Shown here: positions 1 to 64,000 of the stretch, one piece after another
How positions within the stretch are numbered: the first letter of the stretch is position 1
Layout: each line of letters starts with the position of its first letter
Assembly (NCBI GenBank): GCA_963836025.1
Contig: CAWIIE010000015.1
Span: forward strand, 99,676-163,675
Direction: 5' to 3'
Length of the DNA stretch: 64,000 bases
Source of the DNA: an uncultured Actinomycetota bacterium
GTDB taxonomy: Bacteria > Actinomycetota > Actinomycetes > JBEVHX01
Made by a program: the position numbers and the translations under genes
Notes under the pieces: model-generated
Told to the model about the DNA's origin: nothing
Seen by the model: only the letters and a program-made list of their open reading frames with translations
Databases searched by the model: none

Positions 1-809
1 TGGTCGCACGGGATTCCCTGGACCCAGGGTCCGATGAGGGGTTGGAGGGCTTCGATGGACTCGAAGTCAGCGGCGGTCTCGCCCTCGAGGAGGCGGAACT
101 CCCAGCGGTAGCGGGTCTCGCCGATGCGCATGTAGGTCGCAGCGCGCTGGGGGTCGCAGACCTGGTGCACGCCTTCCCACTGGTCGAGCTCGACCTCGCT
201 GGCCACGTCGATCACCAGCCAGCGCTGCTCGAACTCGAGGTCCTCCATGGTCGAGCCGATCGCCGTGCGGACCACGCTGTTGGCTCCGTCGCAGCCCAGG
301 ACGTAGGTGGCCAGCACGGACTCGTGCTCGCCGGTGAGCCGGTCGGTGAAGTCCACCCGGACGCGGCCCTGGCCGTCCTGGGCGACGTCGGTGACCTCGA
401 CGTTGCCGCGCAGGTTGACCGTGGTCTGGTCCTTGAGGTTGGTGCGCAGCAGCTGCTCGAGCTCGGGCTGGTCGAACATGTTGGCCCTCGGGTGGCCGTG
501 CCGGCCGCGGTCGCCGGCCCGGTCGAACACCGCGAACACCCGGTGGTTGCGGTCGATGAGCTGCAGCCCGCGGGTGGGCCGGGACACGGCTGCGAAGGGC
601 TCGGCGATCCCGAGCCGCACCAGGACCCGGTAGATCTCGTCGTCGAGGTGCACGGCCCGCGGCTGGGGGTACACACCGTCCCAGCGGTCCAGGACGAGGC
701 AGTCGACGCCGTACTGCCCGAGAAGGGTGGCGGCGGTGACGCCGACGGGGCCGGCCCCCACGATGACGACCGGGACAGGGTCGGCGCTCGTGTGTGGGGA
801 GAAGTTCAT
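1..809 (-). CDS. FAD-dependent aromatic monooxygenase, MhpA / 3-(3-hydroxyphenyl)propionate hydroxylase-like (runs off the window edge)
   Basis: Manual translation from ATG at 809 gives MNFSPHTSADPVPVVIVGAGPVG (GxGxxG), PRAVHLDDE, FDQPELEQLL and VLGCDGANS (DG motif). Not in the ORF track because it is open at the edge. Confidence 0.85.
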   Translation of the reverse strand, partial: MNFSPHTSADPVPVVIVGAGPVGVTAATLLGQYGVDCLVLDRWDGVYPQPRAVHLDDEIYRVLVRLGIAEPFAAVSRPTRGLQLIDRNHRVFAVFDRAGDRGRHGHPRANMFDQPELEQLLRTNLKDQTTVNLRGNVEVTDVAQDGQGRVRVDFTDRLTGEHESVLATYVLGCDGANSVVRTAIGSTMEDLEFEQRWLVIDVASEVELDQWEGVHQVCDPQRAATYMRIGETRYRWEFRLLEGETAADFESIEALQPLIGPWVQGIPCD

Positions 810-1159
810 CGGAGCTCTCCGAGCACGAGGAGGAGGAAGGTCAGGGTCACCAGACCCAGGACGAGGGCCGGGGCGATCTCGCGCACGCCGTCCCCGTTGC
901 GCAGGTGCGCCACGACTGCCCCGCCGAGGAGCATCAGGAGTCCCGCGGCGGCGAGGGCGCCGATCACCGGGACGAACGCGCCGACGAGCAGCCCGAGGAC
1001 GGCGAGGATCTCGAGCAGGCCGATCCGCCGGTATGCCGCGACGCTGAAGCCGACGTGTGCGGCCTTGTCGCGCATGGCGGGCACGGCGGCGAGCTTGGCC
1101 GAGCCGAGGGCCGCGAAGGCGACGATCAGGAGGCCCGCAAGAATCGGTGTTGGGGTCAT
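806..1159 (-). CDS. DoxX family membrane protein
   Basis: MTPTPILAGLLIVAFAALGSAKL...IGLLEILAVLGLL...GAVVAHLRNGD; overlaps both neighbours by 4 nt. Confidence 0.8.
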   Translation of the reverse strand: MTPTPILAGLLIVAFAALGSAKLAAVPAMRDKAAHVGFSVAAYRRIGLLEILAVLGLLVGAFVPVIGALAAAGLLMLLGGAVVAHLRNGDGVREIAPALVLGLVTLTFLLLVLGELR

Positions 1160-3041
1160 GACAGTTCCAATCTCCAGGTGAGTGCGAAGCGGTTGAGTGA
1201 CTTCCTTGACCGAGGCCTGGTCGGCGCTCGGGTCCAGGTCGACGACGATGACGACTGTTCCGTCCTCGACGACTCCGTGGACGTCGGTGACGGCGGGGGT
1301 GCCCCGGAGCGCGTCGGCGACGGCCTCACGGGCGGCCTCGGCGCGCAGGGCCGGTTTGAACGGCTTGCCCACGGGCGTGACAGGGAGTGCGTCCAGCACG
1401 GTGACGGACCTGGGGGCCGCGGCCTGCTCGGGCACGCGCTCGGGCCGCCCAGGCACACAGTTCCTCGGGGGTCGCATCGGCGCCGGGGGCGAGGGTGACG
1501 AACGCGACCGGCACCTCTCCGGCGTGCACGTCGGGACGACCCACCGCCTGCGCGGCCGTGACCGCCGGGTGTGCCATCAACGCGTTCTCGATCACGGCCG
1601 GGTCGATGTTGTGACCGCCTCGGATGATCAGATCCTTGGCGCGGCCGGCGAGGTGGACGAAACCGTCGTCGTCGACCCAGGCGAGGTCGCCGGTGTCCAG
1701 CCAGCCCTGGCGCAGCTTGCCCAGCCCGTCCAGCACGGGCCCGGCGGGACCCCGGTCGACCACGTAGCCGGGGAACACGGTCGGGCCGCCGATGGCGAGC
1801 ACCCCGACCTCACCGGTCGGCAGATCGGCCCATTCACCGTCGGCATTGACCTGGATGGTCTTCACCTGCTGGTAGGGCAGACGCTGGCCGACTGATCCGG
1901 GGACCGGGTGGTCCACGAAGCTGCGGGCGCTGGCGCAGGTCGCCTCGGTCAGGCCGTAGCCCTCGAGGAGGGGCACCCCCGTGGCTGACTCGAACCTCTC
2001 GCGGACCGCCTTCGGCAGGGGGGACGCGCCGACGAGGGCGAATCGAAGGCTGCTGATGTCGGCGTCAACGGGGCGGTCGGCGAGGACCGCATAGATCGTC
2101 GGTACGCCGCTCATGAAGCTGATGCGGTACCGCTCGACCACCTTCCAGAAGTTGGCGAACAGCTTGGTGTCGCGGTATCCGAGGGGTCCCGCCCACACCG
2201 CCCGCTGCCCCTTGAACAGCGGCGCGAGCAGGGTGACGACCAGGGCGTTGACGTGGAAGAGGGGCAACGCGGCGAAGGCCACCGACTCAGAGTCCAGAAC
2301 CCCGATCGCGGCGATCATCCAGGCGTCGGTGACCTCGTTGGCGTGGGTGTGCGCTGCGAGCTTCGGCGTGCCCGTCGTACCACCGGTGTGGAAGAGAGCG
2401 GCGAGGTCGGTGGCCGAGGGTGGCGCGCCCACAAAGCGGTCGTGTGGCTGCTCCGCCGCCAGCGTGGACAGGTGGCCGACCCGCACGCCGTCGATCGGGC
2501 GCAGCTCCGCCTCGGCCGCGCTGCCCCCGGTGGGGCGTAGGGCGAGCAGGTTCTCGATCCCGGCCTCGAGGGCGATGTCCCGCGCGTTGTCCCAGACCTC
2601 GGGTGCGAGGTCCGAGCCGGCGGCCACCAGGACGCGTGCACCCGACCTGCGTAACAGTTCGGCGATGTGTTCCCCGGACAGGCCGCTGTTGATCGGCGCG
2701 GCGATGCCGGCGAGTTCTGCCGCCAGCGTCGCGGTGATGAGCTGGTCACAGTTCGGGGCCAGTAGGGCGACCCCGTCGGTGCGGCGCACGCCGAGTGCGT
2801 GGAACACGTTGGCGTAGCGGTGCACGTCGGCCAGCAGCTCGGCGAAGGTGCGCTCCGTCGGCTGCTCCCACCGATCACCGTCCGGCAGCACGGACAGGGC
2901 GACCCGGTCCGGCCACAGGCGGGCGGCCCGCACCAGAAGCTCGTAGGTCGTGCCGGGCAGGCCACGGTCGGTCAGGGGGATGTCCTCGATCGCCGCGAGG
3001 TCGCGTGGGCCGTCGTACGTCGGCCAAAGAAGGTCACCCAT
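1156..3041 (-). CDS. Acyl-CoA synthetase (AMP-binding), frameshifted near the 3' end
   Basis: FHTGGTTGTPK, EGYGLTE, WLDTGD and GRAKDLIIRGGHN; the C-terminus (LPVTPVGKPFK) continues in other frames after ~1445. Confidence 0.9.
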
Positions 3042-3980
3042 CAGGCGCTCCGGACGACGGTGCGCTGGCGGCCGAGGTCGATGGCACCGTCGTCGGTCCC
3101 GATCGCGAGCTCGACGATGTCGCCGTGCTTGAGGTACTTGGGGTTCTTGGCCTGGCGCTGGAAGAAGAGCTTCCACTTCAGTGCGGGCGGCAGAAGTGCG
3201 GCGATGATCTCGATCGGCTTCGGCGGCGCGCTCAGCGCGGTGCCCTCCGGGGTCCCGGTCAGGAGCAGGTCGCCCGCGTCGAGGCGCTGGAACCGGCTCA
3301 ACGCCTGCAGCGCCACCAGCGGGGAGTAGATCATGTCGTCATCGACCACCGCGTCCTGGCGCAGCTCGCCGTTGACCCACAGGCGGAGGCGCAGGTCGCC
3401 GAACCGCTTGAGCTCGTCGGGGTCCAGGAGCACGAGCGAAGGTCCGACCGGCGTGAACGTCGGGTAGGACTTGGACTCGAAGAACTGGGTCTTCGGCAGT
3501 TGCACATCGCGGGCCGACACGTCGTTGGTCACCACGAGGCCGGCGACGAACGAGGTCCAGTTCGTCCTCGGTGACCTGCGTGCCCACGGGCAGCTCTCGG
3601 CCGATCACCAGGCCGATCTCGACCTCGTAGTCCAGGCAGCGCACGTGATCCGGCCGGACGATGTCGTCGAACGGGCCGCTGATCGAGCCCGACGTCTTGC
3701 GGAAGAAGGTCAGCGGGATGGTCTCAGGGTTGAAGCCCGCGTCCTTTACGTGGCTGCCGAAGTTCGTCATCTGGGCCACCACGCGGCAGGGGGCTGTCAC
3801 GGGGGAGAGCAGAGCGAGCGTGGCCTCATCGACGGTCTTCTTGCTGCTCGACGCTGTGTGGAGCTTCTCCGGTTCTGCGAGGAGCTCGCGGGTGGTCGTG
3901 GCGTCGGTGTCGACGCGGGCGGCGCCGCTGGGCGTGCGGACCCACCAGGCGTCGGCGGTCCGAAGGATGGTGATGCTCAT
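3041..3980 (-). CDS. Fumarylacetoacetate hydrolase family protein (frameshift ~3550)
   Basis: MSITILRT...FFRKTSGSISGP...LDYEVEIG, then VTNDVSARD...SKSYPTFTPVGP...GDLLLTGTP in a second frame. Confidence 0.9.
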
Positions 3981-5111
3981 GAGGTGGCTACTTTCAGGAG
4001 GCCGCGAAGGCGGGTCAGGTCGAACTCGTTGTCTGTCGCGCAGCGCGCGAGCCGTCGACACCAGCTCGCGCAGGGCCTCGGGCCCGGGGGTGAGGCCGAG
4101 GAAGTCCTTGGTGGCCGGCGGTCCCCACTGCGCCAGCCCGGATGCCGTCATCGGTGACCAGCCCGGCTCCAGGGTGCAGTCGAACAGGTCACCGTCGGCG
4201 AAGTGCTCGACCAGGAGGCCGTCCGGGTCGCGCCAGTAGTCGAAGATCTGACTGCCCTCGATGTGCCGGCCGATCCCCCAGGAGTGCTGGAAGCCCTGCT
4301 CGCGGAGGTACTCCCCGCCCGCCGCCAAGGCGTCGAGATCTCCGACCTGGTAGGCCGAGTGCACGTACCGGTTCCGCGGACCGAGCGTCATCGCCAAGGT
4401 GTGGTGGTCGGTCGGGGTCGCGCCACGGTCACAGCGGATGAAGCTCATCGTGGGCCCCCGTTCACGCTGGCCCTCGTAGTACTTGAAGTCGCTGACGATG
4501 AGACCGAGGTGTTCCAGGTACCAGTTCAGGGTCTCGAGGTACGTCGTGGTCTGGAGCACCACGTGGCCCAGTCGCTGGATCCTCGCGGGCTCACGAGGCG
4601 GGCGCTGCGTGCCGTTCGTCCGGGGAGTTTCGTGACCGAAGTTGAACACCTGCGTCGGCTGGGGCGGCAGGGATGCGAGCTCGTGGGTGTCGGCGACGAC
4701 CCGGACCTTGACCCCGCTCGGGTCGGTCAGGTCCACGGTGAGCCCGCCGATGCTCTCCGGCAGCTTCTCGACCTTCGCCCCGGTGGCGTTGGCCAGCCGC
4801 ACCACGTCGCCGGGATCCGCGGCCCGGAAGGCCGCACCCAGGTACCTCGACCGCGGTCCACGGCGCACGATCACGCAGGGCGCGCCGGCGTCGGTCCCGC
4901 GCAGCTGGAGCTCGTCCGCCGTCCGGCTGACGGTCGTGAACCCGAACGCATGCGCGAACCGCTCCGAGGCCGCCAGGTCGGGCTTGCAGAACTCGAGCCA
5001 GGCCAGGTCGAGCACCTTGATGACGGGGTTCTTCGCACGACCCGGGTGCTCGCCGCCCAGCGCACCCTGCTCGCTGTGCAGGTCGTTGTGGGTCCCATGG
5101 TGACTGGTCAT
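3977..5111 (-). CDS. Two-domain VOC family extradiol-type dioxygenase (frameshift ~4030)
   Basis: RLGHVVL, DHHTLA, HSAY and WGIGRHIEGSQIFDYWRDPDG..VEH metal-ligand pattern. Confidence 0.88.
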
Positions 5112-5132
5112 CTCTGCTCCTCAGTGCGTTAC

Positions 5133-5190
5133 TGACGATATCGTCACTCACGAACCTATGCTCAGTCAAGCGCAAATGAGGAAATCGTCA
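5133..5190. promoter_or_regulatory. Paired TetR-type operators with divergent promoter
   Basis: Perfect palindrome TGACGATATCGTCA (5133-5146) and TGAGGAAATCGTCA (5177-5190), 44 bp apart; TTGACT on the minus strand between them. Confidence 0.85.
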
Positions 5191-5252
5191 TTTCTGACTG
5201 AACCGCGCTAGGATGGATGTGCACAACCCGCCGAGGACGCCGAGGAGTGGTC

Positions 5253-5903
5253 GTGAGCAACGCAGCAACTCAGGAGCCCAACCGACTGGACCGCCGCAAG
5301 GCCCGGACCCGGGCAGCTCTCATCCGGGCTGCGCAGACGCTCATCGCCCAAGGCAGGACGAACGTGCCGATCCTGGAGATCACCCAGGCCGCCGACGTCG
5401 GGATGGGTTCCTTCTACAACCACTTCGAGACCAAGGAACAGTTGTTCGAAGCTGCTGTCGAGGCAGTGATGGACGGCTACGGTCAGCTGCTCGACGACCT
5501 GACCAGAGGCATCGAGGACCCCGCAGAGGTGTTCGCCTGCAGCTTCCGGCTCACCGGACGGCTTCAACGCAGCGAGCCGGAGCTCAACCGGATCTTCCTC
5601 AACAACGTGCTCCGGCTGCTCAGCGCCGACAGCGGCCTGGCTCCACGTGCCCGGCGCGACATCAAGGCCGCCGTGGATGCCGGCCGCTTCGACGTCGAGG
5701 ACCTCGACGTCGCGGTCACGATGACTGCCGGAGCCCTCATCGCCCTAGGCCAGCTGCTGCACGACCAGCCGGAGCGCGATGTCGAGGAGACCACCGACCG
5801 GATGACCGAAGAGCTTCTGCGCATGTTCGGCGTGCGGGCCGCGGCGGCTCGTCGCATCTGCAGGCTGCCGCTACCCGACCTCGCGGCCCCCACGGCGTCA
5901 TGA
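5253..5903 (+). CDS. TetR/AcrR family regulator (paralog 1)
   Basis: RRKARTRAALIRAA...ITQAADVGMGSFYNHFETKEQL HTH; GAGGAG upstream; divergent from the VOC operon. Confidence 0.92.
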   Translation: MSNAATQEPNRLDRRKARTRAALIRAAQTLIAQGRTNVPILEITQAADVGMGSFYNHFETKEQLFEAAVEAVMDGYGQLLDDLTRGIEDPAEVFACSFRLTGRLQRSEPELNRIFLNNVLRLLSADSGLAPRARRDIKAAVDAGRFDVEDLDVAVTMTAGALIALGQLLHDQPERDVEETTDRMTEELLRMFGVRAAAARRICRLPLPDLAAPTAS

Positions 5904-6030
5904 CGTCACGGTTGTGCTGCCGACCAACTTCATCGGCTCCGCAAGGGGCGTGGGCGGACGTGTAGGCATTCGCGTGCTTGAGGGGCATCGGGGGCAATCC
6001 AGACGCTCATCGTTGAGGAGGGACATCGCC

Positions 6031-7101
6031 GTGTCATCGCCTTCAGATGATGAGAACGATCCATGGATTCGGTACGTCGATGTCGACGGTCTGCGGTTGC
6101 GGACTTCCGTGCGGGGAAGCGGGACACCGCTGCTGCTGCTCACCGGCATCGGGGCGAGCCTGGAACTGTCCGTTCCCATCGAAGACGCACTCAACCCTCA
6201 CGGTGTGCAGACCCTCACCGTGGACGCGCCCGGCACCGGGAAGTCCTCGCATTATCGGCGGCCACGCAGGATGCCCGGGTTCGCGCTCACGGTGGAGCGG
6301 ATGCTGGACGCGCTCGGTTACGACCGGGTCGACGTTCTCGGCGTGTCCTTCGGCGGTGTCCTCGCCCAGCAGCTCGCCCACCGGGCCCCCCAGCGCATAC
6401 GCCGGCTCGTTCTCGCCTCCACTGCGGCCGGCGTGCCGTTCCTCGGCGGCGTTCCAGGGTCACCCCTGCCCCTGCTCGCACTTGCGACCCCGCGCCGCTA
6501 CCAATCGCCGGACTACTACCGACGAATCGCCGGAACGTTGTACGGCGGGCAGGCCCGCCACGACCCCGAGGGGCTGCTGCACGGTTCGATTGCGCGGTTC
6601 TCCGAGGCCCCATCCCTGCGGGGCTACCTGTACCAGCTCTACGCGATCAGCTTCTGGACCGGCCTCCCGTGGCTATGGCGGCTGCGCCAGCCCACCCTGG
6701 TGCTGATCGGCGACGACGACCCGATCGTTCCCGTGGTCAATGGCAGGATTCTCACCTGGCTCATCCCGGATGCCCGGCTGGAGATCATCCGGGGCGGGGG
6801 GCACCTGTTCCCCTTGGAGCGGCCCACCGAGATCGCCGCGCTCGTCGCCGAGTTCCTTCACCGCGACGACAGTGGTCAACCGGCCGCCGCGGGGGGTGCC
6901 AGCAGCGCGCAGAGTCCCGCCAACGGTCCACCCCACGCTCACTCACTAACGTTCCGAGCTCGAGGATTCTCGCTGACGGTCCACCCTGGAGGGTTCGTCG
7001 ACCCGATAGCCCAGCCACGGCGCCGGACGCCATGTTCGATCATGGCAGCGCGGACGACGAGGGGTCAACCCGCCGCGAGGCAAGCGACGGACGTGGGTTA
7101 G
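6031..7101 (+). CDS. phaZ: Alpha/beta hydrolase, PHA depolymerase (PhaZ)-like; true 3' end may be near 6870
   Basis: GAGGAGG RBS; GIGASLE, GVSFGG nucleophile, LIGDDDPIVP and GGHLF; the tail after ~6870 looks like read-through. Confidence 0.75.
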   Translation: MSSPSDDENDPWIRYVDVDGLRLRTSVRGSGTPLLLLTGIGASLELSVPIEDALNPHGVQTLTVDAPGTGKSSHYRRPRRMPGFALTVERMLDALGYDRVDVLGVSFGGVLAQQLAHRAPQRIRRLVLASTAAGVPFLGGVPGSPLPLLALATPRRYQSPDYYRRIAGTLYGGQARHDPEGLLHGSIARFSEAPSLRGYLYQLYAISFWTGLPWLWRLRQPTLVLIGDDDPIVPVVNGRILTWLIPDARLEIIRGGGHLFPLERPTEIAALVAEFLHRDDSGQPAAAGGASSAQSPANGPPHAHSLTFRARGFSLTVHPGGFVDPIAQPRRRTPCSIMAARTTRGQPAARQATDVG

Positions 7102-7322
7102 GCGGCTCGGAGTACCGCGGTCCGAAGCAGCCGTCACCGCTGAACATGTTGCGGCACGAAGCGCAGCGACGAGCCGCTCGGCGTCCGGTTCCCGGATCCG
7201 ACATCGTCGCGCCGAGAGTGATCGGCTCGGAGCAGTATGCGCTGGTGGCGGACACGGTGGCGTGCCACTGCTCATCGTGCTCGACACGCTGTCCACGGTT
7301 CGATCGCGGAGAAGCTGCTAAC

Positions 7323-7374
7323 TGAGGATTTCGTCACGGAGACTTGCTTCTCCGCATCACTGACGATATCGTCA
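7323..7374 (+). promoter_or_regulatory. Paired operators and promoter upstream of the Ala-rich protein
   Basis: TGAGGATTTCGTCA (7323-7336) and TGACGATATCGTCA (7361-7374); TTGCTT-N17-TATCGT overlaps the second site. Confidence 0.8.
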
Positions 7375-7431
7375 GTAGTGCAGGAACATACCAAGTGCCC
7401 TCACCGGGCCCAGAACCCAAGGTGGTTACTC

Positions 7432-7878
7432 ATGACGCAGCACACGGATTACTCCGCGCGGCTGGATGATCTGCAACAGCGGGTCGCGACGGCCAGGTCG
7501 GCGGTGCAGGCCGCCGCGGCCGAGTCCGATGCACAGCTCAGGCAGCGGATCGATCGGGCTCAGGCCGACCTGGACCAGTCAGTCGAGAACGCACGCCAGG
7601 AGGACTCGCAGGCCGCCGACAGCGCCCGGGCGAAGTGGGCGCAGCTGAAGGCTGACGCCGCGGCCAAGATGAGCGACGTCAAGGCGAACATCGACAAGCG
7701 GACCCGCCAGGTGGACGCCAAGGTCGCCGACGCCGACGCGGCCTTGGCAGAAGCGGACGCCGCCGAAGCCCTCGACTACGCCGATTGGGCGGTCGAGAAC
7801 GCGGAGCTGGCCATGCTCGACGCGATCCACGCCCGCGCCCACGCCGACAAGCTCGCCAAGGGCGCAGCCAACTCGTAA
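7432..7878 (+). CDS. Ala-rich helical hypothetical protein, 148 aa (candidate phasin-like)
   Basis: MTQHTDYSARLDDLQQRV...; 43 Ala, no Pro/Cys/Phe; AAGGTGG RBS. Confidence 0.8.
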   Translation: MTQHTDYSARLDDLQQRVATARSAVQAAAAESDAQLRQRIDRAQADLDQSVENARQEDSQAADSARAKWAQLKADAAAKMSDVKANIDKRTRQVDAKVADADAALAEADAAEALDYADWAVENAELAMLDAIHARAHADKLAKGAANS

Positions 7879-7991
7879 CCCCAATCGGACTGGTGGGAAT
7901 CAAGCCCCAGTTCTCCTGACAACACTCGCGCCGCGCGGGCAGGAACGGTTGACGCCTTGCCCGCGCGGCATCACCCAAAGAAAGGTTTGCA

Positions 7992-8588
7992 ATGACTACA
8001 GATGTGAAGACCCCGGACCCGCTGCGCGACACGGTCCGGGCCGGCGCCCGGGAGGCGTCGGCGGCCTGGTGGTGGCTCTTGGCCCTTGGGGCGCTGTGGA
8101 TCTGGTTCGGCATGTTCGTGCTGTCGTACAGGGTGGGCAGCCTGGTCGCGGTGGCGGCGTTCGTCGGCGTGGCGTTCCTGTTCGGCGGCATCACCCAGCT
8201 CGTGGTGGCCAGCCGGGTACCCACGATGCGCTGGCTGTCCATCGTTGGCGGGATCCTGGGGGTCGCCGCCGGCATCCTCACCTTCGTCTGGCCAGACATC
8301 ACCCTCTACGTCGTGTCGATCCTCGTGGCCTGGTACCTGATCGTCTTTGGCATCATCCACATCGTCAGCGCGCTGGCCGGCCCCAAGCTGTCCTGGTGGT
8401 GGACCGGGCTGCTGCTCGGCATCTCCGAGCTGGTGCTGGGGGTGTGGGCGGCCGGCTCCTGGGAGCGCTCGCTGATGACGCTGGTGACCCTGGTCGGAGT
8501 GTGGGCCATCTGCCGCGGGGTGAACGAGATCTTCGCCGGCTTCACCGTGCGCCAGGTCGGCAAGCAGGCGGAGCAGCTGGTCGCCTGA
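7992..8588 (+). CDS. HdeD/DUF308 family membrane protein
   Basis: WWWLLALGALWIWFG start and repeated hydrophobic helices of DUF308 type. Confidence 0.85.
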   Translation: MTTDVKTPDPLRDTVRAGAREASAAWWWLLALGALWIWFGMFVLSYRVGSLVAVAAFVGVAFLFGGITQLVVASRVPTMRWLSIVGGILGVAAGILTFVWPDITLYVVSILVAWYLIVFGIIHIVSALAGPKLSWWWTGLLLGISELVLGVWAAGSWERSLMTLVTLVGVWAICRGVNEIFAGFTVRQVGKQAEQLVA

Positions 8589-8696
8589 CCGCCGCCCGAG
8601 CGGCCAGTTCCGCCAGCGCTCTCGCGACGCACGGGCCGCCGCGGTCTTCAAACGGCCAGCGCCGGCTCGCGCCGGGCACGGAGCAAAGGAGCAGAG

Positions 8697-9125
8697 ATGG
8701 GAGCGGGCCAGCCGAAACCGGTCAACCCGGCGCTGCTGCGGCATCTCCAAGAGCGCAGCAAGCGCCGGGAGAACCGGGCTGCCGACCAGATCACGCGGTT
8801 CGCCGGTTCGATGAAGTTCGTCTACATCCATGCCATCTGGTTCAGCTTGTGGATCGGCCTTGGAGTCGAGGATTATCCGTTCGGCCTGCTGACGATGATC
8901 GTGTCGCTGGAGGCCATCTTCCTGTCGACGTTCGTGATGATCAGCCAGAACCGCGCCGACGAGAAACGCCAAGTGATCGCGGACCAGGCGTGGCGGACAG
9001 TCCAGGAGGAGGAGCAACAGAACGAGAGGCTGCTCCGCCTGTCCAACGAGATCCTCGATCTCACCAAGGAGATCCACGCGGCGAGCGCGACAGCCGCGCC
9101 GGCGAGTCGGCCCGGAGCTCAGTGA
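8697..9125 (+). CDS. DUF1003 membrane protein
   Basis: ADQITRFAGSM...YPFGLLTMIVSLEAIFLSTFVMISQNR. Confidence 0.9.
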   Translation: MGAGQPKPVNPALLRHLQERSKRRENRAADQITRFAGSMKFVYIHAIWFSLWIGLGVEDYPFGLLTMIVSLEAIFLSTFVMISQNRADEKRQVIADQAWRTVQEEEQQNERLLRLSNEILDLTKEIHAASATAAPASRPGAQ

Positions 9126-9186
9126 ACAGATTCAGGTGACACATCAACTCGTACGTGAGGCCTTGCTCATGTGAGTTCCCCAGATC

Positions 9187-10547
9187 GTGACCACCTCCGC
9201 ACCGCTCACCCGCGCTCAGCTGCCCGACGATCTGCGGGCGGTGGCCCTCACGCCGCGGGACCCGTTCTACCGCGACCACGCGCCGACGTTCTTCCGAGGA
9301 GGGGCGCCGGCGGTCATCCTGCAGGCCCAGCACGCCGAGCATGTGCGCTCCGCCGTGCTGCTCGCCGCCAAGCACCCGGACCTGCCCTTCTCCGTCCGCA
9401 GCGGCGGCCACGGCGTCTCCGGCCGCTCGACGAACCATGGCGGGATCGTCCTTGACCTCGCGGCCATGAACGACATCGCGCTTCCCGACCCCGGCAGGGG
9501 CCTGGTGCGCGTCGAACCGGGCGCCCGATGGCTCGACGTCGCACGCACGCTGCAGCCGCACGGGCTGGGCATCAGCAGCGGCGACTACGGCGGTGTCGGG
9601 GTCGGCGGGTTGGCCACCGCAGGGGGTGTGGGCTGGCTGGTGCGCGAGCACGGCCTGACCATCGACCACGTCCGCGCCGTGGAGATGGTGCTCGCGGACG
9701 GCTCGTCGGTGCGCGCCGACGCAACCACCCTGCCCGACCTGTTCTGGGCAGTCCGCGGCGCCGGGTCCAACTTCGGGGTCGTGACCGCGTTCGAGATCGC
9801 CGCGTCGCCGGTCTCGGCCGTGGGGTACGCGGAGTTCGTGCTGGTGGCCGACGACGCTGCCCGCTTGCTCGTCGACTGGGGGGCCGCGCTGGAGTCCGCG
9901 CCCCGCAAGGTCACCAGCTCGGTGATCCTCGGGCCCACACGCCCCGGCCAACCGTGTTGTGGCGCAGGTCAACACGGTCGTGCACAGCGAACAGCCCGAT
10001 GAGGTCCGCGAGCTGTTGGCGCCTTTCGCCGCCGTCGGGCAGCTGGCCCAGCAGTCCGCGCAGGTGGTGCCCTACCCGCAACGTGATCGACAACGTCTAC
10101 CCGGGGCCGCACCGGGGGGTGGGCGCGCCGCACGCCCGGGCTGGCGTGGTCCGGCACATCACCCCCGACCTCGCGCGTGGTTTCGCCGAGCTGCTGGCCG
10201 GTGGTGAGGCGTACTACTTCCAGATCCGTGCCCTCGGCGGCGCGGTCGCCGACGTCCCCGCCGACGCCACGGCGTACGCCCACCGAGACGCCAACTTCCT
10301 ACCGGGGGCACTGGGCCGCAGCCGGGACGGCATGAACCGCGAGTGGGACCGTCTGCGTCCGCACTTCGACGGGCTCTACGCCAGCTTCGAGACGGACGAC
10401 CGGCCGGGCCGACTGGCCGAGGCATTCCCTCCGGCGACCTTGGCCAGGCTTCGCGGTCTCAAGCGCAGCTACGACCCGCACAACCTCTTCCGCGACAACT
10501 TCAACATCGACCCCGCGGGGGTCGCGGAAAGCGGGCACACGTCATGA
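9187..10547 (+). CDS. FAD-binding oxidoreductase (berberine-bridge enzyme-like), frameshifts ~9950-10085
   Basis: [30 protein letters not shown] and C-terminal [11 protein letters not shown]. Confidence 0.85.
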
Positions 10548-11321
10548 ACGAACCGATCACCGCCGACCTGTCCGGGCAGACCACCGTCATCCTCGGCGGC
10601 ACCGGCAACATCGGCGAAGGCATCGTCCGGGCCCACATCGCCGCCGGCGCCACCGTCGTCGTCCCCAGCCGCGACGCCGATCGCATCGAGGTCGTCCGCC
10701 AGGCCCTCGACGGGGGCGCCGACCGACTCGTCGGGATCGAGGGCGACACCCAGACATTCGACGGCATGAGTGGAATCGCCGAGGAGACCGTCGACCGTGC
10801 TGGCCTGCCGACGCACATCGTGGCCAGCATCGGCGGCTGGTACGGCGGCCAGCCGGTCTGGCTGACCGACGAACAGGCCTGGAACACCTACTTCGTGGAC
10901 CCCAGCCGGGCCCACTTCGCAGCCGCCCGCGCCTTCATCCCGAGGATGGCCGACGGGGGCAGCTACACCATGATCCTCGGCCTGTCCGCCTACCTCGGCA
11001 TGCCCGCGACCGGCCCCAGGGCCATGCACGGCGGAGCCCTCCGGATGCTGCGCCAGACCCTCTCCACCGAGGTCGGCCAGCAGCGGCGGGTCAACAGCCT
11101 CGCCTTCGCCCCGCTCCTCAGCCGCGTACGACCGCACGGAGACCCCACCTGGCTCCAGCTCCGACGACGTCGGTCGCCTCACCCTGCGCCTCGCTACCAC
11201 CCCGACCGTGACCGGCCAGGACTTCCAGGTGCCCACCGTGGCCGACTACACCGCCCTGATGACCAGCGGGTTCACAGCGGCGACGGATCTCGGCCGGCTC
11301 GGCATCCGCGCTGCCGGGTGA
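10544..11321 (+). CDS. Atypical SDR oxidoreductase (frameshift ~11160)
   Basis: [12 protein letters not shown] nucleotide-binding motif; ATGA overlap with the upstream gene; C-terminus [10 protein letters not shown]...TGQ in a shifted frame. Confidence 0.75.
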
Positions 11322-11353
11322 GGACGCCCGACGATCGGCAGGCAGCGGAATCA

Positions 11354-11554
11354 ATGATTGAACTGCATCAGCTCACAAAGAGATACGGCGACAAGCTCGC
11401 CGTCGACGCCATCAGCGCCACCATCCGGCCGGGTGTCGTCACCGGCTTCCTCGGTCCCAACGGGGCCGGCAAGTCGACGACGATGCGAATGATCCTCGGC
11501 CTGGACGGGCCGACTTCCGGAGCCGCGCTGGTCAACGGCCGACCATACGTTTAG
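11354..11554 (+). pseudogene. 5' fragment of an ABC transporter ATP-binding protein
   Basis: [18 protein letters not shown]...[10 protein letters not shown] Walker A; stops after 66 aa with no continuation. Confidence 0.85.
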
Positions 11555-11569
11555 GCGCCGGCCCCTCGG

Positions 11570-12340
11570 TGCCACGGTCGGCGCCGTCGTCGGTGAGCTC
11601 CGTGTCGTCTTTCGCACGACGTCCCCGTCGCGCTAGGCCGGCGAGTCGATTTGTCGCAGACTCCTGCATGGGTGCGATGTGCATTGGCGCGTTGAAACCA
11701 GCAGGCAGCCCTCTCTTACGCTCGGGGTGTGCACGCAGACAGGTACATCGATCGTCAGGCCGACTTCAAGGTAGTGGTCACCTCGAGATTGTGGGTCGAT
11801 CCGGGACGGCCTCAACGCGGTTCCTCCTCGCGCTTCGCGCTGCGGGGGCTCCGTGACCCCGCCCCTTGGCTCGACGCTGCCCAAAGCCGTCCGCGCCGGC
11901 CGAACAACGCGTAGGGAAAACCCTTGCCCTCACTAGCTCCGTCAGGGATGCCCGATCGGTATGCCGATGAGAAAGCCTGCTGCCGAATGTCCTTGCGTTC
12001 CCCGTCGTCTACTACAGCGTGCTTTGCGCGGACGGCGTCGTCGCCGGATCGCGCCGCGCGTCTTTGGCGGTGTGTCCCGGCGCAACCCGGCTGCCGAGCC
12101 GGAGCCAGGTTCACCCGCGCCGCCGTCCCTCAAGTGCTACTCGTACCAGCTGTACGCGGCCGCGGGCTGAACGAGCCTGTTCTGGCTGCAGCGGATCCGT
12201 CAGCCCACGCTCGTGCTCGCCGGCGACGACGACCCCAACGTCCCCGCGCAGAACGGCTGGCTCCTCGGGGCGCTCATCCCAGAAGCACAGCTGAACGTCG
12301 TACGCGGGGGCAGGCACTTGTTCCTGCTCGAGCATGGCGC
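11570..12340 (+). pseudogene. Decayed third PhaZ-like alpha/beta hydrolase
   Basis: PPSLKCYSYQLYAAAG*TSLFWLQRIRQPTLVLAGDDDPNVP...GGRHLFLLE aligns with the 6031 and 21497 genes; in-frame stop; 5' boundary approximate. Confidence 0.7.
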
Positions 12341-12571
12341 CCGTTGCCGACCACTTCCTGTCCCAGTGACGTCACGCCCTGCCCAGTGCAGCTGACCGGC
12401 CAGGCGACTCGCGTCGCCCTCGTTCGCTAGGGTGCGAGGCGCGATCACCCGACTGGCCGGGCGGGTGCGCGAATCCGGTCCCGGGACCAGGAGCGCGGCC
12501 ATGATGAGCAACGCCCTGCGCGTCACTGCCGAGGCCGAGCGCCAGGCAGGCAAGGCCAAGGCGCTCGGCGG

Positions 12572-13630
12572 ATGACAGCGCCGCCCCGTCGTCGGGCGGA
12601 CGAGGTCGCGTCACCGCGACGCGGCGAGGGCCCTTCCCCGACGACCGCCGAAGCCGCACCACGCGCGACGAACCCGGTCATGCTGATGAACCCGAGGTCG
12701 GGCGGCGGGAAGGTGACGAGGTTCGGGCTCGCCGATCGCTGCCATGAGCTCGGTGTGGAGCCGGTCGTGCTCGGTCCCGATGATGACCTGCTGCAGTTGG
12801 CGGAGGACGCCGTCGCGCGGGGGTGCGACCTCCTCGGCATGGCCGGCGGCGACGGCTCCCAGGCGCTGGTCGCCTCCGTCGCGGCCCGCCACCGCATCCC
12901 ATTGGTCGTCGTCCCCGCCGGCACGCGCAACCACTTCGCCTTGGACCTCGGCGTCGGAACCGGCGTCGTCCGCTCGCTGTCGGCGTTCGTCGATGGCGTC
13001 GACGGCCAAGTCGACCTTGCCGAGATCAACGGCCGGGTGTTCGTGAACAACGCGTCGATGGGGGCGTACGCCGAGCTGGTCCGGTCGCCGAACTACCGCG
13101 GGGCCAAGTTTCGCACCGCCGTCGAGCTGCTGCCCGACCTTGTGCTCCCGTCGGCTGCGCCCGTCCACCTGCGGTACAGGCTGCCGAGCGGCGAGCAGGC
13201 CACGACCGCGCAGGTGCTGCTCGTGTCGAACAATCCGTACCAGCTGTCCACGCTGCGTCACGGCGCGGGTCGCCCGCGACTCGACCGGGGCGTCCTTGGT
13301 GTGGTCTCGGTAGCGGTCCCCGGCCGCGCGGAGGCTGACCTGCTCGCCAAGCTCGACGCGGCCGCGCAGAACGAGCGGTTCCCGGGGTGGCACGAGTGGA
13401 CGACGACGGAGTTCGACGTCGCGTCGGGGCAACCCGTCGCCCTGGGAGTCGACGGCGAGGCGCTCACGCTCGACGCCCCGCTGCACTTCGTGACCCGGCC
13501 GCGCGCACTGGTCGTCCGCGTCCCGCGGCTCCGGACGACGCGGCGTCCGAAGCCGCTGCTGGCCGCCGGCGGCCCGCGGCCGTCGCCGTTCGCCGCGCTG
13601 TCGCGGCTGGCCGCAGGTCGCGAGGGCTGA
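12572..13630 (+). CDS. Diacylglycerol/lipid kinase family protein
   Basis: NPRSGGG, AGGDGS, PAGTRNHFA, FVNNASMG and VDGE; start uncertain. Confidence 0.88.
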   Translation: MTAPPRRRADEVASPRRGEGPSPTTAEAAPRATNPVMLMNPRSGGGKVTRFGLADRCHELGVEPVVLGPDDDLLQLAEDAVARGCDLLGMAGGDGSQALVASVAARHRIPLVVVPAGTRNHFALDLGVGTGVVRSLSAFVDGVDGQVDLAEINGRVFVNNASMGAYAELVRSPNYRGAKFRTAVELLPDLVLPSAAPVHLRYRLPSGEQATTAQVLLVSNNPYQLSTLRHGAGRPRLDRGVLGVVSVAVPGRAEADLLAKLDAAAQNERFPGWHEWTTTEFDVASGQPVALGVDGEALTLDAPLHFVTRPRALVVRVPRLRTTRRPKPLLAAGGPRPSPFAALSRLAAGREG

Positions 13631-13631
13631 G

Positions 13632-14321
13632 GTGGACGAGCGGGCGGACGAGGAGGCGGTCCTGCCCGACCGCGTTGCGTCGTCGGCGGTCGGCGGCAAC
13701 GACCCGGTCGAGGACTGGCTGGCCCGGCGGCTCGTGGAAGCGGGCCTGGCGGAGCCGACCGACGCGCTGGTCCGGGTGCTGCGTCGGCTGGGCCGGTGGG
13801 ACCGCCTGACGTACGTGGCCGTGGCCGGGATGTCGACGCCATTGCTCGATGAGCCGATGCGGATCGCGTCGCGGGGGGCCGACCACTCCAAGCCGTGGTT
13901 CGCCACCGCGGCGGTGGTCGCGGCAGTGGGCGGTTCGACAGGCCGCCGGGCGGCGCTGACCGGGTTGGCGGCCGTGGGTGCGACGTCCTTCGTCGTTAAC
14001 CAGCCGATGAAGCTCGCCGGGTCGCGACGGCGGCCCGACCGGCTCGCGATGCGCGTCCCGGTCTCACGGTGGGTCCCGATGCCGTCGTCGACGTCGTTCC
14101 CGTCGGGGCACGCGGCGTCCGCAGCCGCGTTCGCCGTCGCCGTCGGGGACGTCATCCCGCGCCTGCGCCTCCCGCTGCGGGTCGCGGCTGCGATAGTGGG
14201 CTTCTCGCGCGTCTACACGGGCGTCCACTACCCCGGCGACGTCATCATCGGCGCTGTGACGGGAGCCGTCATCGGGCGAGCGACGTCCCGCGTCGCCCGG
14301 CGAATCACGCGGCCCACCTGA
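13632..14321 (+). CDS. PAP2 family phosphatase
   Basis: K-x6-RP, SFPSGH and SRVYTGVHYPGD motifs. Confidence 0.92.
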   Translation: MDERADEEAVLPDRVASSAVGGNDPVEDWLARRLVEAGLAEPTDALVRVLRRLGRWDRLTYVAVAGMSTPLLDEPMRIASRGADHSKPWFATAAVVAAVGGSTGRRAALTGLAAVGATSFVVNQPMKLAGSRRRPDRLAMRVPVSRWVPMPSSTSFPSGHAASAAAFAVAVGDVIPRLRLPLRVAAAIVGFSRVYTGVHYPGDVIIGAVTGAVIGRATSRVARRITRPT

Positions 14322-14750
14322 TCGGCAGCCTACGTCTCCATTGCCGGCATCGGCACGCGGGCGAGCTGCGGGCGTCAGTGGCTCCGACGCCGAGCAGGCG
14401 CAGGCACGCCTCGGTCAGTTCGTCCACCGAGTTGTCGTCGGCGCGTCCCGGCTCGCGCTCGCCGACCCGCAGCAGACCGAGGAGCCCGCCAGCGACGGCG
14501 CTCAGCGCGATCTCAGCATCCGCAACGGTGAAGCCGCCGGCGGCCTGCCCGGCCCGGATTTCACGAAGCGCAGCAGACCGAGGAACGCGCGCGTCGAGCA
14601 TCCCCACGTCCGCGGCCCGAGTGATCTCGAGGACGGGAGCGTTGAGTCGCCCAACCGCGATGAAGGACTGCGCAGCTTTGATCAACACTGCACGGCCGCG
14701 TGCCGTGCGACGCGCCGGGCGGGACGGGCAAAGGTGGCCATGCGCTCACG
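14305..14750 (-). pseudogene. Internally deleted TetR (paralog 2)
   Basis: LIKAAQSFIAVGRLNAPVLEITRAADVGM joins directly to the C-terminal part AGGFTVADAEIAL...LRLLGV; the GSFYNHF recognition helix and middle region are missing. Confidence 0.8.
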
Positions 14751-14781
14751 GGCCATTCCCCAGATGCGGTTCTGTCAGAAC

Positions 14782-14866
14782 TGACGACTCTTTCATCTAG
14801 CCACTCACTGAGGATTTCGTCATCTGCTACTTGACGATGGTAGCATCATGAGTGACAATATCATCA
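14782..14866 (+). promoter_or_regulatory. phaC promoter with operators
   Basis: TGAGGATTTCGTCA (14809-14822), TTGACG-N17-GACAAT and TGACAATATCATCA (14853-14866); a weaker third site at 14782. Confidence 0.85.
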
Positions 14867-14884
14867 TTCTCAGAGGAGCGACGG

Positions 14885-16653
14885 ATGACTGATCACCGGG
14901 ACGCCCATAAGGACCGCGAGCGCGACGCAACTTCGCATTCGGCGCTGCAGCGGCAGATGGGCGAAAGCACAAGTGTGGACGACCGGTCGGGGGGACGGGC
15001 CGAGCCGTTCGACGTCCTGCTCGCCGCCGCCGCCTTGGGCACGCCTCGCCGCTTCTTTCCCGGCGTAGCCGGGGCCAAGCTGGCTTGGGGGCTGGCTCGC
15101 CGGCCAGGGACCGTGGCCCGGCGTGGATGGGCACTGACAGCGGAACTCGGCCGAATCACCGCTGGCACCTCGACGATCGAGCCGTCACCGCGCGACCGAC
15201 GTTTCACCGACCCCGCCTGGGCCGGCAATCCGCTGTTGCACCGCCTTGCCCAGGCCTATCTGGCGGGGAGTGAATCAGCGCAGATCCTGCTCGAGGATGC
15301 GGACCTGGACTGGGCATCGGCGCAGCGGATGGGGTTCATCACGGAGAACCTCGTCGAGGCAGTGGCGCCGTCGAACTTCCCGTTGACCAACCCGGAGGCA
15401 CTCAAGGCGGCGATTGATACCGGCGGGCGCAACTTCGTCCGCGGGGCCGTCAACTTCCTCAGTGATATGTCGGCGCCGCCGAGGATTCCCAGCATGGTGG
15501 ACTCGGCGCCCTACCGGCTGGGCGAGAACATCGCAGCGACTCCCGGAGCGGTGGTGCTCCGGACCGAGATGTTCGAACTCCTCCAGTACAAGCCGGCAAC
15601 GGACACCGTACTCAGCACCCCGCTGCTGATCGTTCCGCCGATGATCAACAAGTTCTACGCGGTCGACCTCGCACCGAGCCGCAGCATGGTGGAGTTCCTC
15701 GTGCAGCAGGGCGTGCAGGTGTTCCTGGTGTCGTGGCGCAACCCGGACGCACGGCACCGCGACTGGGGGATGGACCGGTATGCCCAGGCCATCCTCGACG
15801 CTCTGGACGCGGTCGGGCGGATCACGGGCGAAGAGCGGGCCGTACTCTATGGTGCTTGCTCCGGCGGCATCCTCGCCGCCATGACGGCTGCGCACCTGAG
15901 CGCCAGCGGACAGGCCGACCGGCTAGCCGGGCTGACGCTGGTCGTGACCGTCCTCGACCAGTCCCGAGCTGGCCTGGCCAGCTCCGTCGTAGACCGGCGC
16001 ACGGCGGAAGCGGCGGCCGCGGTGTCGGCTCGGAGGGGCTACCTGGACGGACGGACCCTCGCCGAGGTGTTCGCCTGGCTGCGGCCCGGAGATCTGATCT
16101 GGAACTACTGGGTGAACAACTACCTGCTCGGCCGGCAACCGCCGGCGTTCGACATCCTGTTCTGGAACAGCGATGTGACCAGGATGCCAGCGCGGCTGCA
16201 CCGCGACTTCCTCGAGATGTCGGTCGAGAACTCCCTCGTCAAGCAGGGTGAGGCACAACTGCTGGGAACACCCGTGGACCTCAGCTCGATCAAGACCGAT
16301 TCCTATGTGCTGGCCGGCTCGCGGACCATCTGTGCGACTGGGAGTCCTGCTACCGCACCGCGCACCTGCTCGGCGGCCAGACCCGGTTCGTTCTCTCCAC
16401 CAGCGGGCACATCGCCGCGATCGTCAACCCGCCGGGCAACCCCAAGGCGAAGTACCAGGTGTCCGAGCAGAACCCGGAGAACCCGCAGCGCTTCCTGAAG
16501 GAGGCGCAGCAGATGGACGGGACCTGGTGGCACGACTACGCCGATTGGCTCAGGGAACGTTGCGGGCCCGAGATCGCCGCCCCCAGCGAGCTGGGCGGCG
16601 GCGGCCTGGAACCCCTTGCCGACGCACCTGGCACCTACGTCCTCGAGAAGTAA
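14885..16653 (+). CDS. phaC: PHA synthase, class II-like (frameshift ~16320)
   Basis: DRRFTDPAW, PPMINKFY, SWRNP, GACSGG lipase box, WLRPGDLIWNYWVNNYLLG; then DHLCDW, SGHIA, GTWW and APGTYV in a shifted frame; GAGGAG RBS. Confidence 0.93.
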
Positions 16654-16817
16654 GAGCTTCGAGAGACTGACGACATCGGGCAAGCCGCGGACGGACCACC
16701 TCCTGATCGCGAGCAACTGCTCGACATGCCTCTGACGGAGAGCACCCGATCGCCGGCCCGGGGAACCCGGCAGCAGCGGGCTACAACCCCGCTCACACAC
16801 AAACAGGAGGTAGGGAC

Positions 16818-17559
16818 ATGGCAGACATGACCGGACAGGTGGCGCTCGTCACCGGCGGCGTGCGGGGCATCGGTCTGGCCATCTGCGAACGGCTCGCCCG
16901 CCGCGGCGTGGTCGTCGCAGCCGGCTACTCGCGCGATAAGGAGGCCGCCGACCAGTTTCTCGGCGCATTCCAGGACCGCGGCGGCACGCGTCCACCAAGG
17001 GAACATCGGTTCTCCCGAGGACTGCGAGCGAGTCATCCAGGAGGTCCTTGACCAACACGGGAGGCTCGACATCCTCGTCAACAATGCCGGCATCACCGTC
17101 GACAAGACGGTGCGGCGGATGACGCCTGAGGAATGGGATCGCGTCGTGCAGGTCAATTTGTCGGGTGCGTTCTACCTGTCACGGGCGATCCTGCAGCACA
17201 TGCTCGACCGGTCCTATGGCCGCATCATCAACATCAGCTCGGTGATCGGCTCGTCGGGCAACATCGGCCAGGCCAATTACGCCGCTGCGAAGTCCGGCAT
17301 GTTTGGCCTCACCATGAGCCTCGCACTGGAAACCGCCCGCAACGGCATCACCGTCAACGCCGTGACGCCGGGCGTCATCACCACCGACATGACCGCGTCG
17401 GTGCCGGAGGAGGCAGCGGCGAAGGTACTCGCCAAGATCCCCGTGGGCCGTCTCGGCGAGCCAGAAGAGGTCGCGCGAGTTGTCGAATTCCTCGCCTCCC
17501 CGGCCTCGAGCTACATCACCGGCCAGGTTTACGCCGTCAATGGCGGCTTGTACATGTAG
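16818..17559 (+). CDS. phaB: Acetoacetyl-CoA / 3-oxoacyl reductase (frameshift ~16985)
   Basis: TGGVRGIG, NNAGIT, GNIGQANYAAAKSG and VNGGLYM; AGGAGG RBS; directly after phaC. Confidence 0.85.
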
Positions 17560-18081
17560 CAGCCCATGCATCGGCAGGGCATCCGTGATCGGAGCGCACT
17601 GTAGCGCGCTTCCCCCGCCGCCAACGCCGCGCCCGGTCACGGCGCTCGCCGGTCCCGAGGCGGATCGCGCGACCATGTCTCGCCGGCGCCAACCCTGAGC
17701 CAGGCCGACGGCAATCGCCTCGGCGTTGCGCGCCAAGTGTGTCCAGGCTTCTGGCCGACAATCACCGCGATCCGTCCCGCCGACACCGACGGAGACCGGA
17801 CCGAGCCCGATCCGGCCCGGACCCCTGCGCCGACCGATCCTGCCGTAGCCGGACTACGTCAGCGGCGATGCGGCGGTCATCGCCCCGTTCATCAGGTCGT
17901 TCGCCGCGGCGCTCGGCAGGCGGCACCTGCAAGCCACATCCTCTTCCACAGCTGTAGCAAGGGGCCTATCGAGCCTGCGACTCGGTCCGCGCCCCACTCG
18001 CGAGGTCGTCGACGGGCCGGGCCGGTCACGGGTGAGTCGGGCACGCGCATCTTGGTGCCACTCGGCCGTGCCGCAGCACGG

Positions 18082-18110
18082 AAGAGCCGCCGGTGCTGGC
18101 GGCGGCTCTT
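18082..18110 (-). terminator. Hairpin downstream of the micro-ORF
   Basis: Perfect 11-bp stem AAGAGCCGCCG-N7-CGGCGGCTCTT, 9 nt past the stop codon; weak U-tract. Confidence 0.7.
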
Positions 18111-18119
18111 TGGCGGATC

Positions 18120-18212
18120 TCAGTAGGGCAGGGTCTTGCCGGACGGGGTACGAAGGTCGACCGGAGCCGGACCCGAGCGCGGGACTTGTTTCGCGATCTG
18201 GATTTGCTTCAC
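18120..18212 (-). CDS. 30-aa micropeptide MKQIQIAKQVPRSGPAPVDLRTPSGKTLPY
   Basis: GTG start 9 nt after GGAGGAG; upstream promoter and operator; downstream hairpin; shorter than any ORF in the supplied track. Confidence 0.7.
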   Translation of the reverse strand: MKQIQIAKQVPRSGPAPVDLRTPSGKTLPY

Positions 18213-18276
18213 CGACGCTCACTCCTCCGGTCCGAACGTCAACTGCAACGAGCCCGACTGCGAAATGGATCTTAAC

Positions 18277-18318
18277 TGATGATTTCATCAATGTAGAGAT
18301 TATGATCACTCCTGTCAA
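18277..18318 (-). promoter_or_regulatory. Sigma70-type promoter with operator
   Basis: Minus strand TTGACA-N17-TACATT, directly followed by TGATGAAATCATCA (18277-18290). Confidence 0.85.
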
Positions 18319-18830
18319 GCCCTCGATAAGATTCGTGTCACGCTTTCTCGGTTGTCGCCTGGGCGCTCGGCGGGCTCGGCCTCGCCCGAGCTGTCGCCGT
18401 GGCCGGCACGCAGCGGCTGGCTCACCCCCGGCGCGGGCACGGTGGGCCGACTACGGGCGCATCGGGCTGCTCGAGTTCGCGGCGGTGTGATCGGCCTCGC
18501 CGCTGGGGGACTCGCGCCCGGCGGCGCGGCTCTCGCCGCCGCCGGCCTCCATCTCCTGCGGGGCGGCGCAATCGCGAGCCCATCTAAACGGGCGACGGTG
18601 CGGGCGGACGGGAGGGCTGCCGCGCAGGTTCCTGGCGCCGGATCCACCCGGTGCCAGGCCTGCGGGCGCGTCCCGGGCGGCAGCACACCCCCGCCAAACG
18701 CGGCTCCCATGGCGGTGACGGGCCCGGCGACGTCACCTGGTAGGAGCGCCCTGCCCAAACGCGGAGCTCGGCGACGGGCTGACGCCGTCCCAGGGGAGCT
18801 GTGGGCCGGTGCGGCGACCGGCGGTGCAGG

Positions 18831-19502
18831 TCAGCGGGGTGCGGGCAGCTTCGCGACCGGCAGCGGGGCGTGCGCCAGCCCGCGCGCCTCATCGAAGGGC
18901 ACGCCGAGCATGCGCAGCAGCTGTTCGACCAGTTGATCACAGGCCGCGTCATCGACCAGGTCGGGATCCGTCAGCGCCATCTGCAGCGTGGCCAGCACCG
19001 CACCGGAGCTGGCGGCTCGGACTAACCGCGGCTCGGCCTCGAGGAACCGGCCCGATGCCATGCCCGCCCGGATATCGCGCAGCAAGCGCGGCGCCACCCC
19101 GCCCTCGGACTCCATGTAGTGCATCCCGTGCCGGACGAGCACCGCGGAAATCTGCGGGCGACTGCGACACAGCCGTAGCGTCAGCCGTGTCGACTGGGCG
19201 TAGGCCATGGCGGGGTCCTGGACGTCCATGCTGAGCCGGTCGAACAACTCCCCCAGCTCCTCCAGCACATCGTCGACCGCCGCTTCGAAGAGCTCAGTCT
19301 TGGTGGAGAAGTGGTTGTAGAACGAGCCGAACCCGACGTCGGCAGCATCGGTGATCTCCTGGATGCTGGCCTGCGTGGCGGTGCCGGCCGCGAGCATGAC
19401 CCGTGCGGCGTCGATCAGCATTTGCCGTGTCCGCGCCTTGCGCCGCTCGCCCCGGGAGAGCGGTGCCGCTTCCCCGGCTGCCGGCTCCGACCCGGCGGTC
19501 AT
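18831..19502 (-). CDS. TetR/AcrR family regulator (paralog 3)
   Basis: RRKARTRQMLIDAA...ITDAADVGFGSFYNHFSTKTELFEAAV; alignable with the 5253 gene throughout. Confidence 0.92.
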   Translation of the reverse strand: MTAGSEPAAGEAAPLSRGERRKARTRQMLIDAARVMLAAGTATQASIQEITDAADVGFGSFYNHFSTKTELFEAAVDDVLEELGELFDRLSMDVQDPAMAYAQSTRLTLRLCRSRPQISAVLVRHGMHYMESEGGVAPRLLRDIRAGMASGRFLEAEPRLVRAASSGAVLATLQMALTDPDLVDDAACDQLVEQLLRMLGVPFDEARGLAHAPLPVAKLPAPR

Positions 19503-19560
19503 CACGTCAGCACCCTTGGGCGGAAACGCTTCCGATGGCTTCACTGTGACCCGGCTCTCC

Positions 19561-19620
19561 TGAGGATTGACGAGGAGTTCTCACATAGATGATGTCATCA
19601 TCTCTGATCAGCGTCCTCAT
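19561..19620. promoter_or_regulatory. Degenerate operator sites upstream of TetR paralog 3
   Basis: AGATGATGTCATCA (19587-19600) plus weaker half-sites; TTGACG at 19567. Confidence 0.5.
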
Positions 19621-20109
19621 CGCCAGTAGCTCGGGGATGAGCCTCGCCACCAACACCTCCCCGGTGCGCCCGGTGAACCGTCACATGAACCTGCACAGCG
19701 AGCGAGGTGCAGACGAACCCCGGTCGCAGCGCCGAGCAAGCCGAGCACGCCGCCGCAGATGCACGTGGTGAAGGTGCCCTGGGCCGTGAGGATCGCGTCG
19801 GTCCGCGCGAAGGCGCACGCGACGAAGGTGACCGGGATCAGGAAAATGCGAGCAGGATGACTGTCGGGACGAGGTTGGGGCTTCCGATCGCGAAGATGAC
19901 CGGCCCGGTCTCTACTGCATCGCCCCGGGTTTGCTACAGGTCGGTTGCGCCGCGAGCGGCTGCTCGACGGCCCGTTGAGTCGACGGAAGTATCCGGCTTC
20001 GACCTCCGCAGGGGTCCGATAGAACACCGTGGTCCAGCCCTGCGTGGTCATGTCCAGCCGATGTTGCCCCCGGTGCCCGTCACCGGCACCGAGCCGCCGA
20101 GATCGGCGG

Positions 20110-20265
20110 TCGCAGTCGGCGATGAAGCCTGTGGCGCGTTCGGTTTTGCCGCTGTGCCCGGCGACGATCGCGGCGCCCTGGCCGGCGAAGCTGTGCCAGA
20201 TGGCCGCACCGATGCCGCGGGTGCCCCCGGTCACCAGCGCGACTCGCCCGGTGAGTTTGGTGCCT
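20110..20265 (-). pseudogene. N-terminal remnant of a second PhaB/FabG-like SDR
   Basis: TKLTGRVALVTGGTRGIGAAI...AGQGAAIVAGHSG, after which similarity is lost. Confidence 0.7.
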
Positions 20266-20328
20266 ACGATCGGTGTGGGAGTAGGCCTCGTGTCGGCGGC
20301 AGCGACTCTCGCGAGAAGGTGGGGTGTG

Positions 20329-21516
20329 ATGACGACCGACAACATCGGCCGGGGCCGAGGCACCGACTACTACTTGATCGCTGAGCAGCTGACCGAGTCC
20401 GAGATGGGCTATCTGAGGCGCGCTCAGCAGTTCGTCGACAACGACGTGCTGCCGGTGATCAACGGCTACTGGGAGCGGGCCGAGTTCCCGTTCGAGCTGG
20501 TCGAGAAGCTCGCCAAGCTGGACATCGTCGGCGACGGGATCGAGGGGTACGGCTGTCCGCCGATGAGCCCGATCGCCGCGGGTCTGGTGAACATGGAGCT
20601 GCACCGCGGTGACGGGAGCCTGGGCACGTTCCATGGCGTGCACTGCGGTCTGGCGATGAGGTCGATCTCAATGCTGGGGTCGGAGGAGCAGAAGCAGCGC
20701 TGGCTGCCGCCGATGGCCCGGTTGGAGAAGATCGGTGCGTTCGCGCTGACCGAACCGGCGCACGGGTCGGACTCGATCGCCCTGGAGTCGTCGGCGCGAC
20801 GCGAGGGTGACGAGTGGGTGCTGAACGGCCACAAGCGGTGGATCGGCAACGGTTCGATCGCCGATGTCGTGGTCGTGTGGGCCCGCGACCAGGAGGACGG
20901 TCAGGTCAAAGGGTTCCTGGTCGAGAAGGGCACACCGGGCTACGAGCCGACGGTGATCGAGGGCAAGGTGGCGCTGCGCTCGGTCTGGAACGCGGACATC
21001 GTCATCAGCGACTGCCGGGTTCCCGAGGCGAACCGGCTGGTCGACGCTCTCTCGTTTAAGGACACCGCGGCCGTCCTGGCCGGCACGCGCAACACCGTGG
21101 CATGGGCATCGCTTGGGCACGCCGTGGCCGCATACGAGATCGCGCTCACGTATGCGAAGCAGCGGCAGCAGTTCGGCAAGCCGTTGGTTGGTTTCCAGCT
21201 GGTCCAGGACAAGCTGGTCGCGATGCTGTGCGAAGTGACCGCGATGCAGCTGTACTGCCTGCGCCTCGGGCGACTGATCGAGGATGGCCGGTTCACCGAC
21301 ACCATCGCCGCGCTGGCCAAACTGAACAACACGGTGAAGGCCCGCCAGGTGTGCGCCATGGCCAGGGAGATCCTCGGCGGGAACGGCATCCTGCTCGATT
21401 ACCATGTCGTGCGCCACATGGCCGACATGGAGGCGCTGTACACCTACGAGGGGACGGCCGAGATTCAGACGTTGATCGTCGGGCGCGACATCACCGGTGT
21501 TGGAGCCTTTGCGTAG
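20329..21516 (+). CDS. Acyl-CoA dehydrogenase (glutaryl-CoA dehydrogenase-like clade)
   Basis: FALTEPAHGSD, LNGHKRWIGNG, RQQFGKPL, ILGGNG and TYEGT. Confidence 0.92.
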   Translation: MTTDNIGRGRGTDYYLIAEQLTESEMGYLRRAQQFVDNDVLPVINGYWERAEFPFELVEKLAKLDIVGDGIEGYGCPPMSPIAAGLVNMELHRGDGSLGTFHGVHCGLAMRSISMLGSEEQKQRWLPPMARLEKIGAFALTEPAHGSDSIALESSARREGDEWVLNGHKRWIGNGSIADVVVVWARDQEDGQVKGFLVEKGTPGYEPTVIEGKVALRSVWNADIVISDCRVPEANRLVDALSFKDTAAVLAGTRNTVAWASLGHAVAAYEIALTYAKQRQQFGKPLVGFQLVQDKLVAMLCEVTAMQLYCLRLGRLIEDGRFTDTIAALAKLNNTVKARQVCAMAREILGGNGILLDYHVVRHMADMEALYTYEGTAEIQTLIVGRDITGVGAFA

Positions 21517-22324
21517 CGCCGGCGTGGACCGCGACATCCGGATCGTCGACGTCGACGGCCTGCGCATCCGGGTTGCTGCTCGTGGTGACGGCCAATGCCC
21601 CCTACTGCTCATCATGGGCATAGGAGGGTCACTCGACATGTGGGGACCGTTCGAGCGCCCGCTGCGCCGTCGCGGAGTCGCGACGATCTCGTACGACGCG
21701 CCGGGCACCGGCGGGTCGTCGCCGTACCCGTTCCCGAAGCGCGTCCGCGGGCTCACTGCCACCGTCGAGCATCTGCTCGACGCCCTTGGACATGACCAGG
21801 TCGACGTCCTCGGTGTCTCCTTTGGTGGCGGCATCGCGCAACAGCTCGCACATCAGGCACCGCACCGGGTACGCCGGCTCGTGCTAGCGGCCACCGCCCC
21901 CGGCCTTGGTGGGGTGCCCGGGCATCCACGAGCACTGATCGCCCTGGCAACGCCCCGGCGTTACATCGATCCTGCCTACCTCGCCCGGGTTTCCGGGCGG
22001 GTGTACGGCGGACGCGCTCGGCTGGACGCCGGGCTGACCGCCAGCTCCGCCGAGCGGTTCGCCAAACCCCCGTCGGTCAGCGGATATCTGGCGCAGATGT
22101 GGGCGATCCCCGGCTGGTCCAGCCTGCCGTGGCTGCACCGGCTTCCGCATCCGACGCTCGTGCTGGCAGGTGACGACGACCCGATCATCCCGCTGGTCAA
22201 CGGACGCATCCTCGCCGCCCGCATCCCGAACGCACGCCTGCACGTGGTCAAAGGCGGCGGGCACCTGTTCCTGCTGGAGGAGGCCGAGCAGCTCGCGGAC
22301 GTGGTCGCCGACTTCCTGGCGTAG
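21497..22324 (+). CDS. phaZ: Alpha/beta hydrolase, PhaZ-like (second copy)
   Basis: GIGGSLD, GVSFGG, AGDDDPIIP and GGHLF; paralog of the 6031 gene; start uncertain. Confidence 0.78.
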   Translation: MLEPLRSAGVDRDIRIVDVDGLRIRVAARGDGQCPLLLIMGIGGSLDMWGPFERPLRRRGVATISYDAPGTGGSSPYPFPKRVRGLTATVEHLLDALGHDQVDVLGVSFGGGIAQQLAHQAPHRVRRLVLAATAPGLGGVPGHPRALIALATPRRYIDPAYLARVSGRVYGGRARLDAGLTASSAERFAKPPSVSGYLAQMWAIPGWSSLPWLHRLPHPTLVLAGDDDPIIPLVNGRILAARIPNARLHVVKGGGHLFLLEEAEQLADVVADFLA

Positions 22325-22529
22325 GGGAGGGTCGATGCCGGCCGTGCTGTATGAGGCGTCCGGCGCGTCCCCAACGGTGCGTGCGGTACCGGGTCCACCC
22401 CATCGCCGGCAGGTGTCGTCGTCGTCCTGGCGAAGGCCACGGGCCTGTAGTCAACTCCTGACGATGTGCAAGGCGGATGTGCGGATCTCGACACCCTTCG
22501 TCGTGTGCCCACAGGCAGCAGCGAACGTT

Positions 22530-22655
22530 TCAGTAGGCGCGCAGCAGCTTCAGCGCCTGCGCGGCGATGTAGTTGAGGACCATCTCCTGCGACAAGGGCG
22601 TGTCGCGGAGCAGCCGCGCCGCCCGCCCCAGCCGCTCCACGTTGTACTGGGCACG
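22530..22655 (-). pseudogene. C-terminal remnant of an acyl-CoA dehydrogenase
   Basis: QYNVERLGRAARLLRDTPLSQEMVLNYIAAQALKLLRAY* resembles ACAD C-termini. Confidence 0.55.
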
Positions 22656-22762
22656 CCAAGCTCCCTGTTGCGGTCAGACTGCCCTTGTCGTCAGGCGTCG
22701 GCCGACCCAATGGTCAAGCTTCGTCGGATGGCACCTGCGCTGCCTCGCTCGGTCCGGCTGAG

Positions 22763-22951
22763 TCAGTGCCCGCAACCTCGGCACCCGGTTGCCTGATGGG
22801 TATTCAGCAGGCTCTTCACCGTGAACACGCACGAACCGCAGACCCGCCCGGCGTCAGTCGTCCGGCACACCTGCGCGACGGACCGCGCGCCGGCGTGAAA
22901 TGCCCGGGCCACAGACCGGTCGGTCACCGCATTGCACTGACAGATAATCAT
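22763..22951 (-). CDS. Bfd-like [2Fe-2S] binding protein
   Basis: MIICQCNAVTD...AGRVCGSC (CxC...CxxC); GAGGGG RBS. Confidence 0.85.
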   Translation of the reverse strand: MIICQCNAVTDRSVARAFHAGARSVAQVCRTTDAGRVCGSCVFTVKSLLNTHQATGCRGCGH

Positions 22952-23044
22952 GGGAACCCCTCGCAGAATTTCATCGAAGCGCGTCGTCGGGCGGCGGTGC
23001 CTGGCTAGCTACATGCATGGGGGTGGTCGAGTTGCTTCGTTGCG

Positions 23045-24842
23045 TTAGGTCTTGACCAGAGAGTGCGGCACCTCGGTGGTGCGTGCGCGCAGCCATTCGC
23101 CGAGCGCCTTTGCCTGCGCATCTAGTCGCAGCGTCGAGGTGGCGCCGGTCCCGAGCAGTCCCCGGATGACGAAGTTGACCGCGCCGAGATTTGGGAATTC
23201 GTATCGCGAGATCGCCAGGTCCCGTGTTTCGGGAAGAAGGCGGCGGAGTTCCTCGACGGTGAGGGTCGACTTGAGCCAGTCCCAGGCTTGCCGGTCGCGT
23301 ACCCAGACGCCGAGATTCGCGTCGCCGCCCTTGTCGCCGGAGCGGGCGTGCACGATGTCGCCGAGTGAGGCGACGACGAGCTCATCGGCGGTCCACGGCG
23401 GTAGCGGCGATTGGCCAACCGGCTCGGACTGCGGGCCGACCTCGCGTTCGCTGCCGTGTGGGTTGCCCGGTGCGAGGGTCTCGGTCGTGCCGTCATGGTG
23501 GTGGACCGCGTGGTCGAGCACCGCGTGGGCGAGCAGTGCGGGCCAGTAGACACCGAATGCCGACCCTGATTGTGGCGGGCCGAGGGTGTACAACCCGGGG
23601 TAGCTGGACAGGGCCAGCTCGACCATCCGCGAGGAGAAGGCGCGCCCGGCGGCCTGCTGCGTCCCCTGCACTGTGATCTTGAGCAGCTGGGTGCCGGCAT
23701 TCTGGCTGTCGGGATCGGGCTGGGCCTGCCCGATCCGGTCGACCGCGACCGCGTCGAGCCCGTCGACGGCCTCGGCGTAGCGGTGGACGGATCGCTCGAC
23801 GAGGGCGGCCTTTGCGTCGAGGTCGGTGCCGGTGAGCGCGAGGATCAGGCTGTTCTCCCATCCCCCCATCCCCGGTGATCGCGACCTTGGTGGTCGCGGG
23901 GGGCGCCGAGCCTTGCACGCCGCGGATCTGCACGCGGTCGTCGCCCAGGTCGGTGAGCTGGGCGGTGTCCAGGTGGGTGATCACGTCGGGGTTGAGGTAG
24001 GCGGGTTCACCGATCTCGTAGACCAGTTGGGCGGTGACCGTGTCGCGGGTGACGGCGCCGCCGGTGCCGGGGTTCTTGGTGATCACGCAGGAGCCGTCGG
24101 CGGCGATCTCGGCGATCGGGAACCCTGGCTCCATCAGGTCGGGGATGGCACGAAACCCGGAGAAGTTGCCGCCGGTGGCCTGTGGCCCGCATTCGATGAC
24201 GTGTCCGGCGCAGACCGCGCCGGCGAGGGCGTCGTAGTCGCGCGGGGTCCAACTCCACCACCAGGCGGCGGGACCGACGACCAGTGAGGCGTCGGCGACG
24301 CGGCCGGTGATGACGATGTCGGCGCCGTTGTCCAGGGCGCGCGCGATCCCGAACCCGCCCAGGTAGGCGTTCGCGGTTAGTGGCTGATGCGGCCAGGACG
24401 ACAGCGGTTCCCCGCTGGTCAGGTGCGGCAATACATGGCCCGCCTGCTGCAGCGCGTCGAGGCGGCCGAACACGTCGTCGCCTTCGATGTGGGAGACCCG
24501 CAGGTCGTAACCGCGGCGTCCGATCAGCTCGCGGGTCGCGTCGGCCAGCCCGGCGGGGTTGAGCCCGCCGGCGTTGACGACCAGCCGGATCCCGTTCCCG
24601 ACGAGGTGCTCGAGCGCCGCGTCCAGGTGCTGCAGGAAGCTGGTCGCGTAGCCCTTGGTGCTGTCCTTGGCGCGCGCCTTGCCGAGGATGAGCATCGTGA
24701 CCTCGGCCAGGTAGTCACCGGTGAGGACGTCGATGCCGCCGGCCCGGGCCATGTCGGCCATGGCCGCGGCCCGGTCACCGTAGAAGCCGGAGCAGTTCCC
24801 GACGCGGATCGGACGCTGCCCCCGTCCGGCTGCCGTTGTCAT
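23045..24842 (-). CDS. AtuA family (DUF1446) protein (frameshift ~23870)
   Basis: IRVGNCSGFYGDR, DYLAE, GADIVITGRVAD, GHVIECG, HARSGDKG and DAQAKALGE. Confidence 0.92.
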
Positions 24843-25286
24843 GCTGCCGCCCCCGCCGTCGACACGAGACGCCCGGTGGAGTGCTCGCCCGCGATCTTGC
24901 TGACCCATGCCGTGCCCTCGAACCCCACCTCGCCGGAGGGGTTCTCCTCGATGAGCTCGAGGGTCAAGCTGTCGCCATCGACCGCCGTCACGCGGGCGGT
25001 GTAGGTGAGATCGGCCGGCGCGTAGACCGGCCTGCGCAGGCGGTAGGACACCTTCGTGACCTGCCACCTTGGGCCGAGGCCCTCGGTGACGCAGCGCAGG
25101 GCGAGCGCCGCCCGCAGGTGGGAGTGCAGCGCGAGACCGGCGTGGCCCTCCTCGCGGGCATGAGGTCTCGTCGAAGTGGATGCGGTGCGGGTTCCAGGTG
25201 ACCGCGCTGTAGCGGAACAGCTGAAACGCGGTAGCGGTGTGCCGGAGCGGTGGAAGCAGGTCTCCGACCTGAAAGGTGATGGACAT
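24839..25286 (-). CDS. MaoC-like hotdog dehydratase (frameshift ~25160)
   Basis: QLFRYSAVTWNPHRIHFD hydratase motif; C-terminus SYRLRRPVY in a shifted frame. Confidence 0.8.
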
Positions 25287-25831
25287 TACGACTCCTGCGA
25301 GGGGTTGCGCAGCACGACGGTGCGCCGGTTGCGGTTGAGGACGGCGCCGTCGGCGGACGTGAAGGTGTTGAGGGTGGTGACGAAGACGCAGGGGCCGGAG
25401 CGGGTCTGCTTCGGCGTGACGGCCTCGAGGGTCGTCTCGAGCACCAGTTCCGTGCCGGCGGTCACCGGGTTGACCAGCTCCATCTCCTCGCCGGCGCCCA
25501 TCACCCGAAGCCCGAGGTCGCCCCCGAGCGGCGTTTCCCCGTCGTTGGGGGTTCCGTCCGGTGCGAGCTGGGCCTCCGGGGTGCCGATGCCCCATTCCAC
25601 GATCGAGGCGAGCAGGTTCGGTGGCGCCACCACGTCGGCGTGGCCGGCGGCCCGTGCCGCCTCCGGGTCGAAGTGGCTCGGGTCCGTGGCGCCGATCGTC
25701 ATCGCGTAGCGACCGATGGTCACCGCGTCCAGCGTGCCGAGGCTGCGCCGCGCGAGCACGGTCCCGACCCGCGGTCTTGTCTGGGCGAAGTACGTCGCCA
25801 GCGGGGTGCCGGGTTCAGGCGTGAACGACAT
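25286..25831 (-). CDS. MaoC N-terminal-type (FAS1-like) hotdog protein
   Basis: IGRYAMTIGATDPSHFDPEAARAAGHADVVAPP. Confidence 0.85.
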   Translation of the reverse strand: MSFTPEPGTPLATYFAQTRPRVGTVLARRSLGTLDAVTIGRYAMTIGATDPSHFDPEAARAAGHADVVAPPNLLASIVEWGIGTPEAQLAPDGTPNDGETPLGGDLGLRVMGAGEEMELVNPVTAGTELVLETTLEAVTPKQTRSGPCVFVTTLNTFTSADGAVLNRNRRTVVLRNPSQES

Positions 25832-27029
25832 GCTGCGGCTCCCCAGGGGTGCGGTGGATGCCGGCCTGGTCGTCCGCATCGGCGGCTCGACGGAGCTCCG
25901 CGAGGATCTCCTCGGTGGACTGGCCGAGCGCCGGGGCGGCCCGCAGCGGTCCCGCTGGCGAGTCGCCGAGCCGCAGCGGGCAGCCCGGGACTGGCACCCG
26001 TCCCCGGCCCGGGTGCTCGACGTACTGGATCATGCCGCGCTGGATCAGGTGCTCGTCGGTGTCGACCTCACGGATCGACTTGACCGGCGCACAGGGCACA
26101 CCGGCGGCCTGCAGGTCCCGCACCAGCTCGGCGCGCGTGCGGGTGCTGGTGAACGACGACACCTCCTCGTCGACCGCGTCGATGTTGGCGACCCGGTCCT
26201 TCGTCGTGCGGAACCTGGGGTCCTCGATCAGCTCGGGCCGGCCCAGCGCGGCTGCCACGCCGCGCCAGTGCCGCTCGGAGATGCAGATGATCGCCAGCCA
26301 TCCGTCGCTCGCCGGGTAGATGTTGTACGGCGCGATCGCCATGCCCGAGTGCCGGTTCCCGGTGCGTTCGGGGAGCTGCCGCTCGGGGTCGTTGTGCAGG
26401 CCGCCCAGGCTCGACGCCAGCATCGGGTAGATGGTGTCGTGCATCGAGACCTCGACGATCTGCCCCCGTCCCGTGCGCTCGCGCTGGAACAGGGCCGCGC
26501 TGATCGCCGCGAACAGGTGGATGCCGCCGGAGAAGTCGACGAACGCGGCGCCGCCCTTGGTCGGCGGCCCGTCCGGCTCCCCGGTGGCCGCGGCGGCGCC
26601 GGACATCGCCTGCACCGTGATGTCCATGGCGGACATGTGCGCGTAGGGACCCGTGGACCCGTAGCCCTTGCCGGAGGCCACGACCAGGCGCGGGTTGTGC
26701 GCCAGGAGCCGCTCCGGGCTGAGCTGCAGGCGCTCCATGGTGCCCGGCGCGAAGTTCTCGATGAGCACGTCGGCGGTCTCCACCAGGTCGAGCAGCGCCT
26801 GGCGGCCGGCGTCGGTCTTCAGGTCGAGCACCACGCTGCGCTTGTTGGAGTTCAGCATCACGAACTCGTGGGACTCGACCGGGTCGTGCGAGCGGAAGCG
26901 CAGTGGCTCACCGCCCGGCGGCTCGACCTTGATGACGTCGGCGCCGAGCTGTGCGAAGAGCAGCCCGCAATAGGGGCCGTTGTAGATCTGGCCCAGTTCG
27001 AGGACCCGGACGCCGTCGAATGCCGGCAT
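25815..27029 (-). CDS. Family III (CaiB/BaiF) CoA-transferase
   Basis: GVRVLELG, LGADVIKVEPPGG, NKRSVVLDLK, ENFAPG and APALGQST. Confidence 0.93.
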   Translation of the reverse strand: MPAFDGVRVLELGQIYNGPYCGLLFAQLGADVIKVEPPGGEPLRFRSHDPVESHEFVMLNSNKRSVVLDLKTDAGRQALLDLVETADVLIENFAPGTMERLQLSPERLLAHNPRLVVASGKGYGSTGPYAHMSAMDITVQAMSGAAAATGEPDGPPTKGGAAFVDFSGGIHLFAAISAALFQRERTGRGQIVEVSMHDTIYPMLASSLGGLHNDPERQLPERTGNRHSGMAIAPYNIYPASDGWLAIICISERHWRGVAAALGRPELIEDPRFRTTKDRVANIDAVDEEVSSFTSTRTRAELVRDLQAAGVPCAPVKSIREVDTDEHLIQRGMIQYVEHPGRGRVPVPGCPLRLGDSPAGPLRAAPALGQSTEEILAELRRAADADDQAGIHRTPGEPQHVVHA

Positions 27030-27113
27030 GAGTGCTTCACCTCTCCGATCTGTGTGCTGAGAGCGAACTTCCCCCGGCAGGTCTTCCGCCGGGGAACTTC
27101 TCCGACCTTCGGA

Positions 27114-27677
27114 TCAGGCCTTGGTGACGGCGTTGACGCCGTTGGCGCCGCCAAGGATGTAGGGGAGCGGTCCGATGCCCTGCACCGCCGACGCGGTCTG
27201 GACGGCGTACTGAACGGCGACCGCGTCCATGACCGAGTGGAAGGTGCCGTCCTCGTTGAAGCTGACCTGCGCGCCCTCGATCCAGGCCAAGGCAACGGTG
27301 TCCTCGGTGTTGTCCTCCGGGCAGAAGAACGTGTGCGTCGAGCCGCCGGGCTCGTACAGGTAGGAGCCCGCCGTCTGCGGCTGATCCGGGTACTCCCGGT
27401 ACTCCCAGCGGCCCTGGATCGTCCACACCTGAGCCGGACCGGTGTGGTAGTGCAGCGGCAGTTCGCAACCGGGCGCCAGGGTGGCCAGGAAGACCCACTC
27501 GCCGCGCTCGAGGTCCAGGCGCAGCGGCTGGATGTGAATGCCCGGGGCGACCAGGTCCTTGAACATAGGAATCTGGTCGATGTTCACGGTCAGCAGCTCG
27601 CCCTGCGGCAGGGCGATCACGGGCAGCGGGGCGCCGGTGCCGGTGGTGGCCATCCCGGGAGAGAGGGTTGCGGTCAT
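27114..27677 (-). CDS. 2,4'-dihydroxyacetophenone dioxygenase-like cupin
   Basis: LPLHYHTG...GRWEYREYP...GSYLYEPGGSTHT three-His cupin; GAAAGG RBS. Confidence 0.85.
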   Translation of the reverse strand: MTATLSPGMATTGTGAPLPVIALPQGELLTVNIDQIPMFKDLVAPGIHIQPLRLDLERGEWVFLATLAPGCELPLHYHTGPAQVWTIQGRWEYREYPDQPQTAGSYLYEPGGSTHTFFCPEDNTEDTVALAWIEGAQVSFNEDGTFHSVMDAVAVQYAVQTASAVQGIGPLPYILGGANGVNAVTKA

Positions 27678-27803
27678 GGGTCGGTCCTTTCTGAGATAGA
27701 TCCGGGTTTCCGGATACAAAAACGGATTCCCGTACGGTACACGTCGCCAATGCGCCTTGACAAGACCTTTCTGGGTCGTCGAGGAGGTTGTTAGCGTCAG
27801 CGC

Positions 27804-28562
27804 ATGCCAGCGCGCCCGCACCGCACCGTGGACCGGGTGACCGGGATCCTCGAGACCGTGTCCCTGAGCCCGCGCGGCGTGACCTTGGCCGAGCTGGCGG
27901 TCGCCCTGGATGCGGCCAAGACCTCCGTCCAGGAGCTGACCAACGGACTTCTCGCCCGCGGCTATCTCATCGAGGAGGACCACCGGTTCCACCTCGGGCC
28001 GGGGCCGTTCATCCTCGCCGCGCGCGCGAACAAGCTGGCCGCAGTGTCACTTGATCACCGGTTCGTCGCCGAGCTGGCCAAGGTCCTCGGCTGCACCGTC
28101 CTCGTCGGGGTGCGCGTCGGGGACGCCATGATCTTCACCGACCACGTGGGTGAGGAGTCACCCAGCCTGGCGTTCGCCGCACGCACGCACGCCCGTCGCC
28201 CCCTGTACACGAGCGCCGCCGGCAAGATCCTGCTCGCCAACGTCCCCGACGACGAGATGCACCGCCTCCTCGATCTCGCCGGCCCCGACCAGGCAGGTGA
28301 CGTCCGGCAGTTCCTCGCCGAGCTTCCCGAGATCCGGTCCCGCCGACTCGCCTTCAACCGCGGAGTCACGATCGAAGACGCGTTTGTCGTGGCCACCCCT
28401 CTGTTGGCACCCGACGGCGGCCTCATTGCGGCGATCAGTGCAGCCGTCGACCGCGCCGAGGCGGATCGTCTCGACGAACTCGGCGAGGAGCTCAAGGAGG
28501 CAGTTGCCGTCCTCGGCCCGGAGTACGGCCTCAAGGGCGCCGAACGAATTGCCAGCGAGTAG
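27804..28562 (+). CDS. IclR family regulator
   Basis: RTVDRVTGILE HTH and PLYTSAAGKILLA; divergent from the cupin operon. Confidence 0.92.
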   Translation: MPARPHRTVDRVTGILETVSLSPRGVTLAELAVALDAAKTSVQELTNGLLARGYLIEEDHRFHLGPGPFILAARANKLAAVSLDHRFVAELAKVLGCTVLVGVRVGDAMIFTDHVGEESPSLAFAARTHARRPLYTSAAGKILLANVPDDEMHRLLDLAGPDQAGDVRQFLAELPEIRSRRLAFNRGVTIEDAFVVATPLLAPDGGLIAAISAAVDRAEADRLDELGEELKEAVAVLGPEYGLKGAERIASE

Positions 28563-28725
28563 AGCATCGGCCGCGAAACTCCCTGACCAACGGGCGGGCA
28601 GCTACCTGACCGCGGCACTGCAGCGACGTTTGACCCAAGCGAAGGCCGAGAGCCAGGGCACTTCCAGCGACGACGGCCAGGTCGAGGTCGACGTCCTCGA
28701 CCTTGAAGCGGCCGGCGCGGCTCAT
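28560..28725 (-). pseudogene. C-terminal remnant of TetR (paralog 4)
   Basis: AGRFKVEDVDLDLAVVAGSALALG aligns with AGRFDVEDLDVAVTMTAGALIALG of the 5253 gene. Confidence 0.65.
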
Positions 28726-28754
28726 GCCGCTCCTCCAATGCAGTCAGGCAGAAC

Positions 28755-28841
28755 TGACGATTGTCTTCATTGGAGGAGGTGACTGAGGATTCCGTCATCT
28801 GCCTCTTGACGACGATAGCGTCATGGGTGACGATATAGTCA
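28755..28841 (+). promoter_or_regulatory. Promoter with operators, homologous to the phaC promoter
   Basis: TGAGGATTCCGTCA (28784-28797), TTGACG-N17-GACGAT and TGACGATATAGTCA (28828-28841); 44-bp spacing. Confidence 0.85.
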
Positions 28842-28861
28842 TTCATGACGAAGGGACGCAG

Positions 28862-30085
28862 ATGACTGCCCGCGCCCGCAGGGTCGCCGGTCAACGTCGC
28901 AACAGCGCGGCTGGATCGAGATCGCACCCGTGGGCAGCGCTGCGCCACCAGCCAGCCTGGCTGGCCAGAGCAGTCTTCACCTCGACACTCATCGTTATCG
29001 GACTGCTGTTGCTCGTGTACCTGCTGGCCAGTCTGCGAGGACTGTTCATCATCGTTCTGATCAGCTTCTTCCTCAGCTGCGCGCTCGAGGCGCCGGTGAA
29101 CCGGCTGGCACGTCGCGGTTGGCGGCGCTCCAGCGCGACCGCGGCCGTCTTCGCTGCGGCACTAACGGTCGTCGCCACGTTTGTCTGGCTCATGGGACAA
29201 CTCGTCGTCCGGCAGGTGACCTCCCTGATCGACCAGCTCCCGGCGTACTCCCGCGACGTCGCCAACCTCGTCGACGAGAGGTTCAACACACATCTGTCGT
29301 ACGAGGACGTGACGGCTCAGCTGACCGGCCCAAACAGCCTGATTACGCGGTTCGCAGGACAGTTCGCCGGCAATGTCGTCGGCGTGAGCACGTCGGTACT
29401 TGGCCTTCTGTTTCAGACCCTTTCCGTCGCCCTGTTCACCTACTACCTCACGGTTGACGGTCCGAGGCTGCGACACTGGCTCTGCACTTTCATGCCGGCG
29501 AATCGGCAACGGGAGTTCATGCGGCTTTCTGACATCGCGATCGACCGGACCTCCGCATACTTCAACTACCGCATCGTGCTGGCGATGCTGTCGACCATCG
29601 TGCACTCGCTGTTCTTCCAGTCCGTGGGTCTGCCGAGCGCAGTAGCCCTCGGGTTCTGGGTCGGGGTGATCTCGCAGTTCATCCCGACGATCGGCACATA
29701 CGTTGCGGCATTCCTACCGATTCTCGTCGCGTTGACCCAAGACCTCCGCACGACCGTGTTGGTGGTGGCCTTCATCATCGTTTACCAGCAGATCGAGAAC
29801 TACGTGATCTCGCCACGGCTAGGTCGAAGCGCCCTCAAGGTCCATCCCGCGGTCGGGTTCGCTGCGGTCATTGCCGGTACAGCGATCCTTGGCGCCGTCG
29901 GCGCCGTGCTTGCTTTGCCGATGGTCGCCATCATCCAGTCCTTTGCTGGGGCATACGTCCACCGGCATGAAGTCATCCCAGAGATGCGGCAAGAAGCGGA
30001 GATCGCGACTGCTCGACCTGCTCACCACGGATATTCCGCCGTACGGAGGCGCTCCCGACGAGGTCTTCCAGCGCGCGCTGTATGA
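28862..30085 (+). CDS. AI-2E (UPF0118/PerM) family transporter
   Basis: QFIPTIGTY, YQQIENYVISPR and GAVLALP; the 3' end runs into a repeat. Confidence 0.9.
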   Translation: MTARARRVAGQRRNSAAGSRSHPWAALRHQPAWLARAVFTSTLIVIGLLLLVYLLASLRGLFIIVLISFFLSCALEAPVNRLARRGWRRSSATAAVFAAALTVVATFVWLMGQLVVRQVTSLIDQLPAYSRDVANLVDERFNTHLSYEDVTAQLTGPNSLITRFAGQFAGNVVGVSTSVLGLLFQTLSVALFTYYLTVDGPRLRHWLCTFMPANRQREFMRLSDIAIDRTSAYFNYRIVLAMLSTIVHSLFFQSVGLPSAVALGFWVGVISQFIPTIGTYVAAFLPILVALTQDLRTTVLVVAFIIVYQQIENYVISPRLGRSALKVHPAVGFAAVIAGTAILGAVGAVLALPMVAIIQSFAGAYVHRHEVIPEMRQEAEIATARPAHHGYSAVRRRSRRGLPARAV

Positions 30086-30214
30086 CGAGCGGCTTCACCC
30101 GACAGGACTGAGCCTCGCTCGGCGACGCCTCCAATAGTCGCGTCGACTCCCGCATCACGATGAGCCTCGTAAAGTCTCAAAGGCAGCGGTCGGTGGCGCC
30201 TGGGGCCGGGCGCC
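30011..30214 (+). repeat. Diverged copy of 55720-55895
   Basis: 69 of the first 73 nt match 55720 onward; patchy similarity continues to ~30214. Confidence 0.9.
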
Positions 30215-30249
30215 GGAGCGCAAGCGAAACCACCGATCACGGCCCGCCA

Positions 30250-30445
30250 GCACCGCGAAGAGTGCTCCGGTGGCGAGCTCGACCAAGGGGTAACGCGCAC
30301 TGACGCCGGCGCCACAGCCCACGGCAGCGCCGGGGCAGCAGCGGCCCGCTGACCACCGGCACGTTGTCGCGGGGGCGCGGCGTGACCACACGCAGAGCAG
30401 TGCGACGGGCCCGCACGAGGGACACGACGCGCGGCACCGCCCATT
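30250..30445 (-). pseudogene. Prepilin peptidase (A24) N-terminal domain remnant
   Basis: SHCSACGH, PRDNVPVVS..LL..RCR.CGAGVSARYPLVELATGALFAVL spread over three frames. Confidence 0.75.
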
Positions 30446-30504
30446 CGACCGAGTAGCCGTCATGTCGTATCGGCTGCATTGCCGCGACCCGGATCTTGGA
30501 GTTG

Positions 30505-31497
30505 TCACAGGGCGCGCGCCTCGCGCTGCGCGGCGCCGGGGGAGGGTCGCTGGGCGTATGTGGGGGCTTGTCGCTGCAGGCTCGTTTCGTATGGCGGCGC
30601 AAGCCGAACTCGGCTGGCGGGTTTGTGACCGACGTACTTGGCGATCCGGCGTTGCTGCGCCGCCGTGAGTGACACGGGCTCGCCTCGTGCGTGGGCCGTG
30701 CGGATGGAGATGAGCAGGCTGTCTTGTTTGGCGTTGTGCCGAAACCTTCTGGACCCGGCCATGACTGCCACCAGCGCTGCAGACTGGTCGGCAGATAGCG
30801 CGAGCCGAGCCAGGACGGGGTCACGCCGTGCTTCGCGCTCCCACAGCCCAGCCGCGCTGACGATGAACAGGTCGGCCAGGCGATCAACCGCTGAACGCGT
30901 CACAGCTTCGTCCGCACCGTGGTGGATGAGGAGATCGATGAACGCCGAATACCACGGCTCGCGATCCGTCATCAGCTTTGCCCAGGGCACGGCCAGCTGG
31001 TCCAGGAGGGGTCGCACGTCGTGGTGACCGACCTGCCGAATCACGCTTATGTCCACCGCGCCGCTCGGCTCGTGGCGGAATGCGACAGCCAACTCCGCCG
31101 GAGACGCCCCGAGCAGTCGTATCCGTGACGGCAGCAGGTGTCGGGCGCGGCCGCGCACGGCGCTCGCGCTGGTGAGAAGTTGCTGTGCCCTGGCGTCCGC
31201 GGCGACTTGTCGCTGCGCGGAGTACATCAGGTGGGCCCACGGTCGATCCGCATTCATCACTTCGGTGGTGTGCCCATGCAACACGATCCACGCGGCCGTC
31301 AGCACATCATCGGCGAGCCCGCGGTCTGCGGCGGCACCGGTCGTTGCGCGGACCCGAGCGGCGTTGCGGACGGCGTGACGCCGGATCTCGCTGAGCAGTT
31401 CCTGTCCCGCGGGCACATCCCAGGAGCGTGCTCGGTCGACCTGGCGGAGCGCGTGACGCAAGCCGTCGTCGGTTCGCACGTCGAAGGCCGTGTTCAT
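30505..31497 (-). CDS. Hypothetical protein, 330 aa
   Basis: Long uninterrupted ORF next to an att-like site; no motif recognised. Confidence 0.65.
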   Translation of the reverse strand: MNTAFDVRTDDGLRHALRQVDRARSWDVPAGQELLSEIRRHAVRNAARVRATTGAAADRGLADDVLTAAWIVLHGHTTEVMNADRPWAHLMYSAQRQVAADARAQQLLTSASAVRGRARHLLPSRIRLLGASPAELAVAFRHEPSGAVDISVIRQVGHHDVRPLLDQLAVPWAKLMTDREPWYSAFIDLLIHHGADEAVTRSAVDRLADLFIVSAAGLWEREARRDPVLARLALSADQSAALVAVMAGSRRFRHNAKQDSLLISIRTAHARGEPVSLTAAQQRRIAKYVGHKPASRVRLAPPYETSLQRQAPTYAQRPSPGAAQREARAL

Positions 31498-31593
31498 GGC
31501 GCGGTGGTCCGGGTGTACCGGTTGGGGTGTTCTTCGGCGGCAGGCGCAGATCTTGTTCGGGGGGCTGCGCGGCCGTGACGCGCGCGGGCTTCA

Positions 31594-31730
31594 GTTGCAG
31601 TTTTGGTTGCAGTTCATTCCCGTACACGGGGGTGCAGGCAGGACTACCAAACCGCCCTGACCTGCATAGATGCAGGTTGGTGTACGTCGGTGAATACCGC
31701 GCGGCAAGACTCGTAATGCGTAGGTCTGGG
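31594..31730 (+). mobile_element. att-like site: tRNA-Thr-derived core with arm-type repeats
   Basis: CTCGTAATGCGTAGGTCTGGG (31710-31730) is identical to 51907-51927; GTTGCAGTT direct repeat at 31594 and 31606. Confidence 0.75.
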
Positions 31731-32412
31731 TACCCGGCCGATTTCGGTGTTGCGGCGCACGCCGAATGCGTCGCGCTCTGACTCGCTTGGCTGTGGTTTC
31801 GCGACGTTGGCTTCGCGCGGTTCTTTCTCTTCCCGTTCGGCCGCTGCGCGACCAAGGCGGGGTTGATGGTCAGGATGTTCTGCAGTACGTGCGGGAAGCC
31901 CTCGGCGCGATCGACCCCCCGCACAACGCGTTGATACCAAGCCGTGTTGGATCATGCTTCGTGTGTCCGATTGGCTGGCATCGCGTTGACACCGGGCCAA
32001 CGGTTGGCATGACGAACAAGCCATCCCTCACGACGCATACGCTTGTGGTCATTCACTGCCCATGCGTATTGGGCATGGCGGACGCCGCCCCATGAGACAG
32101 CATCGATCGCGACCTGGGCCTTTTGATTCGGCGTCAGAGGGCCGGGGTGTTCGGACAGGATTCACGTCATCCGCGCACTCTGGGTTCGCGTGCGATTGTG
32201 ACGCAACCCGAGAAGGGTCTTCGGCAGCATCGCAAACGTCCGCGACGTGGTCCCCGAGAACGGCACCGCGGTCCCCGGCGTCGTGGGGAAAGTGGCGGCA
32301 CGACTTTGCTGTGTGTGGCAGGCCATTCCGTCGGGTGCGACGCGCCGCCGTCGAGCGCGATCTGCGGTCCCTGGTGGATGCTGGCCACGAAAGGGCGGGG
32401 CTTGGTGGGTGC

Positions 32413-33367
32413 TCAGGGTTGGCGGCCGAAGTCGGCGTCCGCGGTGGCTTGGAGTTCGCGGATCTGGTCGGGGGTGGGACACCAATTGGACGTGAAGCCG
32501 GTGGTGTCCCAGCCGGCGAGGTGAGCGCCGGCCTGATAGGCGCTTTGGCAGAACGCGAGCAGCTTTGTCCGGGGGTGGTTGGCTGGTTCGGACGGTTTCG
32601 TATGGGAGCACCGCGAGCGAGCCGGCGCCGTATTGGATCCATTCGCCCGCGGCGAGCGGCTGGTCGCGCAGCCCGTCGGGTTCGGGGGCGGTGTAGGAGT
32701 AGTAGGTGGCGTCGCCGACGGTGTCGTCGCCGGGCCAGAACCCGAAGGAGATGACCTCGTGGGAGTAGGCCTCCTGGCTGACCGGATCGGAGTCGAGTCG
32801 TGCGGCGGGTCGGCCGGAGAAGCGGGTGACGGCGAGGTCGAGGCTGTGCCAGAACAGGTGCACCGGGCTGGTTTTGCCGTTGAACCAGCCGCTGAACTCC
32901 TCGAAGACGGTGTCGGACCAGTCGAGGACGTGGCCGAACCGCGTGACGGCGTCGCGGTCCCATGCCGCATGGTCGTGGTCCTGTGGAAACGGCGTTGTCA
33001 TCGGGACGCCGAACGGCTGTTCCCTGATCGGGACGTCGATGCCGAGGTCGGCGAGGGCCGCGTGGATGCGGGCGTCGAAGTCGGCGACTGCTACGCCGGT
33101 CCCGAGTCCGAACGACTGGGTGCGGCCGTCGGCGGTTCGGATGACCAGGGCGTGCTTGAGGAAGTCGAGGGTGATCTCGAACGTGGTGCCGTGGTGATGC
33201 AACCGGCGGGTCGTCAGGCCGTGCACGTCGACGTAGAGCGGGGCGTTCCACCAGTGGTTGCGCGGCGGGGTGGTCGTGAGCCGGATCTTGCCCAGGATCT
33301 GCGCGTACAGATGCAGGGTGTCCTTCGTTGCCCGCCAGTCGGCCAGGCGCAGCTCCGGCAGTGTCAT
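32413..33367 (-). CDS. DUF5996 family protein (frameshift ~32575)
   Basis: TLHLYAQILGKIRL, NHWW, GKTSPVHLFWHSLDLAVTRFSG and EAYSHEVISFGFWPG. Confidence 0.88.
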
Positions 33368-33642
33368 GGCTCGCCCACAACGAAAGCGACGTTGTCCAGG
33401 TAGCACCAGCTCCAGTCCTCTCCGGGTTCGGCGGAGCGGACTATCGGGTGTCCGGTGTGCCGGGCGTGTGCGGTGGCATGCCTGTTCGGCGAGCTGTCGC
33501 AACAGCTGATGTGCCCACAGGACTGGCACATCCGCAGATGCACCCAAGTGCCCCCGACGGCGAGACAGTCGGCGCAGCCGGCGATCACATCCGGCAGCCT
33601 CGTGACCGTGACACGCTCAAGATGCGAGCAAACCGGGCTCAT
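33364..33642 (-). CDS. UBP-type zinc finger protein
   Basis: CSHL...CADC...WVHLRMCQSCGHISCCDSSPNRHATAH...WSWCY. Confidence 0.92.
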   Translation of the reverse strand: MSPVCSHLERVTVTRLPDVIAGCADCLAVGGTWVHLRMCQSCGHISCCDSSPNRHATAHARHTGHPIVRSAEPGEDWSWCYLDNVAFVVGEP

Positions 33643-34179
33643 CCGTGCATCACCTCGATCAGGGTGGCCGCGTCGTAGGCGCCACGGTGCACGACACCGT
33701 CGATGAACAGCGTCGGGGTGCCCAGAACCTGACCCGACGACATTCCGCTGTCGATGTCTCGTCGAATTCGGGCGAGGACGTCGGTCCCGATTCGGTCGCG
33801 GTCGAACCTGGTCAGGTCCAGCGCGAGTTCGGCGGCATATCGCCGCAGGTCGTCATCGGCGAGCGCCTTCTGATGGTGAAAGAGCACCTCGTGCATGTCC
33901 CAGAACCCGTGTTGGCCTGCGGCTGCCTCGGCGGCCGCGGCGGCCAAGAGGGCGTGTGGGTGGATCTCGGTCAGCGGGAAGTGCCGGAACGCGAAACGGA
34001 CATCGCCCATCGAGCTGCTTCTCAACCTTCTCGATCTCGCGAAACGCTTGCCGTGAGTACGGGCACTGGTAGTCGCCGTACATGAGGATGAGCTGACCGG
34101 ACGCTCGTCCGCGGACGTGATCGATCGTCTCGTCCAGCGGTTGCGGCGTCGGCCGGTCCGGGAGCTCGTCCACCGCCAC
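33639..34179 (-). CDS. DsbA family protein with CPYS motif (frameshift ~34010)
   Basis: DHVRG, YGDYQCPYS, FRHFPLTEIHP and GTPTLFIDG. Confidence 0.88.
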
Positions 34180-34217
34180 GACGTCTCCTCTCCCTTGCGC
34201 AGGTATCGTCGCGCGAC

Positions 34218-34844
34218 TCAGAAGCCGACCGGCTCTCGGATGAGCACGATGTGAATGCGGCCCGGCAGCTCCTGATGAATCTCCAGGATCTTGCCGACCG
34301 CGCTGTGCTGCCCGTATGCGGCCTGTGCCCTGGCGTCTTCGAGTACCAGGCTGTGCCGGTAGATCCGTTCCCGAGCCGCTTCCAAGGTGGGGACGAGTTT
34401 CTGCGCGCCGACAACGAAGATGACCTTGGCCGCACCCCAGGCGTAGGAGGCGAGCTGGCTGCCCGAAGCCGAGGCGATCACAACGGTGCCGTCGCGGGTG
34501 ACCGCATGCACGCTTCCCAGCGCGTAGTCCGGCTGGCCGCCGATCACCTTCATCTCCTGCACCTGGGTGGCGAAGTCGAGCGCGAGCATCTTGTTGCGCG
34601 CCGACTCGAACGATCCGCCGCCGTTGACCGCGTCCGCGAGGCCGGTCTCCTCAAGCGTGACCGAGGTGTTGGTCATCACCGACGAGCCTCGGGGTATCCG
34701 GGCCAGGACAGCATCCCGGGCCGCGGCCAGATCGTCGACAACCTCGACGCTGAACCCGTGCTCCTCCAACGCAACCACGGTCGCCGCCAGCGTCGGCTCA
34801 TCGGGCAACGTGGTGAACCGCTCAGATACGGCTGTTGCAGTCAT
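34218..34844 (-). CDS. LUD domain (LutC/YkgG-like) protein
   Basis: DYALGSVHAVTRDG...ASGSQL...VIFVVGAQKLV...GF. Confidence 0.85.
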   Translation of the reverse strand: MTATAVSERFTTLPDEPTLAATVVALEEHGFSVEVVDDLAAARDAVLARIPRGSSVMTNTSVTLEETGLADAVNGGGSFESARNKMLALDFATQVQEMKVIGGQPDYALGSVHAVTRDGTVVIASASGSQLASYAWGAAKVIFVVGAQKLVPTLEAARERIYRHSLVLEDARAQAAYGQHSAVGKILEIHQELPGRIHIVLIREPVGF

Positions 34845-34868
34845 CGGTTTAGGCCCTTCCAGGAGTCA

Positions 34869-34921
34869 ACTTGAACCTTCAAGTCATCCAACAGTGCGCG
34901 CCATGACTTGAACTGTCAAGT
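34869..34921. promoter_or_regulatory. Two MarR-type operators
   Basis: ACTTGAACCTTCAAGT (34869-34884) and ACTTGAACTGTCAAGT (34906-34921) between divergent genes. Confidence 0.8.
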
Positions 34922-34940
34922 GATCGACTAGACTGAACCC

Positions 34941-35447
34941 ATGCCTCGCGCGTCCGACAAGCGGCCCACCAGGGCGGCGTCACGACCGAGCCGCTGGCTG
35001 AGCCCCGACGAGGAGGCCGCCTGGCGGGCGCTGGCCAGCGTCTGCCTGACGCTGCCCTGGGCGCTGGAATGCCAGCTGCAACGGGACGCCGGCTTGAGCT
35101 TCATCGAATACCACGTTCTGGCCAGACTGTCCGAAGAGCCCGAGCACACACTGCGGATGAGCGTCCTGGCCGACCTGACCCATTCGTCACTTTCCCGGCT
35201 CTCTCACTTGATGAAGCGGCTTGAAACCCGTGGGCTGGTTCGCCGCGAGCCAGACCCCACCGATGGCCGCTTCACCAACGCGATCCTCACCAAAACGGGC
35301 CACAAGAAGCTCGTCGCCAGCGCACCGGCCCACGTCCAGACCGTGCGATCGCTCGTGATCGACGCCTTCAGCCCGGACGAGCTACGCCAAGTCCACGATT
35401 CCTCCCGGCGACTCCTGCTTCGCATACCTGCGACCGGCGCGCCGTGA
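34941..35447 (+). CDS. MarR family regulator
   Basis: WLSPDEEAAWR, SLSRLSH and GLVRREPDPTDGR. Confidence 0.92.
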   Translation: MPRASDKRPTRAASRPSRWLSPDEEAAWRALASVCLTLPWALECQLQRDAGLSFIEYHVLARLSEEPEHTLRMSVLADLTHSSLSRLSHLMKRLETRGLVRREPDPTDGRFTNAILTKTGHKKLVASAPAHVQTVRSLVIDAFSPDELRQVHDSSRRLLLRIPATGAP

Positions 35448-35514
35448 GGCGACATGCAGCGCGGCCGAGCCGAAGGGTCCGTCCGCCGGACCGGTTCCGA
35501 CCGCAACCCGGCTG

Positions 35515-36198
35515 TCAACTAATTAGTCCGGCGATGAGGTTGATGGCGCCTGCCACGATCACCACACCGAACACATACGACAGCCCCGCGTGGCCCAGGA
35601 CAGTTCGTCGGATCCGGGGATCGCGCACCGTGGTGTCGGAGACCTGATAGGTCATGCCGATGGTGAACGCGACGTACGCAAAGTCGCGGTACGTGGGTCG
35701 CGCTTCGGCGGCCGAGTCACCGAAGACGATGCCGGTGGTGTTCGAGCCGAAGTACAGGTGTGCGTAGCGCAGGCTGTACTGCGTGTTGGCCACGGTCCAG
35801 GACAGCATGACGGTCAGCACCGCAACGCCGACCAGCAGCGCCTGCCGCGAGCCGCTCTCCCGGCCCGCCAGGTGGAGGGCGAAACCGACACCGAGCAGGC
35901 TGGCCAGGCAGGCGCTGAGCAGCAGCAGCGCGGCGGAACCACGCGTCTGGTCCTCGACCGTGGCGAGGCGCTCGGTGTGCGTGCTGTCCGCTCGAAGGAT
36001 GATCGGCCAGGCGGCGGTGAGGAAGGCAGCGGCCGCGGCGTCCCACCCCACGATCACGGCCAACTCCCACGCCGTGTACCGCCCGAGCACAATCGCGACG
36101 ATGGCCCCGATACCGGCCACGATGACGGCTCGCCGAAGCGCTGGCGCGTGCCACCCCACTGACCGGTGATACAGCGTCCGCGACGGCATGCTCACCAT
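35515..36198 (-). CDS. DUF1345 membrane protein
   Basis: LRYAHLY and DFAYVAFTIGMTYQVSDT. Confidence 0.9.
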   Translation of the reverse strand: MVSMPSRTLYHRSVGWHAPALRRAVIVAGIGAIVAIVLGRYTAWELAVIVGWDAAAAAFLTAAWPIILRADSTHTERLATVEDQTRGSAALLLLSACLASLLGVGFALHLAGRESGSRQALLVGVAVLTVMLSWTVANTQYSLRYAHLYFGSNTTGIVFGDSAAEARPTYRDFAYVAFTIGMTYQVSDTTVRDPRIRRTVLGHAGLSYVFGVVIVAGAINLIAGLIS

Positions 36199-36520
36199 GG
36201 TCGGAGTATCTCCGCTCAGCTCACGTCACGATCCGCGGCCCGCGTGAGCACCCGATCGGCGTCACCGGCTCACGCCACCCTCGCTGCGTTTCATGACCGG
36301 GCTTGGCCGTTTGACAGGACCGTGACGCTGGGCGGGCTCAGCCTGCGTTGCGGTGTTCAGGCTCAGTCTCAACGGCCGCTCACTCAGCTCGAGTTGGTTC
36401 TGTATCCGGGCCGACAGAGCCACCGAACCGTCTGGCATACCGCCTTTGCTTGACAATTACGAAACTAGTCGTATCGTTTCTCTAGACGCGCGTCCGTGGT
36501 TCGCGGGAGAGGAGACGCAC

Positions 36521-37504
36521 ATGCAGATGCAGCTGTCACGGCTCGGGAGCGCACAGCTGGGAGGCACCGGTCTGGAGATCAGCCGAGTTGGCTTCGGCGC
36601 GTGGGAGCTCGGGGGCGGTGGCCGGGAGTTCGGCGCGGGTGCACAGCAGGACCAGGAGTCGATCGAGACGATCCATCGGGCGCTGGAGCTCGGGGTGAAC
36701 TGGATCGACACGGCGGCCTCCCACGATTTCGGACATTCCGAGGAGCTGGTGGGCCGCGCCCTGACCGGCGTCGACCAGCCCCCGTACGTGTTCACCAAGG
36801 GGTCGCTGATGCCCGGGTCGGGCGGCCGCCTGCTGCGCGGCCGGCAGCGCGACTCGATCCTTGGTCAGGCCGAGGCCAGCCTGCGGCGGCTCGGTGTGGA
36901 CGCGATCGACCTCTACCAGATCCAGTGGCCGAACCCCGACGCGGGCATCGAGGAGGGGTGGTCGGCGGTTGCCGAGCTGAGGGAGCGGGGGCTGGTTCGT
37001 CACATCGGCGTCGCGAACTTCGACCTGGACCAGTTGCGGCGGATTCAGGCGATCGCACCGGTTGAGACGCTGCAGTCGCCCTACTCGCTGTTCGCGCGCG
37101 ACGCCGAGGCCGGGATCCTGCCGTTCGCCCGCAACCAGGGCATCGGGGTCATCGTCTACTCGCCGATGGGTTCCGGGCTGCTTGCCGGCAGGACGACCTG
37201 GGAGCGGATCGTGAGCCCGCCGCGCGACGACTGGTCCGCGCGCGATGCGCGCGTCATGGAACTGCGGCTGTCGCGACACCTCGACCTGGCCGAGCGGCTC
37301 CGGACGGTCGCCGCCCGACACGACACCACACCGGGCGCGGTCGCGGCGGCCTGGACGCTGCGCAACCCGGCGGTCCACGGCGCGATCGTCGGCTTCCGGA
37401 GGCCCGACCAGGTCGAGGAGGTGCTCGACGCGGCCCGCCTCGAGCTCAGCGACCAGGATGCGGCCAACATCGAAGCCGCCGGCCGACCGGGGGAGAGGCG
37501 ATGA
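36521..37504 (+). CDS. Aldo/keto reductase (possibly degenerate active site)
   Basis: GVNWIDTAASH, VFTK, IDLYQIQWP and YSPMGSG; the usual catalytic Tyr and His appear replaced by His and Gln. Confidence 0.88.
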   Translation: MQMQLSRLGSAQLGGTGLEISRVGFGAWELGGGGREFGAGAQQDQESIETIHRALELGVNWIDTAASHDFGHSEELVGRALTGVDQPPYVFTKGSLMPGSGGRLLRGRQRDSILGQAEASLRRLGVDAIDLYQIQWPNPDAGIEEGWSAVAELRERGLVRHIGVANFDLDQLRRIQAIAPVETLQSPYSLFARDAEAGILPFARNQGIGVIVYSPMGSGLLAGRTTWERIVSPPRDDWSARDARVMELRLSRHLDLAERLRTVAARHDTTPGAVAAAWTLRNPAVHGAIVGFRRPDQVEEVLDAARLELSDQDAANIEAAGRPGERR

Positions 37505-37655
37505 CCGCGATCGATCGTCGCGGTGACGGCGGGCGTGACGAATACCTGATGCTCGGCACCGCCCGCGCTTCCGGGTACGGCAACGCGGTTGTGATCCGTA
37601 TGCTCGCCGACATGGTCACGGCGCCACCCGGTCGAACGCCCGGATCGGGGACCGC

Positions 37656-38279
37656 TTGACCAGCACCGCCGAAGCCACCCGAGCACCCGGACGTCCGCGC
37701 AGCGAACGGGCACACAAGGCGATCCTGGCGGCCGCGATGCAGGCCTTGCTCGACCAAGGCCTGCACGCGATGAGCATGGACGACGTCGCACGGCGCGCGG
37801 GCGTCAGCAAGGCCACCATCTATCGGTGGTGGCCCTCGAAGGAGCGGCTGGCGCTGGACGCGCTCGCCACCGAATGGGCAACCACGCCGTCAGCCGCCGA
37901 GCGGCACACCGGCAGCCTGCGCGGCGACCTGATGACCCGGTTTCGGCCCTGGCTTCGACAGTTGAACCGCAAGCCCTACGCCCGCGTCGTCGCCGGCCTG
38001 GTCGCGGAGGCGCAGACGAACCCCGAGTTCGCCGACCTGTACCGCAAACACTTCGTCCAACCCCGCCGCGACGCCACCCGCGAACTTCTCATCCGAGCCC
38101 GCGACCGCGGCGAGATCGCCGCCAACACCGACTTCGAAGTCACCCTCGACCTGTTGTACGGCCCCATCTATCACCGCCTGCTGCACGGCCACGCCCCGCT
38201 CACCGAGCGATTCGCCCGGCAAGTCATCGACAACGTCGTCACCGCGATCACCGATAACGGCCGCACCGGCCCGCAGTGA
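37656..38279 (+). CDS. TetR family regulator (a different subfamily)
   Basis: GRPRS...VARRAGVSKATIYRWWPSKE. Confidence 0.92.
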   Translation: MTSTAEATRAPGRPRSERAHKAILAAAMQALLDQGLHAMSMDDVARRAGVSKATIYRWWPSKERLALDALATEWATTPSAAERHTGSLRGDLMTRFRPWLRQLNRKPYARVVAGLVAEAQTNPEFADLYRKHFVQPRRDATRELLIRARDRGEIAANTDFEVTLDLLYGPIYHRLLHGHAPLTERFARQVIDNVVTAITDNGRTGPQ

Positions 38280-38803
38280 GCCCGCCCGGTTTGCCGGCGC
38301 TCACACGCGAGCCGACCACCTGCCGAAATCGGCCAACCGACACCTTGCGGACGACGTGCCGCACGAGGCCGAAGAACGCGTCGGGCTGCTGCGAGTCCCA
38401 CGCCACGAGGGCCCTCTCGGCGTACCAGGCGCTATGGGTTTCGAGCAGATCCAGAAGAGTGTCGAGTACAGGCTCGACGAAGAACCGTCGAGCAAGTCGC
38501 CGATCCGGACCCGGGTGAACTCATCAAGCGGCCCGGCCTCCGGCGGGGTGCCCTCGGGCCGCAGGTGAACCGGAACCCCGCACGAGGTGACTGTCGGGAG
38601 AGGTGTCACGTTCACGGCCGCCAGCGTGCTCACCGGGCAACGGTGGCTTTGACGTCGGTCTGTGTCGCCGGCGGTCACGAGAAGGTCCGTGGATGCGGTG
38701 CGGGTGGGTGATACCAAGCCGTACCAACACGTTTCGCTTGCCTTGGCGGGGTACGCCCGGCGGGCTACAGTCGCGGGACCGGTAAACCGTCAACAAGGGA
38801 GCG

Positions 38804-39544
38804 GTGACGACGATGGCTGCTGAGACCCCGACGATTGTCCTGGTCCATGGTGCCTGGGCCGATGCGACGGGCTTCGACGCTGAGATCCGCGCCCTGCGGG
38901 ACCGCGGCTATTCCGTCATCGGGTTCGGCAACCCGCTTCGCGATCTGGCTGGCGACGCCGCCTACTTGGCCGAGTTCCTGCGGACCCTGACCGGTCCGAT
39001 CGTGCTGGTCGGCCACTCCTACGGCGGCAATGTGATCTCCGTCGCCGCTACCGGCAACGATCAGGTTCGGGCGCTGGTGTATCTCAACGGCTGGATGTGC
39101 GACGTGGGCGAGAGCCAGCAGCAGCTGCTCGAGAAGTTCGAAGGCAGCCTTGTGGGGCCTTCGATCAGGCCGGTTCCGTTCACCAACCCGGACGGGAGCG
39201 AGGGCACCGACCTCTACCTCGCCCCCGAGGCGTTCCGCGAGGCCTTCGCCGCCGATGTCGATGCTGAGACGGCCGCGGTGATGGCCGCGGCACAGCGGCC
39301 GTACGCCGCCGCCGCGTTCGCGGCCACGCCGTCGGCCCCGCCGGCGTGGAACACGCTGCCGTGCTGGTATTTGCTCGGTACCGAGGACAAGGCGATCCCA
39401 CCGGCGCTGCAGCGGTTCATGGCCGAGCGCGCGAACGCGACGATCGTGGAGGTGCCGGCTTCGCACGTCTCGTTCGTGTCCCAGCCCGAGGCCGCGACCC
39501 AACTCATCCTGCAGGCCGTCGAGGCGACAGCCGCAGCCGGCTGA
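38804..39544 (+). CDS. Alpha/beta hydrolase
   Basis: VLVHGAWAD, GHSYGG, EDKAIP and ASH. Confidence 0.92.
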   Translation: MTTMAAETPTIVLVHGAWADATGFDAEIRALRDRGYSVIGFGNPLRDLAGDAAYLAEFLRTLTGPIVLVGHSYGGNVISVAATGNDQVRALVYLNGWMCDVGESQQQLLEKFEGSLVGPSIRPVPFTNPDGSEGTDLYLAPEAFREAFAADVDAETAAVMAAAQRPYAAAAFAATPSAPPAWNTLPCWYLLGTEDKAIPPALQRFMAERANATIVEVPASHVSFVSQPEAATQLILQAVEATAAAG

Positions 39545-40344
39545 CCAGCGCGGCTGACCGGCGCGCGTCGGCGTCCGGATAAGCGCCGAAAAGGTGTGAG
39601 AGACAACTAGGCATCCTGCGATGCCTGACGCCGCGACCAATCCACTGAAGACCTGTGACCCTGATCCCCGAGGCGGATGTCCCCGAGATCATCGAAGGCG
39701 ATCGAGAACTGACGGCGGGAGATCGTGACACTCCGCGCAACGGAGCCCGACACCGATATCGACTCGGCAATTCAGCTGCCCGGCCCCGTTCTTCATTTCG
39801 CACGCATTCGCCAAGGTAACCGTCAAGAACCAGCAACTGCCGAACGTGATGTGCCCTCAGGTTCCGCCGGGCCGGGTACTCGTGGCCACCCGACCGTGAA
39901 GGTGACCAACAACACCCCGCGTTCGTAAACGTTCGGGTGCGATGACGAATACGGGTGAACGTCGGGAAGGGTGGATTGAAGAGTTGCCGTTGCGCACTGT
40001 AAGAGCGGCCGCATAACCCGACATCACCGATACGTGGTCGCCCCATCAGGGTCGTGTAGTCGCGTTCCGGCGTTGACAGTCCAGCAACGCCAGGTATTCG
40101 GGTCCCTCCAGGCCCCACCAGCCAGGTCAGCCCTCCGCTGCCGCGTAGCCGTCGAGCGAGGTGATGAAGTCCACCAACAGTTCTGGCATCGGATGTCCTC
40201 TCGCTCGTGGCACGTGAGCGCCCTTTCAGCCGCTCGCTGGCTGGTGCGAAGGCACGGCAGCCGTTGGCTTTGGTGCACGGAGCCTCGGTGACGGCAACCC
40301 CGACACACGTTCAGGCTGCCGTTCTACGGCGGGGGCCCACGCGA

Positions 40345-40938
40345 TCAGTCGGCGCTGATCTGGAGCCGGATTGTGTTGCGTACCCAGCGCCTGTACTGGT
40401 CGAGCGACCAGCCTCGTTCGATGACGAGGCTCCTGTAGGTACCGACGTTGATGAGGCCCCACAGCATGTCCGCGAACGTGCCGACACGGATCTTCGGTTG
40501 CAGCGCGCCCTCTCGCTTGAGCCGGCGCCCGAGGTCGAACAACTCGCGGTAGCGTTCCTCCTCGCGCGGTCGCAAGGTCTGCTCGACCTCGGGGTGCTGC
40601 CGTCGGGCCATCGCGAGGGCCTCGTGGATCCGCCACACGGCGGCGGCGACCTCAACGTCAACGGCGATCGTCGCGTCGAGCGCATCCAACGCGCTCATCG
40701 TGGTCGTGATCGGATGCCGCTGGAGAACCGGGACGACGTCCGTGGCGTAGATGTGCAGATGGAGGGCAGTCAGGAGCTCGGCCTTGGACGAGAAGTGGAG
40801 GTAGATCGCCTGGCGTGAAACGCCGGCCTTTTTCGCGACGGCCCCGAGGCCGGCGCCGTAGTAGCCGAGCTCCTCGAACATCTCGCGCGCCGCGTCGAGG
40901 ATCTGGGTCCGGGTCTCGGAACGCCCAACACTTGACAT
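40345..40938 (-). CDS. TetR family regulator
   Basis: VAKKAGVSRQAIYLHFSSKAELL. Confidence 0.92.
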   Translation of the reverse strand: MSSVGRSETRTQILDAAREMFEELGYYGAGLGAVAKKAGVSRQAIYLHFSSKAELLTALHLHIYATDVVPVLQRHPITTTMSALDALDATIAVDVEVAAAVWRIHEALAMARRQHPEVEQTLRPREEERYRELFDLGRRLKREGALQPKIRVGTFADMLWGLINVGTYRSLVIERGWSLDQYRRWVRNTIRLQISAD

Positions 40939-40974
40939 GCTGTAAAGCGTATGGCTACTTTACAGGCTGTCAAG
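40931..40974. promoter_or_regulatory. Two inverted TetR operators
   Basis: CTTGACATGCTGTAAAG (40931-40947) and CTTTACAGGCTGTCAAG (40958-40974). Confidence 0.8.
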
Positions 40975-41003
40975 TCTGACCGATGCCGGAGGAGTGGGTG
41001 CAC

Positions 41004-42173
41004 ATGGTTCGCTACTTGATCGTGACCTGGGACGGCGCGGGGAACCTCGGGCCGACACTGGGGATCACCCGCACGCTCGTCGAGCGGGGCCACGACGTCC
41101 GGATGATCGGGCACGAGACGATCGCCGAGCGGTGTCGCGATGTGGGCGCCCGATTCGTCCCGCTGACCCAGGGCGAGGGTTGGGATGCGATGGAAGATCC
41201 GGATGACTTCGAAGCCGAGGTGAAGCTCCTGATCGAGGAGCTCTGCTTCAGCTCGACAATCGCCCGGGACCTCGCGCGCGAGCTGGGCCGGGAGCCGGCC
41301 GACGTGGTGCTGGTCGACTGCATGCTGTTCACCGCGATCGACGTTGCGCTGGCATCGGGCAGTCCGACCGCGGCGCTATTCCACACCCCGTACGCGATCT
41401 TTCGGGGCGGGCCCCTCGTCGAGATGTTCGAGCCGGGCGTGGCGATCGCAAACCGGCACCGCGCTGAGCTCGGCCTGTCGGCGATCGAGAGACTCGGCGA
41501 CATCCACGATGCGTGCGCGTACGCAATCGTCGCGGTGCCGAAGGAGTTCGAGCCCGACGTGCCGGACGCGGCCAACGTGCTGCGCATCGGACCCGTGCTC
41601 GACGCACCTCCGCTGTCCCGCGAGATCGACCAGGTCGACGTCCGCGACGGGTCGACGCCGTTGGTGCTGGTCAGTCTCAGCACGAGCGAGCAGGGCCAGG
41701 CCGACCTGCTGCAGCGGTGCGTCGATGCGGTGGCGCAGTTGCCGGTGCGCGCCATCGTGACGACCGGAGCCTCGATCGATCCCACATCCGTGAACGCGGG
41801 CACCAACACGCAGGTGGTGCGGTACGTGCCGCACGCCCAGATTCTCCCCTCGGCGTCACTCGTGATCACGCACGCCGGCTGCGGCACCACGATGGCGGCG
41901 CTCGGTCACGGTGTGCCGCTGCTGTGCACACCGATGGGCCGCGACCAGTTCTTCAACGCAGAGCAGGTCCAGACCCTCGGCGCGGGCCGGATGCTGATGC
42001 CCGACTCCAACAGCGACGCGATCGCACAGGCCACGTCGAGCATCCTCGGAGACGACCGCTTCAAGGCCGCCGCGAAGCAGATGGCCGTCGCGATCGGCGG
42101 CTACGGCGGCGCGACAGCCGCCGCGTCCGCGCTCGAATCGCTCGCCAAACGGGAGAGGATCCCCATGTCGTGA
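41004..42173 (+). CDS. GT1 family (UDPGT/MGT-like) glycosyltransferase
   Basis: YVPHAQILP...VITHAGCGT...PMGRDQFFNA donor-binding signature. Confidence 0.9.
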   Translation: MVRYLIVTWDGAGNLGPTLGITRTLVERGHDVRMIGHETIAERCRDVGARFVPLTQGEGWDAMEDPDDFEAEVKLLIEELCFSSTIARDLARELGREPADVVLVDCMLFTAIDVALASGSPTAALFHTPYAIFRGGPLVEMFEPGVAIANRHRAELGLSAIERLGDIHDACAYAIVAVPKEFEPDVPDAANVLRIGPVLDAPPLSREIDQVDVRDGSTPLVLVSLSTSEQGQADLLQRCVDAVAQLPVRAIVTTGASIDPTSVNAGTNTQVVRYVPHAQILPSASLVITHAGCGTTMAALGHGVPLLCTPMGRDQFFNAEQVQTLGAGRMLMPDSNSDAIAQATSSILGDDRFKAAAKQMAVAIGGYGGATAAASALESLAKRERIPMS

Positions 42174-42370
42174 ACCCCGGTCACTCAGCGGCCTGATCGT
42201 CAGCTCGAACGGGCCGTTCTCCGCCCCGAACCAGTTCATTGGCGACGCCGTCGCGATCGCCGCCATGGCCGACCGGCTCGGCTTTGAGGACACGCCTTGC
42301 TACTACTTTCGCGCACCATCCTGGTCACGCGAGTAGTTACATGAATGGCGGCAGTGCGTTGACTGCTGGA

Positions 42371-42904
42371 CTACTCACCGGTCGTACCGTCCGCAAGCTC
42401 TCTAACGACATCGAGATGCCCGGCATGCCGCGCGTACTCCTGCAGCACGTGGACCAGGATCCAAGCGAGGGTCGGCGGCTCTACGCCCGCATCGAACCGA
42501 CCGCCGACCGCGCCTCGAGCAGCCAGGTCGGTCCCGGTCGCGATCCGGCGGGTCGCTGAGCCGCCGGTATGCATCCGCGCGAGGAGGTCCTCGAGGGAGT
42601 CGTCCGCGGACGTGTGCCACGGCGCGTCGCGCTCTGCCTGCTCGTTGTCGCCCCACGGCCGCTCGACCGGCTCGGCGAGGAACCCCCAGCGCAGCCACCG
42701 GCGCTCCATAAACACCAGGTGCTTGAGCAGCTGCAGAGGCGTCCAACCCGACGGCACGACGCTGGACCGCAGTGCCGAGTCGTCCAGGCCCACCAGCTTG
42801 CGTTCGATCGCGTCGCGGTAGAAGTCGAGGGTGCCGAGGAGCAGCCGGGTCGGATCGCCCTCGGACGGCTGCGGCTTCAGCATGCGCTCGGAGTCGGAGT
42901 TCAT
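42371..42904 (-). CDS. DinB / DUF664 family protein
   Basis: PSGWTPLQLLKHL..MERRW and HVLQEYARHAGHLD. Confidence 0.9.
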   Translation of the reverse strand: MNSDSERMLKPQPSEGDPTRLLLGTLDFYRDAIERKLVGLDDSALRSSVVPSGWTPLQLLKHLVFMERRWLRWGFLAEPVERPWGDNEQAERDAPWHTSADDSLEDLLARMHTGGSATRRIATGTDLAARGAVGGRFDAGVEPPTLAWILVHVLQEYARHAGHLDVVRELADGTTGE

Positions 42905-43459
42905 GCCACCCATCATCGGTGTCGCTCGCACGACCGGAACTCCGGCCTTGCTCCAGCTGACAGCCGAACGGCGCCATAGCCGCACCCTTGCAAGCAACGT
43001 GTCGCCGGTGGCGATCCTGACAGGACCACGGACGCCTACGTGGTCGTCTATCGCGCCACCGATCAGGGCGCCCCTGCGCGGCCGCGGGGGCGGAGCGGCT
43101 GTTCGAGGACTTCAACGACCGGCTGCCCGGACCGGTGGATCCCGAGGCGTTCGCTGCCCTCGCGCGCGCGAACTGGGTCGAGTTCGTCGGTGCGCCGCTC
43201 TCGGTGTCCGACCCTCTCGAGCCGGCGTAGGCGAACCTGCCTCCCGGCCGCCACGATCCGCGCCGTCAGCCTGTGCTGCGGATGAGCTGGGTTCCGCGGA
43301 CCAGGATCACGACGTGCCCCTGCGCGCAGGTGACGTCGAGCTGAGGATTGCCGTCCTGCCAGTGGGCCCTCGACGGAATCAAGGTCCGACTCATAGAGAA
43401 TCCTGCGTGCATCCGATCGCCGAGCCGGGCGATCCGCGGGGCGATCCAACCGGTATCGG

Positions 43460-43660
43460 TCAGACCGCCTGGTCGTCCTGGGTATCGACGATCGGGTCAG
43501 CTGTGGCCGGGTCGCAGGGCCAGGAGCCAGCCAGGACGACGGGTGCGCAGTCACACTCGTCGCTGCAGGGCAGGTACGTGTGCATCCCGTGACCACAGCG
43601 CAGACAGGGCATGTCGTGCGAAAGGTGAAGGTCCTCGATCCACATGTCGGCTTCGTCCAT
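43460..43660 (-). CDS. Small Cys/His-rich hypothetical protein
   Basis: PCLRCGHGMHTYLPCSDECDC, a possible metal-binding pattern. Confidence 0.5.
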   Translation of the reverse strand: MDEADMWIEDLHLSHDMPCLRCGHGMHTYLPCSDECDCAPVVLAGSWPCDPATADPIVDTQDDQAV

Positions 43661-43989
43661 CTCAGTGGTGTCGCCGGCGCGGTTGGCGACGACTGCCGGT
43701 GATTCGGACACGTGCTCTCTGCTGGATTGCCGTCTGTTGCCTTGGCAGCCTGTGAGCTCGCCGATGGCGGATCGACCGCCGTCGACGAACCCACCCGTGG
43801 CGAGGTCGAGGCGTCGCACTCGCCCTGCAGGCCCGACCCGGCGCACCCTTTACCCTCGCGGCCGGGCGGCACCGCGCTGAGCGCACGATCGATGGCGCAA
43901 CGTGGAACCGCGTGGATCTCGACGCTGTGCGCGGTGCTCTCAACGCCGGCCAACCCTCCGCCCGAGAGCGTTCAGCTCATTGCGCAACG

Positions 43990-44230
43990 GCGGGAGCGAA
44001 TGGCGGAGCTGCTGCCTGCCGCCTATACCTGCGCGGCGCGCTACCTGAGCCGACCGTTTGGGCCACCCGTGGCAGCGGCCGCGCAGAGCGTCGCGGTCGG
44101 GCTGCCCTTCCTGCTCTCCGGTGTGATCAAGACAGGTTATGACGTCACGTCGTGGCTCTGGTTCCGGCGCGTACCGCTCACGGAATCCGAAAGCGATTCC
44201 GAGCCTCGACCGACGAGGCGGTCGGCATGA
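43990..44230 (+). pseudogene. C-terminal remnant of an MFS transporter
   Basis: AYTCAARYLSRPFGP...GLPFLLSGVIKTGYD...WFRRV with no upstream gene body. Confidence 0.55.
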
Positions 44231-44510
44231 ATTGGTGCCCCCGCCCACGACCGCGGCGGCGCGACCATCCGCTAGTCCGGTGACTTCGACGTCGTGGCGC
44301 CGGCTTCCGCTCGTATGCGATGAGTGTGCTAGCCCTGTGCCGTTCGAGCCCGGATTGGTCGTCGATGTCGGCCGCGGCTGACTGGTACTTGACGGACGAC
44401 AGGCAATTGTCGGCAGCAGTACGAATGCGGCGGATGGGCAGGCTGGCTGCCGCCGGACAAACAATACGATCGCCGTGAGTTGCGACGCCCGGGCGTACCG
44501 GTTGCCGCGC

Positions 44511-44543
44511 TCAGCATAACGAGTATTATACCCGTTATGCTGA
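44511..44543. promoter_or_regulatory. Long palindrome upstream of PadR
   Basis: TCAGCATAACGAGTAT-T-ATACCCGTTATGCTGA, one mismatch between the arms. Confidence 0.75.
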
Positions 44544-44556
44544 TGGCTGAGCGAAC

Positions 44557-45138
44557 GTGAGCGTCCGGCATGCGCTGCTCGCGCTGTTGAGCGAGGGCGC
44601 CAAGTACGGACTCCAGCTCCGGCAGGAGTTCGAGGCCCGAACCGGTGAGGTCTGGCCGCTGAACGTGGGGCAGGTCTACCTCACGCTGCAACGCCTGGAG
44701 CGAGACGGCTTGATCGAGTCCAACACCCACGATGAGCCAGGTCCACAGAAGGCGTTCCGCATCACACCGGCCGGGGCGGAGGAGTTGGCGAACTGGCTTC
44801 GAACCCCGCCGGATCTGGCCAGCCCGCCGCGCGACGAGCTGGTGATCAAAGTGCTGGTCGCGACTCGCCTGCCCGGCGTCGACGTCCCCGAGATCCTGCA
44901 GACCCATCGCAGGCATGTGGTCGAGCTGATGCAGCGGTACACCCATATGAAGGCCGAGGCCAGCGACGACGATGTCAGCCTCGCACTCGCGGCCGACGCC
45001 GAGATCTTCCGGCTCGAGGGGGTTGTGCGCTGGCTGGATGCGGCTGACACGCGCCTGCATCACTCAACCGGCGATCACGACCCGACCGACACGGCCGTGG
45101 CGCCGCCGGCACAGATCCCGATGGAGCAGCCGGTATGA
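44557..45138 (+). CDS. PadR family regulator
   Basis: SVRHALLALL...YGLQL...NVGQVYLTLQRLERDG. Confidence 0.92.
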   Translation: MSVRHALLALLSEGAKYGLQLRQEFEARTGEVWPLNVGQVYLTLQRLERDGLIESNTHDEPGPQKAFRITPAGAEELANWLRTPPDLASPPRDELVIKVLVATRLPGVDVPEILQTHRRHVVELMQRYTHMKAEASDDDVSLALAADAEIFRLEGVVRWLDAADTRLHHSTGDHDPTDTAVAPPAQIPMEQPV

Positions 45139-45860
45139 AGCCCGTCCTTGAGCTGCGTCAGGTGTCGAAGTCATACGGGGTCGGTGCCGCGCAGGTCCAC
45201 GCCCTGCACGGGATCGATCTCGGGGTCGCCGGCGGCGAGATGGTCGCCATCATGGGCCCGAGCGGGTCGGGCAAGAGCACCCTGCTGACCATCGCGGGCA
45301 GCCTCGAGGATCCGTCCAGTGGCGACGTGCTCATCGATGATGTGCCGCTCGTCGCGTTGTCCCGCGAAGACAAGGCCCGGCTGCGCCGGCGAGCGATCGG
45401 CTACGTGTTCCAGGACTTCAACCTGCTGCCCGGCCTGACCGCGGTCGAGAACGTGGCGCTTCCCCTTGAACTGGACGGCGTCGGGGTCAGACCCGCTCGG
45501 CAGGTCGGTCGAGCGGCGCTCGAACGGCTCGGCTTGGCGGACTGCGCGGGCCGCTACCCCGACGACCTGTCCGGGGGAGAGCGGCAGCGGGTGGCGATCG
45601 CCCGCGCGGTCGTCGGTGATCGTCGCCTGGTCCTGGCCGACGAACCGACCGGCGCCTTGGACTCGGTCAGCGGTGAAGCGGTCATGCGGCTGCTGCGCAC
45701 CGCATGCAAGGCAGGGGTTGCCGCGGTCATCGTCACGCATGACGCGCACTTGGCCTCGTGGGCCGACCGCATCGTGTTCCTCCGCGACGGCCGGCTGGTC
45801 GACCAGACGGCCAGCCTCCCCGGCCCGGAGACACTGCTCGCGCACGGAACGAGTCGATGA
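45135..45860 (+). CDS. ABC transporter ATP-binding protein (MacB/LolD-type)
   Basis: GPSGSGKST, LSGGERQR, ADEPTG and VTHD. Confidence 0.95.
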   Translation: MKPVLELRQVSKSYGVGAAQVHALHGIDLGVAGGEMVAIMGPSGSGKSTLLTIAGSLEDPSSGDVLIDDVPLVALSREDKARLRRRAIGYVFQDFNLLPGLTAVENVALPLELDGVGVRPARQVGRAALERLGLADCAGRYPDDLSGGERQRVAIARAVVGDRRLVLADEPTGALDSVSGEAVMRLLRTACKAGVAAVIVTHDAHLASWADRIVFLRDGRLVDQTASLPGPETLLAHGTSR

Positions 45861-48329
45861 CGTCGGAGGCGCCCGCTCTGTTCGTCCCGCATGCCGCGGC
45901 CGGGCGGGGCGGAACCGCCCGCCGGGCGGTTTCCCGATGGGCCTGGCGGATGTTCCGCCGGGAATGGCGACAGCAGGTGCTCGTCCTGGTTCTACTCGCC
46001 GCCACCGTCGCGGCCTCGGTCGGCGTCGCCGCGGCCGCATACAGCACAACCTCGGTGGCCGACAACGCAGAGTTCGGTGCAGCGAGTCACTTCATCCGCG
46101 TCGCAAACAGCGAGCCGGACGCGTTGGCCGCGACCGTGGTGGCCGCCAAGGATCGGTTCGAGAACGTCGAGGTGATTCATCACCGCGAGGTGTCGGTCCC
46201 GGGGCTGTTCGAGGCGGTCGATTACCGCAGCCAGGACCCGTCGTTGCCCCTTGGCCGCCCTCGGCTGACGCTGGTCGACGGGGTCTATCCGCAGGGGGAC
46301 GAGATCGCGGTCACGGACGGGCTGGCGAACACCCTCGACGTCGGGATCGGGGGGTCGGTAGCCCTGGATGGGGTCGATCGCACCGTGGTGGGGATCGTCG
46401 AGAACCCGGCGAACCTGAATGACGAGTTCGGCTTGCGTGGAACCGCAGGCCGCGGAGGCCACCTCGGTGACCATCCTGGTCGACGCCAGCGATGACCTGG
46501 TCAACGGTTTCAGACCGCCGGGCGGCGGCGAAGTGGAGATCGGATCGCGGTTGGGGAACGAAGGCACGATTGCGGCCCTGCTCGCGATGGTGCTCTCCAC
46601 TGTGGGCCTGCTGCTCGTGGCGCTGATCGCCGCCGCCAGCTTCGTCGTCATGGCCCAACGCCGGATGCGACACCTGGCCATGCTCGCGGCGATCGGCGCG
46701 ACCGAGAAGCAGCTGCGCGTCGTGACCGTGACGAACGGTCTGGTCGTCGGTGTCGTCGCTGGTGTGATCGGCGTGACTGTGGGCCTGGCGGTGTGGTTCG
46801 GGCTCGCGCCGTTGGTCGAGGACGCAGTCGCCTTCCGGATCGACCAGTACGCCCTGCCCTGGTGGCTGGTGATCAGCCCCGTGCTGCTCGCCATCGTGGC
46901 CGCGACGGCCGCGGCCTGGTGGCCTGCGCGCAGCGTGGCGCGGGTGCCGATCGTGCGTGCCCTGTCCGGTCGTCCACCACAGCCGCAGCCGGCGCGGCGG
47001 GTTGCCGGGTGGTCCGCCGTCGCTGCGGCGGTCGGCGTGGCTTGCTTGTTCTGGGGTGGCGACCTCGCTGTCGGCGACCCGGCGACGTGGACGAACGCGG
47101 TCCTGATCGTTGCCGGCACTGTGTTTGTGGCACTCGCGATGCTGCTGGCGTGTCCGCCGGCCATCCGGATGCTGGCGGGTTGCGTGGGCGGGCTTCCGGT
47201 GGCCGTGCGGCTCGCGGTCGGCGACCTCGCGCGCTACCGCTCCCGGTCGGCTGCGGCGCTGGCGGCGGTCAGCCTCGCGTTGAGCATCGCAGTTACGATC
47301 TCGGTCTTGGCGGCAGCATCCCAACTGGGCCCAACTGAGGGGAACCTGCCAGACCATCAGCTGGTGGTGCGCGACTCCAGCGTCGACGGACCATTCGTCC
47401 CCGAGGACGGCGAACTCGAGCGGCTCGCCGCGGACGTCGACCGAGTGGTTGCAACCTTTGACGACGCTGAGCTGATCTCACTGGACGTTGCGATCGATCC
47501 GCGCAGCCGGCCGGACCCGTCCTTCGAGGGGCGGATCGCGGCGTCGCTGGTGCAGCGCGACGGGGACGGCTGGAGCGACATCAGCCTGCTATACATCGCC
47601 ACCCCGCTGCTGGCTGGGATGTACGGCATGGATCTCGACGACCTCGACCCCGACACGGTCGTCGTCACACGCGAAGTCGGCGACTTCTCCATCCTTGGTC
47701 ACGCACATGAAGACCGCTCAACGGTCGACCCGCTCATCAACATCGAACAGGTCAGCCCCACCTATGGTTCCTGGCCCGGGACGTTCGTCCCGCCGGCCGT
47801 CCTCGAGGATCGCGGCTGGGTCGCGGTGCCCTCCGGGCGGTGGCTCATCCAGCTGGCGGCACCACCCACCGACGAGCAGGTCGAGGCGGCGCGGGACATC
47901 GCGGCGCAGACCGGGCTGACGATCGAAACCAGGGATCGTCAGACAGGCCTCGGCAACCTACGGCTCGGCGCAACCATGACGGGCACACTCGTCGCCCTCG
48001 GCATCGTCGCAATGACGGTGGGACTCCTGCGCAGCGAGGCTGGTCGAGACCTGCGCGTCCTGGCCGCCACCGGGGCGACGAGTCGGACCCGCCGCACGAT
48101 CACCGCAGCCACCGCCGGCGGCATCGCACTGCTCGGCGCGCTGCTCGGGATCGCCGGCGCGTACCTTGGACTCATCGCCGGTTTCGCCCACAACCTCGAC
48201 ACCCTGACCCCCGTGCCCGTCGTAAACCTGGTAGCAGTCGCGGTGGCCTTGCCAGTCCTGGCAGCGGCGGTGGGCTTCCTCATGTCCGGGCGGAACGTGC
48301 CCGACATCGCCCGCCAGCCCATCGAATGA
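45857..48329 (+). CDS. FtsX-like ABC permease (frameshift ~46430)
   Basis: Two FtsX-type repeats (LAMLAAIGAT, LRVLAATGAT); ATGA overlap with the ATPase gene. Confidence 0.88.
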
Positions 48330-48512
48330 CGGCCCGCCCGAGCGTCCCGGTCTGACCGCCGCGGACGTCGTGGCCACCCTCCGACCGCAGTACACGCGTC
48401 AGATCCAAGACGCGTTCTACGGCGAACGCGGGAAAGCGGACACCGAGAGCCCGTACACCGCGTGTATGGGAGTTTGACCGGAAGCCTTGGACGGCCTGCT
48501 CGGTGTGATCAG

Positions 48513-48781
<269 letters not shown>

Positions 48782-48918
48782 CTATGGCCGCGACCCGTGA
48801 TCGACCTAGCAGGCCCGGGAGGCGAAGTCAGCGGTGTCACTGCCATCCGAGCAAACTGCCGGATCGTGATCCGCTCAAGAGCGGCACTAACGGGCGGCCT
48901 TGAGCGGTCGCTTCCATC

Positions 48919-49431
48919 TCAGAGCTCCAGCCGCGGCGCGTCGTAGAAGGCGGCGGGGCCCTGTGCGGGGAGGTGTACGCCCAGGAATGTCTTCGGCCCG
49001 GCGGCCGAGTGCACGATCCGCACGGCGATGCCGTCGGGATCGACGAACTCGATCCAGCTCCCGTCGGCGTGGGTTCCGCAGGTCGAGTCGATGCCCCGAG
49101 CACTCGCGCGATCCCGCACGCGCTGCGCCGAGGCGGCGTCCCTGGCTTCGAGGATGACCGGGTGCTCCCCTCGCAGATCGGCACCGCGTGCCGTTTCGGA
49201 TCGCAGCCGCAACGCGATCAGGTATCGGGCCTGCCAGTCGACCAGAGCGCAACCGGTCACGCCCTGGTCGCTGGCGAACTCGCGGACATATGCCAGGTCG
49301 AGGAGGTCGCGGTACCACCTGGCACTGCGGGCGAGATCAGTCACCGGGATCGTGACCTGAACGATCCCGAGGAGCTCCGGACTGCCGCTGGCAGCATCGG
49401 CCCCGGGGGCGTGTTGGGCGGTCATCGTCAC
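48919..49431 (-). CDS. VOC/glyoxalase family protein
   Basis: IPVTDLARSARWYRDLL and FVDPDG; AAGGAG RBS. Confidence 0.88.
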   Translation of the reverse strand: MTMTAQHAPGADAASGSPELLGIVQVTIPVTDLARSARWYRDLLDLAYVREFASDQGVTGCALVDWQARYLIALRLRSETARGADLRGEHPVILEARDAASAQRVRDRASARGIDSTCGTHADGSWIEFVDPDGIAVRIVHSAAGPKTFLGVHLPAQGPAAFYDAPRLEL

Positions 49432-49544
49432 GTGCTCCTTCAAGCAGGTTGTCCACGGCCCCTGTCCCGGCGTGCCGAGACGTTCGCCTGGCATGATGGA
49501 CAGGTAGCATGTCGAAAGCCCACTATAGACAGGAGAGTTGTCGA

Positions 49545-50018
49545 TTGGCAACACAGGCTGATCAACCGAGCCGAGCCCAGGCCGACAACACGGCGGTGCT
49601 GCTACGCGAGGCGTTCGCTGTCATCGACGGAATCGTCCCGCTCCGCCTCGCCGTCCGCGGGCACGGCGCAGTTCGGGTGGCTCACGGCGCCGTGTTCCAA
49701 CATCTCGACGAACGGGGGAGCACCGTCAGCACGCTCGCGCAGAGAGCCGGGATGACCAAACAGGCGATGGCGGGGCTGGTTCAATACCTGGAAGGCCATG
49801 GCTACGTGCGACGCGTGCCGGACCCCGACGACCGACGCGCCAAGCTGGTGCAGCCGACGCGCCAGGGCCGGGAGGTGATCGCCATCGCCCAAGGCCTGGT
49901 GCCGGAGATGGAACGGCGCCTCATCGAGGCGCTCGGAGAATCGCGTTGGCACGCGCTACGCGACGACCTCCGCACGGTCCGAGACGTGTTCTCCACACAC
50001 CCGTCAGCATCGACATAG
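49545..50018 (+). CDS. MarR family regulator
   Basis: LAQRAGMTKQAM and GYVRRVPDPDDRRAKLV. Confidence 0.9.
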   Translation: MATQADQPSRAQADNTAVLLREAFAVIDGIVPLRLAVRGHGAVRVAHGAVFQHLDERGSTVSTLAQRAGMTKQAMAGLVQYLEGHGYVRRVPDPDDRRAKLVQPTRQGREVIAIAQGLVPEMERRLIEALGESRWHALRDDLRTVRDVFSTHPSAST

Positions 50019-50466
50019 CCGGCTGCCACCGGAGCGGACCGGCGCTGCACCGAGGTCGCCACGCATCGGGCAGCGTCCTGTCAGCAGTCAGCGGCCTTGC
50101 GTGCTGAACGCGCCCTGCCAGATCGATGCGACCCAAGCTGGAGGCGCGGCTGACGCGCATGCCCGAAGGCAGCACCACCCGGCCGCAGATGCGGCGCCGA
50201 GCGCCGGAGAACGTCCGCGTCCAGATCAGCGGACTCATGCCGATCCTGCACGACTGGCCGATGCGTCCTCTAGTAGCCGGATATCGATCGCAAGCTGCAG
50301 GTTGTCGGTTGGCGTCGACCGGACACTGCTCCGTGGTCACCTCGGGTCCAGGGCGTAGACGAAAAATGCACACGAGCTCCGACACTGACGAGAGTTGACC
50401 GCAGCCCGTCAGATGCGTTCTTCCAGGTCAAGCCGCGTACGCACAGCGAGGACGGCACATTGTCTG

Positions 50467-51883
50467 GGTCAAGTCCTGAGCGTCCTGTAAATGGGTGGCC
50501 TGGGTGATCATGCGGCGACGTTCTTGCGCCGGTCGCTCTTGCGGTCGTGGGTGCTCGGCGGGCGGCGGGTCGAGGCCGAGCTCGGCGCGCAGCAGCTGAG
50601 CTGGTGTCGTTCGAGGTCGCTGATCGAGACCCGGCACCAGCGGTCGGCGGCGCGGATCATGACGGCGAACACCAGCTTCATCGCGGAGCGTTCGTCGGTG
50701 AAGCGGCCGATGACCTTGGTGCGTCGGCGTTCCTCGACGAAGGAGCGTTCGGCGAGGTTCGTGGTGCGCACCCGGATCCGGTGTCGGACCGGGACGCGGT
50801 GGATCGCCAGCAGCGCGTCAAGGTCGTCTTCGAAGCAGCGCACCGCCGACGGGAACTCGCGGCGGTAGCTGGTGATCAGCCGCTCGGCGGCGGCTCGCGC
50901 GGCATCCAGGGTGGGCGCGTCCCGGACGGCGTAGACGTGCGCCATCACCTCGCTGGCGGCCTCATCGGGCAGCTTGGCGCGGATGTTGGCCAGCCGGTGG
51001 AACCAGCAGCGGATCCGCACCGATGCGGGGAAACAGGCCGTGATCGACTTGATCAGGCCCGGCGCGCCATCGCTGGTGATCGTGGTCGGCAGCCGCAGCC
51101 CGCGACCGAGCATGTGCCGGAAGAACTCCGTCCAGCAGGACTTCGCTCTCCTTGTTCCCGACCGCCAGGTGCAGCAGATGTTTGCGGCCGTCGGCGTCGA
51201 TGCACCAGCAGACCAGCAGCGCCTCCTTCGCGCCGTGCCGGCGCAGCGCCTCGAACACCGCGTCGACGAACAAGTACTCCACGGCGATCTCGGACAGGTC
51301 GCGGCCGATGAAGGCTCTGGTAGTCCTCCCACAGCCGGTCGGTGATCTCGCTGACCGCACTCTTGGAGATCAGCAGCTCGCCGGTGGCGTCGGTGAACGC
51401 GTCCTCCACGTCCCGGGTGGACAGCCCGCGGGCGTACATCTCGTTGACCAGCCGATCGAGCACCTCGCTGTTGCCGTCCAGAAAGCTCATCAGCGACGAG
51501 CGGAACGGCCCGACGGCGCCGCGGACCTGCGGAACCGCCACGTCGATGAACCCTTCCGCGGTGCGCAGCCGGCCCCGCTCATAGCCGTTGCGCGAGCCGA
51601 CCTGCTCCGCTCGTCGCGACGGTCATAGCGGCCGCGGCCGCCGAGGAAGTCGGTCTGCTCGCCCTCGAGCAGCTCCTGCACCACCAGCCGGGTCACCGTC
51701 TCCACCAACGCCGAGACGATGTTGGTCTCACGCTCAACACCACCCGCCAACAGCTGCGCCAGCTGCTCACGAGCGATCACGGACGGGGCTACCCTTCGCA
51801 TCGGCCTGCTCCCATCGTCGGTCCTAGTCACCCGACATGATCGAGCAGGCCACCTCCATTTACAGGAACGCTAGGACGGCACC
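50467..51883 (-). mobile_element. Complete IS256-family insertion sequence
   Basis: ~28-bp imperfect inverted repeats sharing TCCTGTAAATGG; 9-bp target duplication CATTGTCTG (50458-50466 and 51884-51892). Confidence 0.9.
50508..51801 (-). CDS. IS256 (mutator-like) transposase, several frameshifts
   Basis: EMYARGLSTRD, YLFVDAV, SDGAPGL, RCWFH and RTTNLAER distributed across frames. Confidence 0.9.
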
Positions 51884-51906
51884 CATTGTCTGCGCGCTGA
51901 ATGCGG

Positions 51907-51950
51907 CTCGTAATGCGTAGGTCTGGGGTTCGATTCCCCAAGGCGGCTCC
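51907..51950 (+). pseudogene. 3' half of tRNA-Thr(CGT), attR-like
   Basis: CT-CGT-AA loop, TGCGT, AGGTC, TGGGG-TTCGATT-CCCCA T-arm and AGGCGGC-TCC; no D-arm or 5' anticodon stem. Confidence 0.85.
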
Positions 51951-51963
51951 GACGCGAAAGCCG

Positions 51964-52120
51964 CCTGACGCGAAGATTCGATCTCGCGGTCAGACGCGTC
52001 CACTGGTTATGAGGCGCGGCCGAGGGTGACTTCGTATCCCATGCTCTGGAGCTGGTGGATCGCGCACCCTGGTCCGTTCGGGGTGCAGCCGGGTGAAGTA
52101 GTCGGCTCCGGGGTCGCATG
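51964..52120 (-). mobile_element. IS110-family 3' remnant
   Basis: DPGADYFTRLHPERT..AIHQLQSMGYEVTLGRAS* resembles actinobacterial IS110 C-termini. Confidence 0.65.
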
Positions 52121-52201
52121 GACGCCCCCTCTTGTTGGGTATCTGGGTGTGGCAGCGTGCCGCGAGAGGTGGGCGCGCACCATCATAAGGACGGCACGAT
52201 C

Positions 52202-53040
52202 ATGAGTTCCCCGCGCCTACGGCGCATTGCCATCACTTCTGTCGCTGTTGCCGGCGGCGTTCTTCGCGCTCAGTGGCTGCGTGGACGTGAAGGGTGATGT
52301 AAACCATCGACGCTGACGCGTTGACGACCGGCACCATGTCGATCGAGGTCCCGAAGCAGGTCATGGCGTTCGCAGGGGTCACCGACCTGGACTCCTTCGA
52401 GAAGATGATGACCGAGCAGTCGGAGGACCCGGCGGCCTCCGAGGACCTCGGTGCGCTCGCAGACGCCGAGACAACGTTTTCCGAGACGTCGACTGCCTAC
52501 GTCGTCGAGGCCGCCTTCGAGAAGGCGGAGCTTTCGGATGCCGACATGAGCGTGACCAAGCAGGGCGACTCGGTCTCGTTCGCGATGGCCAACGAGCAGG
52601 AGGATTCCGAGTCAACCGATGATGAGATGCTCGAGGGCGTTGATCAGGGCGAGGTCAGCATGACCGTGAGCTGCCCGGGCACTGGCACCGACTTCGAGGC
52701 ATCCGGCAAGGGTGCGGTCGCTGAACAGCTTGACGAAAACACCGTTGAGTTCACCGCCCCGTTTATGACCGACTCGGCGTTCTCCGCGGACTCCAGCATC
52801 GACGCGACGACTGCTGCAGCCGTGCCCAATGTCGTGGGCTCGAGCAACGTGCCGTTGCTGATCGGCCTGGGCGTCGGGGCCGCAGGCCTGCTCGGTGTCG
52901 GTGCAGTTGTCATGCGCCGATGGAAGGACAGGTTCGAGGACTCAGCTGCTACAGCCGACCAGCCGTCCGCCGACGAGGCGCACGCGGCAGCCGACGCAGA
53001 CACCGTGCCGGCGGCCGAGCCAGCCGTCAGCACGAGCTGA
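52202..53040 (+). CDS. LppM-like exported protein with C-terminal membrane anchor (5' frameshifts)
   Basis: AAGGA RBS, basic N-terminus, ALSGC lipobox, acidic body, then TM helix LLIGLGVGAAGLLGVGAVVM-RRWK. Confidence 0.65.
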
Positions 53041-53292
53041 CAGCCGCCGCCTGACAGCCCCACCGACCGACCGTCGGACCTCGCGCAAAACGAGGACAGA
53101 GGGTCATCGCCCGCTCCGTGCTTGGCAACGCGGGGCGGGCAGCCGGCGTCTGGCGTCAATGACGCCCCGCCGCTCAGGAGTAATCCTCGCGATCACGCGG
53201 TCGCTTCGCTCGAAGTGCTCGACCGCGCGGTCAAGACGCTTGGGCACGGCCCAGCATGCCGTGCTGCACGATCGGCCTGGACGGCCAGCGAG

Positions 53293-53408
53293 ACAGTCAG
53301 CTCGACCTTCATCCAGTGAAGGTTGGCCCCCACTAGTTCGTCGGAGGTAATCCTGGCAACAAGGTCGGCGAAGGTGAACGGCTTGGCTTTCTGGTCAGCG
53401 CGTCGCGA
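53293..53408 (+). repeat. Diverged direct repeat A, left of the OsmC gene
   Basis: Shares GCTCGACCTTC, CAGTGAA.GTTGGCC and GTCGGAGGTAATCCT.GCAAC blocks with 53922-54034. Confidence 0.85.
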
Positions 53409-53467
53409 GGCTGCTCTGGGGCGAGGGCATTGACTCTAGTGTCGACGCAGTCGGGGGAGCCCGCGCC

Positions 53468-53890
53468 TCAGCCGATCCGGGTTTCGATCGGGCTGGGCAA
53501 CTCGACGGTCCGACTGACCGTGCACAGCCGGTCGTGCGATCGCCGAACCGCGTCCGGGAATACCGCCCTGGCTCGGTCACCCGCCTCGCCCGCCGGAAAC
53601 GCCACGTTGAAGGTCACGGTGATGCCCTCGAGATGGTTGCCGGCCTCGTCGCGAACCTTCTGCGCGTCCACCGAGACCTCGAACCCTTCAGGCTCCGCTC
53701 GCCTCGTCGTGAAGATGTCGACGTCCATCGCAGTGCACGCGCCGATGGCGGTCAGGAGCAGTTCGATCGCGGAGAAGTCGACCTCGGCCGCGCCGAGGAC
53801 GAGCTCTCCGCCGCGCGGATTGGCTGCGGTGAAGACGCCGGGCCCGGTGCGTCGAACAGATACGTGGCGGGCGCCGCTCGTGGTGGCCAT
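53468..53890 (-). CDS. OsmC family protein
   Basis: ELLLTAIGACTAMD and LCTVSRTV, two conserved Cys. Confidence 0.9.
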   Translation of the reverse strand: MATTSGARHVSVRRTGPGVFTAANPRGGELVLGAAEVDFSAIELLLTAIGACTAMDVDIFTTRRAEPEGFEVSVDAQKVRDEAGNHLEGITVTFNVAFPAGEAGDRARAVFPDAVRRSHDRLCTVSRTVELPSPIETRIG

Positions 53891-53921
53891 GACCGAACTT
53901 TGCCAGGGGACGGCCGACAGA

Positions 53922-54034
53922 ACAGTCTGCTCGACCTTCCGTCAGTGAAAGTTGGCCTCGATGGGTTGGTCGGAGGTAATCCTTGCAACGTCGGCGATCG
54001 TGAACCGGTTGGCGCTCTGGGCAGCGGGTCGCGA
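53922..54034 (+). repeat. Diverged direct repeat B, right of the OsmC gene
   Basis: Colinear with 53293-53408. Confidence 0.85.
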
Positions 54035-54356
54035 CGTAGCCCCCACGGCCGGCTGGCTACTACACCGTCCGGTCGTGAGGTCCTCGAGCGGGAACTCGCC
54101 GTGCACCTCCCTTTTGGCTGCCCGTGTGTGCATACGCCTGGGTGCCGGCTCAGCCGTTGCCGCCCTGGTTGCCTTTGCGCGCATCGAGTGGAATAAGCAT
54201 GGTGTGGTTGATCGGCCACAAGATCCCGCCAGTCGCCGAATTTAGACACAAGGATGGTCGGGCGAGCGATCGGGCATACAGGCGCGTGAGGGCCCAGCCT
54301 GAGGTGTCGTGTGTGTCAACCGTCCGTCTGCCGCGAGAGGTGGAACTGCCCACGAG

Positions 54357-54815
54357 ATGACTGAGGAAGCGCCGGAGGGCGACGCGTGGGCGACGATCTC
54401 CACCCGCCGGGCGGCATCCGCCAAGCTGCACGCAGCAGGTGAGCTCGACGAGGCGCCGTGCCTGGCCTGCGGGTATCCCGTCCTGAGCGAGCGGGGCGGC
54501 CACCACTTCTGTGTCGTCTGTCACTGGCAGGACGACGACGCGGTGCGCGACCGGCCGGATCGTCCGAGCGCGCTCAACCACGGCCTCACGCTGCGGCAGG
54601 CCGCAGTCCACATCGGCCGGGCTGGCGTCTTCGCCTCGCCGGGCTGGGCGCGGACCGCCCCCGAGTACTTCACGCCCGAGGTGCGGGCTGCCCGTGCAGC
54701 GCTGGTCGCCGCCTACGAGCGGCTGATGGCGGATCCGCGTGACGCCTCGGCCCGGCAGGACGTCCATGACTGCCGCGCCAGGATGATGTACGCGATCGTG
54801 AATGCGATGCGATGA
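54357..54815 (+). CDS. CPCC-like cysteine-rich protein
   Basis: PCLACGYPVL...CVVCHWQDD...NHGLTLRQA. Confidence 0.75.
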   Translation: MTEEAPEGDAWATISTRRAASAKLHAAGELDEAPCLACGYPVLSERGGHHFCVVCHWQDDDAVRDRPDRPSALNHGLTLRQAAVHIGRAGVFASPGWARTAPEYFTPEVRAARAALVAAYERLMADPRDASARQDVHDCRARMMYAIVNAMR

Positions 54816-54995
54816 CAGACACCGACCACGACCGTCTCGTCCTTGATCAGCGAGCACGTGGCGATGCCTGGGTCCCATGGGCCGGGCAGCCAATGGGACC
54901 CGATCCGCATCGCGGATCGGACCCCATTGAGCGACAACTCCGGCGGGGCGTTGCCCTCGAGCTGAGGCCTAGGAGCCGGCCTCCATGGTGCCTGC

Positions 54996-55113
54996 TGTCA
55001 ACGGCAGCCGAAAACTGACCAGGTAGCGGCAATCGAAAATTGACCAGCTTCGGGGTCATGGTTCGTCGTTCGGGGTCGGACGCGGCCGAGGTCGCGGTCT
55101 TTGAGCCGGTAGC
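54996..55113 (-). mobile_element. IS21-family right end with istB 3' tip
   Basis: Terminal TGTCAACGG with internal repeats GAAAACTGACC / GAAAATTGACC; minus strand reads YRLKDRDLGRV. Confidence 0.75.
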
Positions 55114-55290
55114 GTGCCGGATTCGGGTGAGCGGGTACTTGCCCCAGCGCGGCAGCACGTGTTTGGACAGCACGCCCTCGTACCGCGCTCGGGTCGTCGG
55201 CTTGAGATGCCCTTGCGTCCGCAACCAGGTCTTGGACCACTCTGCGAGCATGATCTGACCCGCGTCAGGGTCGAGGTAGGTCTGCTCGGC
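55110..55290 (-). pseudogene. Tyrosine integrase N-terminal fragment
   Basis: YLDPDAGQIMLAEWSKTWL...LKPTTRARYEGVLSKHVLPRWGKYPLTRI. Confidence 0.75.
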
Positions 55291-55303
55291 AAGTGCGCGC
55301 TCG

Positions 55304-55822
55304 ATGATTGGCATGGTGCTGTGTCTCGCAGGCTGTGGGTCGGTTGACGGCACGCAGGCGGCGTCGACGAGCGAGGCGCCGTCGAGGGGTTCGACGGTGT
55401 CTCCATCACCCGAGCTCGGATCGCCGCTCGAAGGCACCTGGCAGGCCGGTCCGATCTCCGCGGCCGATGCCGAGGCGACGCTGCGTGAGCATGGGCTTGA
55501 GGAGTGGATTGAGGCGTTTCAGCCGCTCACCCCGGTCGCGGCCGACACGTTGTTGATCCTCGAGATCCGAGCAGGGCAGTGGGATCTGTCTGGCGAGTCC
55601 AGCGGTCATCCCGGGGTGGAGATCGACCATGACGCCGACTATGTCGGGAATGAGGTTGTCGTGACGCACGCCGACGGATCGAGAACCTTGCAGTGGTCCG
55701 TGGACGACGACACATTGAGGCTCGAACTGCTCACCACGGATATTCCGCCGTACGGCGGTGTTCCCGACGAGGTCTTCCAGCGCGCGCTGTATATGACGAG
55801 GGACTTCACGCGACAGGAGTGA
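55304..55822 (+). CDS. Hypothetical lipoprotein (5' end may be truncated)
   Basis: LAGC lipobox, Ser/Pro/Thr linker, SPLEGTW; the 3' end is duplicated at 30011. Confidence 0.65.
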   Translation: MIGMVLCLAGCGSVDGTQAASTSEAPSRGSTVSPSPELGSPLEGTWQAGPISAADAEATLREHGLEEWIEAFQPLTPVAADTLLILEIRAGQWDLSGESSGHPGVEIDHDADYVGNEVVVTHADGSRTLQWSVDDDTLRLELLTTDIPPYGGVPDEVFQRALYMTRDFTRQE

Positions 55823-55895
55823 GGGCGACTGCAGCATCACGATCAAATTCGTGGAGTCGTGAGGTGGCGGTCGGTGGCGCTTCCGGCCAGGCGCC
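55720..55895 (+). repeat. Second copy of the 30011-30214 repeat
   Basis: See the 30011 feature. Confidence 0.9.
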
Positions 55896-55956
55896 CTCGA
55901 GTGCTCGGCATTGCCGAATCGAGCACGCCCGCGAGTGGCGCATCCAGGGCTGTCTG

Positions 55957-56376
55957 TTAGCTGGCCACGGTGGTGTTCTGTCCGGCGATGATCCGCCAGC
56001 CTCGCGGTCTTCGGATCCACACGTATGTTGGCCGGCCGAGGGTGGCGGGTGATGTCGGCTTGCCGTCGCTGTCCAGGTACTCCTGGTCGACGCCGGTCAG
56101 GGCCACGTCGGGAGTGATGAACTGCACGAGCCGGGGCTGGTAGGTGACGGTGCTGTCCTGCATGGCGCCGGGCAGGACCTGGCGGGTGAACTCGGCGATG
56201 TCGCCATACCCGATCAGTCGGCGGCCACCTCCTGTGACCCAGACCGCACCTTCGTCGAACAGCGCCAGGAACGCCTCGACATCCTCGCTGCGCTGACTTC
56301 GTTCCAACTCCGCGACCGCTTGGATCAGCGCAGCGACGTCCTGGGATGGCGCAGATGCAGGTATGACCGTGACCAT
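55957..56376 (-). CDS. SgcJ/EcaC (SnoaL/NTF2-like) family protein
   Basis: DVEAFLALF..GAVWVTGGG...DVAL...WRIIAGQNT. Confidence 0.88.
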   Translation of the reverse strand: MVTVIPASAPSQDVAALIQAVAELERSQRSEDVEAFLALFDEGAVWVTGGGRRLIGYGDIAEFTRQVLPGAMQDSTVTYQPRLVQFITPDVALTGVDQEYLDSDGKPTSPATLGRPTYVWIRRPRGWRIIAGQNTTVAS

Positions 56377-56382
56377 GCCGTC

Positions 56383-56413
56383 ATTCCACGACTTGAAGTG
56401 CTGTTCAGGTCAA
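56383..56413 (-). promoter_or_regulatory. MerR-type promoter
   Basis: TTGACC-N19-TGGAAT with a TGAA...TTCA dyad in the long spacer. Confidence 0.7.
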
Positions 56414-56810
56414 CTGTTGAACGGACTGCTCGGAGCACCCGTCGAGTCCAGGTCGCCCACAACGAGTTCCTGACGGCTCACGACCTCGTCGCAGTCGGCC
56501 GCCATCACGAGATCTACCTCGCAGGCAACTCGGGTAACGCCGGAGACGATGCGAACCGTGCTGCGCCAGCCCATCGCGACGACTGCCTAGGCGATTCTTC
56601 ATCCTGCCGTGATCGGCAGCCCAGCCGCGCCGCGCCCCGGCCGCCGTGATGAAAGCCCGATCCGCAAACTGTGCACAAGGGCGCTCCCTGTCAGCGCCGG
56701 CGGCTGCCCGCAGATCCACCGTGGGCATCCCCGAGTGCTCCGTGGCGCCGGATCAGCCGCAGCGCAGGAACGGCTCTTTCGGGCGGAGGAGAGCGGTACT
56801 GCTGGCGCCG

Positions 56811-57375
56811 TCACCCCTGGGCGCTGAAGTCCACGTCGGCGGTGGCGATCGTGCCGGCCGTCCGGCCGGGTGCCCGGTGGCCGGACCAGTACATGTTGGT
56901 GTGCGAGATGACCTGGTCCGGCGGCGGCGCGCCCCATTCGCTGAGGTCCTCGGTGGTGTGCGCGTCAGCCACCAGGGTCGCGTCGTAGCCCCGCGTGATC
57001 GCCCCGTGCAGGGTGGACCGGATGCACTCGTCGGTCTGCGCGCCGGTGACGACCAGCCGGCCGACCTCGAGGCCGGCGAGCACCGCCTCGAGGTCGGTGT
57101 CCTCGAACGAGTCGGCGAAGGTCTTGTGCACCAGCGGCTCCGACGTCGTCGCGGCGGAGCTCGTCGACGTATTGCCAGGCTTGCGACCCCGGCGGCATCC
57201 CGCCTTCGTCGGAGTGCGCAACCCAGACCACGGGCACCTGCTCGGCCCGGGCCTTGTCGACGAGGACGGCGATGTTTGCGACAACCCGGTCGCGTTCGTG
57301 CGCCTCGCCCACCACGCCGTTCTGCACGTCGATGACGAGCAGCGCGGTCCGCGGCCGACCGGTGAGAGTGGTCAT
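56811..57375 (-). CDS. Isochorismatase / cysteine hydrolase (frameshift ~57140)
   Basis: ALLVIDVQ, HK..DSF, GAQTDECI and DAHT. Confidence 0.9.
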
Positions 57376-57616
57376 GGTGCCCTCCGTCCCTGCCAGTGCC
57401 TGCAGTCCACCGTAGGTCGGACGACTGACAGGCGGCCACCAATCTTTGCGGCGTCCCAGAATTCCGGATCGTTCCTGCGCGCCGAGCGGCATTCACGTAT
57501 GTGCCACTTGGTAGGTGGCTGCGTGCACCTCGCTGACAACCGGAGTCGAGTCTCGAAGTAGCGCGTTCTCCGGACTCTTGCGCGATCCGGCGTTGACGCG
57601 TGCCTACGCTCGCGTC

Positions 57617-58476
57617 ATGCGCGAGGACGTCGTGACCCTCCTGGACGGGCGGCTGGTCGAGACGCTCGAGGTTGGGGATCGGTCGGGTCCCGCGGTGATC
57701 CTTTTCGGCGGGACGCCGTCGACTCGAGGGTCCGCCGAGTTCCTCCGTCGCCCTGCCGAGCAAAGCGGTGTCCGTGTGATCGGGATCAGCCGACCCGGGT
57801 ACTGCGGCTCCACTTGGACGACTCCGGGTTTCGCGTCGATGGCCGCCGACGCAGCGCAGGTCGCGGACCATTACCGCATCGACCGCTTGGCGGTGCTGGG
57901 GATGTCGGGCGGGGGTCCGTTCGCAGCGGGCACGGCGGCTGTTCTGGGGGATCGGGTCAACGCATTGGGACTTGCCGCGGCCGTGTCCGGCTGGCTCAAC
58001 GACCCCGATCGGCCCGGTGACAGGGTTTTCGACCAGTGGGCCGCGGTGGCCAACGGCGGGGACGAACCGGCGGCGGTTCGAGGCATCTGCGACCCGTTCG
58101 CCGCCTGGCTCGATCCGTTGCTCGACAAGTCCGACGGCGACCTCACCGCGGAGTTCGATGACCCGCAGGATGCTGACCTGTACACCCCGAGTTCCGCCGC
58201 ATCCTCGCCTCGGAGCTGCGAGCGACGGCGAACAGCTACGACGGCTACGCGTTCGACCGCATCGCTCACCGAACCTGGGACGTCGATCTCGGCGCGGTCA
58301 TGGCCCGCACGTTGCTCTGGTATGGCAGCCACGACCATTCGGCGTCGCTGGGCCATGCCCAGTGGTATCTCGAACGTATCGCCCACGCTCAACTGACGGT
58401 GATCATGGGACGCGCCCACTGCGCTCCGTTCGAACGCTGGCCGCAGATCCTCACGACTTTGGTGTCGACTGGCTGA
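57617..58476 (+). CDS. Alpha/beta hydrolase (frameshift ~58200)
   Basis: GGTPS, SRPGY, GMSGGG; then PWDVDL...WYGSHD...AH in a shifted frame. Confidence 0.8.
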
Positions 58477-59139
58477 GCCGGCCGGCGGCTGAGGCGGTCG
58501 TGTCTGCGTCGTTCACTCCCCGTATGAGGCGACCCGTCGCGGGTTGATCCTGAGCAGCTCGCCCCCGTGGCCGGGTCCCAGCCGCACTACCCGCTCGCGC
58601 CCGCCGCGAGCCACACCGTCGACACGAGGTGACCGAGAACTCATGCGGTCCTCCGGCCGCGCCCGCTCATACAACTCAGCGCCCGGTTGAACTCATGGCG
58701 AGCCGCTCGCGGTCCCCCATGGGGATTCCACAAGCAGAGGGACCGAGGACATCGCGATCGACGATCACCGTCGATCGGTGACGTTGAAAGATCTTGTGGC
58801 CCATTCACGGCCGACGGGCACCCGATTGAAGATGAGGCAGCCCGCTCGAATCGTCGACCACGTTGTGCGTGGAGGCGACGCCACGAGCCGCCCAAGCGCG
58901 ACTGCCACCGCTTAGGACACCATCCGGAAATGCCGGATCGATCCCGCGCGCCTAGCCGCACTTCGGTGCGCGTCCGTCAAGTTGGTGTTGGTGCACAGTC
59001 GAGGCCGCCGAAGAATGTGGCTAGGTGTCGACGTCGCGGTGCTGTGAGGCGTACCTACGAATTGCCCCCGGGGTTTGCAGAGAAGTCTCGAGGGCCGGAT
59101 CGGCCGCCAGGCGCCTCCCGCGGGCGTCGGAGCTTCACG

Positions 59140-59625
59140 CTAGTCCTCGATGACGTCGAGCCCTTGCTCCCGGAGCAGCGCTAGGTGGTCCAGCATTTCC
59201 TTCAGCACGTTGGGGGCGTGGCCCTCCCAGGTCTGCACCTCTTCGACGACTCGCAGCGCAGAGCGGGTGCGGTAGGACTGCGTGATGTTGCCGGGGAACC
59301 TCTTGTTGGTCACGTTGGGGTCGTCCTCGAACGGACCCGTGGGCTCGACGATGTAGATGTGCCCTCGTTCCCCGCTGCCCGCGAGCGCCGTGGCTAGCTC
59401 CGCTCCCCAGGCGGCTGTGTCCACCAGCGCGGTGAAGTAGATGTTGTTGGACACGCGGCCCTCCTGGAAGTTGGAGCCGTGACCGGGGACAAGCTCTTCG
59501 CCGATTTCGAAAGTGGACCTCGTCCCGTGGTAGAACGGCCCCTCGATGTGGTCGCAGCGATCGAAGGTCACCGGGACGTAGGTGCCGTTGGTCTCACCCA
59601 CAAGCATCTTCTCCTCATCCGTCAC
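59140..59625 (-). CDS. arr: NAD(+)-rifampin ADP-ribosyltransferase
   Basis: FYHGT, SNF, IYFT, WGAELA and YIVEPTGPFEDDPNVTNKRFPGN.TQSYR. Confidence 0.93.
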   Translation of the reverse strand: MTDEEKMLVGETNGTYVPVTFDRCDHIEGPFYHGTRSTFEIGEELVPGHGSNFQEGRVSNNIYFTALVDTAAWGAELATALAGSGERGHIYIVEPTGPFEDDPNVTNKRFPGNITQSYRTRSALRVVEEVQTWEGHAPNVLKEMLDHLALLREQGLDVIED

Positions 59626-59885
59626 CGGCCGTTCTCCCGGACCGCCTCCGCTACCACCCGGCACACCTCCATGTCGAAGCCTCATTATCGGGTGGTTCGC
59701 TAAGTCGTTCCTTCGTAACGCATACGCGGATGTTGACCGACTGTTGACCCTAGAGGCGAGTACGAAGGGCACTTACCGGGTGGTCGAATGGGGCCGACAT
59801 CGTGCGTTGCCGCACGGAGTCGCGGTGGCAGGATTCGTCGGATGGAGATCCGCCCGGGGTCGGCGTCGAACTGGTGGAGGCGATC

Positions 59886-60626
59886 ATGAACGACCAAGCA
59901 CTCAGCCCGGCCCTCCCGCCCGTGGTGGACAGAAAGACCTGGCAGGAAGCGCGGGAAGCACTGTTCGCACGGGAGAAGGCGCACACTCGCGAAGGGGACG
60001 CGATCGCGGCGGCGAGGCGGCGGCTGCCGATGGTGGAGGTTGACGCCGCCATCGAGGTGATCGGTGCTAACGGACCGATCACGATCCTCGACGTTTTCGA
60101 AGGCCGCAAGCAGCTCGTCGCGTACTTCCACGCCTGGTGGCCAAGCCAACCCGCCGCGGAGCAATGCGAGGGCTGCACGTTCTTCAACAGCCAGGTGCGC
60201 GAGCTTGCCTACATCCACTCCCGCGACGCCACGTACGCCACGCTCTGCAAGGGCCCGTACGAGGAGAGCGTCCGCTACCGGGACTTCCTGGGCTTGGACA
60301 TGCCGTGGTACTCGGTCGAGAAGACGGCGGCGCAACTCCTGGAAGGTCGTGACTGGCAGCGCCACCATCTCGTCTGCTACGTCCGCGACGGCGAGCGGGT
60401 GTTCGAGACGTACTACACCGGCGGTCGCGGCGTCGAGATCATGGCCCCCACCCACGGGCTGCTGGACATGACCGTGTACGGACGCCAGGAGTCGTGGGAA
60501 GACTCCCCCGACGGCTGGCCCCAGCCCTGGGGTGACGCCAAGAACCCCGAGGTCTGGCGTACGAACGGACGCCCCATCGCCCAGTGGTCGCGCATCGAAG
60601 CCGGCCGCTCCGACGAGCTGACCTAA
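59886..60626 (+). CDS. DUF899 thioredoxin-like protein
   Basis: REKAHTREGDAIAAARRRLPMV, QCEGCT and LDMTVYGRQE.WEDSP.GWPQ; GGAGG RBS. Confidence 0.92.
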   Translation: MNDQALSPALPPVVDRKTWQEAREALFAREKAHTREGDAIAAARRRLPMVEVDAAIEVIGANGPITILDVFEGRKQLVAYFHAWWPSQPAAEQCEGCTFFNSQVRELAYIHSRDATYATLCKGPYEESVRYRDFLGLDMPWYSVEKTAAQLLEGRDWQRHHLVCYVRDGERVFETYYTGGRGVEIMAPTHGLLDMTVYGRQESWEDSPDGWPQPWGDAKNPEVWRTNGRPIAQWSRIEAGRSDELT

Positions 60627-60886
60627 GGGTCAGCCGAGCCGCTCCTAGTCCGCCCGCTCAACCGCCGTTAGTGGTCTCCCGTCGCTCCGCTGTGCAGGAC
60701 ATCATGGCGATCTGAAACCGTCGAGAGGTGCCGGATGCAGAACGGCATTTTTAGGTCGCCCTGATTGAGGTATGCCGCTGCACCGATCGGCAGATGGGTG
60801 CGACAACGTGGCTGTCAGCGCGACCGCCCGCCGCTTCCACGGCCGCGGTGGGGTTCGGCGGCTATGACCGCACACCCGCCGCGGCG

Positions 60887-61702
60887 CTAGTCCAGCTGGG
60901 AGACCCCCATTTGCGTGAGCGCGTCGGCGACAGCGGCCATCGACTCGATGGAACTGTCATCCACCGGCAGATCGAGACTCGGCCCGTTCAAGATCGGTCG
61001 CACGTCGAGGCATTCAGCGCCATGGGCCGACGCGTTCTCACACATCGCCACGGTGAGCTCCTCGAAGAACAACTCAGACAGCGCTGCCGTCGTCGCCTCG
61101 TCCAGGCCCGGAAGCGTGGAACCAACGAAGGCGTTGGCGGCGTTGACGAGGCGCACGGCGGTCGGCTGACCCGACCGCAGCTGCTCGATCTCGCCAAGGA
61201 TCTCGTCGAGGTCCTCGCTCCACGCTTGGCCCAGCTCGCGAACGCAATCGAAATTGTCGGCCCCTCCGCAGGTCCCGGCCGCGACGGCGTCCATGACGGC
61301 CTCGCCCTCATTCGGCCCGGTGGAAATCACGATGATGTCGCCAGACGCCACTTCGGTCCTGAAAGCCTCGTCTGTTCGCACTGCATCCAGGAGGCTCGCC
61401 ATACCGCCGCCGAGAAGCTCGAAGCCGGGTTGCGCCTGCCCGGCGAGGTTCTTGAACTCGATCGTGCGCCCCGTGTCGGCCTGCAGAGCTTCGGCGTTCA
61501 GCTCGGGAAACGGCTGGCACCCGTTGCAGTGAGCGCCCTCCGGCCACGAGTCGCCAAGGGCGACGTAGGTCAGATCCGCCGTCGTGGACTCGCTGGCTGT
61601 GGTGCCCGAACCAGCCTCGGGGTCGTCATCACCGCAGCCGCCCGCCACCAATAAGCCGAGCACCACCGCTGCGATCGCGCCCTTAGGACCCATCACGCCC
61701 AC
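60887..61702 (-). CDS. SGNH/GDSL-like lipoprotein
   Basis: AGGC lipobox, YVALGDSW and STGPNE; a DxxH block is not evident. Confidence 0.75.
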   Translation of the reverse strand: MGVMGPKGAIAAVVLGLLVAGGCGDDDPEAGSGTTASESTTADLTYVALGDSWPEGAHCNGCQPFPELNAEALQADTGRTIEFKNLAGQAQPGFELLGGGMASLLDAVRTDEAFRTEVASGDIIVISTGPNEGEAVMDAVAAGTCGGADNFDCVRELGQAWSEDLDEILGEIEQLRSGQPTAVRLVNAANAFVGSTLPGLDEATTAALSELFFEELTVAMCENASAHGAECLDVRPILNGPSLDLPVDDSSIESMAAVADALTQMGVSQLD

Positions 61703-62420
61703 CCCCCTCGCTCGCGCCGAAGCGCGACGACATAATGACCCGTTCTAGACCTGCTCTGCACCCACCCGGAAATCGCGCTATCGCGCGCTCGCCATCTGGT
61801 CGGCAAGTGTCGGCCGGCGTTAGCGGGCACCCACGTTGCGTTGATTCACGTCCGCCTCCGATGAGCGGTGTTCTCCGGCTCGGCATCCGGTGCGTGCAGC
61901 CCAGTCGCATCCGCCCGCCAACACGGACCGTGCACCGCGAGGTGCCGCCTACCGATCTTGCTCGGCGTAGCTGTGGGATAAGAATGGGTGGTCGCCTGGC
62001 GACGCCGTGGCGGGCGAAAAATCGCGATGGGCCGCCTGTCGAGGTTCCTTACCGGAGGTGGGGCGTGACGAGGCGATCCGAGGGGGCGTGGCTCGCGATT
62101 CAGCAGTCGGTAGCGTCCGCGGAGGATGGCTTCCGACTCCGCACCCGGCTTCGTGAGCCCACGCGAGAAGTCCGGCCCAGCGTCGCTGGTCGGCTGGCTC
62201 TTCGTCAGTGGATCGAGTCGCTGAACTCAGTTGGCGGCGCACGGGCCGTGATCCCGAGCGTCGTTGGCAGGGCCTGGACTTCTCAGTTGTGTCAGAACGG
62301 CGTCGACCCGAGCCACCGCTCCTCGGACGGCTACACGCTGGCCTATAGCCGGGGCGCGGCCGCGGCTTCGCCCTTCGCGGGCTGGCTCGTGGCAGCCGCG
62401 TCTGGCGCGGAGGTCCCCGC

Positions 62421-63590
62421 GTGAGCCCAAGGCGCGCCGGCCACGACGTCATCGTCCTTGGGCTCGGTTCCATGGGGTCGGCCGCGGCGCACCAGCTCGC
62501 ATCTCGCGGCCTCAGCGTCCTCGGCCTGGAGCGGTTCTGGCCCGCGCACGACCAGGGCTCCGGGCACGGCGAGACCCGGATCGTGCGGCAGTCCTATTTC
62601 GAGGGCCTGGGCTACGTGCCGCTGCTGCGCCGCGCGTACGAGGGGTGGCACGCGCTGGAGGAGATGAGCGGAAGGTCTCTGCTGACGCTGTGCGGTGGCA
62701 TTTACATCGGCGACGTGGATTCCAAAGTCTTCTCCGGCGCGCTCCGCTCGGCGAAGGAGCACGGGCTAGCGCACGAGGAACTGGACGCGGCACAGATTCG
62801 CGAGCGGTTCCCGGCGATGGGTCCGGCCGACTACGCGCTCGGCCTATACGAGGAGAACGCGGGTTACGTCCGCCCCGAACAGACGATCCTCGCGAATCTC
62901 GACGTCGCCAGACGGCATGGCGCCGACCTGCGCTTCAGCGAGCCCGTGTGGACATGGCGCACGACCCCGGGCGGCGGCATCGAGGTCGTGACCGACCACG
63001 GCACGTACGGCGCCGACCGTCTCGTCATCACACCCGGCGCGTGGGCGCCGGAGGTCCTAGCCGAGTACGGCTTCTCTCTCCGGCCTGAGCGACAAGTCGT
63101 CTATTGGTTCGGCCCGGACTTCTCGGCCGTGCCGTATGAGCATTGGACCGAGTTGCCGGTATACATCGAGGAGACCGACCACAACCGCGAAATCTACGGC
63201 TTCCCAATGGTTGACGGGCCCGACGGTGGGCTGAAGCTGGCGATCTTCAACACCCACGTCCTCGCCGACCCGAACGAGGTCGACCGGACCGTCCACCAAC
63301 AGGAAACCGACGAAACCCGGGCGCGGGCACGGCAGCTCTTCCCGCACCTGACGGGCCCGCTTGTCAAGGCGATGACCTGCCTCTACACGACCACGCCGGA
63401 CCGCGACTTCGTCATCGGGACGCTGCCCGATCGGCCCCAAGTCGCCGTCGCCTCGGCGTGCTCGGGACACGGGTTCAAGTTCGTCCCGGTCGTGGGGGAG
63501 ATTCTCGCTGACCTCGCCACCACGGGGACGACCCCGCACGACATCACTCTCTTCGACCTCCAGCGGTCGGGGCTGCGCCTCCCTGAGTAG
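62421..63590 (+). CDS. solA: N-methyl-L-tryptophan / monomeric sarcosine oxidase family
   Basis: GLGSMG, GSGHGETRI, CLYT (FAD-linked Cys) and CSGHGFKF. Confidence 0.92.
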   Translation: MSPRRAGHDVIVLGLGSMGSAAAHQLASRGLSVLGLERFWPAHDQGSGHGETRIVRQSYFEGLGYVPLLRRAYEGWHALEEMSGRSLLTLCGGIYIGDVDSKVFSGALRSAKEHGLAHEELDAAQIRERFPAMGPADYALGLYEENAGYVRPEQTILANLDVARRHGADLRFSEPVWTWRTTPGGGIEVVTDHGTYGADRLVITPGAWAPEVLAEYGFSLRPERQVVYWFGPDFSAVPYEHWTELPVYIEETDHNREIYGFPMVDGPDGGLKLAIFNTHVLADPNEVDRTVHQQETDETRARARQLFPHLTGPLVKAMTCLYTTTPDRDFVIGTLPDRPQVAVASACSGHGFKFVPVVGEILADLATTGTTPHDITLFDLQRSGLRLPE

Positions 63591-63865
63591 GCCGCGCCGA
63601 GGCCGCTGAATCTTCACGCATTGCTCAATGTCATCGAGGACCGTGTTGACACGGGCTCGACCGATTTCTGGTGCAACTCCTTCTCGCCCTGTTGTCGCGG
63701 CGATGCGCGACGCCAACCGCGACGGGATGACCCGCACACGGTCCTGGACACTGCCGTTCCCCATCCGCCATTGCGCCCTACCACGTCCTCGACCACGCCT
63801 GGGAGATGGCAGACAAGGACCTCACCGGCGAGGAAACCGACTGACGATGCGCGCGCCGAGACCTC

Positions 63866-64000
63866 CTAGGCCGTCGCCGCCTGGGCGGCGGGTAGCGCGC
63901 CTGGCTCCTCATTGCGCAGCCGGAACCCGATCCTGATCAGCCCGGCACTGAACAGAACGGCGCCGACCAGGAAGCCGACAGCGTTGGCCCGAGGGTGACT
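63866..64000 (-). CDS. 3' end of a membrane protein entering from the window edge
   Basis: Open frame ANAVGFLVGAVLFSAGLIRIGFRLR...AATA*. Confidence 0.4.
   Translation of the reverse strand, partial: SHPRANAVGFLVGAVLFSAGLIRIGFRLRNEEPGALPAAQAATA

Follow-up and report, generated by a model that had tools for sequence, protein, structure and literature searches.

The window analysed here, a stretch of 64,000 nucleotides, begins inside a leftward operon predicted to code for aromatic breakdown. Its first gene (4035..5111, minus strand) codes a two-domain VOC protein (Pfam Glyoxalase) that resembles type I extradiol dioxygenases, is 89% identical to its counterpart in locus L008 and gives weak matches to extradiol dioxygenase equivalogs. 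The next product is a fumarylacetoacetate-hydrolase-family (FAH) enzyme (3044..4128, minus strand; Pfam FAA_hydrolase and tblastn with L008), split over three frames in the assembly with breaks near 3561 and 4035, whose relatives in the PDB comprise isomerase/decarboxylases of HpaG/HpcE type as well as diketo-acid or maleylpyruvate hydrolases. An acyl-CoA synthetase (1199..3176, minus strand; NCBIfam NF005714, 666 bits, cutoff 632) carries an assembly frameshift near 1410-1429, the L008 ortholog aligning to two frames in tblastn, and is followed by a DoxX-family membrane protein (806..1477 by longest-ORF bounds, minus strand; Pfam DoxX_2, E 1e-20). The last gene extends past the window edge and is represented by the amino-terminal 269 amino acids of an FAD-dependent aromatic hydroxylase (3..809, minus strand; Pfam FAD_binding_3, E 8e-38; NCBIfam NF004829, 344 bits) that shares 90% identity with the ortholog of Nocardioides guangzhouensis. 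The aromatic breakdown pathway encoded by this VOC/FAH operon is uncharacterised.

The regulatory gene tetR1 (5253..5903, plus strand) diverges from the operon and has a GTG start codon preceded by GAGGAG, its longest ORF beginning at 5217. It is followed in the same direction by a gene for a PhaZ-like alpha/beta hydrolase (5914..7101, plus strand) scoring 238.8 bits with the PHA depolymerase model TIGR02240, slightly below the cutoff of 250.6. Two exact copies of a 14-bp palindrome lie between tetR1 and the VOC gene. Operator A (5133..5146, TGACGATATCGTCA) overlies GACGAT, the presumed -10 of the leftward VOC promoter, whose -35 hexamer TTGACT (5164..5169, minus strand) is read from the sequence between the two operators; this promoter is not called by the promoter scan. 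Operator B (5177..5190, TGAGGAAATCGTCA) precedes the -35 by 5-7 bp and the tetR1 -10 (TAGGAT) by ~20 bp.

TetR1 and a second regulator, TetR2 (18831..19544, minus strand), both feature Pfam domains TetR_N and TetR_C_40 and are 43% identical (BLASTP E 3e-51). TetR1 corresponds to the RolR structures 3aqs and 3aqt, the match to 3aqs having an E value of 2e-36. RolR is characterised by the signature IxxxAxxGxGxFYxxF and residues D94/R145/R148/D149 (PMC3086911), all of which are found in TetR1 and TetR2. Each of these positions is kept in 81-82 of 82 aligned sequences (TetR1, TetR2 and 80 orthologs); the orthologs were retrieved with peptide patterns drawn from the recognition helix, so its near-invariance is partly built in. 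The recognition helices of the two proteins, AADVGMGSFYNHF and AADVGFGSFYNHF, differ at a single position (M or F) and are thus near-identical as first described. By sequence, both TetRs are members of the RolR (resorcinol repressor) subfamily. The first-pass annotation had spoken of an undescribed TetR regulon; the subfamily itself is already described, with crystal structures and a known operator type on record (PMC3086911, PMC9210681). A weak site with one mismatch (AGATGATGTCATCA, 19587..19600) precedes the start of tetR2 by 43 bp. Genome G028 has two more distant RolR-like TetRs without such a motif nearby. TetR1 is the main candidate for binding the palindrome, while TetR2 possibly binds its TGATGA..TCATCA variants.

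The palindrome TGAnGAnnTCnTCA occurs in six exact copies in the window against 0.06 expected, a number reached by none of 100 shuffles. Exact TGANGANNTCNTCA matches start at 5133, 5177, 7323, 7361, 14809 and 18277. Allowing one mismatch raises the count to 11 (1.28 expected, shuffle maximum 4) by addition of 14853, 19587, 28784, 28828 and 2735. The ten sites listed in the first-pass annotation are all recovered, six exact and the rest with one mismatch; gene calls of this analysis place them in intergenic positions or next to gene remnants, and beyond 29 kb only two-mismatch sites are found (35176 and 37536). The match at 2735 (TGATGAGCTGGTCA), absent from that list, has a G+C centre and falls within the acyl-CoA synthetase gene. 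No more than ten exact matches are present in the whole draft genome, a 69%-complete assembly of 3.28 Mb in 20 contigs, and six of them are inside 13.2 kb of the window. The other four have centres CG, TG, CG and CT and are located within long open frames with coding-type GC3.

Start-to-start spacing is 44 bp for the pairs 5133/5177, 14809/14853 and 28784/28828, and 38 bp for 7323/7361. The layout of two operators separated by TTGAC, described before for the VOC, phaC and AI-2E promoters, is confirmed with this spacing. TTGAC is present between the paired sites of these three promoters; a consensus promoter scan passes only two of five regions (phaC and, on the minus strand, 18.3 kb). The three cassettes with 44-bp spacing are paralogs of one another, a relationship overlooked in the first reading.

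The phaC promoter TTGACG-17-GACAAT (14831..14859, plus strand) was called by the scan. It is bracketed by an upstream operator (14809..14822, exact match) and a downstream operator with one mismatch (TGACAATATCATCA, 14853..14866), within which its -10 falls. The phaC gene (14885..16650, plus strand; Pfam PhaC_N, E 1e-54) codes a class II-like PHA synthase scoring 445 bits with TIGR01839 versus 383 for class I, both under cutoff. Comparison with L008 PhaC reveals two frames with a change near 16317, probably an assembly error; contigs from two soil runs have one extra base at 16317/16320. Upstream of the promoter there is a tetR remnant with an internal deletion (14305..14745, minus strand; BLASTP with TetR1), in which the amino-terminal 43 amino acids are fused to a carboxyl-terminal part and a complete recognition helix is absent. 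Its identity to TetR1 is 67% over 43 amino acids (E 7e-16) and 35% across 110 aligned positions, and it shares 73% identity with the full-length TetR encoded on soil metagenome contig L101, which has a dual-operator phaC-side promoter 89% identical over 106 bp.

In the Nocardioides/Intrasporangium-like clade an operator is found ~100 bp upstream of phaC in eight of nine relatives that have phaC beside tetR, where it overlaps the -35 of a conserved TATCCT promoter. No site precedes phaC in L050, which has phaC-phaZ near tetR, nor is there one within 4 kb of the second phaC of the present genome (contig C7). The earlier proposal of a PHA link is thus upheld by these relatives and by L101: the association of operator and PHA genes is real and extends beyond the present genome. 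On the far side of tetR2, an acyl-CoA dehydrogenase gene (~20380-21516, Pfam) is followed by a second PhaZ-like hydrolase (21497..22324, plus strand; TIGR02240, 238.3 bits, cutoff 250.6); the L008 hydrolase passes this model (283.8 versus 250.6). PhaR-type regulators control synthase and granule-protein genes in Cupriavidus and Paracoccus, and belong to a protein family unrelated to the TetRs described here. A PHB_acc_N search of the 69%-complete genome gave no match, which does not establish that a PhaR-type regulator is absent.

The most conserved added target, missed in the first reading, is the operon starting at 7432. Its promoter region has a distal (7323..7336) and a proximal operator (7361..7374), both exact, the latter 71 bp before the start codon of p148 (7432..7878, plus strand). 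This acidic 148-amino-acid protein, 29% alanine, is predicted to form one continuous helix over residues 2-147 (AlphaFold pLDDT 94). It has no Pfam or NCBIfam match above cutoff, its Atlas neighbours are unnamed and its amphipathicity is no greater than that of shuffles. The palindrome TGACGATATCGTCA, or a variant with at most one mismatch, is present 62-80 bp upstream of p148 in 26 of 28 metagenome loci, the same count as for a site inside 160 bp, and ~75 bp upstream in 4/4 genome loci; many of the metagenome homolog loci also have a distal site near -125. Downstream of p148 are genes for DUF308 (7992-8588) and DUF1003 (8697-9125) membrane proteins (plus strand; Pfam), an order repeated in metagenome loci. 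A DAGK-type lipid kinase (12572-13630) and a PAP2 phosphatase (13632-14321; both plus strand, Pfam) are encoded further on and directly follow p148-DUF1003 in L100, L107, L109 and L110.

The AI-2E cassette (28784..28841) is paralogous to that of phaC, with operators at 28784-28797 and 28828-28841 flanking TTGACG (28806-28811); the scan called no promoter there. It precedes the gene of an AI-2E family transporter (28862..30085, plus strand; Pfam AI-2E_transport, E 9e-53) and diverges from a short tetR remnant (28534..28725, minus strand), 13/24 identical to TetR1 by BLASTP (E 5e-7 in that single comparison). The phaC and AI-2E promoters are therefore duplicated tetR-divergent cassettes that retain tetR remnants. 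The transporter link suggested by the first-pass annotation was seen at this cassette and in the present genome only, AI-2E homologs near the cluster in three relatives having no site in front. The exact site at 18277..18290 (TGATGATTTCATCA) adjoins a strong promoter on the minus strand (TTGACA-17-TACATT, 18318 to 18290, promoter scan), with no recognisable gene for ~500 bp on either side. The homologous site of L030 precedes SDR genes. The best interpretation of the 18277 site is an orphan operator located in rearranged DNA. A micropeptide formerly proposed there is a 30-amino-acid ORF conserved nowhere it was searched for, and has no support. Several target genes of the locus are frameshifted in the assembly.

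Conservation was assessed in 80 TetR1-ortholog loci of Actinomycetota. In 80/80, the 200 bp upstream of tetR contain a site with no more than one mismatch, a count that spans related genomes and hence non-independent samples; site density is 9.56 per kb upstream of tetR versus 0.106 per kb in the remainder of the loci. Conservation upstream of orthologs was one of the checks proposed in the earlier reading, and its outcome supports the idea that one type of TetR with a 14-bp dyad would control the ring-cleavage operon. Sites are paired in 68/80 loci, mostly 43-45 bp apart (44 bp in 40 cases, 43 bp in 14, 45 bp in 13 and 26 bp in 4). Across 69 ortholog pairs the site A consensus TGACGAwATCGTCA is kept, and TTGAC (minus strand; GTCAA on plus) stands between the sites in 67. 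They almost always adjoin a diverging VOC dioxygenase/FAH hydrolase/flavin monooxygenase operon: the VOC gene is present, and diverges from tetR, in 73/80 loci, the FAH carboxyl-terminal part in 71/80, the monooxygenase in 69/80 and DoxX in 37/80.

RolR of Corynebacterium glutamicum (PDB 3aqs, 3aqt) shares with TetR1 the TetR_C_40 fold family, autoregulation as predicted here, and a position divergent from an operon for aromatic catabolism with a flavin hydroxylase gene; the helix-turn-helix signature and four ligand-holding residues are kept in both TetRs (PMC3086911). Its operator rolO includes a 14-bp TGAAC-N4-GTTCA repeat (PMC9210681) that agrees with the window operators in length and outer TGA/TCA but differs from TGAcGA-N2-TCgTCA in its inner bases. 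The same source presents rolO as a single 29-bp site of overlapping repeats, positioned downstream of the start sites, where RolR acts as a roadblock, whereas here two separate dyads ~44 bp apart lie over promoter elements; the promoter occlusion proposed below thus departs from the family precedent. The catabolic genes also differ, intradiol dioxygenase and maleylacetate reductase in the RolR system versus VOC and FAH here, and unlike that of RolR the present regulon would reach PHA and membrane or lipid genes.

A phenol-sensing repressor of this known subfamily very probably binds the 14-base palindrome. The joint reading, which we regard as likely, is that a RolR-subfamily operator served an ancestral aromatic unit to which PHA and p148 units were added later. 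The sites, their positions and conservation and the repressor family are observed; from them we infer binding, repression, ligand class and physiological logic as follows. The ancestral unit, conserved across Actinomycetota, would be a control region between divergent genes in which two operators are spaced ~44 bp: operator A over the -10 of the TTGAC promoter for VOC dioxygenase, FAH hydrolase, in some cases acyl-CoA synthetase and DoxX, and flavin hydroxylase; operator B directly upstream of the leftward -35, overlying the tetR promoter. With both promoters covered, the repressor would shut off the pathway and itself. A phenolic ligand would release it, as suggested by retention of the four resorcinol-holding residues of RolR; acyl-CoA sensing finds no support. 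In the Nocardioides/Intrasporangium-like clade that shares the cluster, the operator would have been recruited to phaC-phaZ (class II-like synthase and depolymerase) and to the p148-DUF308-DUF1003(-lipid kinase/phosphatase) operon. The present genome would carry extra control-cassette copies with decayed tetR, one driving phaC and one the AI-2E transporter.

A division of labour, with TetR1 binding only TGAcGA..TCgTCA and TetR2 only TGATGA..TCATCA in two overlapping but distinct regulons, is possible though doubtful. The sites nearest tetR2 (18277 and 19587) and the right half of 14853 are of T/A type, as are 3/3 sites in L030, the sole locus with a close TetR2 ortholog (85%), and a pair 44 bp apart that precedes a divergent TetR1-like gene (56% identity) in L105. 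However, the single M/F difference between recognition helices and the fact that only one TetR2-ortholog locus was seen argue against it, and the T/A-type pairs of L030 and L105 front TetR1-like, not TetR2-like, genes. It is unlikely that only the VOC/tetR1 region functions and that the phaC, AI-2E and 18277 sites are inert leftovers of duplicated DNA. Such decay would account for tetR remnants beside two cassettes, the orphaned 18277 site, mismatches in duplicated sites and gene fragments (PhaZ at 12048-12332, SDR pieces, an AI-2E tail at 55.7 kb), but operators and TTGAC are retained despite decay of the adjacent tetR, the phaC cassette closely matches that of L101 with its full-length TetR, the operator before phaC recurs in eight relatives with a different promoter layout, and near-identical soil contigs lack the phaC frameshift.

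Activation at the PHA promoters is improbable. Its model is PhaD of Pseudomonas putida, a TetR-family activator of phaC1ZC2D and phaIF that acts on synthase and granule-protein gene promoters, is encoded beside class II-type phaC and PhaZ, and has operators of 25 and 29 bp and a beta-oxidation CoA intermediate as proposed effector (PMC7590123). The combination of class II-like phaC, PhaZ and TetR genes found here resembles that cluster, but the sites overlap -10 or -35 hexamers, a geometry pointing to repression, 2 bp separate the half-sites as opposed to 8 bp between the 6-bp half-sites of PhaD, the ligand residues are RolR-like, and RolR, the closest characterised relative, is a repressor. 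Least probable is binding by another regulator, such as a global factor or the IclR encoded beside the AI-2E cassette (27804-28562), with a coincidental tetR association: the site occurs at 80/80 tetR loci versus IclR at 1/80, and dyad length and outer triplets fit the RolR operator type.

Control by a RolR-subfamily repressor thus remains the preferred reading, and the view that the palindrome-controlled genes form an unpublished local regulon is well supported. In this group of soil actinobacteria, a RolR-type repressor would have come to control bioplastic (PHA) genes together with the aromatic pathway.

These sequences are best explained by RolR-type repressors that control a local regulon and are predicted to sense a phenolic compound. 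The core unit of this regulon is best read as ancient in Actinomycetota, and the whole as extended in one clade to PHA and membrane/lipid genes.

The putative operator is a 14-bp palindrome whose exact form, TGANGANNTCNTCA, occurs six times in the 64-kb window (5133, 5177, 7323, 7361, 14809 and 18277). Dinucleotide-preserving shuffles give 0.06 exact matches on average and none of 100 shuffles reaches six. When one mismatch is allowed the window holds 11 matches versus 1.28 expected, among them 14853, 19587, 28784 and 28828, which the first-pass annotation had already listed. A further match of this kind, at 2735, is intragenic and its centre is G+C. At three promoters the paired sites are spaced by 44 bp, at a fourth by 38 bp, and the palindrome first noticed from the sequence is thereby confirmed in its sites, counts and spacing. 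The draft genome (3.28 Mb in 20 contigs, 69% complete) has 10 exact matches in total; the four outside the window feature G+C-containing centres and fall within long open frames with coding-type GC3. The position weight matrix scan that had been proposed is circular in that its nine top hits are the training sites, but it does reveal a gap below them, from at least 23.2 for the training sites to 19.6 and 18.5 for the next hits.

Conservation was assessed with an alignment of the two intact repressors, TetR1 (5253-5903, + strand) and TetR2 (18831-19544, - strand), scanned against one genome per species. It confirmed 524 relatives, of which the best 80 loci were examined. They come from Nocardioides, Intrasporangium, Phycicoccus, Amycolatopsis, Streptomyces, Rhodococcus, Nocardia, Mycobacterium, Arthrobacter, Micromonospora and many uncultured Actinomycetota, and as related genomes they are not independent samples. 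Because peptide patterns of the recognition helix served to pick the loci, part of the near-invariance of this helix is built in; upstream DNA played no part in the selection. A site with at most one mismatch is found within 200 bp upstream of tetR in all of these 80 best loci out of 524, the conservation upstream of orthologs that a genuine operator had been expected to display. Site density is 9.56 per kb in these 200 bp versus 0.106 per kb in the remaining locus DNA. A class-level sample of genomes was unsuited to this comparison because a TetR1 relative (E up to 1e-10) is present in only one of the 40 genomes searched apart from this one. Two distant RolR-like genes of one genome (G028, loci L002 and L004) have neither the motif within one mismatch nor an informative palindrome upstream.

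The arrangement of the control region is conserved together with the site. A pair of sites, each with at most one mismatch, is found in 68 of the 80 loci, with spacings of 44 bp (40 times), 43 bp (14 times), 45 bp (13 times) and 26 bp (4 times). With up to two mismatches per site, 69 loci have a pair at 43-45 bp, and 67 of these 69 pairs enclose a TTGAC on the strand of the gene diverging from tetR. This gene codes for a VOC dioxygenase-like protein in 73 of the 80 loci and is followed by genes for an FAH-family protein (71/80), an acyl-CoA synthetase (40/80), DoxX (37/80) and a flavin hydroxylase (69/80).

Read on the VOC strand, the layout is operator B (5177), 5-7 bp, TTGACT, 17-18 bp and GACGAT inside operator A (5133), while on the tetR side a TAnnnT box is found ~20 bp past operator B. 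A promoter scan passes only two of the five regions, those of phaC (TTGACG-17-GACAAT) and at 18.3 kb; the hexamers in the other three are our reading of conserved sequence. It follows from this layout of operators and hexamers that a repressor on operator A would cover the -10 element of the pathway promoter. A repressor on operator B would lie across the tetR promoter, and we infer TetR-type repression at both the VOC and tetR promoters. RolR, the resorcinol repressor of Corynebacterium glutamicum, is reported in a secondary account to work as a roadblock (PMC9210681).

TetR1 and TetR2 are 43% identical and belong to the TetR family, with Pfam TetR_N scores of 34.1 and 36.8 bits, respectively, versus a cutoff of 24. 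Both have the TetR_C_40 domain of Pfam (E 8e-29 and 1e-24). Their best solved relative is RolR (3aqs/3aqt), 3aqs aligning with E 2.2e-36 over residues 22-223 while the next PDB match has E 3e-07. According to the RolR structure paper (PMC3086911), the subfamily is defined by the helix-turn-helix motif IxxxAxxGxGxFYxxF and by Asp94, Arg145, Arg148 and Asp149, which hold resorcinol. The motif is present as ITQAADVGMGSFYNHF in TetR1 and ITDAADVGFGSFYNHF in TetR2. The four ligand residues align to D81, R132, R135 and D136 of TetR1 and are also kept in TetR2, the offset of 16 between chain and published numbering being our own mapping anchored on Ile56 and Tyr68. Among 82 aligned sequences, 81-82 retain each of them. 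Both repressors thus have the two domains, the signature and the ligand residues that mark the RolR subfamily.

The similarity to RolR does not extend to the whole system. In a secondary description (PMC9210681), the RolR operator rolO spans 29 bp with the overlapping repeats TGAAC-N4-GTTCA and TTCAT-N2-ATGAA. By that description, the first repeat and the motif found here are both 14-bp dyads with identical outer TGA/TCA triplets, but their inner bases are unlike and the dyads here are two separate ones instead of overlapping repeats. The regulon would work in the RolR manner, with repressors carrying the subfamily features. What sets it apart from RolR is the sequence and arrangement of its operators, its catabolic genes and the content of the regulon. 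The first-pass annotation presented the regulon as a candidate undescribed one; the regulator type is already described with RolR, and the operator sequence had no match in the literature searched. One further article (PMC12890868) only cites RolR.

A link to PHA metabolism, also proposed initially, is found beyond this genome: an operator precedes phaC in eight of the nine loci with phaC near tetR. In the eight (L005-L008, L010, L012-L014), which hold the closest TetR1 relatives (80-92% identity over the best-aligned segment), the genes that come after tetR are phaC and one for an alpha/beta hydrolase. A single operator lies ~100 bp before the phaC start in each of them and overlaps the -35 position of a conserved TATCCT box. 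The ninth locus (L050) has no operator before phaC. The hydrolase following phaC in Nocardioides guangzhouensis (L008) passes the model of Pseudomonas-type PHA depolymerase PhaZ (TIGR02240) with 283.8 versus 250.6 bits, while two PhaZ-like genes of the window, the first directly 3' of tetR1, score 238.8 and 238.3 bits, just below this cutoff. A third PhaZ-like fragment (12048-12332, ~97-99 amino acids, 49-54% identity to the two full copies) is found between the p148 operon and a lipid kinase gene. PhaC may be called class II-like, class II being its top-scoring class, though neither the window protein (444.6 bits) nor the intact L008 protein (604.6 bits) is a member by model TIGR01839, whose cutoff is 855.4 bits. 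PhaR and Phasin_2 gave no match in the genome, which at 69% completeness does not establish their absence. A second phaC, 71% identical to that of the window, follows an acyl-CoA synthetase paralog at ~324 kb of contig C7, with no operator within 4 kb.

The window phaC changes frame near 16317, which could reflect either gene decay or a sequence error. Contigs from two soil sequencing runs carry one extra base exactly at this break, one of them with only 2 other differing letters in 238, and the frameshift is for this reason probably an assembly error rather than decay. Four runs were compared, and the promoter stretch 14767-15034 lies outside the coverage of all of them. Frame changes also split the FAH gene (twice), the acyl-CoA synthetase gene and AtuA (1199-4128; 23045-25595). 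The first 37 codons of the window phaC (14885-14998, MTDHRDAHKD...) resemble, at L101 8591-8746, the start of a VOC gene that follows the same promoter in L101, a 38.7-kb soil contig. It may be that phaC captured the promoter and leader of a former VOC gene.

The best-conserved added target of the operator is a gene not singled out before, p148 (7432-7878, + strand), which follows the sites at 7323 and 7361 and codes for a protein of 148 amino acids with 29% alanine, predicted to form one continuous helix (pLDDT 94). Homologs were fetched from metagenome contigs without reference to the operator, and 26 of the 28 loci with enough upstream DNA have a site within 160 bp upstream. This is usually TGACGATATCGTCA at about -75, accompanied in many cases by another site at about -125. 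As in the window, genes for DUF308, DUF1003, a DAGK-type kinase and PAP2 follow, and in the longer contigs phaC-phaZ and tetR precede p148. Assignment of p148 as a phasin was rejected, no Pfam or NCBIfam model matching over its cutoff. Its helical hydrophobic moment shows no excess amphipathicity, being reached by 263 of 500 shuffles, and there is no named protein among its Atlas neighbours. A phasin-like or PHA role of p148 would be a guess from gene context.

The regions upstream of phaC and of the AI-2E transporter gene align and have in common the operator-TTGAC-operator layout. An internally deleted tetR remnant (14305-14745) diverges from phaC, and a 24-amino-acid trace of the TetR C-terminal domain diverges from AI-2E. 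Contig L101 has a full-length TetR that is 73% identical to the phaC-side remnant over the N-terminal 49 amino acids of the latter, and its promoter, 89% identical over 106 bp to that of the window phaC, heads an operon containing phaC-phaZ. This alignment, the remnants and the L101 promoter and TetR imply that the three 44-bp layouts are paralogs in which the operators persisted and the extra tetR copies decayed. The AI-2E gene had been counted in the regulon, a link for which no counterpart was seen in relatives. Both duplicated cassettes feature additional half-site pairs, TGACGA..TTCA ~25 bp upstream of the first operator (14782 and 28755) and TGACGA-N5-GCnTCA over the -35 (14832 and 28807), which may provide added contacts or merely reflect the TTGACG hexamer. 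A 24-amino-acid stretch at 55720-55791, 26 kb from the AI-2E gene, is 92% identical to its C-terminal residues 397-420, a duplicated gene tail.

The site at 18277 lies within ~1.2 kb lacking a recognisable gene; its homolog in locus L030 precedes SDR genes. A micropeptide had been included in the regulon, and the candidate, a 30-amino-acid ORF with a good ribosome-binding site (18120-18212, - strand), was rejected as unconserved and set in DNA without coding signal. It had no tblastn match with E <0.01 in 82 loci (L002, L004 and L005-L084) or elsewhere in the genome. The segment 17560-18830 has no coding-type frame signal, only Arg/Pro/Ala-rich ORFs, and no Rfam or tRNA match. By tblastx, 16400-20100 shares with L030 only TetR2 and a piece of SDR. 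A short N-terminal SDR fragment (19617-20363, - strand; Pfam adh_short positions 1-44, E 1e-4) between tetR2 and an acyl-CoA dehydrogenase gene is another sign of rearrangement around tetR2. The block 22800-28562, coding for AtuA, a family III CoA-transferase, a ChrR-like cupin and IclR, is syntenic with DNA beside the TetR1 ortholog of Rhodococcus opacus (L018; 63-87% protein identity). This high identity, like that of TetR to Nocardioides-type genomes, is consistent with horizontal transfer of the region as a whole.

In the PDB the VOC, FAH and hydroxylase proteins have distant relatives, from which no pathway substrate can be assigned. A fuller scenario, which we consider improbable in its entirety, joins an orcinol/alkylresorcinol-type operon with RolR-type co-induction of the PHA and p148 genes and growth by cassette copying. 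The flavin hydroxylase would yield a trihydroxy ring, to be opened by the VOC enzyme; the FAH enzyme would then cut the polyketo acid and the acyl-CoA synthetase would activate the released acyl chain. In a Nocardioides-like clade the RolR-type sensor would co-induce a class II-like PHA synthase/depolymerase pair and a new single-helix protein with lipid-modifying partners, phenolic-lipid carbon ending up stored as polyester. The regulon would grow by copying of the whole promoter-operator-tetR cassette followed by decay of the extra tetR. The underlying orcinol-route chemistry reportedly goes back to classical work in Pseudomonas. The Pseudomonas PhaD system is similar in gene content only, PhaD being, according to PMC7590123, an activator with differently spaced half-sites. 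The literature searched contained no actinobacterial example in which a TetR sensor of phenol type controls the genes for PHA synthase and depolymerase.

For a large unstudied orthogroup of RolR-type repressors, the analysis provides a precise candidate operator, TGAcGAwwTCgTCA in pairs 43-45 bp apart. As RolR already serves as a biosensor scaffold (PMC10415137), new candidate repressor/operator pairs are on offer. The conserved unit suggests that an extradiol/FAH pathway for aromatics, so far uncharacterised, is widespread in Nocardia, Mycobacterium, Rhodococcus, Amycolatopsis and Nocardioides, and its copies in this genome would be an instance of regulon growth through duplication of an entire control cassette.

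Follow-up and report, generated by a model that had tools for sequence, protein, structure and literature searches.

A widespread actinomycete micropeptide family with a near-invariant C-terminal tail, and a member probably under TetR control

The window, a 64,000-nt stretch of DNA from an uncultured Actinomycetota bacterium, carries on its minus strand a 30-codon gene belonging to a large, as yet unnamed peptide family that has no Pfam or NCBIfam model. The family follows the consensus MKQxQIx[KR]...[LV]DLRTPSG[RK]xLP[FYW]-stop, in which a variable, Arg/Pro-rich middle separates the two conserved ends, and its members are 29-34 residues long. The last 12 residues, placed directly before the stop codon, are nearly invariant across the family. 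This tail is nearly unchanged from Streptomyces to uncultured soil actinomycetes, and the peptide must therefore contact something equally conserved. About a fifth of the genomes sampled from the class carry the family, often with several differently regulated copies, and in some genera a member directly precedes central genes such as metK. Actinomycetes supply most antibiotics, and a regulatory peptide or translational control module that is widespread in these bacteria yet unrecognised would be worth knowing about.

Anatomy of the micropeptide cassette

The elements of the cassette all lie where the earlier note had placed them, including the promoter, the palindrome, the GGAGGAG sequence, the GTG-started ORF at 18212-18120 and the 11-bp hairpin. 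Together with the neighbouring regulator, they are arranged as follows.

18066..18081, minus strand: second small stem-loop of 6 bp, directly 3′ of the first hairpin (folding)
18082..18110, minus strand: perfect 11-bp stem with a 7-nt loop, AAGAGCCGCCG / CGGCGGCTCTT, beginning 10 nt past the stop codon
18120..18212, minus strand: micropeptide gene of 30 codons with GTG start and TGA stop, product M/VKQIQIAKQVPRSGPAPVDLRTPSGKTLPY, family member
18213..18283, minus strand: 5′ leader of about 70 nt, its start point placed from the -10 position
18222..18228, minus strand: Shine-Dalgarno sequence GGAGGAG, with a 9-nt spacer before the GTG
18277..18290, no strand assigned: operator-like 14-bp palindrome TGATGAAATCATCA, which overlaps both the -10 and the likely start of transcription
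18290..18295, minus strand: -10 hexamer TACATT (direct sequence reading and promoter consensus scan)
18313..18318, minus strand: -35 hexamer TTGACA (direct sequence reading)
18831..19544, minus strand: TetR-family regulator gene (TetR_N and TetR_C_40 domains), presumed repressor, upstream of the peptide gene on the same strand
19588..19599, no strand assigned: second operator-core copy GATGATGTCATC within AGATGATGTCATCATCT, 44 nt ahead of the start of the TetR ORF

The TTGACA and TACATT hexamers are separated by a 17-nt spacer. Matching the consensus at 10 of 12 positions, this promoter is the sole sigma-70-like match returned by a consensus scan of positions 16500-20500, for which shuffled sequence gives a mean of 0.2 matches. 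A leader was expected from the previous description, but its length comes to about 70 nt instead of the ~65 nt given there, assuming a putative transcription start ~7 nt past the -10. The ORF closes with a TGA stop codon at 18122-18120. Neighbouring genes in this assembly, phaC and phaB among them, have broken frames, and single-base errors within the cassette are possible; the micropeptide ORF aligns gap-free.

Downstream of the ORF, the region comprising the 11-bp hairpin and the next small stem folds with a free energy of -31.7 kcal/mol (z = -3.74), a stability reached by 1 of 200 shuffled sequences. The hairpin at 18082-18110 is not called in a terminator scan of 16500-20500 and is without a T-run, though it is probably a terminator nonetheless. 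The interval of ~520 nt between the hairpin and the convergent phaB gene shows neither coding periodicity nor a Pfam domain, in agreement with the earlier description of the gene as monocistronic. Remnant genes sought by tblastx in the GC-rich flanks yielded low-complexity noise only, and the same flanks hold no notable repeats, with just two weak matches elsewhere in the genome (79-157 query bases).

The micropeptide family

Against the family profile, the window peptide scores 55.9 bits (E = 2.4e-14 for one genome). It shares the length and the terminal tail of the family, its 30 codons ending in ...VDLRTPSGKTLPY-TGA, and it begins (GTG) KQIQI behind its ribosome-binding site, in keeping with the M-[KR]-Q-x-Q-I pattern of the family N-terminus. 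An alignment of 109 sequences identifies D19, R21, P23, G25 and P29 as invariant and M1 and L28 as near-invariant, all of which are present in the window peptide. The window copy has K26 in place of R, as is also seen in other members, for example P0010, P0014, P0067 and P0121.

When 401 genomes of the class were searched in translation, many full-length matches (query residues 1/2-30) lay within small open frames, and the peptides extracted from these matches are alike in length, start and tail. A search of this kind across Actinomycetota genomes had been proposed as a check on the gene; homologous ORFs were recovered, and they show a conserved frame and a third-position bias. With the family profile at E<=1e-4, members were detected in 78 of the 401 sampled genomes, 63 of the 314 high-quality genomes and 40 of 174 genera, at 1-8 copies each; this genome contains three. 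On a larger scale, a profile search among 1.84 billion entries identified 539 representatives (50%-identity clusters) at E<=1e-3, of which 24 pass E<=1e-10. All of the 150 best matches are 29-79 residues long, and the profile match reaches the last residue of the protein in 141 of these representatives and ends two residues short of it in the other 9. A strict degenerate DNA pattern covering the tail and stop codon is found in at least 119 stretches, all from Actinomycetota among the matches listed, compared with ~0.002 expected by our own arithmetic under an assumption of uniform base composition.

Carriers of the family include Streptomyces, which has two paralogue groups, Nonomuraea, Kribbella, Frankia-like lineages and uncultured soil actinomycetes. 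Cultured, harmless bacteria are among those matched by the DNA pattern, such as Microbispora rosea ATCC 12950, Thermomonospora echinospora DSM 43163, Streptomyces californicus NRRL B-2098 and a Kribbella strain. Of the 138 distinct members, 104 have an ATG start codon and 34 a GTG, 124 have a Shine-Dalgarno-like core 4-20 nt upstream, and 101 are 30-31 residues in length. Arginine (20.7%) and proline (19.1%) dominate the composition and the mean net charge is +6.5; the window copy has five prolines and a net charge of +4. The string RPRPPR occurs in many Streptosporangiales members. Cysteine is present in only 4 of the 138 members, and the peptides are without a signal peptide.

Searches of Pfam and NCBIfam at E<=10 with five peptides matched no family, and the ESM Atlas returned clusters labelled 'hypothetical protein' but no named cluster. 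Plasmid and phage collections gave no match by tblastn, in which the low-complexity filter may hide Pro-rich peptides such as these. The family motif was likewise without a match in a literature search, the reach of which excludes the small-ORF and Ribo-seq supplementary tables that might list members, and a broader literature search judged by titles and abstract starts produced nothing relatable to the family.

Selection on the reading frame was assessed using 34 disjoint sequence pairs, for which the N-terminal part of the ORF was used because the search pattern left that part unconstrained. Differences at the three codon positions number 55/53/121, while the two flanks give flat counts of 179/176/181 and 273/260/262, their divergence far exceeding that of the ORF. 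Coupled with the full-length match to a conserved family, this selection in frame upholds the earlier view that the gene specifies a real small protein, and the 30-codon ORF is almost certainly a true coding gene. AlphaFold2 modelling of the window peptide (mean pLDDT 77, pTM 0.16) gives no secondary structure, and an extended, unfolded peptide is predicted.

No constant partner gene emerges from the neighbours of 137 members, as the largest neighbour cluster covers 14 of them. Among the 129 members with a called downstream neighbour, this gene lies on the same strand for 62, at a median distance of 47 nt consistent with operon spacing, and is convergent for the remaining 67. The same-strand genes are unrelated in function and include those for DUF5999 (12 members, one lineage), metK (5), PEP-synthase-like proteins (3), DUF1707 (3), two-component systems, LysR, GT2 and others, with metK located 10 nt downstream in the Nonomuraea locus L143 and the PEP-synthase-like genes 27-31 nt downstream. 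DUF5999 was considered and rejected as a universal partner, as it was not found in this 69%-complete genome, a weak blank given that it was also found in 0 of 14 control genomes. A SigB/SigF-type GGGTAY promoter, suggested by six Nonomuraea members, was also rejected, with 6 occurrences observed versus 8.6 in shuffled sequences and no -35 partner. The three copies in this genome are all isolated units, the third of which is then followed by a long perfect hairpin.

Operator and TetR-family regulator

The palindrome at the peptide promoter shares one base with the -10 hexamer and has its core, GATGAAATCATC, at 18278-18289. The 3.28-Mb genome contains the operator core GATGAnnTCATC (GATGANNTCATC) six times and the reversed control not at all, and two of the six copies are found here, one at the peptide promoter and one in the upstream region of the neighbouring TetR gene. 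When up to three mismatches are allowed, the palindrome has 16 strand-wise matches in the window versus 1.19 expected.

Homologues of the TetR regulator (41-90% identity) were collected from 80 loci, and the operator is retained beside some of them. In L005 and L013 the TetR homologue is followed downstream by the identical 14-mer, and TGATGAnnTCATCA is unchanged in all eight aligned TetR-downstream promoters. In these promoters the -35 hexamer aligns with TTGACA or TGGACA in seven, the exception being L030 with GGGGGT at that position, and the TACATT -10 aligns with TACAGT in L004, L005 and L013. The operator core stands beside 21 of 76 TetR homologues, there in front of genes other than the peptide, and 0-350 nt upstream of the homologue itself in 15 of 76 loci. 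None of the 80 loci searched contains a family peptide, and the pairing of TetR with the peptide is observed in this genome only; in the closest TetR locus, L003, the interval between the TetR gene and a PAP2 gene is without both phaCB and the peptide. The TetR operator-promoter module can exchange its cargo gene between relatives, as the window shows.

Because the core is rare in the genome, is common to the TetR upstream region and the peptide promoter, and is conserved beside TetR homologues, the peptide gene is probably under TetR control. Adjacent regulator gene and overlapping putative operator together form the arrangement expected of a TetR-repressed effector peptide, with binding of the operator by TetR deduced from motif distribution. 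The comparison across loci thereby favours the TetR repression put forward in the earlier note. What the note called a regulon operator, however, lumps together two different half-site classes, a GACGA class being one of them.

Proposed mode of action and known systems

The reading preferred here, though tentatively, is that the product is a free, extended, basic docking peptide that acts in trans by means of its invariant tail. The window gene, one of three paralogues in this genome, lies behind a sigma-70-type promoter whose -10 and likely start are covered by the putative TetR operator, and the peptide would probably be produced only after a ligand frees the TetR repressor encoded 0.5 kb upstream. 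This ligand may be an acyl-CoA-type metabolite, a guess for which the sole basis is that the TetR gene is flanked on its other side by a gene for an acyl-CoA dehydrogenase, whose transcription runs away from it. The invariant tail, which ends in a free aromatic C-terminus, would then, perhaps together with a short N-terminal strand, dock onto a cell component that is itself highly conserved. The most attractive guess at the target is a nucleic-acid machine, for instance the ribosome, because of the positive net charge of both the window copy and the average family member. The paralogues would put the same effector under different regulators. What the analysis shows directly is the cassette anatomy, the family membership, the selection on the frame, the spread of the operator and the lack of a fixed partner gene; transcription, TetR repression, action in trans and the target are steps that we infer. 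A point against the docking peptide is the number of members that precede a same-strand gene (62/129), which suits a cis-acting upstream ORF equally well or better.

Such an ORF could be a translational sensor. With its tail in the exit tunnel, the nascent peptide would halt the ribosome that makes it at the stop codon, perhaps when a small molecule or translation stress is sensed, and would so control either initiation at a closely following gene or, in the window, formation of the hairpin. Invariant residues directly before the stop and a tight length are a hallmark of stop-codon arrest peptides, and 30-31 residues is roughly the capacity of the exit tunnel. The family has both properties, and the unrelated functions of the closely spaced same-strand genes are as expected of a portable control module; in the window, moreover, the hairpin begins near enough to the TGA to be reached by a terminating ribosome. 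The convergent downstream genes of the other 67 members speak against stalling in cis, however, as do the three isolated copies in this genome, which have no co-directional gene to regulate. Hairpins are also not enriched downstream of family members (mean of -19.8 kcal/mol versus -19.3 in shuffles), the base after the stop is unbiased (C 63, G 45, A 19, T 10), and no role in stalling is obvious for the conserved N-terminal MKQxQI. As the main rival, a cis-acting sensor is possible but, on balance, somewhat unlikely. A broader proposal, which we regard as unlikely, is that the family forms a new class of ribosome-directed micropeptides of mycelial and soil actinomycetes, either as endogenous Arg/Pro-rich peptides that bind the translation machinery in trans or as a portable termination-arresting sensor ORF. 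The trans version would be a self-directed bacterial counterpart of proline-rich antimicrobial peptides, or would supply condition-specific micro-subunits like bS22. In the sensor version, the invariant 12-residue tail would arrest termination and so gate the downstream gene, such as metK, PEP synthase or two-component systems. Each paralogue would be tied to a different regulator under both versions, here a metabolite-sensing TetR.

The earlier note had also raised a precursor peptide, modulation of an enzyme or of the PHA granule, and a small RNA. A precursor of a modified or exported peptide (RiPP or signal), with its maturation enzymes encoded elsewhere in the genome, would be consistent with the small size, with the presence of several precursor-like paralogues per genome and with a conserved tail that may resemble cofactor-type precursors; beside single members lie genes for a B12-radical-SAM protein (L164) and an ATP-grasp ligase (L173). 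Yet the window neighbourhood contains neither a maturase gene nor another adjoining enzyme, and no family of maturases is seen repeatedly beside the 137 members, so that the precursor idea is not borne out. The scarcity of cysteine and lack of a signal peptide point the same way, and a variable N-terminus with an invariant C-terminus is the inverse of the usual conserved leader and variable core, which makes a precursor very improbable. A functional RNA of ~200 nt, acting as an sRNA or by antisense read-through into phaB with the ORF incidental or tolerated, would suit the compact cassette, its strong 3′ hairpin and its convergence on phaB. Conservation tracks the reading frame while the flanks have diverged, contradicting this idea, and there is no conservation at the DNA level beyond the genome itself, as 40 relatives yielded one spurious, GC-rich 47-nt match in G031. 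Rfam has no match even at E<=1, and none of 80 PhaC-homologue loci (799 kb searched) holds a family peptide. RNA as the primary function is thus largely refuted and has only the faintest likelihood, and the link to PHA is rejected on the same survey of PhaC loci.

The docking peptide and its alternatives each have likenesses among known systems. The stop-codon arrest leaders TnaC and SpeFL have 24-34 codons and conserved critical residues whose spacing from the stop is fixed, act inside the exit tunnel and, as far as is known, always precede the operon they regulate. The family is similarly short, with an invariant tail that always abuts the stop (a resemblance only), and is often the first cistron. 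No motif similarity to these leaders is known, and over half of the surveyed members (67/129) are without a co-directional downstream gene, as is the window copy, whose stop codon is followed by the hairpin, the ~520-nt interval and convergent phaB. Proline-rich antimicrobial peptides such as oncocin, Bac7 and apidaecin are secreted host-defence peptides of insects and mammals that are cut from precursors; those of the oncocin type, in which the string RPRPPR is known, bind in the tunnel of the ribosome. The family is likewise Arg/Pro-rich, positively charged and extended, but is cytoplasmic and without a signal sequence; its Pro/Arg stretch is the variable part, weak in the window copy, and nothing comparable to its invariant tail is known from the antimicrobial peptides. 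The actinobacterial ribosomal proteins bS22 and bL37 are tiny (24-33 residues), strongly basic, extended, lineage-restricted and were long missed by annotation. The family resembles them in being tiny, basic, extended, lineage-restricted and missed by annotation, although we know of no sequence similarity between them, and bS22 and bL37 are single-copy and constitutive whereas carriers of the family have 1-8 copies each, wired in different ways.

Matching the proposed docking peptide in its logic is the NalC-ArmR system of Pseudomonas aeruginosa where, as reported in PMC3290565, the TetR-family NalC silences armR within the PA3720-armR operon until ligand release, after which the ArmR peptide acts in trans on MexR. 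There, armR comes second in an operon of two genes, and ArmR is narrowly distributed, in Pseudomonas, and has a known partner, whereas the family described here is multi-copy and widespread, with its other members not tied to TetR regulators. At 53 residues, ArmR is also longer than the window peptide. The two are compared by logic only, namely a repressor, an operator at the promoter and a micropeptide effector, which is the logic of the reading proposed here.

A predicted expression cassette between a TetR-family gene and a phaB-like gene

The micropeptide ORF is set within a compact cassette, the promoter boxes and palindrome of which were read in the sequence:

18831-19544, minus: TetR-family gene, on the same strand as the micropeptide ORF
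18318-18313, minus: -35 TTGACA, with a 17-nt spacer to the -10
18295-18290, minus: -10 TACATT
18290-18277: palindrome TGATGAAATCATCA, overlapping the -10 by one base
upstream of GGAGGAG, minus: predicted leader of ~70 nt
18228-18222, minus: GGAGGAG, nine bases before the GTG
18212 (GTG) to 18122-18120 (TGA), minus: micropeptide ORF, 30 codons
18110-18082, minus: perfect 11-bp stem with 7-nt loop, ten bases past the TGA, a second small stem following
end at 17559: phaB-like gene, convergent with the cassette

The promoter, operator, GGAGGAG, GTG-started ORF and 11-bp hairpin described in the earlier note are all present at these positions, and its operator does touch the -10, by the one shared base; the leader, put there at ~65 nt, is predicted to be slightly longer. 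A consensus scan of 16500-20500 returned the cassette promoter as the only sigma-70-like site (10/12 positions; shuffle mean 0.2). Folding of the hairpin region gives -31.7 kcal/mol (z = -3.74), and no T-run follows the hairpin. GC content dips locally across the cassette (0.44-0.50 vs 0.68 window-wide), which lies between two GC-rich flanks (17560-18080 and 18320-18830; ~0.5 kb each, 70-82% GC). The flanks lack codon periodicity, their long ORFs are free of Pfam domains, and they have no Rfam match and no meaningful repeats, with just two weak matches elsewhere in the genome (70-74% identity over 79-157 query bases), leaving the cassette as an isolated unit between the TetR-family and phaB-like genes. 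Such an amount of non-coding DNA is unusual in an actinomycete, and the flanks may be decayed genes.

Both PHA genes have broken frames (14852-16498 and 16818-17559). The last ~70 residues of the PhaC ORF, past the hydrolase domain, are junk-like, and the phaB-like SDR is split between 16818-17051 (adh_short 1-47) and 17110-17559 (91-235) in different frames; the breaks point either to pseudogenes or to single-base indel errors in a MAG from long reads, an assembly of just 20 contigs at 69% completeness. Beyond the regulator gene, as seen from the cassette, is an acyl-CoA dehydrogenase gene transcribed away from it; with the first domain of its ORF starting at residue 128, the true start of that ORF is probably near 20330. 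Between the two, the ORF at 19617-20363 (minus) aligns only with the first 44 positions of a model for short-chain dehydrogenases, below the cut-off at E = 1.1e-4, and looks like a gene remnant. In L003, the locus of the closest TetR relative (90% identity), the TetR-PAP2 interval (4663-7301) contains an opposite-strand ORF of 485 residues; the corresponding interval of the window holds phaC, phaB and the peptide cassette.

The micropeptide family

On comparative sequence evidence, the 30-codon ORF is a gene. The cassette has no DNA-level relatives in 40 other genomes beyond one spurious 47-nt match. Searching 401 genomes of the class in translation returned dozens of matches spanning residues 1 or 2 to 30 within small open frames, several per genome being common. 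The extracted matches start with M-K/R-Q-x-Q-I, continue through a variable, Arg/Pro-rich middle and end in [LV]-D-L-R-T-P-S-G-[RK]-x-L-P-[FYW], abutting the stop codon. Most members were collected with a pattern in which codon positions 1 and 2 are fixed throughout the tail, making tail codon statistics circular, and the frame test was therefore restricted to the N-terminal part, which is free of this constraint. Across 34 disjoint pairs, differences in this part at codon positions 1/2/3 number 55/53/121, whereas the 45-nt flanks are flat and far more diverged (upstream 179/176/181, downstream 273/260/262), indicating that the conserved unit is the reading frame and not the RNA. The core proposal of the earlier note, a real, TetR-repressed, monocistronic small protein, is supported, its coding nature by full-length homologous ORFs in many Actinomycetota genomes and by conservation that is frame-specific rather than confined to the nucleotides.

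A strict degenerate DNA pattern of tail plus stop codon matched at least 119 stretches, and among the matches listed are Streptomyces, Kitasatospora, Streptacidiphilus, Kribbella, Nonomuraea, Streptosporangium, Microbispora, Actinomadura, Thermomonospora, Planomonospora, Herbidospora, Sporichthya, Actinospica, Jatrophihabitantaceae, Jiangellaceae and uncultured Actinomycetota. The 138 distinct members extracted start with ATG (104) or GTG (34); 101 are 30-31 residues long and 124 carry an SD-like core 4-20 nt before the start. A profile built from 22 members, searched against 1.84 billion proteins clustered at 50% identity, found 539 representatives at E<=1e-3 (24 at E<=1e-10). Lengths among the best 150 run from 29 to 79 residues, with the match ending at the last residue of the protein in 141 and two residues short in nine, so that this set contains no fusion to a larger protein. 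D19, R21, P23, G25 and P29 are invariant in a 109-sequence alignment, with M1 and L28 above 90%; the window peptide carries all of these, with K26 instead of R, a substitution found in other members. In a census scoring at most 20 candidates per genome and counting in the unpublished genomes G024 and G371, profile matches at E<=1e-4 occur in 78/401 genomes, 63/314 high-quality genomes and 40/174 genera, with 1-8 copies per carrier; the single same-genus genome (69% complete) has no profile match.

No Pfam or NCBIfam model matches the family peptides, even at E<=10. Database members are named just 'hypothetical protein' (e.g., Microbispora rosea SIS15794.1 and a Frankiaceae MAG protein), and the family clusters in the ESM Atlas are all unnamed. 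The window's peptide is absent from a 15-billion-protein collection in which the contig 16 paralogue is present, and plasmid and phage collections gave no tblastn match to a family peptide. Full-text search found no paper containing the motif string, and nothing in the titles and abstract openings of the papers listed on Streptomyces small ORFs and ribosome profiling could be tied to the family. In the libraries and literature searched, the family appears not to have been described as an entity of its own, and it is placed outside known kinds since it lacks the defining features of any known class tested. The cassette is one more copy of this predicted micropeptide, which is widespread among actinomycetes, often multi-copy, marked by a C-terminal 12-mer that is invariant, and present in databases as scattered 'hypothetical proteins'.

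Operators and the presumed TetR-family repressor

What the earlier note had read as a single regulon operator resolves into two half-site classes, A (GACGA) and B (GATGA), with class B present at the peptide promoter. Class A comprises perfect or near-perfect TGACGATATCGTCA and TGAGGAwwTCGTCA, 38-44 nt apart, at four promoters; class B is restricted, within the window, to the peptide promoter and the TetR-gene upstream site:

5133/5177 (5133-5190): class A operator pair
7323/7361 (7323-7374): class A operator pair
14809/14853 (14809-14866): class A operator pair, directly before phaC
28784/28828 (28784-28841): class A operator pair
18278-18289: class B site GATGAAATCATC, peptide promoter
19588-19599: class B site GATGATGTCATC, 44 nt upstream of the TetR ORF

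As their half-site differs from that of the TetR and peptide sites, the class A sites are likely served by a regulator other than the TetR.

Just six copies of the class-B core GATGANNTCATC are present in the 3.28-Mb genome, and none of the reversed control. It lies near the TetR homologue gene in 21 of 76 loci (<=350 nt upstream in 15, ~550 nt downstream in seven), with 12 sites over the 524 kb of remaining sequence in these loci. Where it lies downstream (seven cases), the core is at or just past the likely -10 of a promoter resembling the window's. When these are aligned with the window, TGATGAnnTCATCA is invariant (8/8) and the -35 is TTGACA or TGGACA in 7/8 (L030 differs); the exact 14-mer of the window also occurs in L005 and L013. 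The cargo gene, judged by eye from its first residues, varies among the downstream modules:

L004:4930-5040: SDR-like gene
L005:4750-4835 and L013:4760-4850: another gene
L020/L024/L054, ~4840-5000: membrane protein

With the same module standing before different genes, the regulator-operator-promoter unit is conserved and its cargo exchanged, an instance in which a fixed promoter under repressor control comes to drive new genes. In the window's genome the cargo is the predicted micropeptide, which is probably repressed by the adjacent TetR.

Genomic setting and possible mode of action

The 137 members other than the window's have no constant partner gene. The largest neighbour clusters are SpoIIE-type phosphatases (14), DUF5999 (12) and Ser/Thr kinase-WD40 proteins (11), together with Usp, MEDS/anti-sigma-like kinases and MT0933-like proteins; this recurrence is partly lineage synteny, and such gene types are abundant in carrier genomes regardless. 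The downstream gene is on the same strand in 62 and convergent in 67 (median gaps 47 and 35 nt), the same-strand gaps being lower bounds because gene calls were crude, with the longest ORF taken. The 46 same-strand genes that follow closely have no function in common (DUF5999 12, metK 5, PEP-synthase-like 3, DUF1707 3, GT2 2; the rest include two-component systems, LysR, FHA, HAD and monooxygenases). In Nonomuraea, a family peptide directly precedes the SAM synthetase gene metK (loci L143, L137, L134, L144 and L198; 10-nt gap in L143, 4900-4938 with 4949-6136), and in some Streptomyces another paralogue lies 27-31 nt before a PEP-synthase-like gene (L124, L167 and L112); both arrangements are natural test cases for a cis-regulatory role.

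No family peptide occurs within 5 kb of 80 PhaC homologues (0/80) or in 80 TetR-homologue loci, making the PHA-locus setting named in the earlier note incidental. Isolated units account for 3/3 micropeptide copies of the window's genome, the other two being:

G000:C16:13486-13575 (L101:7987-8076), plus: second paralogue
G000:C15:22397-22486 (L307:3898-3987), minus: third paralogue, outside the window, antiparallel between two plus-strand genes, then a long perfect inverted repeat (hairpin)

The peptide is modelled as extended, with no secondary structure (pLDDT 77, pTM 0.16). It is also strongly basic: the family averages a net charge of +6.5, with 20.7% Arg and 19.1% Pro; the window peptide has a net +4 and five Pro. 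With its nearly invariant tail of 12 residues and its free aromatic carboxy-terminus, such an unfolded 30-mer resembles a peptide that docks onto a very conserved partner, and in view of the basic charge a nucleic-acid machine, for instance the ribosome, is an attractive candidate. Ligand release of the TetR would lead to micropeptide production and then to action in trans; that the window micropeptide is ligand-inducible and trans-acting in this way is the favoured, if tentative, reading. The main rival, a module acting in cis by stalling at the stop codon, would account for the invariant block strictly abutting that codon, for the narrow length range and for the many members placed as first cistron ahead of unrelated genes, but is at odds with the isolated copies, including all three of the window's genome, and is judged somewhat less likely. 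A RiPP or signal precursor is highly improbable given the absence of any recurrent maturase and a conservation pattern that is reversed (the earlier note had raised a precursor peptide), and that note's suggestion of an sRNA as the product, contradicted by the frame-specific conservation, is the least credible. For the ligand-inducible, trans-acting micropeptide, a parallel in logic is offered by NalC-ArmR of Pseudomonas, where a TetR-family repressor (PMC3290565) governs a small anti-repressor peptide, as a TetR-family repressor would govern a small peptide in the window.
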